Shown here: positions 1-31,362 of the stretch, one piece after another
How positions within the stretch are numbered: position 1 is the first letter of the stretch
Layout of the letters: each line of letters starts with the position of its first letter
Assembly: GCA_041745835.1 (NCBI GenBank)
Contig: JBGTIA010000745.1
Span: 1-31,362 of the forward strand
DNA length: 31,362 nt
DNA from: Ilumatobacteraceae bacterium
Lineage (GTDB): Bacteria > Actinomycetota > Acidimicrobiia > Acidimicrobiales > Ilumatobacteraceae
Direction of reading: 5' to 3'
Notes under the pieces: generated by a model
Databases searched by the model: none
The model's input: only the letters and a program-made list of their open reading frames with translations
What the model was told of the DNA's origin: nothing
Made by a program: the position numbers and the translations under genes

Positions 1-373
1 CGTCTGCCAGGCGGGCCATCGCCTCGTCGACCAGATCGGTCGGGTTCGCCTCGCCCCGCCACGACAGCAACAGCTGGATCGCCCGGTGCGCCACCTGGCC
101 CTTCGCCGTCGCCGGTTTCCACTCGAAGTCGTCGGGCAGCAGGTGGAACTCCTCGCAGCCCAGCACCGTCGCGATCTTGTGCTTGGAGACGAACACCTCC
201 TGGTTCGGGCGCAGGCGCTCGGCGAACTCGTCGAGCGCGGCACGCATCTCGGTGCGGATGTCGGCGACGAGGTCGGGTTCGAACACGAGCGGCTCACCCG
301 AGCGGCGCAGCGCCCCGAGTGTCTTGAGTTGGCTCGGCGTGAGGATTGGTTCTTCCAACGCATCGACGCTCAC
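1..373 (-). CDS. Probable PD-(D/E)XK nuclease-family (AddB/RecB-like) protein, N-terminal part; runs off the window start
   Basis: Not in the ORF track. My translation from GTG at 373 is open to the edge: MSVDALEEPILTPSQLKTLGALRRSGEPLVFEPDLV...VSKHKIATVLGCE...FEWKPATAKGQVAHRAIQLLL. The G-x-x-x-H-x-A element resembles the N-terminal part of PDDEXK_1 proteins. The catalytic motifs lie outside the window. Confidence 0.55.
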   Translation of the reverse strand, partial: MSVDALEEPILTPSQLKTLGALRRSGEPLVFEPDLVADIRTEMRAALDEFAERLRPNQEVFVSKHKIATVLGCEEFHLLPDDFEWKPATAKGQVAHRAIQLLLSWRGEANPTDLVDEAMARLAD

Positions 374-445
374 GAGCCGACTGTATTCGTCGTCGTGACG
401 GAATGACCGTTCTGCGCCAGTCGGCGTCGGTAGCCTCGGTCCGTC

Positions 446-1048
446 ATGAAGCACCAGTGGTTGGCCTACGTCATCGTCGGACTATTGTCGATCGGCGCCG
501 GCGTTGCCATCGCCGGGCTGCCCGACAACGTCCCGGTCGACGCCACGATCGTCGCTCCGACGACCGACGTCGACCCGGAACCCACCCTGCCCGAGACCAC
601 GGTGGCAACGACGACTGTGCCGCCGACCACCGAGCCCGAGACCACCGAGCCTGAGACCGCCAAGGCAACCACCACCGTGGCACCGACCACTACCGTGCCG
701 GACACGACGGCGCCGGACACGACTGACTCGGGGTCCACCCAGCTTCCGGACCGCGGCGAACTGAATGTCGCTGCCGCGAACGTCGCCAACGTTGCTGGTG
801 CCGCAGCAAGAATGGTGACGACGCTCGAGGAGATCGGTTACGTCGACATCGTGCCGCTCGACGGCACCGGGATCGTGGAGTTCACCACGATCTACTACGC
901 CGACGGCTTCGAGGAAGCGGCGGACCGGCTCGCTCTCGATCTGGATCTCTTGCCGTTCTTCGTCTCGCCGCTCGAGGTCGCCCCGTCGGTCGACAATCTG
1001 CCCGCCGACGTCGAGCTGCTGGTGTACATCGGCGTCGACCGCGCCTGA
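446..1048 (+). CDS. Membrane-anchored LytR C-terminal (LytR_C) domain protein, with no LCP catalytic domain
   Basis: N-terminal TM helix (WLAYVIVGLLSIGAGVAIAGL), a long Thr/Pro/Glu linker, then LNVAAANVANVAGAAARMVTTLEEIGY...TTIYYADGFEEAADRLALDL...VELLVYIGVD, the typical LytR_C pattern. Confidence 0.8.
   Translation: MKHQWLAYVIVGLLSIGAGVAIAGLPDNVPVDATIVAPTTDVDPEPTLPETTVATTTVPPTTEPETTEPETAKATTTVAPTTTVPDTTAPDTTDSGSTQLPDRGELNVAAANVANVAGAAARMVTTLEEIGYVDIVPLDGTGIVEFTTIYYADGFEEAADRLALDLDLLPFFVSPLEVAPSVDNLPADVELLVYIGVDRA
1013..1047 (+). repeat. Left copy of island-flanking direct repeat (3' end of the LytR_C gene)
   Basis: GAGCTGCTGGTGTACATCGGCGTCGACCGCGCCTG is 32/35 identical to 29906-29940. The core TACATCGGCGTCGACCGCGCCTG (1025-1047) is identical to 29918-29940. 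Confidence 0.9.
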
Positions 1049-1128
1049 CGCGAATACCGATACGTCAATCTCTGACCGCCGTCCTCTTCAGAGGCCAACC
1101 GGTTTGCCGAGCGCGCCGAGCTATTCGA

Positions 1129-2112
1129 TCACTCGGTGCGTGGACTGGCACCCGTCGACATCTGCTGTAGCCATTCGTGAACCACAGCGGCGTCCGGCCC
1201 GGCCTTGCGAAGATAACTCCTTCTTCGCAACCAGTCGTAAGCGCTAGGGACGACGGCTGTGACCGACATCTTCGCAATGGTGACCCCCTTGCCTGGGCCG
1301 CGTCGACCGGCACGACGATATTCGAGCAGTGCTTCGCGCCGGTGCCCGCTCCGCATGCAGATGTCGCCGAGATAACTGTGCCAGTCCGAGAAGTCGGTCT
1401 GAGCACCGTGCTGTTCGACCAGATCTGCGTACTTGCCGAGAATCTGCGCTCGTTCAACCCGGGAACGATCGATATCCAGCGACATCGAGCCGTCGTGCAG
1501 GTAGTACCCGACGTCCACGTCGTCCACCGCCGCCGGCTCGCCGAACTGCGCCAGCCGAATCCACATGTCCCAGTCGGCAAGGTTCGAAAGGCGGTGGTCG
1601 AATCCACCAACTTCTTTGACGAGGTCTGTTGCTGCCAACACACCTGAGCCGCCTCCCGGAACGATGTTCATGCGAAGCAGCGCTGGCATCATGGGCACCA
1701 TCTTCGGATACTGGATCCCGAGCACGCGGCCACGTGAGTCGACGAACGCGGCAGCAGACACGGCCCATCTCGGGCGATCATCGGAGTCCATCAGCGCCAC
1801 CAGTTGGTTCCGGAGCTTGTGCGGCGACCAGATGTCATCGTCGTCGAGGAAGCCCACCCACGGCCGCGTTACGTGCGCAAGCCCGGCATTCCGAGCGAGG
1901 CTGACACCCTGAGCAACCTCATGATGAACGAGCCGGACACGCTGATCGCCGTGATGGGCGACGAACTCCGCCGTATCATCCTGGGAGCCGTCGTCCACGA
2001 CGATGACGTCCACGTCGACGTCTTCTTGTCGGAGCACCGACGAAATAGCACGATCGAGCAATTTGCGTCTGTTCTTCGTTGGCATCACAACGGTGACACT
2101 CTGTCCGTCCAC
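1129..2112 (-). CDS. Glycosyltransferase family 2 (GT-A fold)
   Basis: VVMPTKNR..LL.RAI.SVL.Q, VIVVDDGSQD, GVSLARNAGL, WVGFLDDDDIW (DxD) and DWDMWIRLA motifs. Confidence 0.93.
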   Translation of the reverse strand: MDGQSVTVVMPTKNRRKLLDRAISSVLRQEDVDVDVIVVDDGSQDDTAEFVAHHGDQRVRLVHHEVAQGVSLARNAGLAHVTRPWVGFLDDDDIWSPHKLRNQLVALMDSDDRPRWAVSAAAFVDSRGRVLGIQYPKMVPMMPALLRMNIVPGGGSGVLAATDLVKEVGGFDHRLSNLADWDMWIRLAQFGEPAAVDDVDVGYYLHDGSMSLDIDRSRVERAQILGKYADLVEQHGAQTDFSDWHSYLGDICMRSGHRREALLEYRRAGRRGPGKGVTIAKMSVTAVVPSAYDWLRRRSYLRKAGPDAAVVHEWLQQMSTGASPRTE

Positions 2113-2369
2113 TAGATCCCTTCAGCCGAGCACCCGGCCTGAGCGGACCGGCGATCGTCAGCGAACTTACATGCCCCCGATCCCGACCGCTGCTCGTTGA
2201 CCATCACCGGGCCGAGCTGCTCCGAACCGACCGACTCAGGGGTCGAGAAGACTCACTGAAGTCGGCATGCCGCGTCCCCGCCCCGATCTCGGCACCGGCC
2301 TGCCCCACGTCCGCTCTGGGAATCGCACCCGTTCCTCCTCCTGCCAGGCGGATGGATCCCGGTCGCGAT

Positions 2370-4010
2370 TCACTCTGCCGGTGCAGGGGCGAGTGCGATG
2401 GACCACATGAGTGCGGAAGCCGTCGCACCATTCGCCGTGGCCGTCAGCCCGCCCAGCAGGCCGGCCCCAACGGTGAGTTCATCGTCGGTGAGCAGCATCG
2501 ATACCCTCCCACCGCCGCTGCCCGACGAGGTGCTGCGCACGATCTGCCCGGTCGGGGGCACCCACCCTGTGGTCGTTGCTGTCTTGTCGGCCCAATACGA
2601 AACCAACATCGACGGCCCGGTCGTGGTCGCCTGTGGGGTGGTGTGGTCGGGAGAGTTGATCGTCTCGACTGCTCCTATGGCGGCCGCAATCGGACTCACC
2701 GGATCGGCGCCCGTATACGAAGCGACCGTCAGAGCCGCCTTCCGCCCCGCCGTCAAGGCCACCGACGTCGTGCTTCCCGCGTCACCACTGGAAGCAATCT
2801 TCCACCAGACTCGCGACTCAATGCTCGACTGTGTGATGGTGCCGAGCAGCTGCCAATCGGGCCCGGTGGGCTCGCCGGCAATCAATCCGGAATCGTTGAC
2901 CGTCAAGACCAACAACAACGTGTCACCCGCTTCGGTCGTGGCGGGAATGCCGACTGACGGAGTAGCGGACCACGTATTGCTGGTTGCGGCAGCCCGGTGA
3001 GAAACCGCTTGTTCAGGTGGTATCTCCTCCGCCACATTCAAAGGAACAGTCTCCGTGTCGACCCTTCCCTCCGCATCGGTGACGGTCAGGACCACGGCAT
3101 AGTCGCCCGCAATCGCATAGGTGTGGTCGATCCACTGGCCTTCGCTCGAGCTGCCGTCGCCGAATTCCCACTGGAATGACAGCGGCATCGAACCGCCAGT
3201 TGTGGTCGACGCATCGAAGGTGCACGCCAAACCCGAACAACTGGCCACCGCGCCGGCATCCAGCGTCTCCGGCAAACCGTACGGAGTGCCGATCGTGACG
3301 AAATCGATGTCGCCGGTGAAATAGTCACAGCTGATCGTTTCCTGGTTGCAGTTCAGCTTTCCGGCGATAGAGATCGGCCTGTCGTTGGTGATGCTCCCGA
3401 CAGCCCCACCAGCTGTTGCCACCAGCGCTCCGTCGACCCACAGCCGAAGCTGGGTCCCGATTCGCTCGCACCGTACCGTGTGCCAGGCGCCGTCGTTGAG
3501 CTTCGTCGGTGACACCACCTCCTTACGGTTCCAGCCTCCACCCGGTGCGACGCCCCGGAAGACGCAGGTGAGATAGCCGGACGGGTTCTCGATCTTCCAG
3601 TACCCTCCCGGCGCACCGCCCTGCCCCTTCTGAATGATGTTGCCGAACGGCTGCGTCGTCCGATATCGCAGTGTGACGGCGTAGTCCTGGGTGCCAGGGT
3701 TCAGTGCCGGGTCGTGCGGGACGGTGACGATGCGTTCAGGCTTGGCCGGCGGTAGCGTGGGGCTTGCGAACGGCCAACGGTACGCGGTCGCTCCGGCGAA
3801 CGACGCACCGGTGATGACCCCGCTTCCGATCGCCCCGTGGCGATCATTGCCGCTGCTGTCAGTCATCTGGGTCGCCCCGGCGGCTTCGTTCATCTGCCAG
3901 CTCGCCACCAGCGGTAGAGGTTGGGCGTCGGCGCTGACCGGACCACCGACGAGCAGTGATGCGACAACGGCACCGGCCAGTCCTACGGATCGAAATCGCC
4001 GAACTCGCAC
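2370..4010 (-). CDS. Secreted LamG-like jellyroll + PKD domain protein with an unassigned C-terminal beta-rich domain
   Basis: GTG at 4010 follows a GGAGG RBS (the ORF track extends to 4049). Signal peptide ends VSADA. LamG-like SWQMNE...LNDGAWHTVRCERIGTQLRLWVDG...FTGDID; PKD motif FQWEFGDGSSSEG..IDHTYAIAGDYAVVLTVTDAEG. Confidence 0.82.
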   Translation of the reverse strand: MRVRRFRSVGLAGAVVASLLVGGPVSADAQPLPLVASWQMNEAAGATQMTDSSGNDRHGAIGSGVITGASFAGATAYRWPFASPTLPPAKPERIVTVPHDPALNPGTQDYAVTLRYRTTQPFGNIIQKGQGGAPGGYWKIENPSGYLTCVFRGVAPGGGWNRKEVVSPTKLNDGAWHTVRCERIGTQLRLWVDGALVATAGGAVGSITNDRPISIAGKLNCNQETISCDYFTGDIDFVTIGTPYGLPETLDAGAVASCSGLACTFDASTTTGGSMPLSFQWEFGDGSSSEGQWIDHTYAIAGDYAVVLTVTDAEGRVDTETVPLNVAEEIPPEQAVSHRAAATSNTWSATPSVGIPATTEAGDTLLLVLTVNDSGLIAGEPTGPDWQLLGTITQSSIESRVWWKIASSGDAGSTTSVALTAGRKAALTVASYTGADPVSPIAAAIGAVETINSPDHTTPQATTTGPSMLVSYWADKTATTTGWVPPTGQIVRSTSSGSGGGRVSMLLTDDELTVGAGLLGGLTATANGATASALMWSIALAPAPAE

Positions 4011-4067
4011 AGCGCCTCCCTTCTGCCAACGTAGCCTTCTGGGCCGCATTGCACCTCGCCGGGCCTG

Positions 4068-4096
4068 ACATTAAAGGCTCGCGGGGCATTTGTCAG
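4068..4096 (-). promoter_or_regulatory. Candidate sigma70-type promoter for the LamG-PKD gene
   Basis: The minus strand reads CTGACA-N17-TAATGT (-35 at 4096-4091, -10 at 4073-4068), about 58 bp upstream of the GTG. It is overlapped by the inverted repeat CCTGACA/TGTCAGG. Confidence 0.45.
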
Positions 4097-4126
4097 GGGT
4101 CATCGGCGCGCAGCCGGTTGTCCCGG

Positions 4127-6775
4127 CTACGTCACGAAGACGACCACTTTGGCGGTCTCACCTCTGAGACCTGTGCTGTCGGTGGCGCGGGCGAACACGA
4201 CCAGGTCGAACGGTGCAGGGAGCGTGAGTTCGTGCGTCCACTGGTCACCGAAGACCTCGGCTTCGACCGCCGCCCACGACGGCTGCCACCCAGCACCGTT
4301 CCAGTACTCCTTCGCGCCTCGCTTCTTGACCACGAGGCTCACTCCGGCCAGGTCGTCGTCCACGACCGAACCCGAGAACGTGACCGGGTTCGCCTGGGTG
4401 GACCGAGGAGCGGGTTCGTCCAGCGTGATCTCCGGGGCGACCGGCGTGGAACCGACCGTTGCCGTGAAGTTGCGCGACGTCCGAACACCTCGTGTGCCGC
4501 CGACGTCACGCGCTCCGACGGTGACCTTCACCGCGGTCGTGGTAGGCGGCGCGAAGTCATACGACCACGACGTCGTTGGCGAGCCCGGATCGGACAGTTC
4601 AGCGGCGACGCGAGACCAGCCGGCGATGAATTGCGAACCGTTCCAGTACTCACTGGTTCCCGCCTTCTTGATCACCACCTCCACGCCGGCCACACCCAGA
4701 TCGTCCGATGCATCGCCGGTGATCCGAACCGGCGCCTGCCTGAGGCTTCCCGCCTGCGGTGACGTGATCGTCGCTTCCGGGTTTGCCTCGACGGCGAGTT
4801 GATAGGTGGCGGAGAACGATCCGTCCTCGAGAGGAGTGCGAATTGCATGTTGGCGAGCCCCTCCATCCGACCACGAGGCGAACGTCCAGGAGGATCCGTT
4901 GGACGTCTGGGCTGCGGGCGCCTCCAGCACCCGTTCGATCCCAGCAACGGCCGTGAACGTCGCCGGCGTGGTGATCGGGCTGCCGTCGAGCAGGAGTGAG
5001 AGGCCCGACGGTTCGGTGTCGAGCGTCACCTGCACGTGCTTCGGGAGCACATCTTGGCTGACCGTCACCGACGTGCCAGCGGAGTCTGTTGCCGTCAGAT
5101 GGATGCGGTAGAACACGTCTGGCGCTGTCTCGTCATTGAAGGGGATGTCGAGCGTGCCCCCGGACACACCCGCCAACTCGGAAATGAACGGGTGGGTGTG
5201 TTCGTCATGATGGAACACAATCTCCCAGCGCAGTGACGCAGGATCCAGCGTTCCGTCCTCGGCGTCGGTGGCGGATCCGGCGAACTGGTAGGACTCGCCG
5301 GCAACGTAGCGAAGGTCCGTCGCCGGGAGAGAAATGACGGGCACCGGAGCTGTGTTCGACGAAATCGACAGCAGAGCACCCGCGCTGGTGACGCTGGCTC
5401 CGGTGGCGTCGTTCACCACCACGGAGAACACCGCACCGTCGTCGGCCTCGGTGGCGCTGAAATCGAGCGATACGTCTACCTCGCCGTCGATCGCGCTGCC
5501 GTCGCGCTGCCACTGGTAGCCGAATGGCCCTACTCCGCTGACCTGCACGTCGAACATGACCGTCTCACCGACCGACGCAGTGACATCGCTGGGCTGGCGA
5601 GTGATCGTCAGCGGCGCAGGCGCCGACGTGTACTGGATCCTTCCCACCCCGCCCGTGCGCCCGACGGTGTCGCCGTTGTATTCGCGGTCGAGGTAGTACA
5701 GCGCACCCGTCACCGGGCTGATCTTCACCTCGACGAGCCGGTGGGCGCCCGTGAGGAACCGTGTAGCCGCACCGGTCTCGAGATCGAGGTGTTCGATCCA
5801 ACCGAAGCAATGGTCGCCGTAGAAGAAGTCGCCCCGGTACTGCTCCGGGAACGTCTCGTTCTGAGCGATGTAGAACGCCCCGCCCGTGATCGCACATCCG
5901 TCCGGATCGTGCGAATAGGCGTGTACTGGGTCGGTGTAGCGGGGGTCGTTCACGACACCGGACACTGCTGGCCACCCGTAGTTGGCGCCAACCACGATCT
6001 GATTGATCTCCTCCCAGTCGGTCGGACCGACCTCACTCATGTAGAGCTCACCGGTGATCGGGTGACCTTCCATCCGATACGGGTTGCGCAAGCCGTTGCC
6101 CACGATCGCACGGAGATCGCCGTCGAGCACGTCGTAGTAGGGGTTGTCCGTCGGGATCGAGCCGTCGGCGTTCAGCCGCAGCGCCTTGCCGAACAGTGAG
6201 TTGAGCGGTTGCGCCACCGTCGTGCCCTTCACACGGTCGCCGAGCACCCAGTACAGCTTGCCATCGGGCCCGAATCCGACGTCGCCGCCTTGATGTTGCT
6301 GCTGGCTCGGATCGATGTCGTTCACCTCGAACAGCACCTGCTCGCTCGATGGATCAGCCGATGACCCGTCGGAGTCGTACCGAGACAGCCTGAAGCGCTG
6401 AGGTCCGGCCACGTCGAGAGGGTCGGTGATATAGGAGACGTACACCTGTCCTGACGTGGTGAAGTCCGGCGCAAAGGCCAAACCGAGCAGTCCCGAGCCG
6501 AGATTCGCCGCTTGGGGCAACTCGAGGAAGTTACCGAGGTAACCGGAGTCGTCGAAGATCTCGATGCGTCGCACGTTGCCGGCGAGGACGAAGAGGCGAC
6601 CGTCCGGAGATACTTCCATTCCGACGGCGTTCTGGATGTCGGTGGCGATCGTGCTCTGTGTGAAGCCGGGCGGTGCTGTCGCCGCCTGCACGACATCTGG
6701 CGTGTGCACCACCGTTGCGACCAACAAACCGGTCAACACGATCATCGTCGTGGTCGCTCGAGCCCGCACCGTCAT
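4127..6775 (-). CDS. Secreted PQQ-dependent sugar dehydrogenase-type (GSDH) beta-propeller with Ig-like/PKD-like C-terminal domains
   Basis: Signal peptide ends VVQA. Motifs HQGGDVGFGPDGKLYWVLGD, GKALRLNADGSIPTDNPY, GLRNPYR, NYGWP. Then an Ig-like ITRQPSD...YQWQRDG segment, a WEIVFHHDEHTHP module, and two terminal Ig-like repeats with EYWNG. Confidence 0.85.
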   Translation of the reverse strand: MTVRARATTTMIVLTGLLVATVVHTPDVVQAATAPPGFTQSTIATDIQNAVGMEVSPDGRLFVLAGNVRRIEIFDDSGYLGNFLELPQAANLGSGLLGLAFAPDFTTSGQVYVSYITDPLDVAGPQRFRLSRYDSDGSSADPSSEQVLFEVNDIDPSQQQHQGGDVGFGPDGKLYWVLGDRVKGTTVAQPLNSLFGKALRLNADGSIPTDNPYYDVLDGDLRAIVGNGLRNPYRMEGHPITGELYMSEVGPTDWEEINQIVVGANYGWPAVSGVVNDPRYTDPVHAYSHDPDGCAITGGAFYIAQNETFPEQYRGDFFYGDHCFGWIEHLDLETGAATRFLTGAHRLVEVKISPVTGALYYLDREYNGDTVGRTGGVGRIQYTSAPAPLTITRQPSDVTASVGETVMFDVQVSGVGPFGYQWQRDGSAIDGEVDVSLDFSATEADDGAVFSVVVNDATGASVTSAGALLSISSNTAPVPVISLPATDLRYVAGESYQFAGSATDAEDGTLDPASLRWEIVFHHDEHTHPFISELAGVSGGTLDIPFNDETAPDVFYRIHLTATDSAGTSVTVSQDVLPKHVQVTLDTEPSGLSLLLDGSPITTPATFTAVAGIERVLEAPAAQTSNGSSWTFASWSDGGARQHAIRTPLEDGSFSATYQLAVEANPEATITSPQAGSLRQAPVRITGDASDDLGVAGVEVVIKKAGTSEYWNGSQFIAGWSRVAAELSDPGSPTTSWSYDFAPPTTTAVKVTVGARDVGGTRGVRTSRNFTATVGSTPVAPEITLDEPAPRSTQANPVTFSGSVVDDDLAGVSLVVKKRGAKEYWNGAGWQPSWAAVEAEVFGDQWTHELTLPAPFDLVVFARATDSTGLRGETAKVVVFVT

Positions 6776-7083
6776 ACCCCCAGGTGTCGTTGCCGTTCAA
6801 GGGAGGAGCGGCTGGACGGCACCATAGACCTCCGCACTGTGACGCTGCAACTGCCATCGGGGACTCCAGCCGCGCGGGGTGTGCCGGAAGAATGCTGGAC
6901 GCTGCTCTCCGGCACACCCCGGCAACCGATGCACAAGGCCTGGCCAGAGCACAATTGTTGCGGAACGTCATGTAATCGTCACACAATCGATATAAAGTCC
7001 ACGCCCACTCAGACCGATAGACCCTCTGGCCAACCCGCGTCACCTCTCTTGGGGGGCGTGCCTCATCGACGGATGGAGACCCC

Positions 7084-8820
7084 ATGAACGATCACCGCAA
7101 GTCGAACACTGCCATACCCGCCCCAGCGCGCCGCCGCGCCATCGGCGCCGCCGTTGCAGCCGCCATGTGTGCAGGAGCACTGGCCACTTCCGCCCCGGCC
7201 GCACAGGCCAGCGGGCCCGAAGTCATCCTCATAAGCCGCAGCGTTCCGGTGCCGACTGCCGACGAGGCGGTCGTGGAACGTCTGAACCTCCTCGGGGTGA
7301 ACCTCCGACTGGTGGACGACGACGACGTGCGCAACTCCGGCGTTGCCGCAATCCAGAACGCCGATGTGGTCCTCGTGTCGTCCACCGTCTATGCGGCCAG
7401 GATCGGCGAGCGATTGAACGCAAGCCCGACGCCGATCCTCACGTGGGAGCACGAACTCTACGACGAACTCGGCATGACATCGGGCGCAACGGCCAACGGC
7501 GAGGCGAGCGCCACCGACACGATCGTGATGGCCGGGTCAGCGCACCCGGCTGCCGCTGGACTGTCCGGGAACGTTGTGTTCGCCGAGAAGGATCGCGCCG
7601 TTCCGTTCGGCATCGTCGGATCTGGAGCCGAGGTGCTCTCCACCATCGAGGGTCAGGCGAACAAGGCGGCCCACTTCGTCTACCCCGCCGGCGCATCTCT
7701 GCCCGGCGGAGGCTCCGCAAGCGGCATCCGTGTCGGCATGTTCATGACACAGAGCGCACCGAGGCACCTCACCGACGCCGGATGGAGCATGTTCGACGCC
7801 ACCGTTCAGTGGGCCGCCGGTCTCACGCCGACGACACCAGCCCCCGTCCCCGCCCCAGCTCCAGCTCCCGCCCCAGCTCCAACTGATCCAGCCCCGGTCG
7901 GACTGACCGGCGGGAGTGAGAAGCTCGATGCGTTGTTGGCGCCCGTGGCAGGGACGCACTTTGGTGCGAATGCCTCGAAGCGTGGTACCGGGAGTCAGTA
8001 CGACTCGATCTTGGCCTTCGAGCAGAAGCTCGGTCGCCGACTGTCGGTGCTCAACCGATTCCACGAGTTCTCCGCGGGTGTGGAGTCCAACTTATTCTGG
8101 GACCGCAAGCACATCGATGATGGCCGGATCGTGATGCTGTCGTGGCGTGCGACGGACAATGCGGGGTCGACAAAGGGAGTCCCCGACGCGGATCGGGCGG
8201 TCAAGATCGTGCAGGGCCAGTTCGACACACAGATTCGGGCGATGGCGCGTGAGGTGAAGGAGCTGAATGCGCAGGTGTTGATCCGCTTCAACTGGGAGAT
8301 GGATCAGTCGCCAGGTGCTACGCAGTACATCGGCACCCCGTCGGAGTTCATCGCGGCGTGGCGGTACGTGCACGACATGTTCGAGGTCGAAGGCGCCAAT
8401 AATGCGGTGTGGGTGTGGGCGCCGCGCGCTGCGTCGTTCAACAAGGGTGCGGGTCAGTCGTTCTATCCGGGTGATCGATATGTGGACTGGATCGGAGGGT
8501 CGGCGGTGCCGATCGATTCGTTCCGTGACCCCGTCACGGTCTACGGAGCGTGGCATGACTGGGCGAGTCAGAAGGGCAAGCCGATGTTGTTGTGGGTGGG
8601 CTTGCGTGAGAATCCCGATGATTCGCAGTGGAAGGCGAAGTTCTTGACGGACCTGCAGGGGTTGATCCAGGGCCCGTGGTCGCAGGTGAAGTCGTTGGTC
8701 TACTACCACGCGAATTCGCCGAAGGGGTACGACTATTGGGCGGACACCTCGACGGCATCATGGAACGCGTTCCGGTCGATGGCCTGCTCGGGTCACTTCG
8801 CCACCACCCACACCTGCTGA
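7084..8820 (+). CDS. Secreted protein: unassigned N-terminal alpha/beta domain, (PA)n linker and GH26-like TIM-barrel domain (probably catalytically defective)
   Basis: GGAG RBS before ATG; Ala-rich signal peptide; PAPVPAPAPAPAPAP linker; GH26-like motifs LIRFNWEMD, FIAAWRYV, NAVWVWAP, FYPGDRYVDWIG, GKPM. Confidence 0.82.
   Translation: MNDHRKSNTAIPAPARRRAIGAAVAAAMCAGALATSAPAAQASGPEVILISRSVPVPTADEAVVERLNLLGVNLRLVDDDDVRNSGVAAIQNADVVLVSSTVYAARIGERLNASPTPILTWEHELYDELGMTSGATANGEASATDTIVMAGSAHPAAAGLSGNVVFAEKDRAVPFGIVGSGAEVLSTIEGQANKAAHFVYPAGASLPGGGSASGIRVGMFMTQSAPRHLTDAGWSMFDATVQWAAGLTPTTPAPVPAPAPAPAPAPTDPAPVGLTGGSEKLDALLAPVAGTHFGANASKRGTGSQYDSILAFEQKLGRRLSVLNRFHEFSAGVESNLFWDRKHIDDGRIVMLSWRATDNAGSTKGVPDADRAVKIVQGQFDTQIRAMAREVKELNAQVLIRFNWEMDQSPGATQYIGTPSEFIAAWRYVHDMFEVEGANNAVWVWAPRAASFNKGAGQSFYPGDRYVDWIGGSAVPIDSFRDPVTVYGAWHDWASQKGKPMLLWVGLRENPDDSQWKAKFLTDLQGLIQGPWSQVKSLVYYHANSPKGYDYWADTSTASWNAFRSMACSGHFATTHTC
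7924..8820 (+). repeat. GH26-like module, copy 1 (paralogous to 10186-11082)
   Basis: Colinear with copy 2 at a constant offset of 2262 bp. About 34 amino-acid differences in about 300 by manual count. 8669-8747 is identical to 10931-11009. Confidence 0.95.
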
Positions 8821-8832
8821 CCCCAGCCGCGA

Positions 8833-8868
8833 GTGAAGCGGCGGAGGAATCACCTTCCGCCGCTTCAC
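8833..8868. terminator. Strong GC-rich hairpin between the two GH26-like genes (terminator or mRNA-stability element)
   Basis: Perfect 13-bp stem GTGAAGCGGCGGA / TCCGCCGCTTCAC with a 10-nt loop, 12 bp after the stop. There is no U-tract, which is common in actinobacterial terminators. Confidence 0.55.
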
Positions 8869-8898
8869 CGCGTTGCCTCAAGAAGATAGGAGAACCGG

Positions 8899-11082
8899 GT
8901 GCGAGCTTCGCTGTGGAGGTCATGCACGTTGGTGGCCGGCCTTGCGCTGCTGGCGGTGTCACTGCCCTCGCAGGCTGGCACCGCAGCGACGATCGATCGA
9001 CGGTACGACCAAACCGGATCGGTCGACGCTGGGGCGGTGTTCGATCTGCCCGTGCTGGGTCGCGGCGGCGTTCCGGCATCAGGGGTCGGATCGGTTGCGT
9101 TGAACGTCACAGTGACGAGGCCTACGGCGGCAGGTTATGTGACGGTGTGGCCGACCGGTCAGCCGCGACCGAACGCATCGAACCTGAACTTCGTCGAAGG
9201 CCAGACGGTGCCGAACATGGTGATCGTCCCCGTCGGGGTAGGAGGGCAAGTTTCGATCTTCAACGAGTCAGGCTCCACGGACGTGATCGTCGACGTTCTC
9301 GGCTGGTTCCCGATCGGGTCCTCGTTCTCCGGACTCACGCCAGCCAGGTTGCTGGACAGCCGGGTTCCGTCCGGCGGCACGGTCGACGGGTCATTCAGCG
9401 GCATCGGCCAGGTCGCGGGTGGGGCTGTGTTCAATCTGCCCGTATCGGGACGTGGCGGCGTCCCGACGTCGGGCGTTGGTTCGGTCGTACTGAACGTCAC
9501 CGTGGCAAGACCATCGGCGACCAGCTACCTCACCGTGTGGCCATCCGGTCAGCGCCGTCCGAACGCATCCAACCTCAACTTCGTCGGCGGGCAAACGGTG
9601 CCGAACATGGTGATCGTTCCTGTCGGCGCAGATGGCCAGATCTCGATCCTCAACGAGACCGGATTGACGGACGTGATCGTCGACGTTCTCGGCTGGTTCC
9701 CGACCGGTCCAGCGTTCACCGGTGTGACACCACGCCGGCTCCTCGACACACGAGTTCCGTCAGGCGGAACCGTCGACGGTGCATACAGCGGCGGCGGGCA
9801 GCTCGCCGGTGGAACCGTCTTCAACTTGCCTGTGGCCGGCCGTGGCGGCGTGCCGGTATCAGGGGCCGGCTCGGTGGCGTTGAACGTCACGGTGGCCCGA
9901 CCGTCAGCCGCAAGTTTCCTCACGGTGTGGCCGAAAGGTCAACCACGGCCGAACGCATCGAACCTCAACTTCACGCCCGGCCAAACAGTGCCGAACATGG
10001 TCATTGTTCCCGTCGGCGCCGACGGGCAGATCTCGATCATCAACGAGTCAGGCTCCACTGACGCACTCGTCGACGTCTTGGGCTGGTTCCCGACCGGTCC
10101 AGCATTCACGGGACTGACACCGGCCCGACTCTTGGACACCCGCAAACCGTTGCCGTCGCTACCTCCGCCTCCTCGGGCGGCTGAGCTCGATGGTGTGTTG
10201 GCACCGGTGGCGGGGACGCACTTCGGTGCGAATGCGTCGAAGCGTGGTTCGAGTAGTCAGTACGACTCGATTTTGGCGTTCGAGCGGGATCTCGGTCGTC
10301 GTTTGTCGGTGATCAACCGATTCCATGAGTTCTCGGCCGGCGTGACCTCGGACTTCTTCTGGGATCGTGAGCACATTGATGATGGCCGGATCGTGATGCT
10401 GTCGTGGCGGGCGACGGACAATGCGGGTTCGATCACCGGTGCCGCTGACCCGGATCGTGCTGTCAAGATCGTCCAGGGCCGGTTCGATACGGAGATTCGT
10501 GCGATGGCGCGTGAAGTGAAGGAACTGAATGCGAAGGTGTTGATCCGTTTCAACTGGGAGATGGATCAGTCGCCTGGTGCTCCGCAGTACATCGGGACGC
10601 CGTCGGAGTTCATTGCGGCGTGGCGGTATGTACATGACATGTTCGCTGCCGAAGGCGCCACTAATGCGGTTTGGGTGTGGGCGCCGCGCGCTGCGTCGTT
10701 CAACAAGGGTGCGGGTCAGTCGTTCTATCCCGGTGATCAGTATGTCGACTGGATCGGTGGGTCAGCGGTCCCGATCGATTCGTACCGTGATCCGGCGACG
10801 GTCTACGGGGCGTGGAACGACTGGGCGAGTCAGAAGGGCAAGCCGATGTTGTTGTGGGTCGGTCTGCGTGAGAATCCTGATGATCCCCAGTGGAAGGCGA
10901 AGTTCTTGACGGATCTGCGGGGGTTGATCGAGGGCCCGTGGTCGCAGGTGAAGTCGTTGGTCTACTACCACGCGAATTCGCCGAAGGGGTACGACTATTG
11001 GGCGGACACGTCGACGGCATCGTGGAACGCGTTCCGCTCGATGGGCTGCTCCGACGACTTCGCCACCACCCATACCTGCTGA
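8899..11082 (+). CDS. Secreted protein: three 130-aa actinobacterial cell-surface repeats, Pro linker and GH26-like domain (probably catalytically defective)
   Basis: AGGAG RBS before GTG; signal peptide ends PSQA; 3x (GRGGVP.SG.GSV.LNVTV..P....TVWP.GQ.RPNASNLNF..GQTVPNMVIVPVG..GQ.SI.NE.G.TD..VDVLGWFP); C-terminal GH26-like copy. Confidence 0.85.
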   Translation: MRASLWRSCTLVAGLALLAVSLPSQAGTAATIDRRYDQTGSVDAGAVFDLPVLGRGGVPASGVGSVALNVTVTRPTAAGYVTVWPTGQPRPNASNLNFVEGQTVPNMVIVPVGVGGQVSIFNESGSTDVIVDVLGWFPIGSSFSGLTPARLLDSRVPSGGTVDGSFSGIGQVAGGAVFNLPVSGRGGVPTSGVGSVVLNVTVARPSATSYLTVWPSGQRRPNASNLNFVGGQTVPNMVIVPVGADGQISILNETGLTDVIVDVLGWFPTGPAFTGVTPRRLLDTRVPSGGTVDGAYSGGGQLAGGTVFNLPVAGRGGVPVSGAGSVALNVTVARPSAASFLTVWPKGQPRPNASNLNFTPGQTVPNMVIVPVGADGQISIINESGSTDALVDVLGWFPTGPAFTGLTPARLLDTRKPLPSLPPPPRAAELDGVLAPVAGTHFGANASKRGSSSQYDSILAFERDLGRRLSVINRFHEFSAGVTSDFFWDREHIDDGRIVMLSWRATDNAGSITGAADPDRAVKIVQGRFDTEIRAMAREVKELNAKVLIRFNWEMDQSPGAPQYIGTPSEFIAAWRYVHDMFAAEGATNAVWVWAPRAASFNKGAGQSFYPGDQYVDWIGGSAVPIDSYRDPATVYGAWNDWASQKGKPMLLWVGLRENPDDPQWKAKFLTDLRGLIEGPWSQVKSLVYYHANSPKGYDYWADTSTASWNAFRSMGCSDDFATTHTC
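9001..10143 (+). repeat. Three tandem 390-bp (130-aa) coding repeats
   Basis: CCGAACGCATC(G/C)AACCT(G/C)AAC occurs at 9169, 9559 and 9949, a period of exactly 390 bp. Confidence 0.95.
10186..11082 (+). repeat. GH26-like module, copy 2 (paralogous to 7924-8820)
   Basis: See copy 1. Both proteins end in C-S-x-x-FATTHTC-stop. Confidence 0.95.
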
Positions 11083-11396
11083 CTGAAACGAAGGCGGGCC
11101 CTCGCCAGCTCTTTCTCGTCGAAGCGAGGAGAGATGTCAGGCGAAGGCCAGCGCGTGGGCACGGATCCCATAATCGTTGCGATCGTTCCGTGGCGGTACG
11201 AGGGATCTCTGCTCGCGACTGCGTTCTCGTTGCCGAGTGGTCTGAGTCCGGAGCTGTGCGCGCCCCGATCGAGGCGAATGTCTTTGCGGGTTCCTGGGAA
11301 TCCATAGCAGCGCCGTGACATCGTCCGATGTCGTGTACATCGATCTCGTGCGGGTTTCTCCAAACCGGTGAGCGGTGACCTGGTAGTCAAGGTGGA

Positions 11397-11430
11397 GGCG
11401 ACAAGACGGCGGCGACAAGACGGCGGCGAC
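11397..11430. repeat. Short intergenic tandem repeat, 14-bp unit x 2.4
   Basis: GGCGACAAGACGGC GGCGACAAGACGGC GGCGAC. Confidence 0.8.
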
Positions 11431-11575
11431 GAGTGCCCTGATCCCAAAGTCGCTCATCACCGGCACGGAGCGACTCGCACATGGACGTGATCGGAGGCTG
11501 TTGTCGCTTCGCGCCGGCGGAGACGCGAACGAAGAACTGTCGGCGTCGCTGTCGAGAAGGTCGGTTGTTGTGCCT

Positions 11576-14221
11576 CTACAGCAGCGGGTTCACCAGTATC
11601 CGGAACGTGGTGCTGCCGGTTTTGATTTTCACGCCGACGGACCATTGTCCGGTTTCGGTGGCCGTGTACGTGATGGCCTTGGGTGATGGTGACGGGGAGG
11701 TGTCGGAGGTGACGCTCGTGTTGGTCGAGTCGCGCAGGAACATGTTGACCTCGGCTGCAGGGTCGTCCCACTCGAGCACGACTTGGAGTTCGTCGCCGGT
11801 GGTGACGGGGAAGGCGAACGTCTGCCACGAGTTGGTGTCTGCTGACCCCGAACCCGCAAACTCGAACTCAGCGGCCGGCGGCGGAGGTGGCGGAGGTGGC
11901 GGAGGCGGCGGAGGCGTCGGCGCCGAAACGACTGGGTTGACCAGCACTCGGAACGTGGTGGTGCCGGACTTGATCTTGACGCCGACGGACCATTGTCCGG
12001 TTTCGGTGGCCGTGTACGTGATGGTCTTGGGTGACGGTGACGCACTGGTGTCGGAGGTGACGTTCGTGTTGGTCGAGTCCCGCAGGAACGCGTTGACCTC
12101 GGCTACGGGGTCGTCCCACTCGAGACGGATCTCCAGTTCATCGCCAGCGGTCACGGGGAAGGCGAACGTCTGCCAAGAATTGGTGGTGGCTGATCCCGAA
12201 CCCTCGAATTCGAATTCGGCGGCAGGGGTCGGCGGCGCAAAAGCGTCGCCGGGGGAGAGGAAGCTCAAGCCGGTGCCGTTCCAGGATCGGCCGTCGATGC
12301 CGGGCCCGCTGACAACGACATCAGTACCCGCCACGGGCTGATTGGCGTTCATCGTCACGCGGTGGAGCGTTCCGTCGGCGAGCCCGTAGTACAGCTGGCC
12401 TCCGACCGTTGCCATTCCCTTGACGCCCGCCCACGGGACAACACTCGACGTGGAGGCCACGAACTGTTGTGCTCCGATCAAGGGCGTCTCGGGCGTGAAG
12501 TACCGGTAGTACAGCGTCGACCTGCCGGCCAGTGTGTAGTACAGGCGACCCTGAGTGTGGTCGAAATACATCCCGGTGAGGTTTGCCACATCGAAGTGGG
12601 TGGAGGTCAAGCCGTTCAGGTTGACCTGCACCGGTGGAGCGAGTGTCGCGCCGTCGAAGCCGCGCGTCCAGAATGTCCCATCGGAGCGACCGTAAAAGAG
12701 GGCACCGCTGAGGTGCACCATGCCGCGCACGTTGTTCCACTCGGGATCGACGGCGAGTTGCGCCTCGCCGGACAGCACCGAGCCGTCGAAGGCCCACGAC
12801 CGAACCTCACCACTGCGCGCCAGGAAGACGCTCGTCGGCAGAGACGCCGGACTTGGCCGGGGAATTCCGCCGCCGCCGGCCAACGGCATGAACTTGAGGC
12901 GCGGTCTGAACTCGCCGTCCATGAAGTCGGTGTCGTCACCGATCCACAGCCCGTCGTCCTCGACCACCAGATCGAAGGTGCCGAGCCCGCGCGGGTTCCG
13001 GTCGGATCGCCACGAGAAGGGAAGGCCGTTGAGCGGATCGAGCGCAGCAATGCCTCGTCGTTCCACCGCTCCAGGACCAACTCGATCGGCTGCGAACGGG
13101 TTGTTCATCCAACGCTGGTGTCCGCCGGCGTACACCACATCGCCGGAGATTCCGACGCCGTAGAAGGTGTCGCCTCCCGAATACGACGCCCAAGTCGGCT
13201 TGACGTCGGTGCCCGACTGGGCGAGTTCCCATCTGGTGATGGTGTCGCAGGCCGGGTTGCCGCTCGTATAAGCACCCGTGGTTGCTATTGCGAAGTACGA
13301 GCCGTCCGGCGACACGTCCATGTCACGGATGTACTGCGGCCATTTGCTCGCCTGGCACTGGATCGAGAAGGTGTTTGTTCGCCAATCGGCCAGGACGGCG
13401 GGCACCGTGGTGAGGTCGATCACCGCGAGCCGGGGACGACTTGCGCCGTTCACGGTCGAGAAGTTGCCGACGGCCACCAGTCGTGACCGGTCGGGCGTGA
13501 CGTCGATCTTGTCGACGCTCAGACTGCCCGTCGTGCGAGTGGTGCTGTAGGGCCCGGCGAAGTCGAATGACACATCCGGCAGCAGGGCTCCGGTGGTCCC
13601 GTCGAGCGCTGCGAGGGCGTCGCTGTCGATGCCGTTCACTTTCGAGAAGTTGCCGCCGATGTAGAGCACGCCACCGGCCTCGACGAGGTCCATCACGCGG
13701 CCATTGGTGCGGCCGGTCCATCCCGACGAAATCTGGCCGGTCATGCTGAGCTTGGTGAGCCCCTTCCGGTTCGTCAACCCGTTCACCGTGTTGAAGCGAC
13801 CGCCGACGTACACGGACTGGCCGTCGCTTCCGGTGGCGAGGGTCCAGACCTCCGAGTCGAGCACCGGCGCAAACGACGGATCGATCGCTCCTGTTGTCTT
13901 GTCGAAAGCGAACAGGTACGGCTTCTGCTGTTCGACACCGCCCTGTGCGCGAATGCTCGTGAACGTGCCGCCGACGACGACTCGATTGCCGACGGTGGCG
14001 ATCGCGCGGACCTGGCCGTTCAGTACTTCCGGTGTGAAGTCGGCCGGGTCGGTGGACACGATGCCGTCGTGGGTCGTGAACGTGTCTGCGTTGGCCGGGC
14101 TGCCGCCCGGCCCGATGCCGGCGAACACGAGAGACGAGGCGAGCGTTGCCACGCCAACGAGGCCGCGCCAACGGCGGTCCCTCTTCCGAGAAACCTCGAT
14201 CGAAGACTTCGGTACCGCCAT
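11576..14221 (-). CDS. Large secreted beta-propeller protein (delta-60/DUF5122-like blades), with a second propeller-like domain and two PPC-like C-terminal repeats
   Basis: ATG at 14221 follows a GGAGG RBS (the ORF-track extension to 14731 overlaps the upstream gene). Signal peptide ends PANA. Repeated blades V.A.A..G..VYVGG.F..VNG....LAALD..TG. Duplicated ~100-aa C-terminal units separated by a poly-Pro run. Confidence 0.82.
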   Translation of the reverse strand: MAVPKSSIEVSRKRDRRWRGLVGVATLASSLVFAGIGPGGSPANADTFTTHDGIVSTDPADFTPEVLNGQVRAIATVGNRVVVGGTFTSIRAQGGVEQQKPYLFAFDKTTGAIDPSFAPVLDSEVWTLATGSDGQSVYVGGRFNTVNGLTNRKGLTKLSMTGQISSGWTGRTNGRVMDLVEAGGVLYIGGNFSKVNGIDSDALAALDGTTGALLPDVSFDFAGPYSTTRTTGSLSVDKIDVTPDRSRLVAVGNFSTVNGASRPRLAVIDLTTVPAVLADWRTNTFSIQCQASKWPQYIRDMDVSPDGSYFAIATTGAYTSGNPACDTITRWELAQSGTDVKPTWASYSGGDTFYGVGISGDVVYAGGHQRWMNNPFAADRVGPGAVERRGIAALDPLNGLPFSWRSDRNPRGLGTFDLVVEDDGLWIGDDTDFMDGEFRPRLKFMPLAGGGGIPRPSPASLPTSVFLARSGEVRSWAFDGSVLSGEAQLAVDPEWNNVRGMVHLSGALFYGRSDGTFWTRGFDGATLAPPVQVNLNGLTSTHFDVANLTGMYFDHTQGRLYYTLAGRSTLYYRYFTPETPLIGAQQFVASTSSVVPWAGVKGMATVGGQLYYGLADGTLHRVTMNANQPVAGTDVVVSGPGIDGRSWNGTGLSFLSPGDAFAPPTPAAEFEFEGSGSATTNSWQTFAFPVTAGDELEIRLEWDDPVAEVNAFLRDSTNTNVTSDTSASPSPKTITYTATETGQWSVGVKIKSGTTTFRVLVNPVVSAPTPPPPPPPPPPPPPAAEFEFAGSGSADTNSWQTFAFPVTTGDELQVVLEWDDPAAEVNMFLRDSTNTSVTSDTSPSPSPKAITYTATETGQWSVGVKIKTGSTTFRILVNPLL
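11579..12223 (-). repeat. Two tandem ~100-aa PPC-like C-terminal domains (11579-11875 and 11927-12223) separated by a poly-proline linker
   Basis: AAEFEF.GSGSA.TNSWQTFAFPVT.GDEL...LEWDDP.AEVN.FLRDSTNT.VTSDTS.SPSPK.ITYTATETGQWSVGVKIK.G.TTFR.LVNP occurs twice at an offset of 348 bp. Confidence 0.9.
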
Positions 14222-14242
14222 GTCACTGACCTCCGTACATTG

Positions 14243-14248
14243 AGTATA
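14243..14248 (-). promoter_or_regulatory. Possible -10 element (TATACT) upstream of the 14221 gene
   Basis: TATACT on the minus strand, 22 bp before the ATG and just upstream of the GGAGG RBS. No convincing -35 at 16-18 bp. Confidence 0.3.
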
Positions 14249-14346
14249 TCCGCCAGGTACGAGCAACAGGGCGCCGCCACGCACAGCGCTAGTGTGCCAC
14301 CTACCGTGACACTCCACAACTACGAGTTCCGTCAAGGTTTGGTCTC

Positions 14347-15627
14347 TCAGCCCGCTGTCGCAAAAATTGCCAGCCCCGGTTGATCGGTGCCGTCGACCCG
14401 GCTGAAGGTGCCTCCGATGACCAGCCGGTCGTCGGCCACCGCCACGACTTGGACGCCTTTGGGAGTGTCTGCCTGGACAAGTGGCTGGACTTCGGCGTCG
14501 ACCAGCGACACCCGAGCCGTCTTGCGTGCGGCGACTCCGGAAACCTGATCGAAATGACCGGCCAGCACCAGTTGATCGTCGTGGATCAGGCAATCGCGGA
14601 CGCCACCGTCCGTCCACGGCTCGAACGTCGCATCGGCCACCCCGGAGTCGGTGAACCGGCCCACATTGCGTTGCTCCTCTCGATCCCCGCGACCCTCGGT
14701 CGTCCACCAGTCGCCGCAGAGATACACCCACGATTCGTCGACGATGACCGTCCGGATCTGAACTCGATCGTCTTCGGGATTCGTGTCGGACAGCTGCGGA
14801 GAGAACTGCTCAGTGGACGTGCCCGTCGCGAAGTCGACGGCTCCGATGCCCTCCGCGTCCGTGTCGTTCAGCGTCTCGAAGTCGCCGCCGATGTAGACAC
14901 GATCGGTGCCACTCTCGGCGAAGGCGGCGATCCGAGGCTGCATCTCCCCGGCCTCGATCGACGGTTTGAACTCGGTGTCGAGCGCTCCGTCGGGGCCGAG
15001 CCGTGCCGCGCCGCTGCGTCTCTCCCCGTCGACGTCGCGGAAAGTCCCGCCGAGGTACACCGAACCCGACCGACCGACGTCGACAACGGCGACTCCGCCT
15101 CGTACCGACGTCGGTCCCCAGTCTTCGACCACCGAGCCGTCGCGGGCATCGACGGCGACGAAGTTGGTCCGTGGCGCCGAACCCGCCAGTTCGAACGAGC
15201 CGCCGAGCAGCACCATCTCGTCCAGCCAGGCAACAGTGCGAATGGTGCTCTCGCCCTCGATGCCGACCGCGAATGCGTCGAGTTCGCCGGTCACGAGGTC
15301 GCACGCCGCAATTCCCGGTCGAGCTTCGGTGCGCCCGGTGGAGTCGGTCACCGACGCGAAGTCGCCGACGAAGTACACCGTCCCGTTGGCGACGGTCAGG
15401 TCGGCCACCTCACCGTCAACGCTGCACGACGGCGCTGCGACGATCTCGTCGAGCGAGACGGTCGACGGCAGCGACGTTGTCGTCGGCGCTGCACTGGTGG
15501 TCGGTGCCGGGCTCGTCGGCGCACGGGTGTCCGAATCATCACCCGAACAGGACGCGATGACGAGGGCGACCAGGGCAGCGGCCGCCAGCTGCCGGTGGTC
15601 TCGGAGCCCGCTCCACCGAAGTGTCAT
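14347..15627 (-). CDS. Lipoprotein with a delta-60-like beta-propeller
   Basis: ATG at 15627 overlaps the upstream stop (ATGA). Lipobox VIAS-C, Thr/Pro/Ser linker, and blades such as VYFVGDF..V, VLLGGSF, VYLGGTF.DVDG..R.GAARL, VYIGGDF.TLN. Confidence 0.82.
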   Translation of the reverse strand: MTLRWSGLRDHRQLAAAALVALVIASCSGDDSDTRAPTSPAPTTSAAPTTTSLPSTVSLDEIVAAPSCSVDGEVADLTVANGTVYFVGDFASVTDSTGRTEARPGIAACDLVTGELDAFAVGIEGESTIRTVAWLDEMVLLGGSFELAGSAPRTNFVAVDARDGSVVEDWGPTSVRGGVAVVDVGRSGSVYLGGTFRDVDGERRSGAARLGPDGALDTEFKPSIEAGEMQPRIAAFAESGTDRVYIGGDFETLNDTDAEGIGAVDFATGTSTEQFSPQLSDTNPEDDRVQIRTVIVDESWVYLCGDWWTTEGRGDREEQRNVGRFTDSGVADATFEPWTDGGVRDCLIHDDQLVLAGHFDQVSGVAARKTARVSLVDAEVQPLVQADTPKGVQVVAVADDRLVIGGTFSRVDGTDQPGLAIFATAG

Positions 15628-16526
15628 CCCCATGGTGGTTCCAGACCGGTCAGCTCCGTCAGCCGCTGGCTCGAGGCGGCGAAGTGTGATTCGAGCGATC
15701 GTCGAGTCGACGGCCGGATAGGGTCGTACGAACCCGAGTTGTGCTGACGAAGGACGACGGCCGACGACGGCTCGACCCCGAGAAAGCTCTGGATCTGTTC
15801 GAGACCCGCTTGCGGATCGGCCACCAGCTGTTCGGTGATCAGCACCAACATCTGCTCGGCAGAGAACAAGGCGAGATAGCGCTCGAGTTGCTCGGCGTAG
15901 TGTCCACGCGCCAGGTAACTGGCGTGCTGGTGCGCTGACGAACGGTGCGACGGGTCCTCGAGCAGATACTCCGTGGCCCCCACCAGGCGATCGGCTTCGG
16001 CTTCGATGGCCTGCTCGAACGTCGGGAGATGTTCGTGCCCTTCCCAGATCATGTGCTGGTACTGGGAGTACGCACGAGCGACAGGGTCGCGCAGCAGAAC
16101 GATCAACCGTACGTCGCTGGCGACTGCGTGCAGTCGTTCGGCAACTGCAGGATGGAAGAAATAGTACGGGCTCGACTCGCCCACGATGAGCCGACGGCAG
16201 GCGCCGGCCTCCCGTGCGCGCTCACGCTCGGTCGGGAAATGGGCCTGATACCAGTCGAGTGAGCGGCTGTAGTTGGTGTCGAAGTAGTGGGCGCCCTTGG
16301 CGCCGATCACCAACTCGCCGATGTCGTCGTGCTCTGTCAGGGCGCGGTACAGAGACGTCGTCCCGCACCGTTGCGCACCGATGATGGCGAAGTCGGGCAT
16401 GGGCCGCTGCCCAGGGGTCAGCCGCCGAAGGCCAATGGCTGCCTCGAGCACCACCCGCCGACCGGTGCGGCGGCCACGCCGTCGGATGCCGCTGGTCGAC
16501 GGGAGGCGTGTGCGAAGAGAATTCAC
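15624..16526 (-). CDS. PAPS-dependent sulfotransferase (heparan-sulfate 3-O-sulfotransferase-like motif set)
   Basis: 5'-PSB IIGAQRCGTTSLY; KGAHYFD; GESSPYY; 3'-PB LLRDPVARAYSQY; YLARGHYAEQL. The GTG start overlaps the kinase stop (GTGA). Confidence 0.92.
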   Translation of the reverse strand: MNSLRTRLPSTSGIRRRGRRTGRRVVLEAAIGLRRLTPGQRPMPDFAIIGAQRCGTTSLYRALTEHDDIGELVIGAKGAHYFDTNYSRSLDWYQAHFPTERERAREAGACRRLIVGESSPYYFFHPAVAERLHAVASDVRLIVLLRDPVARAYSQYQHMIWEGHEHLPTFEQAIEAEADRLVGATEYLLEDPSHRSSAHQHASYLARGHYAEQLERYLALFSAEQMLVLITEQLVADPQAGLEQIQSFLGVEPSSAVVLRQHNSGSYDPIRPSTRRSLESHFAASSQRLTELTGLEPPWG

Positions 16527-17785
16527 GGCCGTATCCCTGCGCGTCCGCCGCCTTCGACGTGCAGCGCTGCGAGCATCGGGCCGAACTTCGTGTCATGTCC
16601 GGGGAGGCCGGCAGAACTCGCCTCGGCAAATCGGACCACCATCTCCAACAGGTCCAACACGACGAGTGCCTCTGCGGCTTCATGGGGTCGGCCGGCTGCG
16701 GCGAGGTGGCGCGCAGTTCGAGCCTCGACGGCGTGGTGGTCGAGCAGCCGTGACCGAACCGTCTGCCGACCTCCGGCCAGCGCGAAATGGGCGAGGTCCA
16801 TGTTTCGGGGGAGGTCCGGTCGGCTCCGCTCCCAGTCGATCGCGACGAGGCGGCTGCCGTTCAGCCCCAGATTCGATTTCGCCCAGTCGCCGTGACCACG
16901 ACCGAATTCGAATTCACGCTTGTGCCACCGATGCTCGACCATGGCGTGCGACCGTTGGAGCGTTCCGTCGGGGTCGTGACCGTCGTCAGCGAGATGATGA
17001 ATCCTCGTGGTCATCGCCGACCAGAAGGAACTTGCCGCCAACGTGTCACGTCGTGATGGGCACGCCTCGAAGATCTGGTCGGAGATTCCGTGAGGGAGAT
17101 CGGAGTTCGTCGGCAGTGACCGCATCGGGACCGACGTGGTGACGAGGACGTCGCACTCCGACCATGAGCCGCTGAACAGAACCGTCGGAAGCGTCGCCGG
17201 AAACGGAGCGTCGGCCAGCTCAGCAAGAGTCGCCGCCTCGGCACGCACCAATCTGGACACGAGCGGTTGCGGGCCGAACTTGAGAAAGCAGATCGGGTCA
17301 CCGTCCGGTGAGATGGCCGCGATGACGATCTTGGCGTTGGGGCGGCCGGACGTCAGTCTGATCGCAAGCGAAAAGTCGGTGGTCCCCACGATGTCCCCGA
17401 GGAAGTTGCGTAGCGGCGATACGCCGTCGGTTGACGGGCCCACCAACGAAAGATGGCCCGCCAGCCAGTGCCCGACGCCCGACGCACCGGCGACCGTGGC
17501 GGCCGCGTCGCGCCACTTGTCGGCGATCGAGAAGCAGTGCAGTGCCCCCCTGAACTCTCGACCGCCGTGGGGAGCAAGAAGTCGGAGCCGGCCTTGCGGA
17601 GGGAGCGTCCGGAACTGCTCGAGTGCACCGGGCACGTCGGTGCCACGGACGAAACGGTAGCCGGGTGTATTGCCGCTGAGGATAGTGAGCGCCGTTGCAA
17701 GTGAACCGCTGAGCTCGTCGGCGTCTACGTAGCCATTGCCATCTTTCGCTCTCGGTCGACTCCGTCTTGCACCCCGCACCCACAT
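16523..17785 (-). CDS. Aminoglycoside phosphotransferase-like (protein kinase-like fold) kinase
   Basis: FLKFG (ATP Lys), AEAATL (helix Glu), catalytic loop HGDWAKSN (HGDxxxxN) and metal-binding IDWE. The start codon is uncertain. Confidence 0.8.
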   Translation of the reverse strand: MWVRGARRSRPRAKDGNGYVDADELSGSLATALTILSGNTPGYRFVRGTDVPGALEQFRTLPPQGRLRLLAPHGGREFRGALHCFSIADKWRDAAATVAGASGVGHWLAGHLSLVGPSTDGVSPLRNFLGDIVGTTDFSLAIRLTSGRPNAKIVIAAISPDGDPICFLKFGPQPLVSRLVRAEAATLAELADAPFPATLPTVLFSGSWSECDVLVTTSVPMRSLPTNSDLPHGISDQIFEACPSRRDTLAASSFWSAMTTRIHHLADDGHDPDGTLQRSHAMVEHRWHKREFEFGRGHGDWAKSNLGLNGSRLVAIDWERSRPDLPRNMDLAHFALAGGRQTVRSRLLDHHAVEARTARHLAAAGRPHEAAEALVVLDLLEMVVRFAEASSAGLPGHDTKFGPMLAALHVEGGGRAGIRP

Positions 17786-17827
17786 GATCCTAGACGGCGC
17801 ACTTCGAAGCGAGGGATTTCGCTCTAA

Positions 17828-19347
17828 CCCGGATCTTTCATAGGGCTGCTTGAGCGGCGGGTGGTCCGGTGACGGTGAGTGACTGGAATGCGGTGCGGAC
17901 TCGGTGGATGGCGTCGATGACGATCGGGGTCCAGGGCCAGTCGTGATCGAGGCGGAGTCGGGGGCTGTTCGTTGTGATCCGTGCGGCGACGTGAAGCATC
18001 CGGTGCCGGATCGTTTTCGGTGTGGCGCGTCGGAGTTGGCCGGTGCAGCCGATGCGCTGCGCCCAGCCGAGCAGGTCGTTCGCGGTGAAGCACAGGTTCA
18101 TCCAGACCTCGTTGTTGACGACGTCATCGAAGGGCAGGTCGGAAAGTCCGCAGGCTTTGGCGTCGCGGATCACGTTCTCGGCGCGCGCTCGTTGGCGTTG
18201 CTGCAACTCGAGTCCGGCGACATCGAAGCTGGTCTGGGTGGTGATGAACGCGGTGTGGCGGAACCCTTCGATCGTGTCGAACAACGACCGCTGCGCGCCC
18301 GGGTGCGGTCGCTCACGCCTGACGATCAGGCGGGTCCCGTCGGGCCAGGTGGACAGGTCGACGAACTCGGTGAGTTCGACAACTTCGGCGCCGTCACGAC
18401 GAGCGCCGCCGGCGTCGACGGCAGGGTGCCAGCAGCCGGTCGGGACCATCATGACGCCGTCACGCACGCGGTGATCGATGTGGAACCCGAACGAGTAGTC
18501 GAGGTTGCGCGCAACGCATTCCTCAGCGAACCAATGGCTTGCTCCGCCAGCATCAGCACGGATCAACACCCGATGCGCCACCAAGTTCGGGTCGTCGCCG
18601 ACGTTGTGCCCGGCGGACCATTCGCCAGGGAGTTGGTCGAGGGCGTCGGCCAGGACGGTGACGTGATCGATTGCGGTGTTCGACCCGGCGTTGCCCGGCC
18701 GCAGCTTCGCGCACAGCACCTCGTCGGTCTCAGCGATCATCGCCAGCAAAGGGTGATGGCCGTAGCCGCGTTTGTAGTTCGGGCGGGCGTCTTGCTTGTC
18801 GGCTTTGGTGTTGATCAACGTCGCGTCGAAGTCGATGATCAGATCGTCACCGGCCGGCCCAGCACCCGCAGACCACGCCCGCTCCCGTGCCGCTGCCCGC
18901 GCTGCGGCGATGCCACGAAGTTCGACCGGGCCGATCTGGTCGAAGGTGCGCCACACCGTTGCTTCGGACGCAACCGGCCCGAACATCGAGCGTTGCGAAC
19001 GGATCGCAGCCAGATCCGACAGACACGTCGCGCCGTCGAGCGCGAGGATCATCTGCGCGAGCGTGCGACCTGGATCGTGTCGACGCTGCGGAACCGATGC
19101 CATCGCTGTGCTCAGCCCGGCGGACAAGCCGGCGAGGTCGGCGGTCTCTGCAAGCCACGCGATCCCGGCGTGAGACACGATCCCGGCACCGTCGCCAGTC
19201 ACCGTGCGCGTTCGAATCAGACTGCTACCTTGAACCATGAGAACGCCCTTCGAACCGTGGGAAATGATTGATGTGTCGCAACACCAATCATCCCCTGTCG
19301 GAGGGCTTTTTCACGCCACCGCCAGCCAGCCCTACGCAAGATCCGGG
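17828..19347 (-). mobile_element. IS1380-family insertion sequence, 1520 bp, apparently intact
   Basis: 21-bp imperfect TIRs (CCCGGATCTTtCaTAGGGCTG at 17828-17848; CCCGGATCTTgCgTAGGGCTG as reverse complement of 19327-19347; 19/21). 4-bp direct repeat CTAA at 17824-17827 and 19348-19351. One transposase ORF. Confidence 0.93.
17838..19238 (-). CDS. IS1380-family DDE transposase
   Basis: SHAGIAWLAE, LIIDFDAT (D), NYKRGYGHHPL, LRPGNAGSNT, LIRADAG (D), RARAENVIRDAK (E). The stop codon lies inside the TIR. Confidence 0.93.
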   Translation of the reverse strand: MVQGSSLIRTRTVTGDGAGIVSHAGIAWLAETADLAGLSAGLSTAMASVPQRRHDPGRTLAQMILALDGATCLSDLAAIRSQRSMFGPVASEATVWRTFDQIGPVELRGIAAARAAARERAWSAGAGPAGDDLIIDFDATLINTKADKQDARPNYKRGYGHHPLLAMIAETDEVLCAKLRPGNAGSNTAIDHVTVLADALDQLPGEWSAGHNVGDDPNLVAHRVLIRADAGGASHWFAEECVARNLDYSFGFHIDHRVRDGVMMVPTGCWHPAVDAGGARRDGAEVVELTEFVDLSTWPDGTRLIVRRERPHPGAQRSLFDTIEGFRHTAFITTQTSFDVAGLELQQRQRARAENVIRDAKACGLSDLPFDDVVNNEVWMNLCFTANDLLGWAQRIGCTGQLRRATPKTIRHRMLHVAARITTNSPRLRLDHDWPWTPIVIDAIHRVRTAFQSLTVTGPPAAQAAL

Positions 19348-20883
19348 CTAACTGCCCGTCGTGAGATCGGCCGGGATGTCCAGCTTGGTGCTCGAGATCG
19401 CAAACCGCCACTTCTGCACCAAAGCGCCGTAGACGAGCGCTGCCGGAACAGTGCCGACCGCAACGGCGACGGCGTTCTGGCCCAGGAGCAGGGCGCTGAC
19501 GATCGAACTCAGCCCAATCGTCGAAATGCTCGCCACGACGAGGCGGAAATAGATTCCGCTGAACGGATGTACACCGAGGAGATACCAAACCTCTGCGACG
19601 GGAACGACATTTCGGACGAGGATGCTGGCCGCCCATGCGATGGCAGCCCCCTCGATCCCGAACAGAGGAATGAGCATGAAGTTCAAGATGACGTTCACCG
19701 TCAGCGCGGCGCCCCAGTTCCCGACGCTCCACCAACTTCTCCCCGCCATCAACAACACGTTGTCCACCGGGCCGCTGGCTGCCGCCACCATCATGGCGAC
19801 GGCAACGATCCGTAGGGCGGTCGCTCCCTCGACGTACTCGTCGCCGAACAGGCTCAGGAGCCATGGTGCGAAGACCGCGATGCCGATGTACGACGGCCAC
19901 ACGACGGCGATGATCCACGTCGTCGTTCGCCGGTAGATGCCCTGTACGCGATCCATCGCCCCGAGCGCCAGGAATTCGGACAAGCGCGGACTCATCGCCT
20001 GGAGCAGCGCGCCGATGACCAGGTGGCCGATCGCCAGATATCGGGTGGCGACCGAGTAAACCGCGGCCTCGTCGACAGACCGGAGAAACGCGAGCAGGAT
20101 CGTATCGAGCCACAGAACCGTGACTTGGAACGTCGTGGACAGTGCCCGTGGCGCTGAGAACTTCCAGAACTCCGCCAATGGCGGCGCAACGACCGCTCCG
20201 CCGCCGGCGTCGGATGTGTCGAGGTGCCCGAGCAGACGGAAGATCCAGATCAGGAGCAGGAGCACACCGAGCGGGTATGCGATCCCGTAGGCGCCGACCA
20301 GTGATGCCGCCCCGGCAGACGCAAACAAGGCGACACCGACGATCTGCATGACGGCGCGGCCGATCTTGTCGACCACGACGGCCGGCGTCATCGTGCCGAA
20401 CGCTTGCGAACACTGGGCTGCGACAAGGAACAATGCTGCGAACGGCACGATGGGGGCGAAGAGCCGAAGGTACTCGACGGCCAGTTCGGCATCGGCTGGA
20501 TCACCGAGCGCTCGCGCGAGTACCGAGGAGAGCGAGAACAGGAAGATGCCCCCGACCAATCCGGCGACAGCCACCGCGGGAAACACTCGTCGCAGGAGCG
20601 GTCCGAGCGCGCCATGCTGACCGCGCACCCGCAGCATCGGGATGAACCTCATCAGACCGGTGTTGGCGCCCAGCTGAGCAGTCTGCGAGAGGATGGTCAG
20701 CGCCGCGACGCCGACCATGAAGGCGCCGACCTGGTCCTGACCGATTCGCCTCGTGAGCGCGAACACGAGCCCGAAGGTGAGCGCTCCATTCAGCCCGGCA
20801 CCGACGATGTTGAGCAGTCCACCGCGGGCAAAGCTCTGGCGCGGCCGGCCGGACGGCGTTCGAGGAAGCGCCGCGGTGTTCAT
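19348..20883 (-). CDS. wzx: Wzx-type polysaccharide flippase (MOP superfamily)
   Basis: About 12-14 hydrophobic segments; N-terminal LLNIVGAGLNGALTFGLVFALTR.IG...G.F; internal D..LL.......AAVYSVATR; context between Wzy and glycosyltransferases. Confidence 0.9.
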   Translation of the reverse strand: MNTAALPRTPSGRPRQSFARGGLLNIVGAGLNGALTFGLVFALTRRIGQDQVGAFMVGVAALTILSQTAQLGANTGLMRFIPMLRVRGQHGALGPLLRRVFPAVAVAGLVGGIFLFSLSSVLARALGDPADAELAVEYLRLFAPIVPFAALFLVAAQCSQAFGTMTPAVVVDKIGRAVMQIVGVALFASAGAASLVGAYGIAYPLGVLLLLIWIFRLLGHLDTSDAGGGAVVAPPLAEFWKFSAPRALSTTFQVTVLWLDTILLAFLRSVDEAAVYSVATRYLAIGHLVIGALLQAMSPRLSEFLALGAMDRVQGIYRRTTTWIIAVVWPSYIGIAVFAPWLLSLFGDEYVEGATALRIVAVAMMVAAASGPVDNVLLMAGRSWWSVGNWGAALTVNVILNFMLIPLFGIEGAAIAWAASILVRNVVPVAEVWYLLGVHPFSGIYFRLVVASISTIGLSSIVSALLLGQNAVAVAVGTVPAALVYGALVQKWRFAISSTKLDIPADLTTGS

Positions 20884-20917
20884 GACGGGGTCGGATGACG
20901 GAGTGTGTCGCCGGACA

Positions 20918-21790
20918 TCAGCGGCTGGGTCGTCGCCAGCCGAGATCTCGCCCGAGGTGGTCGTACAGTCGCTGATTGTCCTCGTCCACCTCGGCCGCCA
21001 TCCGATCCATCACAGGGGTCGACGTAGCCTGTCGCCGATAGCTGTTGTGAACCTTCGCATCACGCAGTTCGAATCGTTCCGCCTCGACGAAGTCGACGAC
21101 CTGATCGAGGATGGACTGCGGATCGGCGAAGAAGTCCTCACTCGTGATCGTCAGTACGCGGTCGGGGCCGTACACCTTCTCCCACACCAAGAGCTGATCG
21201 AGATAACGGCCGCGAGACAGGTATGCGTGATGCTGATGGCTGAAACTCTGGTACGACGGATCACTGATGATGCGTTCCATCTCGCCGGCCAAGCGCTGCG
21301 GCTCCGCGTCGAGCGCCGCCTCGAGGTCGAGGTGTTCGTAGCCCTTGGCGGTCTCGTGCTGATGTTGCGAACGCGCCCGCTCGACCGGATCACGAAGCAG
21401 GGCGATGATCCGGGCCTCCGGTAGCAAGTCGCCGGCTCGTTGAGCCGCAAGGGGATGGAACAGGTAGTACGGGGTGGCGTCGGCCGTGAAGATCCCATCA
21501 CGACGAGCCGGGAAGTGGGAGAAGTACCACTGTTCCCCGCGATCGAAGTGCTGATCGAAATAGTGGATCTCTTTGCGAACGGGCGGCACGAAAGCCGGAT
21601 GTTGCTGCAGGTACTTCTGGAGCGAGGTCGTCCCGGATCGCTGCGCCCCGACGATCAGAAGCTCCGGCTCGAGCGCTGTCCGGCCAGGTACGTACTGTCG
21701 AAAACCGATGGTTCGAACCAGCGCCGAGTAGGCGAGCCGTTCCGCCCGACCGCGGAGACGACGCGATACTTCGGGAGGAACGATGGTCAT
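20918..21790 (-). CDS. PAPS-dependent sulfotransferase (heparan-sulfate 3-O-sulfotransferase-like motif set)
   Basis: IVGAQRSGTTSL, KEIHYFD, DATPYY, LLRDPVERARS, YLSRGRYLDQL. Paralog of 15624-16526. Confidence 0.93.
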   Translation of the reverse strand: MTIVPPEVSRRLRGRAERLAYSALVRTIGFRQYVPGRTALEPELLIVGAQRSGTTSLQKYLQQHPAFVPPVRKEIHYFDQHFDRGEQWYFSHFPARRDGIFTADATPYYLFHPLAAQRAGDLLPEARIIALLRDPVERARSQHQHETAKGYEHLDLEAALDAEPQRLAGEMERIISDPSYQSFSHQHHAYLSRGRYLDQLLVWEKVYGPDRVLTITSEDFFADPQSILDQVVDFVEAERFELRDAKVHNSYRRQATSTPVMDRMAAEVDEDNQRLYDHLGRDLGWRRPSR

Positions 21791-21835
21791 GAGAACACCT
21801 GACGTCCCAGCCTCGACGAGCGCACAGTCCCTATC

Positions 21836-23281
21836 CTATCTGTGCTCCATTCGAACCCGATGTACTACGGAGCGGTCCCGCCGAACGAGGTGCGGAGGTG
21901 TGGGGAGATTCGGCGAAGGTACGACGTCGACTGGCGGCGGCGGGAGCGGCGTGTTCGTCGATTGGTCGTTCGTTTCGATCTTTGCGTTCGTGACCGGCGA
22001 GCGCAACAGCAGAGCGGCAATGATCATCGCGAGAGGAAGCTGGATCGGCGTGTGCTCGTAGAAGATGCTCTGCAACACCACGACCACGACCGCGGCGTGC
22101 AACCACAGGCCCCAGGTGGTTCGTTGGCGCCAGCTCCGAGCGATCACATTCGCCCACCAGGAGAGGTACAGCAGCAAGCCGACAAGACCCTGGCTCACGA
22201 GGATCAACCAGACCTGTCCGTGTGTACCGACCGACGGGCCGGAGTCCTTGTCGGTTCGCTCCTGGGGAGAGCCCCACCCGAGGAATGGACGCTCCAGGCC
22301 CCGGTCGATCGACTGTTCGTAGAGGCTGGAACGGGCCTCGTCGCTGTGTCCGTTCTCGGATCGGTCGCCGACGACGTCACCCAGCGGAGTGAGCGCAAGG
22401 ATCGCAAGGAACCCGACGAGTGGGATCAGCGAGAGAACAACCGTACGCAGCCGAAGGCTGGTGACCAGCCGGATGATCACATAGGCCACGCCAACGATGA
22501 GACTCAACCATAGACCGCGGTTGAGTGACGAGACGACACTGACCACCGAGAGTGCCAGCAGGATCATGACGCCCATGCGCGCGCCTCGTGTGGAGCGTCC
22601 GTGCAGCAACCAGGCGATCACCACAGGAAACAGGATCCCGAATGTCGACCCCCAGCCGTTGGTGTACGGGAACAGAGCAGTAGGTCGCCCCAACTCCCGT
22701 CCGAGTAGACGCGACACTTGGGCGAACTCGGGGTGAACGAGTTGATACACCAGAGGATTGGAGAACGCACGTTGCGGAAGGACCATCTCGAGTGCGCTCG
22801 AGAACTGGAGCCTGGGCAGGACCGCTCCGATCAGCCCGCCTACGGCCACGATCGACCACAGGCCGACCAGCAGCGAGATGACCCTCTCGGTGGAAAGGCG
22901 CCGACGGTCGATGTTGTAGACCCAGAGGAAGAGCACCGTCGCCGCGAAGTACACGCTGGCCCGGTAGGCGAAAGACGGGAACCTCGACAGTGACCCGAGC
23001 TGCGTCGTCGACAGCAATACCCATGCGAGGAAGGCCATCCAAAGCGCGAAACCACGCGGGACACGTATGCGATCAGCGTGGAGCAGGCTCGGAATCAGCA
23101 GGAGTGCGACAAGTGGATAGGCCACTGCGGACAGGCCGAGAGCCCACCACACCGGATACCCCACCGTGAGTGCGGCGATCGGCCACCAGACGGGGAGCAG
23201 CGGTCCGGACGTGCGCGCTCTTCTCGGAGTGCGGTGGAGCGCCGGCGCCGCTGCCGCGCTGCCGACGGTGGTCGAGGTCAT
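21836..23281 (-). CDS. wzy: O-antigen ligase/Wzy-family polysaccharide polymerase
   Basis: ATG at 23281 overlaps the upstream stop (ATGA); the ORF-track extension to 23518 overlaps the co-polymerase gene. About 10-12 TM segments; RPTALFPYTN, SLNRGLW, RPFLGWG and GTHGQVWLILVSQGLVG motifs of the Wzy_C family. Confidence 0.82.
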   Translation of the reverse strand: MTSTTVGSAAAAPALHRTPRRARTSGPLLPVWWPIAALTVGYPVWWALGLSAVAYPLVALLLIPSLLHADRIRVPRGFALWMAFLAWVLLSTTQLGSLSRFPSFAYRASVYFAATVLFLWVYNIDRRRLSTERVISLLVGLWSIVAVGGLIGAVLPRLQFSSALEMVLPQRAFSNPLVYQLVHPEFAQVSRLLGRELGRPTALFPYTNGWGSTFGILFPVVIAWLLHGRSTRGARMGVMILLALSVVSVVSSLNRGLWLSLIVGVAYVIIRLVTSLRLRTVVLSLIPLVGFLAILALTPLGDVVGDRSENGHSDEARSSLYEQSIDRGLERPFLGWGSPQERTDKDSGPSVGTHGQVWLILVSQGLVGLLLYLSWWANVIARSWRQRTTWGLWLHAAVVVVVLQSIFYEHTPIQLPLAMIIAALLLRSPVTNAKIETNDQSTNTPLPPPPVDVVPSPNLPTPPHLVRRDRSVVHRVRMEHR

Positions 23282-24741
23282 GCGGCAATCGAATCCTGTT
23301 CGCTCGAATCCGATTGCCCGGTGTTGCGTTTGCCCGTCGATCGCCGCACCGTACGCCGCAAGCGCTGTCGGATCGTCGGGGCCCTTTCCACGACGGTCCA
23401 GCACCTCTGGACCCCTGCGCGTTCTGCGAGGAGCGCAGCGGCTTCGAGATCGTCGCGACGAGTCCGTCCCACTCGGGCAACGACCACCAACACACCAAGC
23501 GTCGCCGCCAGGTCGCAAGCGTCGGGGCTCGAGAGTACGGGGCGACAGTGGACGAACGCCGTGCCGTCACCCAAAGATGCAAGTTCCTTCTCCATGGCGT
23601 GGTCGATACCGTCGCGGTGCGCGCTGCGAGGAAGAGGGAGCCGTACCTGGACGAGGCCGGACCTCTCCGGCAGGGGGGTGTCGCCGTCATCCAGTGAGAG
23701 CAGCATCGTGTGCCGGCCAGTCTCGACGTGCGCGACAGCAATGTTGTCGATTGCCCGTGACGCTGCAGATTCGGGAACTACACCGGCCAACACGAGCGCT
23801 GATCGGCCGCCACCGGCCGCCGCGAATCTGGCCGCGGTCGCTGTCCGTTGCAGTGACTCGGGAACGTTTCCAGGCTCGAGCACGTCGAGCGTGAATGGAA
23901 TTTCGCCGATCACATTGCCGAGAAGTCGTTGAACGTCGCCGGTGGAGCGCACCGACGGGTCGAGGCGGTCGACCACGAATGCCGCCACGAGAGCGACCAG
24001 CAAGCCGAGCGCCACGCTGACCCCGATGAGTGCCATCGCGGGGATACCCGAACCGCCCAATTCCTCGACGGTCGTGCTGGTGGTGACGACGCCCCGATCG
24101 AGTGGCTCGAGCAATAGCACGCTGGTGTCGCCTCGAAGCCGAGTGAGCTGGTTCTGCAGCACCGATACCAGTGCGGCGGCGGACGTCGCTGCCGGCGAGT
24201 CGTCCTCGCTCGAGGATAGGAGGTCGGTCTGTTCGCGCAGCTCGTCGGTGACGCGCTGGATTTCTACGGTGCTGCTGTCGAGACGAACGCGGCGCTGCTC
24301 CTCCAACGAGGCCACCCGTTCCTGCAAGTACGCCTCGGAGAGGCTCGCAGAGATGAGTCGGGCGGTCTCGGGGTCGTCAGCCGTCACAGCGAACGACAAG
24401 ATCGGTCGCTCCGGCACGGCGCGAATCTCGACATCACGATCTAACGAGATGGAATCGTCAACCGGCCCGGCGACCCCCAACGCCGCGGTCTCGACACGAT
24501 CGGATCGGGCGAACTCGACCTCCGGCTCGAGCGGCGGCAGTTGAACTCCGCTGAACGGCGGTGCGATCTCGGTGGTCGCGCGGTATTCAACAGCCGGTGG
24601 CGCCTGGCGATCGGCGATCAGAAGCCCGGCAGCCGACACGAGCAGCGTGACGCCGACGACGAGGAACGCACGACGTCGCACCACGGCGACATAATCTCCG
24701 AACTCGGTCGGCGCAGGTGGCGGAGAGCCGAAGTCGGTCAT
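23278..24741 (-). CDS. Wzz/Wzc-like polysaccharide co-polymerase with a degenerate tyrosine-kinase-like C-terminal domain
   Basis: DYVAVVRRR..LVVGVTLLV (Wzz N-terminal TM), coiled-coil, second TM followed by DRLDPSVRSTGDV.RLLG..IGEIP. The P-loop-like region lacks GK[ST], and there is no C-terminal Tyr cluster. Confidence 0.85.
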   Translation of the reverse strand: MTDFGSPPPAPTEFGDYVAVVRRRAFLVVGVTLLVSAAGLLIADRQAPPAVEYRATTEIAPPFSGVQLPPLEPEVEFARSDRVETAALGVAGPVDDSISLDRDVEIRAVPERPILSFAVTADDPETARLISASLSEAYLQERVASLEEQRRVRLDSSTVEIQRVTDELREQTDLLSSSEDDSPAATSAAALVSVLQNQLTRLRGDTSVLLLEPLDRGVVTTSTTVEELGGSGIPAMALIGVSVALGLLVALVAAFVVDRLDPSVRSTGDVQRLLGNVIGEIPFTLDVLEPGNVPESLQRTATAARFAAAGGGRSALVLAGVVPESAASRAIDNIAVAHVETGRHTMLLSLDDGDTPLPERSGLVQVRLPLPRSAHRDGIDHAMEKELASLGDGTAFVHCRPVLSSPDACDLAATLGVLVVVARVGRTRRDDLEAAALLAERAGVQRCWTVVERAPTIRQRLRRTVRRSTGKRNTGQSDSSEQDSIAA

Positions 24742-24780
24742 CTCAATTCCTTGGGCATGGGGGTCTCCTCGAGAGCGGAA

Positions 24781-25872
24781 TCAGAGCAGGGCACCGAGCA
24801 CCGTGCCATGGGGGTAGGCCGCTTGTTGCTCGGGCCACTGCAGCAGGAAGACATCGGTGACCGGTCGGATGAGGCGGGCGGTCATCGTCACGAGGTCGAT
24901 GCGGTCGTAGACCTCGACGTAGACGGTGACCGTTCCGAACAGCCGCGACAACCAGAAGAACGGCACAGCAACGCCTGCTCCGGTGGAGACGATGACGTCG
25001 GGTCGTTCCTTGTACATGAGTCGCGCAGCCAGTGCGAGATTGCGAATGAGGTTCGGAATGTTGCGCGTGGTGGGAGTGAAGGCAAACCTCACTCTCTCGA
25101 ATTCGAGGAGCGATCGCACCGACACGAGGTCGAAACTGACCCAAGAACGTTCGTGCTTCGCGAACCACGGTTTCAGGGCCCAGCACTGCGCCAGATGTCC
25201 GCCGCCCGATGTCACCAGCATGATGTGGTATTGCTCAGGGCTGGAGTCCGGGCGCCGACGGCGTCTGAAGCGTTGCGGAAGGCGTGGCTTACCCGGACGT
25301 TCTCCGAGGTACACCGCGCGATCAACCACAGCAGCAAACGCATCGATGGTGGCCTCGAGCTGGCCAGCATCACCGACTTGGCGTGTCCGTTCCGGCTCGG
25401 AGAGTTGAGCGTCGATGAGCGCGGTCAGCTGGTGCATGTCGTTGGCGATCACGACGTTGCCGCGATCCGACATGAATTTCGCGAAGCGCTGCTGGTGGCT
25501 GTCGATGTGTTCCCCCCGGCCGGGGTCACGTGGTACCACGATCGGCACCCGGCCGCACTTCATCGCATCCGTGATCGTCGCTGGGCCACCGTGGCAGACG
25601 ACGACGGTCGCCGATTCCATGTACTTGGCCATCTCGGCAGGGGTGAAGTACGGCTCACTGTCGCCGTCGGCTGCGTTTCTCGACGTGCCGGTCTGGCACA
25701 CCGCCCGGATCGGAATGCCCTCTTCCCGTCGGGCGCGGACGTAGTCGTCGACGTAGTCGATCAGTCGGTCGAACTTGTGGTGGTCGGTGCCGACGGTCAC
25801 GAAGAGGTCGATGCTTTCGGAATCGTCGTCTCTCAGCACAATCGGTTCATTCGGTGTCTTCACATCCGCCAT
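24781..25872 (-). CDS. Fused PssE/CpsG (Alg13-like) and PssD/CpsF (Alg14-like) glycosyltransferase
   Basis: GGGAGG RBS before ATG 25872. N-half LFVTVGTDHHKFDRL...VVCHGGPATI...PIVVPR...GEHIDSHQ is PssE/Alg13-like. C-half MLVTSGGGHLAQ...DVIVSTGAGVAVPF...VYVEVYDR...FLLQWPEQ...YP...LG is PssD/Alg14-like. One uninterrupted frame. Confidence 0.9.
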   Translation of the reverse strand: MADVKTPNEPIVLRDDDSESIDLFVTVGTDHHKFDRLIDYVDDYVRARREEGIPIRAVCQTGTSRNAADGDSEPYFTPAEMAKYMESATVVVCHGGPATITDAMKCGRVPIVVPRDPGRGEHIDSHQQRFAKFMSDRGNVVIANDMHQLTALIDAQLSEPERTRQVGDAGQLEATIDAFAAVVDRAVYLGERPGKPRLPQRFRRRRRPDSSPEQYHIMLVTSGGGHLAQCWALKPWFAKHERSWVSFDLVSVRSLLEFERVRFAFTPTTRNIPNLIRNLALAARLMYKERPDVIVSTGAGVAVPFFWLSRLFGTVTVYVEVYDRIDLVTMTARLIRPVTDVFLLQWPEQQAAYPHGTVLGALL

Positions 25873-25890
25873 GCGCCCTCCCATCTATTG

Positions 25891-28602
25891 TCAGAAGATC
25901 CTGAGTGTCTTCTGGTACGCGCCGACAGCCGGATTGCCCGCTTGGTCAGTCATCGTCGAGTCGGCCAAGAAGGTGACCGTCGTCTGCGGCCCAACCGTCA
26001 GCAGGTCACAGTCGCCCGAGCACGTGCCCAGAGTCAGCGTGGTCGCGTCGCCGACGCCGCGCAACTCGAACGGTGATGCGAGGAACACCACTTGAGCGCC
26101 GGATCCGGTGATGAACCCGGGCGAACCTAGAGCGAGCACGCCGAAGAACGACGGGGCACTCAAGACGTCGTCGGATGCGCCGCCGTCGCTGAGACTCACG
26201 TCGATCGTCGAACGAATCGACGAGGCGTCGATCACCTCACTCCAGTCGACCGACAGGGTGTCTCCGGCCTCGGCGAGACCCGTCGTCCCGCTGTTCGACT
26301 TGCGAAAAGACAAGGGGACCGGGCCGGCCCCGTCGGAAGGTGATGTGAGAGCAAACGCAGCGTGATTCCCAGCAGCGTCCTGAATGGCGTTCGCTGCGTC
26401 GAGCGACACCTGCATGTCGCTCACCGCCGTCGAAGGCGCACCGACCCCTTCGACGATCAAGATGGATGCGACGTTGCCCGCAATCGAAACGCTGGTCAAC
26501 TGCCCGCCCGACGGGACATTCATCGCCGACCAGCCCGAAAGACACGGTGCGGTGCAAGTGGCGAGCGGCTCGTCGAACTCGGCGCGAACACTGTCGACGA
26601 GACCATCTTGGTCGATGTCGAGCATCACCAGCGCGACGAGCGTCGGCGGTGTTACGTCGGCCGGATCGGGGATGCGCACGGTCGTGAGGGTGCTTGCCTG
26701 ATTGTCCGTGGGATCGGCGTCGAGTCCTGTCGTGGTGACAGTCGCCGATGCAATGACCGTCTGCGGCTCTGCAGGCGCGACTGCGTCGACCGTCACCACG
26801 GCGATACCTTGGGAATTGACATCACCCAGGGTGCAGCTCACCGCCCCGATGAGCACGCTGCATGCGCCCGCCGAGGTGGTGACTCCCGCAACTGAGATCG
26901 GCGGGTCGAGTGCGAGTTCGAGGATGACACCGGGGGCGGCGTCTGGGCCGTCGTTCGAGACGGTGACGGTGTACTTCACAGTTCCCGAGACCTCGACCGG
27001 ATCTGCGAACGGCTCGATGACGACTGACACATCAGCGGTGCCCGGCACTGCATCGACACTGGTCTGCACGGTGACGGCGTTGTTGGAGACGTCAGGATCG
27101 GCAGCGTCGGAGAGCAGCGCCAGCGTCGTCTCGGCCAGTCCGGCCGCCGACGCCGTGAAGGTCAACGAGACGTCGGTCGTGTCGCCCGCGTTGACGAGCC
27201 CGACCTCACAGGTCACCACGGACGTGGCCGGGTCGGTCAGACACGGAATGGACGACGACCACAATGCGAGTGCAGGCGGGACGGTGACGGTCAATTGGAC
27301 GCCGGCCGCGCCCCGAGGACCCGCGTTGGCGATACGAGCACTGTACGTGACAGCGTCGCCGACCGAGATCGCGTCGGCCGATGTCGATGCAGTGATCGAC
27401 AGGTCAGCCGTGGTGGGAGCCTGATCGTCGATGAACTGGGCGAAACCCTGCTGGTCCCGTCCCCCCACTCGATCGAAATCTCCGCTGATGTGGAGGTACG
27501 GGCCACGCGCATCGACATCGACAATGCCCTTGATGCCGTTGACCCGAGGATTCCAAGTGGGGTCGACCGCACCGGTGACCAGATCGACGCGAGCGAGTTG
27601 GTTGGTCTCGAAGCCTCCGATCTTGAAAAAGTGCCCTCCGAAGTACCCGAAGTCGCCACTTGCGGCGACGCCCTGGACGTTGCCGTCGGCGCGGACGCTC
27701 CAGAGTTCCTCGCCGGTGCTCCTGGCGAACGCGCCTGCCGTACCGCCAGGGCCAGCGCCTGCCAGGAGTATCCGGTCGCCGACGAGTTCGATGTCGAGCA
27801 CCGGATACGAGGGGTGATCGGTGGGGAAGAGAGCCCCGGAGACGGGGTCGAGCGCAGCGAGTCCCCTCGCTGGGACACCGTTGACCGTGGAGAAGGAGCC
27901 GGCGGCGAAGATGCGATCGCCGTCAGCGATGAGCTTCATGACCCGAGCATTCGCGGCCGGTCTCCAGGTCGGATCGAGAGCACCAGTCTGCGCATCGAAT
28001 GCGGCGAGACGGGTGCGCGGCTCGGTGCCGATGTTGCCGAAGAAGCCGCCGATGTAGACCTTGTCGGCGGAGGCAGCGACGGACCGTACCCCCTTGTCGG
28101 GAGCGGACGTCCTGAAGCCGAGGAGTGCGCCGCTCGCCAGGTCGAATGCAGCGACGTTCTTCCGGTTGACCGAACCCACCTTGCCGAAGGAACCGACGAC
28201 GTACAGCTTCGCCCCGTCGGGCGAGACGCTCAACGCGTTGACCGTTCCGTTCACATTGGGATTCCAGCTGGTGGGAACACCTGTCGCCACGTCGATGGCG
28301 GCCAGTCGGTTCCGGCCGACCGACGTGCCGTTGCCGTCGTCGAGCGAGGTGAACTTGCCGCCGATGAACAGCGTGTCACCGCTCTGCACGACTGCGTTGA
28401 CGAGGTCGTTGGCCTGCCACGTGTCGCTCGGCGTCACCGGGAATTCGGCTTCGGCGACACCTCCGACCCATGGAACGACTGCCACGGCAATCGCGAGTGC
28501 TGCAACCGTGCGAAGCAGTGCGCTCGACCGCAATCGGCGTTCGACTTGCGGCAAGCCCGAACGTTCACCGGCAAGCCGGCGCTGGTCATGGGCGGAGTTC
28601 AT
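25891..28602 (-). CDS. Large secreted protein: delta-60-like beta-propeller, two DUF11-like domains and C-terminal Ig-like domains
   Basis: Signal peptide ends VAEA; blades LFIGGKF, LYVVGSF, VYIGGFF, IFAAGSF, GYFGGHF; two ADLSI/ADVSV...GD.VTY...I.N.GP..A.GV units (DUF11 pattern); DIDQDGLVD and I/T.D.AGN motifs. The start overlaps the sulfotransferase stop by 17 bp. Confidence 0.82.
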   Translation of the reverse strand: MNSAHDQRRLAGERSGLPQVERRLRSSALLRTVAALAIAVAVVPWVGGVAEAEFPVTPSDTWQANDLVNAVVQSGDTLFIGGKFTSLDDGNGTSVGRNRLAAIDVATGVPTSWNPNVNGTVNALSVSPDGAKLYVVGSFGKVGSVNRKNVAAFDLASGALLGFRTSAPDKGVRSVAASADKVYIGGFFGNIGTEPRTRLAAFDAQTGALDPTWRPAANARVMKLIADGDRIFAAGSFSTVNGVPARGLAALDPVSGALFPTDHPSYPVLDIELVGDRILLAGAGPGGTAGAFARSTGEELWSVRADGNVQGVAASGDFGYFGGHFFKIGGFETNQLARVDLVTGAVDPTWNPRVNGIKGIVDVDARGPYLHISGDFDRVGGRDQQGFAQFIDDQAPTTADLSITASTSADAISVGDAVTYSARIANAGPRGAAGVQLTVTVPPALALWSSSIPCLTDPATSVVTCEVGLVNAGDTTDVSLTFTASAAGLAETTLALLSDAADPDVSNNAVTVQTSVDAVPGTADVSVVIEPFADPVEVSGTVKYTVTVSNDGPDAAPGVILELALDPPISVAGVTTSAGACSVLIGAVSCTLGDVNSQGIAVVTVDAVAPAEPQTVIASATVTTTGLDADPTDNQASTLTTVRIPDPADVTPPTLVALVMLDIDQDGLVDSVRAEFDEPLATCTAPCLSGWSAMNVPSGGQLTSVSIAGNVASILIVEGVGAPSTAVSDMQVSLDAANAIQDAAGNHAAFALTSPSDGAGPVPLSFRKSNSGTTGLAEAGDTLSVDWSEVIDASSIRSTIDVSLSDGGASDDVLSAPSFFGVLALGSPGFITGSGAQVVFLASPFELRGVGDATTLTLGTCSGDCDLLTVGPQTTVTFLADSTMTDQAGNPAVGAYQKTLRIF

Positions 28603-29536
28603 ATCCGTAACGAACCATGAGCGGGAATGTCATCGCCGCGATCACCGCCTGTTGGCGGCCCGCCATGGTCTGCTTCCATGCGTCGTCGCCGCGCAGGGGA
28701 ATCCAGCCTGATTGGTGGCGCATCGGGTTGCCGATCACGGTGTGTGTGAGGCCGAGTCGTACGCCTTTCGGCCCGAGGAAGTCCGAGAACGATGCATCGG
28801 CATTGACCCCGACGAGTTCGAGAATCCGTCGTAGGTGCGTTTCCGGGTTACGCACGAGATCCTCGTACCGAAGCAGGACATGGGGGGAGCCGTGCTCGAC
28901 CACGTGCATCTCCGCGTTGTACGTGACATACCGTGCGGCGCCGCTGAACCATGAGTAGCGAGGCATGTAACGTGTCATATCGAGGTCGTCCTCCATGCGA
29001 ACCTGCTTCATCCACGATGTCAGCGTGCCGCGCGGGTCGCGCACGAGATGCACGAAACGCGGTTCGATGCCCGGCGTCGCTTCAAGGAGGGCGGCGAACG
29101 AAGCGATCTTCGACGAGTCGACGATCACCTTGGCGCCCGACACCTCGCGCATCGCCCGGTAGAGGTTGGCCAGGATCTCGCCATACTCCGCAACCGCATC
29201 GTCGGTACGCGACCGGATCCCCTTGCGACGCACTGCGGGAAGATGCCACGGCTTGTCGACGAGCGAGCGGAGTTCGTCGAGGCGCACCGGATCCAGCTGG
29301 TCCCAGCCCCCGAAGGCCGTGCTGCCGACGGCTCCCCAGAACTCGCACTCGGCGAAGCGCTCTCCACAGCCGCACACTCGGTTCTCCACGAGACCGCGGA
29401 GGAATACGTCACGGATCTCCCCGACACAGACATACCCGTCGACGGCGCCGAGCATTCGCGACAGAAGCGTGCTGCCGCTACGTCCCCAACCGCCGATGAA
29501 CAACGTGTGAACGCTGTGCGGATTTCTGCTGTCCAT
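28586..29536 (-). CDS. PAPS-dependent sulfotransferase (Sulfotransfer_3/CHST-like motif set)
   Basis: FIGGWGRSGSTLL (5'-PSB), VCGCGERFAECEFW, IVDSSK, HLVRDPRG (3'-PB), LRYEDLVRNP. Confidence 0.92.
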   Translation of the reverse strand: MDSRNPHSVHTLFIGGWGRSGSTLLSRMLGAVDGYVCVGEIRDVFLRGLVENRVCGCGERFAECEFWGAVGSTAFGGWDQLDPVRLDELRSLVDKPWHLPAVRRKGIRSRTDDAVAEYGEILANLYRAMREVSGAKVIVDSSKIASFAALLEATPGIEPRFVHLVRDPRGTLTSWMKQVRMEDDLDMTRYMPRYSWFSGAARYVTYNAEMHVVEHGSPHVLLRYEDLVRNPETHLRRILELVGVNADASFSDFLGPKGVRLGLTHTVIGNPMRHQSGWIPLRGDDAWKQTMAGRQQAVIAAMTFPLMVRYGYELRP

Positions 29537-29905
29537 ATCGCCTCGCCGCCCTCTCGATCCGAGTCACCAGAGTACCACCAGCGTCGGAGGACGGTCCGGG
29601 TGAATCCCCGGAATTGCGAGCCTCTTGACGCAGGCGCAACGGTCCGTCAAGTATCTGTCTGGATGTACCGTGAGCGGTCTCCGGAAGTGAATCGGTGCCC
29701 ACCGAGGGTGAATTCCGGACCTCCGTTCGGCAACCCCCGGTGTACTTTGGGGTCCCAGCAAGGAGCTCCTCTTGTCTGATTGGAGTGCAGCGTGTTCCGG
29801 CCTGTCACACGCTGTCGTGTAATTGGTCGGTTGGTCACCGTCGTTGGGGCTTGGAGCGCCACAAGGAGGCGGGCTTCGAAAGCTGATGGCCGATGTCTCG
29901 ATATG

Positions 29906-29940
29906 GAGCTGCTCGCCTACATCGGCGTCGACCGCGCCTG
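29906..29940 (+). repeat. Right copy of island-flanking direct repeat (displaced duplicate of the LytR_C gene 3' end)
   Basis: GAGCTGCTCGCCTACATCGGCGTCGACCGCGCCTG translates ELLAYIGVDRA, versus ELLVYIGVDRA at 1013-1045. Confidence 0.9.
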
Positions 29941-30015
29941 CCTGGTTCCCCGCGCCCGGGTCTCCAGGACCCTCGATCGAACTCCGGGGTACCCCTCCGT
30001 CATGATGCATGGCGT

Positions 30016-30330
30016 ATGGAGTCCGCCACCACCGTCGAGTTCGCCGCCGCTGCCCGCACCCTCAACCGGGAAGCCAGACGGCGAGGATTGACCGGGCCGA
30101 GCTTTCGCTGCCCGCCTCGGCTGGTCGGTGTCGACCGGTCGATCCGTCGGCGGCCGGACGGCGCCGTCGTATCGATCCGCCTCAAGGGCCGCCCGCGTGG
30201 CGCGGTGATCGCCGACATGATCGAAGGTGTCGTCGTGGCCAACGGGCTGCGGCCGCCCGCCGCTGACCGTGTGCGCACCGAACTCTGGGCTGCCCTCGAA
30301 CCGGCCGCCGCCACCAGCTCCGCCGCCTGA
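30016..30330 (+). CDS. Small hypothetical protein (104 aa)
   Basis: MESATTVEFAAAARTL.REARRRGL.GPSFRCPPRL.GVDRSIRRR.DG.VVSIRL.GRP..AVIADMIEGVV.AN.L has protein-like composition and high-GC codon usage. The ORF-track extension to 29893 crosses the repeat and looks non-coding. Confidence 0.7.
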   Translation: MESATTVEFAAAARTLNREARRRGLTGPSFRCPPRLVGVDRSIRRRPDGAVVSIRLKGRPRGAVIADMIEGVVVANGLRPPAADRVRTELWAALEPAAATSSAA

Positions 30331-30408
30331 GCACCGGCGAACTCGAGTGAGGTGGGTCCCCGGATGGCAGGACGGGAGCCACCGAGAACGTCAGGATGAC
30401 ATCGCGGG

Positions 30409-31266
30409 TCAGACTTGCGTTGTCATCGGTTGCGGGGCGGTGCCCTTCACGCTGGTGCGGAACAGCTCGCGGCGGGCGCCGGGGTAGTCGTTGATCGCGA
30501 AGTGCTGGGTGGCGTTGTTGTCCCAGATCGCCAACATCTCCGGCTCCCAGCGCAGTCGACACGTGAAGTTGGGGTGCGTGGCGTGGGCGGTGAGGCGGGC
30601 GAGCAGCGAACGTGCCTCGTCGGCGTCCATCCCCTCGATACCGGTCGTGTACACCGAGTTCGCGTAGAGCGCCCGACGGCCGGTGCGCGGGTGGCGGATC
30701 ACCAACGGATGCGTCTCCACCGCGTACGCGTCCTGCGACGGCGCGACGGTCATCGAGCTCTTCCCGGCGACGGCTTCGAGGTAGCCACCGGTGCCGTAGG
30801 CCATCCCCGCCGAGTGCGTCGCCCGCAGCCCCTCGATCTGCTCCTTCAGTTTGTCGGGCAGCGTCTCGTAGGCGAGGTGCTGATTGGCCCACATCGTGTC
30901 GCCACCGGCGCCAGGCACCTCGTTGGCGTGCAGCACCGTGTAGGCGGGCGGGGCCGTGAGATACGACAGGTCGGTGTGCCAGGCGTTGGCGAAGTTCAGT
31001 TCGTCGCTCGGTTCCTTGATCACCCGGATCACGAACGGCCGCCCGTCGACCGGAGTCACGTACGGCGTCACGTCCCGTCCGCCGAGTTCGTCGGTGAACG
31101 CCTCCAACCGATCGAGGTCGAGGTGCTGGCGAGGGAACGCGACCACGAGGTGCTCGTCGAGCAGCTGCAGGATCGATTCGATCTGCGCAGCCGACTGCGG
31201 CGCGCTCACGTCGAGTCCCCGCACGATCGCGCCGCACGAACCGGCCAGCCGTTCCACCAACATCAT
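30409..31266 (-). CDS. TauD/TfdA-family Fe(II)/2-oxoglutarate dioxygenase (taurine dioxygenase/alkylsulfatase-like)
   Basis: ERLAGSCGAIVRGLDV, WHTDLSY (HxD), GGDTMWAN, HPLVIRHPRTGRRALY, IWDNNATQH.A (distal His). Start placed at ATG 31266 by RBS spacing (alternatives 31263 and 31272). Confidence 0.92.
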   Translation of the reverse strand: MMLVERLAGSCGAIVRGLDVSAPQSAAQIESILQLLDEHLVVAFPRQHLDLDRLEAFTDELGGRDVTPYVTPVDGRPFVIRVIKEPSDELNFANAWHTDLSYLTAPPAYTVLHANEVPGAGGDTMWANQHLAYETLPDKLKEQIEGLRATHSAGMAYGTGGYLEAVAGKSSMTVAPSQDAYAVETHPLVIRHPRTGRRALYANSVYTTGIEGMDADEARSLLARLTAHATHPNFTCRLRWEPEMLAIWDNNATQHFAINDYPGARRELFRTSVKGTAPQPMTTQV

Positions 31267-31362
31267 CCCCATCCTCGGACTGTACCGACCGACACCCACG
31301 GGCGAGTCCTTCAGGATCGGTCGTGCGGTGCCGATGTACGCTGCATGCACGTTCGTTGCGCC

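Follow-up and report, generated by a model that had tools for sequence, protein, structure and literature searches.

By what route did a large island of surface-polysaccharide genes come to lie between two copies of the end of a single cell-envelope gene, with no recombinase encoded between them? The locus occupies a contig of an Ilumatobacteraceae bacterium, which we take to belong to the class Acidimicrobiia, and the window analysed here is the whole stretch of 31,362 nucleotides. Read directly from its sequence, positions 1013-1047 match positions 29906-29940 at 32 of 35 bases, with a perfect 23-bp core (1025-1047 and 29918-29940) and a spacing of 28,893 bp between the copies, just as the original prediction had it. 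A repeat search carried the pair, at weaker similarity, to 42 nt at 86% identity (1006-1047 and 29899-29940). When the window was shuffled 100 times with its dinucleotide content preserved, no match at three or fewer mismatches arose. Apart from the two repeat sites, the MAG (3.69 Mb, 749 contigs) contains no copy of the 23-mer with up to two mismatches allowed, so that the sequence is not a dispersed repeat. A scan for the core in a collection of genome contigs returned only G003 and G007, with one copy each, and an exact scan of a metagenome contig collection gave no matches. Within the island, a search for extra att copies (accretion) met only a chance match with six mismatches at 5477.

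The left, attL-like copy (1006..1047, + strand) comprises the last 13 codons of LytRC1, an intact gene of 200 aa (446..1048, +) whose LytR_C domain scores 22.7 bits against a Pfam cut-off of 22.2; the 35-bp match covers the last 11 of these codons. Full-length LytRC1 orthologues across the genus are 48-71% identical and all end in ..Y[IV]GxDRA. The right, attR-like copy (29899..29940, +) is the orphaned end of a LytRC1-type gene with the sequence DMELLAYIGVDRA and no stop codon; its 35-bp match is 370 bp away from the start codon of the sulfotransferase gene (28586..29536, -) that closes the island. Both placements, at the end of an intact gene and just past the last island gene, had been anticipated. 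The similarity between the two copies stops exactly at the stop codon. Genomic islands commonly leave a gene-end repeat on either side of the insert when they integrate; structures of this sort are familiar, and in this respect the locus is ordinary.

Because the MAG is fragmented (749 contigs with a median of ~4 kb, the island contig being the longest of them), we considered whether a chimeric contig had been joined at a short repeat during assembly or binning, and regard this as extremely improbable. Both junctions were recovered in separately assembled Logan contigs from two runs, L087 (SRR28170463) matching window positions 28485-30043 at 100% and L088 (SRR28170462) positions 143-1955 at 99.8%, and these contigs pass through both junctions, repeats included, without a break. 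Both ends of the MAG contig are syntenic with congeners, and the halves of the island on either side of its IS have a 4-bp target duplication in common. As a matter of general knowledge, the final k-mer used in assembly is usually longer than 23 bp, and a 23-bp repeat falls below it. Neither of the doubts raised beforehand, that the 23-mer might be dispersed in the genome or that the repeat might be an assembly artefact, survived these comparisons.

The island measures ~28.85 kb (1049..29898) and holds 17 genes and one IS. Its cargo is predicted from Pfam matches to comprise genes for a sulfated Wzx/Wzy polysaccharide together with secreted or surface proteins, in agreement with the polysaccharide and surface genes, plus one IS, first noted there; the families include glycosyltransferases, three sulfotransferases, Wzx, Wzy, and GH26-like, PKD, PPC, DUF11 and beta-propeller surface proteins. 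The right end of the island (29537..29898) is non-coding DNA upstream of a long minus-strand operon, with no coding signature and no homology to relatives. All 17 genes have GC3 values below the genome median (percentiles 1.6-35, versus 42-88 for the flanks), and the compositional shift is bounded exactly by the repeats. A DNA search of 53 congeners did not find the island, except for the IS and one glycosyltransferase gene, GT2 (Pfam Glycos_transf_2; 1129..2112, -), which is the first gene of the island and lies 81 bp from the LytRC1 stop codon. The GT2 region (1126-2167) has 81% DNA identity to G001:C134:4917-5968, where the copy lies downstream of a nuclease gene, on the opposite side of LytRC1; an orthologue at such core-gene-like divergence in a congener implies that at least part of the cargo came from within the genus. 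The IS (17825..19350, -), presumably of the IS1380 type, encodes a DDE_Tnp_1_4 transposase, has terminal inverted repeats and is a later insertion into the island with its own 4-bp duplication, CTAA. The proposal that the whole locus arrived as one cassette is left in doubt, since the left 15 kb and the right 15 kb are unlike in composition, GT2 has its 81% copy elsewhere in a congener and the IS came later.

Congeners reveal what surrounds LytRC1 at sites that lack the island. In at least 11 congeneric species, only 58-172 bp separate the LytRC1 stop codon from orfX (G003, G023, G010, G014, G050 at two loci, G060, G055, G057, G051, G062 and G054). The gene that natively adjoins LytRC1 on the right, orfX (30016..30330, +), is a conserved one of 104 aa; it is 67-92% identical in 36 of the 53 congeners and matched no family in a Pfam search. 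It is followed in the window by a TauD-like dioxygenase gene (30409..31350, -; an NCBIfam taurine dioxygenase match below cut-off), which is 64-86% identical and syntenic in congeners and has a GC3 of 0.88. On the left, divergent from LytRC1, the 5' part of a PD-(D/E)XK (RecB-like) nuclease gene (2..454, -) runs off the contig; it is 74-88% identical to congeners at the same position, its GC3 is 0.85, and its G004 orthologue has a PDDEXK_1 match. The spacer between the right repeat copy and orfX holds a REP-like palindromic element (29943..29972, +), of which the MAG has at least 12 copies when four mismatches in 30 are allowed; in G059, G065, G023, G003 and G020 the element follows the LytR_C genes at the corresponding position. 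The left side of the window aligns to relatives up to the LytRC1 stop codon and no further, while the right side aligns only from 29899/29906 on, through gene end, spacer and orfX. These alignments and the empty sites show the island to be an insertion between the LytRC1 stop codon and its native spacer.

No genome of the same species was found in the collections, so all empty sites come from other species; in a set of 5.8 billion proteins the closest LytR_C homologue has 70% identity, and exact look-ups of orfX and TauD, made in search of a conspecific empty allele, had none on record. With this scope, the empty site that the original prediction had described, a LytR_C gene followed by the gene at 30016, exists, as does different cargo at the same site, and alignments and empty sites support its claim that the insertion took place in a gene for a cell-envelope protein, at the very 3' end. 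The other cargo in congeners amounts to 0.65 kb (LytRC2), 0.8-1.3 kb, 3 kb or 4.7 kb, and includes no polysaccharide loci.

The two repeat copies differ from each other in an uneven way. Upstream of the core, 6 of 18 bases differ, close to the mean of 6.3 between species, and the differing bases belong to wobble or variable codons; within the core, 0 of 21 bases differ. Each copy matches a natural allele, the left that of G065 and the right that of G061, whose LytRC1 end it matches at 30 of 30 bases. Identical cores occur in only 4 of 85 species pairs of similar upstream divergence (~5%). Upstream divergence at the between-species level next to an identical core shows the copies to be two alleles of the gene end rather than the product of an in-situ target duplication. 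An insert bracketed by direct repeats might also have arisen by a transposase-like or staggered-cut insertion that duplicated its target in situ, the copies diverging later. This would require all six differences to fall by chance in the upstream 18 of 39 bases, outside the 21-bp core, at ~1 chance in 100. The repeat, at 35-42 bp, is also far longer than the few-bp duplications of DDE transposases (8 bp in an example in PMC5704250), the island ends have no terminal inverted repeats, and the sole transposase belongs to the internal IS with its own 4-bp duplication. We therefore consider a duplication in situ very improbable. Nor does an IS-bounded composite describe the island, its one IS being internal and the repeat of 35-42 bp having three to six differences between copies.

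Our favoured, though tentative, explanation is att-type integration with a recombinase that was lost or acted in trans. A circular element with an attachment site mimicking the conserved gene end would have entered by site-specific integration, and the crossover would have brought together differing alleles of the final ~13 codons. The allele at the left end of the 28.9-kb accessory island, now placed between the LytR_C stop codon and the native downstream spacer, keeps LytRC1 intact, and the other is stranded at the right end as an orphan fragment. The recombinase may later have been lost, or may always have acted in trans, leaving a CIME-like and probably immobile island. We infer the action of an integrase from several observations: the empty sites, the alignment limits, the native REP-like spacer, the two-allele pattern, the compositional shift and the failure to find the island in 53 congeners all count for it. 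In particular, a foreign gene-end copy on the incoming att site with a crossover in the identical core fits 6 of 18 upstream differences next to 0 of 21 in the core. The size of the repeat (35-42 bp) and its place in the 3' terminus of a protein-coding gene that stays intact also match tyrosine-recombinase elements, which leave repeats of 8-60 bp at such ends (PMC5704250).

A search for the enzyme itself returned nothing at the locus. When all six frames of the genome were searched with HMMs of tyrosine and serine recombinases (PF00589 Phage_integrase, PF00239 Resolvase), the island's own contig, C745, gave no match at E<=0.01, in line with the earlier statement that neither is encoded between the repeats. 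Pfam and six-frame searches of the 28.9-kb island likewise found no relics of integrase, excisionase, relaxase, transfer or replication genes, and the gap between the LytRC1 stop codon and the first cargo gene, the place where an integrase usually sits, is only ~80 bp. No arm-type or inverted repeats common to both island ends were detected, the best inverted alignment scoring 16 against a shuffle mean of 16.8. The supposition that an integrase made the repeat thus gained no direct backing, there being no relic, no arm-type repeat and no sister element found at the site. As points against att-type integration we counted the lack of relics, of arm repeats and of a second gene end in congeners, and also a missing stop codon and an apparent gap of ~6 nt at the right copy, together with the in-genus orthologue of GT2. 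The right copy lacks the stop codon expected of a native gene end, the gap lying exactly at the repeat edge in comparison with G065.

Several known systems resemble the locus in part. CIMEs, as described in a 2017 paper (PMC5704250), likewise have flanking direct repeats, one of them the end of an intact target gene, and no integrase or transfer genes. Keeping attL-like and attR-like repeats, and with no recombinase, relaxase or transfer gene found, the island would agree with this description on sequence grounds. CIMEs are recognised by their kinship to a known ICE or IME at the same att site, whereas for the island no parent, relic or sister was found; it also differs in being large (28.9 kb) with cargo throughout, and in residing in an uncultured actinobacterium rather than a streptococcus. 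Descent from an ICE or IME left no trace that we could find, either as relic genes or as a related element in the genus. Islands and IMEs with tyrosine recombinases occupy the 3' ends of rpsI, rplL, rpmE, trmE and yicC (Table 1 of PMC5704250), and they are like the island in using a conserved protein-gene 3' end, leaving the gene intact, having a repeat of 8-60 bp and carrying a displaced fragment at the far end; unlike the island, they have a recombinase gene. Table 1 does not seem to list any LytR_C-domain gene standing on its own. The island is further comparable to another class of variable locus in lying as polysaccharide genes at a fixed site between conserved genes, at lower GC than the genome. 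At capsule and O-antigen loci, homologous recombination swaps whole cassettes that lie between conserved neighbouring genes, and a double crossover of this sort leaves no duplicated gene end. The island differs from such cassettes in its duplicated gene end and in that the congener occupants of its site are other than polysaccharide loci.

One-sided homologous recombination combined with illegitimate recombination (HFIR) would need no integrase, and we judge it somewhat unlikely as the origin of the locus. Here a related Ilumatobacteraceae donor would already have had the island downstream of its LytR_C gene; with the homology anchor in or to the left of LytR_C and the far end joined illegitimately ~42 bp before the resident stop codon, the left copy would come from the donor and the right one would be what is left of the resident gene. 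Such an event would accommodate the lack of a recombinase, relics or arm repeats, copies diverged like alleles of different species and both natural, a right copy contiguous with the native spacer, and a GT2 orthologue within the genus; variability of the site across the genus without repeats makes a donor with cargo there plausible. It leaves unexplained the identical 21-23-bp core beside 6 of 18 upstream differences, a combination seen in ~5% of species pairs, and the similarity between them breaks off precisely at the stop codon, the pattern predicted for an att site whose use rebuilds the gene. No donor was found, and we know of no natural transformation or HFIR in the host lineage. HFIR is documented in transformable bacteria at microhomologies of 3-10 bp (PMC6382021), and a 3-nt match, CGA, precedes the repeat here at 29899-29901; the relatives are about equally distant, which makes the homologous anchor untraceable. 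In HFIR (de Vries & Wackernagel 2002, cited in PMC6382021), which is described for short laboratory inserts in naturally transformable bacteria, foreign DNA is joined at one end inside a resident gene without a dedicated recombinase and a short resident remnant is possible, as at this locus; measured against that description, a 29-kb insert with an identical 23-bp core would be atypical.

LytR_C paralogues stand in tandem at exactly the same site in six congeners (LytRC2 in G004, G001, G020, G021, G059 and G065), so that the right copy might be what remains of a second LytRC1-type gene: a polysaccharide locus would have been put or exchanged between tandem copies and the downstream copy deleted to its last 42 bp. 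The orphan fragment does occupy the spot at which a tandem array of this kind would finish, beside the same REP-like spacer. We nevertheless find this origin improbable. It needs at least three events and explains neither why the island begins immediately at the intact copy's stop codon nor why an identical core lies beside diverged upstream codons. The orphan end is moreover of the LytRC1 type (YIGVDRA), not the LytRC2 type; a remnant of LytRC2 itself was rejected, given that LytRC2 ends in ..FYLGGS or ..VYLGDT and the fragment matches a LytRC1 allele at 30 of 30 bases.

Returning to att-type integration, we asked how far the LytR_C gene end serves as a site for such elements in general. The MAG has ~22 tyrosine-recombinase matches elsewhere in the genome, which makes an enzyme acting in trans conceivable. 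The congeners G004, G059, G065, G020, G021, G011, G024, G048, G061, G007 and G069 all have additional DNA at the site, and a search allowing up to six mismatches found the gene end only once in each of them. Other cargo at the same site without a second gene end points to a general variable spot rather than a recurrent att site, and it is quite unlikely that the LytR_C gene end is a true attachment site for integrase-less surface-polysaccharide islands moved in trans by recombinases encoded elsewhere. Were it one, exchange of glycan loci would be linked to a gene of the family of cell-wall glycopolymer attachment.

The predicted loss of the island by recombination between the repeats became doubtful on two counts. 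RecA usually needs 25-35 bp of identity (PMC6382021), and the 23-bp identity of the repeats is at or below this length. Deletion between the repeats would also yield a LytR_C gene without its stop codon, encoding a 250-aa protein that runs into orfX. The locus is a clean example, verified by comparison, of a whole surface-polysaccharide programme added at the end of a cell-envelope gene in an abundant but uncultured actinobacterial lineage. It also illustrates that a gene-end repeat alone is no proof of integrase action, as the copies descend from distinct sources, nothing remains of a recombinase and a deletion between them would harm the target gene.

At the left junction, a scan for promoters and terminators found none, and the RNA fold of the right junction has no special structure (z = 0.31). 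Contig C111, with a tyrosine integrase and an orfX-like fragment, was set aside on finding no similarity to the island ends. Two metagenome clusters for sulfated polysaccharides (L089 and L090) have gene families in common with the island and differ from it in gene order and flanks; they were not accepted as the same island. The IS within the island has an 89%-identical copy in G002.

The window spans the whole of the longest contig in a metagenome-assembled genome (MAG) that is 74% complete and totals 3.69 Mb across 749 contigs. Genes were called from codon-position GC and homology. A PD-(D/E)XK nuclease gene, represented by its 5' portion (2..454, minus strand) and recognized on those two grounds, is followed by LytRC1 (446..1048, plus strand), a 200-aa LytR_C-domain gene by Pfam. 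The 28.9-kb polysaccharide island between LytRC1 and the right repeat holds 17 genes, which Pfam assigns to surface proteins (PKD/LamG, GSDH-Ig, two GH26-like, PPC, DUF5122 and DUF11), polysaccharide genes (GT2, three sulfotransferases, Wzx, Wzy and a GT28/Alg14 fusion) and one DDE_Tnp_1_4 insertion sequence (IS), apart from two unknowns. A non-coding stretch of 370 bp separates the last island gene from the right repeat, after which come orfX, a conserved 104-aa gene (ATG at 30016), and lastly a TauD-like dioxygenase (30409..31350, minus strand). No Pfam match to an initiating phosphoglycosyl transferase of Bac_transf or WecA type was found in the island frames scanned (1049-29536), a set covering the 17 accepted genes and the alternative frames that overlap them. 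In two related sulfated-polysaccharide clusters from other metagenomes (L089 and L090), Bac_transf and WecG adjoin homologous sulfotransferases.

The synteny of LytRC1, orfX and the dioxygenase is kept across the genus. The LytRC1 stop lies 58-172 bp from orfX in G003, G023, G010, G014, G050 (two loci), G060, G055, G057, G051, G062 and G054, thereby providing the empty sites that the original prediction had called for. All of them come from other species, as the genomes include no conspecific and the nearest LytRC1 is 70% identical. None of the conclusions draws on the unpublished genomes G156 and G426. When the DNA of the window was aligned with four genomes carrying the empty site, the left side was homologous through the stop codon and unrelated beyond it, and the right side was unrelated ahead of the repeat and homologous from there on, across the gene end, the spacer and orfX. 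The 30 bases directly right of the right copy (29943-29972) are a REP-like palindrome with a GGTTCC..GGAACC stem. It also occurs in the LytR_C-orfX spacer of G059 (two tandem copies), G065, G023, G003 and G020, so the right copy is embedded in native DNA. Comparison with congeners thus shows an insertion between LytRC1 and orfX, at the 3' end of a cell-envelope gene as originally proposed. Against 53 other species of the genus, island DNA gave no DNA-level match save for the GT2 gene, the IS and a widespread repeat domain of the GH26b gene. All 17 island genes have a GC3 below the genome median (percentiles 1.6-35), with the four flank genes at 42-88; GC is 0.64-0.65 in the island and 0.667 in the genome, and tetranucleotide distance is for the most part in the upper quartile.

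Direct reading confirmed the repeat pair, with 32 of 35 bases identical between 1013-1047 and 29906-29940 and the final 23 perfect; counting weaker similarity, it reaches 42 nt at 86% (1006-1047 and 29899-29940). Shuffles of the window gave no match to it. The 23-mer is confined to these two sites in the whole assembly, which disposes of the concern that it might be a dispersed repeat. Across the six codons before the core, the copies differ at 6 of 18 bases (between-species mean 6.3 among 18 congeneric alleles of the gene end), all at wobble or variable codons (D-V-E-L-L-V vs D-M-E-L-L-A), and the following 21 bases are identical. An identical core was seen in just 4 of 85 species pairs having similar upstream divergence. 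Because divergence upstream is at species level and the core is identical, the copies are two distinct gene-end alleles joined by recombination. Duplication in place is highly improbable, as all six later changes would have had to fall outside the core, with a probability of about 1 in 100. Neither terminal inverted repeats nor common motifs were found at the two island ends. The right copy is of LytRC1 type, identical to the G061 allele at 30 of 30 positions, has TGC at the expected stop position, and shows an apparent gap of ~6 nt relative to G065 exactly at its edge. A remnant of LytRC2, the tandem paralogue present in G004, G001, G020, G021, G059 and G065, was rejected as its source, since the LytRC2 end differs. 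A decayed second copy of the gene is an unlikely origin.

The junctions are unlikely to be artefacts. Both were recovered, continuous through the repeats, in Logan contigs that had been assembled separately for two runs. At either end the contig keeps synteny with relatives, and the 4-bp duplication CTAA common to both sides of the IS ties the island halves together. Misassembly is the least likely of the explanations considered.

The island is a genuine insertion with clear boundaries; it bears an att-like scar and lacks a recombinase. Six-frame searches of the whole genome gave about 22 tyrosine-recombinase (Phage_integrase) matches, many for 3.7 Mb, and 1 Resolvase match, with none on this contig, in agreement with the recombinase-free island first reported. 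The locus has the anatomy of an element integrated into a protein gene's 3' end, with LytRC1 kept whole and the displaced fragment at the far end, and we tentatively favor att-type integration, at somewhat less than even confidence. The repeat is within the 8-60 bp range of tyrosine-recombinase elements (PMC5704250), and the closest named concept is a CIME, an island retaining attL and attR without integration or transfer genes. Several observations count against such integration: the 28.9 kb hold no mobility-gene relic of any kind, the place normally taken by an integrase offers only 80 bp, and neither arm repeats at the island ends nor a sister element using the LytRC1-end site among congeners were found. 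As anticipated, different cargo occupies the site in congeners, namely LytRC2, a thioesterase gene (G061), a DUF4012 gene (G069) or a repeat surface protein (G007), each without a second gene end. The main rival, possible but doubtful, is homology-facilitated illegitimate recombination (PMC6382021), in which DNA of a related donor with the island already behind its LytR_C gene would have entered by homologous recombination on one side and illegitimate joining on the other. It accounts for the presence of two alleles and for the lack of a recombinase, but not for the identical core or for similarity stopping exactly at the stop codon. The anatomy of gene-end integration is already known; as far as can be told, the target gene has not been described as an integration site.

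Arrival as one cassette, as first envisaged, is unsupported: composition is not the same in the left half as in the right, a GT2 orthologue lies elsewhere, and the IS is a later arrival. The intact IS (17825-19350), between an unknown 420-aa gene and Wzx, has terminal inverted repeats CCCGGATCTT..TAGGGCTG and a copy in G002 (C12:228819-230355, 89% identical). The GT2 region (1126-2167) has 81% DNA identity to G001:C134:4917-5968 (L052/L047), a core-gene-like divergence; that homologue is directly downstream of the nuclease gene and so flanks LytRC1 from the other side. GT2 has either moved within the neighborhood or been acquired twice. Recombination between the repeats, predicted to allow loss of the island, is also questionable. 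RecA usually needs 25-35 bp of identity (PMC6382021), and the 23 identical bases here are at or below that length. With TGC in place of the stop in the right copy, precise deletion would lengthen LytRC1 to 250 aa by adding 50 residues, the last of them encoded just before or at 30089-30091 within orfX.

The REP-like element has at least 12 copies in the MAG at ≤4 mismatches (contigs C19, C572, C604, C702 and others), and its 18-mer core has 27 at ≤2 mismatches. A strongly conserved block GGGGTACCCC..CGTCATGATG (29975-30015), found at the corresponding position in 22 congeners, stops 12 nt short of the start codon of orfX and is probably its promoter, with a very short leader or none. LytRC2 and orfX share a single open frame (293-352 aa), uninterrupted by a stop codon, in L035 (G004), L079 (G059) and L078 (G065), which may encode a LytR_C-orfX fusion protein. 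The LytRC1-orfX locus is rearrangement-prone across the genus. The nuclease gene adjoins orfX in G066 (L073, G066:C1:357500-376500) and G019 (L051, L050), with LytRC1 16 kb away in the former and on a separate contig in the latter. Elsewhere in the MAG, on a short contig (C111:572-3644), an orfX-like fragment with 62-66% identity to orfX is grouped with a 513-aa gene and a tyrosine integrase of 392 aa. Two LytR_C-orfX(-TauD) modules each are present in G050 (C10, C11), G065 (C3, C11) and G020 (C8, C38), reflecting either real duplication or mixed strains within those MAGs.

Follow-up and report, generated by a model that had tools for sequence, protein, structure and literature searches.

A horizontally acquired island in a hot-spring Acidimicrobiia genome with predicted genes for a sulfated surface polysaccharide and secreted propeller partners

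What would be made by genes that join sulfotransferases and a kinase to Wzx/Wzy-type assembly proteins and large secreted beta-propellers, and has such a pathway been seen before? The initial annotation of the window (the whole 31,362-nucleotide stretch analyzed here) proposed an undescribed pathway for a sulfated, possibly phosphorylated exopolysaccharide, perhaps glycosaminoglycan-like, with the propellers as its own matrix proteins. Judging from gene content, the island in this window very probably directs the synthesis of a surface polysaccharide decorated with sulfate, and probably with phosphate too, along with propeller proteins that are secreted. The claim that no actinobacterial pathway of this architecture had been characterized does not hold, however, as the wps-1 cluster of Actinoplanes missouriensis has the same core (PMC13390465).

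Gene content and layout

The features of the window are as follows.

1006..1047, plus: flanking direct repeat, left copy, at the 3' end of a LytR_C gene
about 1049–29898: island, 28.9 kb, judged horizontally acquired, carrying the main operon (11576–29536, minus)
1129–2112, minus: GT2 (PF00535, E=2e-29)
2370–4049, minus: LamG/PKD protein (PF18911, PF13385)
4127–6775, minus: GSDH-like propeller/Ig protein (PF07995, E=5e-46)
7084–8820 and 8899–11082, plus: GH26-like secreted proteins a and b (PF02156, E=2.7e-7 and 1.8e-5), convergent with the operon
11576..14221, minus: PROP883, large secreted propeller carrying a tandem pair of PPC domains (PF04151, E=2e-13)
14347..15627, minus: PROP428, delta-60 beta-propeller lipoprotein whose linker is rich in Ser, Thr and Pro (PF17164, E=5e-12)
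15624..16526, minus: ST3, heparan-sulfate-type sulfotransferase (PF00685, E=5.6e-20)
16523..17785, minus: KIN, predicted cytoplasmic small-molecule kinase of APH (eukaryotic-like) fold, with ~115 additional residues forming an N-terminal domain
17828..19347, minus: complete IS1380-family insertion sequence, at the wzx stop codon
19348..20883, minus: Wzx flippase (PF01943, Polysacc_synt, E=7.7e-11; MatE)
20918..21790, minus: ST2, heparan-sulfate-type (Sulfotransfer_1) sulfotransferase (PF00685, E=5e-14)
21836..23281, minus: Wzy_C-domain membrane protein, putative polymerase (PF04932, E=5.3e-14)
23278..24741, minus: Wzz/PCP-like protein with a pair of TM segments, its C-terminal domain in the cytoplasm
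24781..25884, minus: fused PssE/PssD (Alg13/Alg14-like) glycosyltransferase (PF04101, Glyco_tran_28_C, E=2e-14; PF08660, Alg14, E=8e-13)
25891..28602, minus: PROP903, exported beta-propeller (delta-60/DUF5122), two DUF11/CARDB domains, C-terminal part of unassigned fold
28586..29536, minus: ST1, cytoplasmic Sulfotransfer_3-type sulfotransferase, 316 aa (PF13469, E=2.7e-16)
29899–29940: flanking direct repeat, right copy

The genes at 11576–29536 are co-directional on the minus strand, as the initial annotation had it, but they number 12 rather than 11, the IS1380 transposase (17838–19238) having been overlooked. The other 11 encode three PAPS-type sulfotransferases, Wzx, a Wzy_C protein, a Wzz-like protein, the fused glycosyltransferase, an APH-fold kinase and three delta-60 beta-propeller proteins; Pfam and NCBIfam domain matches back the families first proposed for the sulfotransferases, Wzx, Wzy, the PssE-PssD transferase and the propellers. 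All four junctions that had been called overlapping or coupled do overlap: ST1 stop 28586/PROP903 start 28602 (17 nt), Wzz-like stop 23278/Wzy start 23281 (ATGA), kinase stop 16523/ST3 start 16526 (GTGA) and ST3 stop 15624/PROP428 start 15627 (ATGA). By its GTGA overlap, ST3 is translationally coupled to KIN. The island's ORFs are intact (18/18, no frame disrupted), and the DNA is contained in four sequencing runs, all of them DNA runs. Its seven exported proteins sum to 14,901 bp of 28.9 kb, agreeing with the earlier figure of about 14.9 kb or half of the island, and an N-terminal signal-like or lipobox segment is present in all seven.

Modifying enzymes and glycan assembly

The earlier observation of few glycosyltransferases and many modifying enzymes stands, with three sulfotransferases and a kinase that are all motif-intact. 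Each sulfotransferase (3/3) matches Sulfotransfer_1 or Sulfotransfer_3 (Pfam, E 3e-16 to 6e-20) and keeps the 5'-PSB GxxRxG[ST]T and 3'-PB RDP motifs, seen as GGWGRSGST and RDP in ST1 and as GAQRSGTTS and RDP, with KEIHYFD, in ST2. The ST2/ST3 family profile matches heparan sulfate 3-O-sulfotransferases (E=5e-32) and NDST (E=2e-27). ST1 is 74% identical to its orthologue in an Acidimicrobiaceae MAG (G041), 60%–62% to Granulosicoccaceae MAG proteins and 38%–39% to the Paractinoplanes gene in the WpsB position. Signal peptides and TM segments are absent from the sulfotransferases and the kinase. KIN has zero Pfam matches, even at E<=10, yet its catalytic motifs and predicted fold agree with the kinase originally proposed: K152, E183, H298-G-D300, N305 and D317-W-E319 are invariant across 50 homologues, so that the K, E, HGDxxxxN and DWE motifs are retained, and the best Foldseek matches of its AF2 model (pLDDT 89) are APH(3'), maltokinase, homoserine kinase II and fructosamine-3-kinase (E about 2e-7). 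Motifs plus modeled fold identify KIN as an intact APH-fold kinase, of a family with 1640 members at E<=0.001.

The fused glycosyltransferase (57% identity to G041) matches WelK, PssD and PssE in NCBIfam, all under the equivalog cut-offs; its PssE and PssD halves are adjacent separate genes in most other loci. Wzx has 12 hydrophobic segments and 65% identity to its counterparts in G041 and two further homologous loci (L006 and L007). The Wzy_C protein, with at least nine hydrophobic segments, is 65% identical to G041 and 32%–33% to the WpsJ-position protein; a Wzy_C domain alone is compatible with a polymerase, a ligase or an O-oligosaccharyltransferase. The proposed co-polymerase survives in part: a two-TM PCP-like protein is present (residues 18–36 and 239–257; 42% identity to G041 and 26% to the WpsK-position protein), but its Wzz match falls below the cut-off (PF02706, E=0.009), and as a sequence-based call the Wzz assignment is weak. 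No priming phosphoglycosyltransferase was found within the window, which lacks the Bac_transf gene that G041 and L006 carry between PROP428 and PROP883. The window's own 74%-complete MAG has no PF02397 matches; it has two Glycos_transf_4 (PF00953) genes, and an APS-kinase/CysN fusion on contig C703. Both the missing priming transferase and the IS1380 insertion had escaped the initial annotation.

Secreted partners

PROP903 (PF01345, E=1.8e-28; PF17164, E=5e-8) has a hydrophobic N-terminal segment at residues 32–50 and, over 895 aa, shares 52% identity with its G041 counterpart. PROP428, 53%–55% identical to L006 and G041, carries the lipobox LVIAS/C and directly after it the linker TSPAPTTSAAPTTTSLPST; its AF2 model (pLDDT 87) is a generic 7–8-blade propeller, for which structure comparison gave no functional match, and its invariant columns are Gly and Phe only. 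PROP883 shares 68% identity with its G041 counterpart and, over 862 aa, 41% with a protein of a Granulosicoccaceae MAG, where it adjoins KIN-ST3; in 5/5 genomes tested its best homologue lies no more than 15 kb from KIN. We placed its start codon at ATG 14221, rejecting the GTG at 14731 of the long ORF. The GH26-like genes, of which GH26a contains a Pro/Thr/Ala linker, adjoin PROP883 in L006 and G041 as well and are homologous to the WpsE-position gene. The GSDH-like gene of G041 (65% identity) is placed between KIN and ST3, and another locus (L063) contains LamG, GSDH and GT2 together. By this conservation the propellers belong to the gene set, which they accompany in another Acidimicrobiia lineage as well as in several other actinobacterial families and in gammaproteobacterial MAGs. 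The conserved propeller, GH26-like and GSDH partners are new here.

Acquisition of the island

Comparison with related genomes indicates that the 28.9-kb island of this hot-spring Acidimicrobiia MAG is horizontally acquired. The left and right flanking repeats are 86% identical over 42 nt, and in at least 11 same-genus genomes LytR_C directly adjoins a TauD gene with nothing intervening; the single repeat copy at one such empty site (L071) aligns with both window copies. On this alignment the LytR_C neighbor is a pre-existing insertion site, outside the island. Insertion into an empty site known from same-genus genomes is also new here. The IS1380 transposase scores 264.7 bits against a cut-off of 180 (NF033539), the terminal inverted repeats begin CCCGGATCTT (19/21 first positions match), and a 4-bp direct repeat, TTAG, lies at 19348–19351 and 17824–17827. 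Contigs from three runs span both junctions of the element, which is missing from homologous loci L006, L007 and L009. It stands between wzx and KIN, with four downstream genes beyond, and may be polar on them.

Conservation across genomes

G041 has 14/14 island genes at 42%–74% identity, rearranged into two convergent operons. It also carries the PAPS-synthesis genes cysD and cysN/cysC (cysNC), together with genes for a sulfate permease and a Bac_transf primer. In 20-kb windows around KIN homologues of other Actinomycetota (n=20), sulfotransferases occur in 16, Wzx and Wzy in 15 each, GT2 and propellers in 13 each and GH26-like genes in 12. Given a background of up to about six sulfotransferases per 3-Mb genome, 16/20 such windows is far above chance. 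Sulfotransfer_1 is found in 37/38 KIN-positive genomes versus 115/362 KIN-negative ones, and KIN and a sulfotransferase gene are again neighbors in loci from Acidimicrobiia, other Actinomycetota, Paractinoplanes and Granulosicoccaceae. The genes are kept together in G041 and in most of the 20 neighborhoods, which supports the earlier reading, and by these counts the core genes occur widely among Actinomycetota. Granulosicoccaceae MAGs carry KIN-ST3, ST1 and PROP883 together; on such homology a kinase-sulfotransferase-propeller module is shared across phyla, a further new finding.

Comparison with known systems

The closest described system is wps-1 (WpsA–K plus AMIS_7390; Appl Environ Microbiol, June 2026), whose genes encode GT2, two sulfotransferases, GH26, Wzx, a kinase-like protein, Wzy and Wzz and are adjoined by sulfate adenylyltransferase/APS kinase genes (PMC13390465). 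Single-gene knock-outs of Wzx, Wzy, Wzz, the sulfotransferase WpsH, the kinase-like WpsI and a CysNC-like gene gave the same sporangium defect, and the product was proposed as a sporangium-matrix component, with sulfation, by the authors' account, awaiting verification (PMC13390465). In the literature there is so far no chemical proof of sulfate in Actinomycetota, this cluster family included. Like the window, wps-1 is an actinobacterial Wzx/Wzy locus with Sulfotransfer_3-type and heparan-sulfate-type sulfotransferases, a kinase-like protein beside the latter type, Wzx, Wzy, Wzz, GT2 and GH26, and a linkage to PAPS synthesis. Paractinoplanes loci of identical gene order, used for sequence comparison in place of A. 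missouriensis itself, have homologues of eight window genes (identity: ST1 38%–39%, ST2/ST3 38%–42%, KIN 28%–29%, Wzx 32%–33%, Wzy 32%–33%, Wzz 26%, GH26a/b 27%–33%, GT2 37% in its N-terminal part). Unlike the window, wps-1 has GT26 (WecG/TagA) in place of PssE/PssD, a methyltransferase and a DUF4262 protein, two sulfotransferases rather than three, and no propeller, GSDH-like or LamG/PKD genes within 10 kb, whereas the window's copy is a mobile, IS-interrupted island in a hot-spring Acidimicrobiia MAG.

Among bacterial systems of this type, synechan (xss) of Synechocystis sp. PCC 6803 alone has both its sulfate content and its gene cluster established (eLife 2021, PMC8205485). It too uses a Wzx/Wzy/PCP pathway and two cytoplasmic sulfotransferases of distinct subfamilies, a likeness to the window at the level of shared families; it differs in its eight glycosyltransferases and eight-sugar repeat, against two glycosyltransferases here, its own XssQ/R/S regulators, its diderm host with a need for OPX, and its lack of a kinase and of propeller or GH26 partners (PMC8205485). 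The marine Gammaproteobacteria Vibrio sp. KMM 8419 and Cobetia marina KMM 1449 are reported to have Wzy-type capsule clusters with sulfotransferases and chemically solved sulfated polymers (PMC11641403, PMC11766843), so sulfation in Wzx/Wzy pathways extends beyond cyanobacteria. Their abstracts and titles name no kinase or propeller partners, and by description the Granulosicoccaceae loci are nearer to the KIN-ST3-ST1-PROP883 module.

Proposed pathway and alternatives

We consider it likely, on present sequence evidence, that the main operon of the acquired island is a Wzx/Wzy-dependent pathway for a short-repeat glycan modified before export. A lipid-linked repeat unit would be built on the cytoplasmic face by a primer outside the island, probably a housekeeping WecA/TagO-type enzyme, and extended by the fused PssE/PssD transferase and GT2. 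Three soluble PAPS-dependent sulfotransferases, two of the heparan-sulfate 3-OST/NDST type and one of the Sulfotransfer_3 type, would O- or N-sulfate it, and the APH-fold kinase coupled to ST3 would phosphorylate a sugar hydroxyl. Wzx would then flip the unit, the Wzy_C protein would polymerize it with the Wzz-like protein, and outside the cell the secreted proteins conserved along with the pathway (three delta-60 propellers, one a lipoprotein, two GH26-like proteins, the GSDH-like protein and the LamG/PKD protein) might bind, trim or anchor the polymer. Sulfate and phosphate chemistry, repeat length, step order, polymer fate (free EPS or wall-linked) and propeller role are what we infer.

The product might instead be a wall-linked anionic secondary cell-wall glycopolymer, a sulfated analogue of teichuronic/teichoic acids attached to peptidoglycan by LCP and not released. 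The host is a monoderm actinobacterium, in which an OPX export component is neither needed nor present, priming is probably by a WecA/TagO-type enzyme as in wall polymers (two PF00953 genes), and the lipoprotein PROP428 would occupy the membrane-wall interface. A LytR_C-domain gene adjoins the island, but it belongs to the insertion site; no LCP catalytic domain is encoded in the island, and the wps-1 product is a proposed matrix component (PMC13390465), leaving this fate unlikely. We think it improbable that the pathway performs protein O-glycosylation, with the Wzy_C protein as a PglL/WaaL-like ligase or O-oligosaccharyltransferase that puts a sulfated oligosaccharide on Ser/Thr/Pro-rich linkers of the co-encoded secreted proteins, the propellers being substrates rather than partners of a free polymer. 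The O-antigen-ligase domain PF04932 is common to WaaL, PglL and some Wzy proteins, candidate linkers occur in PROP428 and GH26a, exported proteins take up half of the island, and the Wzz match is weak. However, a two-TM PCP-like protein is kept beside Wzy_C in the window, G041 and Paractinoplanes, which fits polymerization, and propeller-free wps-1-type loci exist, which indicates that the core works without the candidate propeller substrates.

It is also quite unlikely that this is a decaying or silenced copy that yields no finished polymer, one in which IS1380 exerts a polar effect on kinase-ST3-PROP428-PROP883, the primer gene has disappeared and catalysis by the GH26-like proteins may be lost. 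The element does sit exactly between wzx and the kinase, and the Bac_transf gene of G041 and L006 is neither here nor found in the MAG, but that MAG is just 74% complete and wps-1-type loci likewise have no in-cluster primer. All 18 ORFs remain intact, and the insertion is intergenic and co-directional, so that the downstream genes could be transcribed by read-through or from an outward promoter, as is the case with ISEcp1, also of the IS1380 family.

Gene Content of the Island

The island carries a real, conserved and horizontally mobile gene set that likely makes a sulfated, probably phosphorylated Wzx/Wzy glycan, and as a system it is of a kind already known. The window takes in contig C745 in full, the longest of the 749 contigs that make up a 74% complete metagenome-assembled genome (MAG). 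DNA nearly identical to it turned up in four runs from a single hot-springs metagenome study, and no RNA run containing the locus was found among the runs searched. Genes were called from an ORF listing and Pfam/NCBIfam scans, and the operon is read from 29536 to 11576 on the minus strand.

Genes of the main operon, in reading order
28586–29536, minus strand: ST1, sulfotransferase (Sulfotransfer_3)
25891–28602, minus strand: PROP903, DUF5122 propeller with two DUF11/CARDB domains
24781–25884, minus strand: GT, fused PssE/PssD glycosyltransferase
23278–24741, minus strand: Wzz-like protein (PF02706, E = 0.009 only)
21836–23281, minus strand: Wzy, Wzy_C protein
20918–21790, minus strand: ST2, sulfotransferase (Sulfotransfer_1)
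19348–20883, minus strand: Wzx, flippase
17838–19238, minus strand: transposase, IS1380 family
16523–17785, minus strand: KIN, 420-aa kinase without a Pfam match
15624–16526, minus strand: ST3, sulfotransferase (Sulfotransfer_1)
14347–15627, minus strand: PROP428, DUF5122 lipoprotein
11576–14221, minus strand: PROP883, propeller with two PPC domains

The gene content, the exact junctions and the summed length of the exported proteins confirm the observation made in the initial annotation, with five corrections. All coordinates of its four overlapping junctions are exact on re-checking, and its seven exported proteins do total 14.9 kb. It had counted 11 co-directional genes; the island content stands, but the count does not, as the IS1380 transposase is a twelfth. 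The start of PROP883 is now placed at 14221. A 148-aa ORF at 29564–30010 was considered and is probably no gene; it has no family match and straddles the island boundary.

Conservation of the Gene Set

The neighborhood search for co-occurrence that the initial annotation had called for found the set kept together in an Acidimicrobiaceae MAG (G041) and in most of the kinase neighborhoods sampled. G041 (contig CAVPAQ010000024.1) has 14 genes of the island, namely those running from ST1 to GH26b and, as one of the 14, GSDH, the gene for a secreted GSDH-like propeller/Ig protein, at 42%–74% identity, arranged as two convergent operons. The first holds cysD, cysN/cysC, a sulfate permease, ST2, Wzx, KIN, GSDH, ST3, PROP428, Bac_transf, PROP883 and the two GH26-like secreted proteins GH26a and GH26b, the Bac_transf primer lying on the opposite strand between PROP428 and PROP883; the second, facing operon holds ST1, PROP903, GT, Wzz and Wzy. 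That the set was kept through rearrangement, in company with genes for PAPS synthesis and sulfate uptake, is the strongest argument for one sulfation-centered function. The GSDH gene is not a constant part of the set: the G041 locus (L009, on C24) and locus L006 share 90.7% DNA identity and differ by a 2.5-kb indel with this gene between KIN and ST3, L006 keeping only a short remnant of its 3′ end, and in L007 it stands directly after KIN.

Twenty KIN neighborhoods of 20 kb each were examined. Sulfotransferases occur in 16 of the 20 (both subfamilies in 15), Wzx and Wzy in 15 each, GT2 and propeller proteins in 13 each, GH26-like genes in 12 and PssE/PssD in nine. Of the four that lack sulfotransferases, one is a truncated contig and the others belong to three of the four weakest kinase matches. 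The two closest KIN relatives (47%–49% identity) lie on metagenome contigs with the order ST2-Wzx-KIN, and GSDH recurs in locus L063 together with the island's secreted LamG/PKD protein. Among 400 sampled Actinomycetota genomes, the KIN family is found in 38, concentrated in few families, and Sulfotransfer_1 is present in 37 of these kinase-positive genomes versus 115 of the other 362. Overall, Sulfotransfer_1 (PF00685) occurs in 152 of the 400 and is near-universal in some families (31/31, 25/26); this tally includes five genomes flagged as unpublished (G164, G132, G092, G361 and G045), which affects the counts only.

Insertion of the Island and of an IS1380 Element

In at least 11 genomes of the same genus, a LytR_C gene directly adjoins the small ORF and TauD gene that flank the right end of the window, and in locus L071 a single LytR_C 3′ end aligns to both window 1006–1060 and 29899–29960. 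The flanks form an imperfect direct repeat of 42–55 bp (window copies 1006–1047 and 29899–29940; loci compared L071, L077, L083 and L089). The empty site in relatives and the repeat alignment together indicate that ~28.9 kb (1049–29898) is an insertion at the LytR_C 3′ end. Searches of 24 same-genus genomes for the fused GT and of 12 same-family genomes for KIN found neither, and there is no integrase or recombinase inside the island. The TauD/TfdA-family dioxygenase (30409–31350), whose family name suggests a link to sulfur, is nevertheless not an island gene; it lies in the flank on the core-genome side and is 76%–86% identical in most same-genus genomes.

A second, smaller insertion separates wzx from the kinase gene. 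Along the minus strand, CCCGGATCTT comes directly after the wzx stop codon TAG, and AAGATCCGGG and then TTAG come after the transposase stop. These termini are inverted repeats (19 of the first 21 positions match) flanked by a 4-bp TTAG duplication, delimiting an element of 1520 bp (17828–19347). With its DDE transposase (NF033539, 264.7 bits against a cut-off of 180), inverted repeats and target duplication, it has every hallmark of the IS1380 family. With the element removed, the wzx-to-kinase gap is 38 nt, and the element is absent from the homologous loci L006, L007 and L009. Contigs of three runs span both junctions; those of four runs showed no element-free wzx-kinase junction, though contigs tend to lose rare variants. 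In the source hot-spring metagenomes the element (window 17823–18998) has 5–20 times the depth of its flanks, and elsewhere in the same community it has different flanks, one of them likewise ending in TTAG. The higher depth and other flanks indicate that it is multi-copy and probably active in the community. It breaks no reading frame and may have a polar effect on the four genes that follow it.

Probable Polymer Assembly and Modification

Wzx is identifiable as a MOP-family flippase (PF01943, E = 7.7e-11, above the cut-off; 12 hydrophobic segments). Wzy matches Wzy_C (PF04932, E = 5.3e-14), a domain common to polymerases, ligases and O-OTases, and has at least nine transmembrane (TM) segments. 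The co-polymerase that had been proposed does show the two-TM topology of the PCP proteins, but its Wzz domain match, at 16.7 bits, is below the cut-off of 25.5; it is 26% identical to the protein in the WpsK position of related loci, which itself has weak Wzz and GNVR matches. There is no initiating phosphoglycosyltransferase within the window, and PF02397 was not found in the window's own 74% complete MAG, which has two PF00953 genes elsewhere; a Bac_transf gene sits inside the orthologous G041/L006 locus. Nor does the window contain a PAPS-synthesis gene. The same MAG has a CysN/APS-kinase fusion on another contig, of 8.4 kb (C703, L008), where it adjoins a GT2 gene, and in G041/L006 and Paractinoplanes a PAPS-synthesis gene adjoins the cluster. 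The GT2 on C703 is 28% identical to the island GT2.

Going by motifs and fold, the modifying enzymes look functional. ST1–ST3 retain the 5′-phosphosulfate loop GxxRxG[ST]T and the 3′-phosphate motif RDP, both invariant among 13 ST2/ST3 homologues, and an ST2/ST3 profile run against the PDB retrieves heparan-sulfate glucosamine 3-O-sulfotransferases (E = 5e-32) and the NDST sulfotransferase domain (E = 2e-27). KIN was claimed as a kinase, which its invariant catalytic residues and APH fold uphold, although Pfam does not recognize it: PF01636 has no match on the window protein and is recorded on two members of its family, which numbers 1640 at E ≤ 0.001 among 1.8 billion representatives. K152, E183, H298-G-D300, N305 and D317-W-E319 are invariant in an alignment of 50 homologues, so that the catalytic Lys and Glu, the HxDxxxxN loop, the metal-binding Asp and the bilobal fold of APH/choline-kinase-type enzymes are all present. 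In the AlphaFold model (pLDDT 89), an extra N-terminal domain precedes the kinase fold, and residues ~117–420 match APH(3′) (probability 1.0, TM-score 0.6–0.7 by target), maltokinase, type-II homoserine kinase and fructosamine-3-kinase. These enzymes phosphorylate hydroxyls of sugars and other small molecules, which makes a putative sugar-hydroxyl kinase the most economical reading of KIN. That KIN might stand in for APS kinase was rejected: the two have unrelated folds, and both the window's genome and G041 have CysN/CysC fusions. None of ST1–ST3 and KIN has a signal peptide or TM segment, so they would be cytoplasmic enzymes working on the lipid-linked unit. A predicted KIN-ST3 complex scored 0.00, which has no bearing on binding either way.

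Relationship to Known Systems

The system had been put forward as undescribed, with no characterized actinobacterial pathway of such architecture. This does not hold, as the wps-1 cluster of Actinoplanes missouriensis shares its core. WpsA–K comprise a GT2, sulfotransferase, GT26, DUF4262, GH26, methyltransferase, Wzx, HS-type sulfotransferase, kinase-like protein, Wzy and Wzz, with a sulfate adenylyltransferase/APS kinase gene adjoining (PMC13390465). Most wps-1 gene deletions give squashed sporangia (PMC13390465, June 2026), WpsI is required for the pathway phenotype, and sulfation of the product awaits verification according to the authors (PMC13390465). With our KIN-family profile we found proteins from Paractinoplanes ferrugineus and P. 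deccanensis whose loci have exactly the published wps-1 order, in reverse, and homologues of eight window genes at 26%–42% identity. The window is thus a diverged relative of wps-1, orthology being drawn through these Paractinoplanes loci and the published gene order rather than through A. missouriensis sequences. The protein in the WpsI position matches the KIN-family profile at E = 1e-99 to 1e-101 and is 28%–29% identical to the window KIN. As in wps-1 and Paractinoplanes, an HS-type sulfotransferase stands beside the kinase, here as the KIN-ST3 overlap, and a second subfamily is present, here the Sulfotransfer_3-type ST1; GH26, GT2, Wzx, the Wzy_C protein and the Wzz-like protein are all in the window and homologous to their Paractinoplanes counterparts. 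In contrast, no island ORF encodes a GT26 (WecG/TagA), whose place is taken by the fused PssE/PssD GT, or a SAM methyltransferase or DUF4262, and the adjacent PAPS-synthesis gene has no counterpart in the window. The third sulfotransferase and the secreted set of propellers, GSDH and LamG are the window's additions. Synechan, the chemically proven analogue, has eight GTs and its own regulators and lacks a kinase (PMC8205485).

What is worth following is the secreted propeller/GH26/GSDH module, the unnamed kinase family of ~1,600 members and the cross-phylum spread; the conserved secreted partners and the kinase family are testable targets. Sulfated polysaccharides are valued biomaterials, and the practical value of the predicted product would depend on chemistry in a cultured carrier. 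Among bacteria they have been called essentially cyanobacteria-only (PMC8205485, PMC13390465), a view that the window and related loci contradict at the gene level. Of the Actinomycetota genomes sampled, more than one third have Sulfotransfer_1 genes and about a tenth have a coherent set comprising two sulfotransferase subfamilies, an APH-fold kinase, Wzx/Wzy and GH26-like proteins, often with delta-60 propellers as well. This set moves as an island and also reaches the Gammaproteobacteria.

Propellers and Secreted Partners

The propellers belong to the conserved gene set. In five of five genomes tested, no more than 15 kb separates the kinase from the best PROP883 homologue, and in one Granulosicoccaceae (gammaproteobacterial) MAG a protein 41% identical to PROP883, with both PPC domains, stands beside KIN-ST3; two sister MAGs have KIN-ST3 with ST1 at 60%–62% identity. 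These homologues point to transfer of the module between phyla. In all three of these gammaproteobacterial MAGs, which are marine (L010–L012), the kinase is followed by an ST3 orthologue (46%–50% identity). A KIN-family member also occurs in the proteobacterium Caenispirillum bisanense (L013).

The PROP428 model (pLDDT 87) is a generic seven- or eight-bladed propeller, and its nearest solved structures (BamB, WD40 proteins, designed propellers and CylK) are all generic propellers too. Its AFDB neighbors are other delta-60 proteins with LPXTG, IPTL-CTERM, T9SS or dockerin anchors, and neither the fold search nor the AFDB clusters gave an enzymatic assignment. Only Gly and Phe columns are invariant over 18 homologues, which favors a binding or scaffold role over catalysis and makes "matrix protein," as the propellers had been labeled, a reasonable provisional term. 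That the propellers are themselves substrates for glycosylation is a live alternative. More tentatively, the delta-60 propellers, GH26-like and GSDH-like proteins might form a dedicated extracellular module for handling a sulfated, phosphorylated glycan in monoderms, one that would bind, anchor or shape the surface polyanion and move between Actinomycetota and Gammaproteobacteria with the kinase-sulfotransferase pair. We know of no described counterpart to such a role in Wzx/Wzy systems.

Two of the secreted proteins contain internal duplications. At the C-terminus of PROP883, a tandem 348-bp duplication (11586–12233, 84% identity) encodes the two PPC domains, which are set apart by a run of 14 prolines. 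The N-terminal half of GH26b (9021–10100) is a triple 390-bp tandem repeat (76%–78% identity) encoding a ~130-aa domain that has no Pfam assignment and has many paralogues across the MAG, with matches on more than 20 other contigs.
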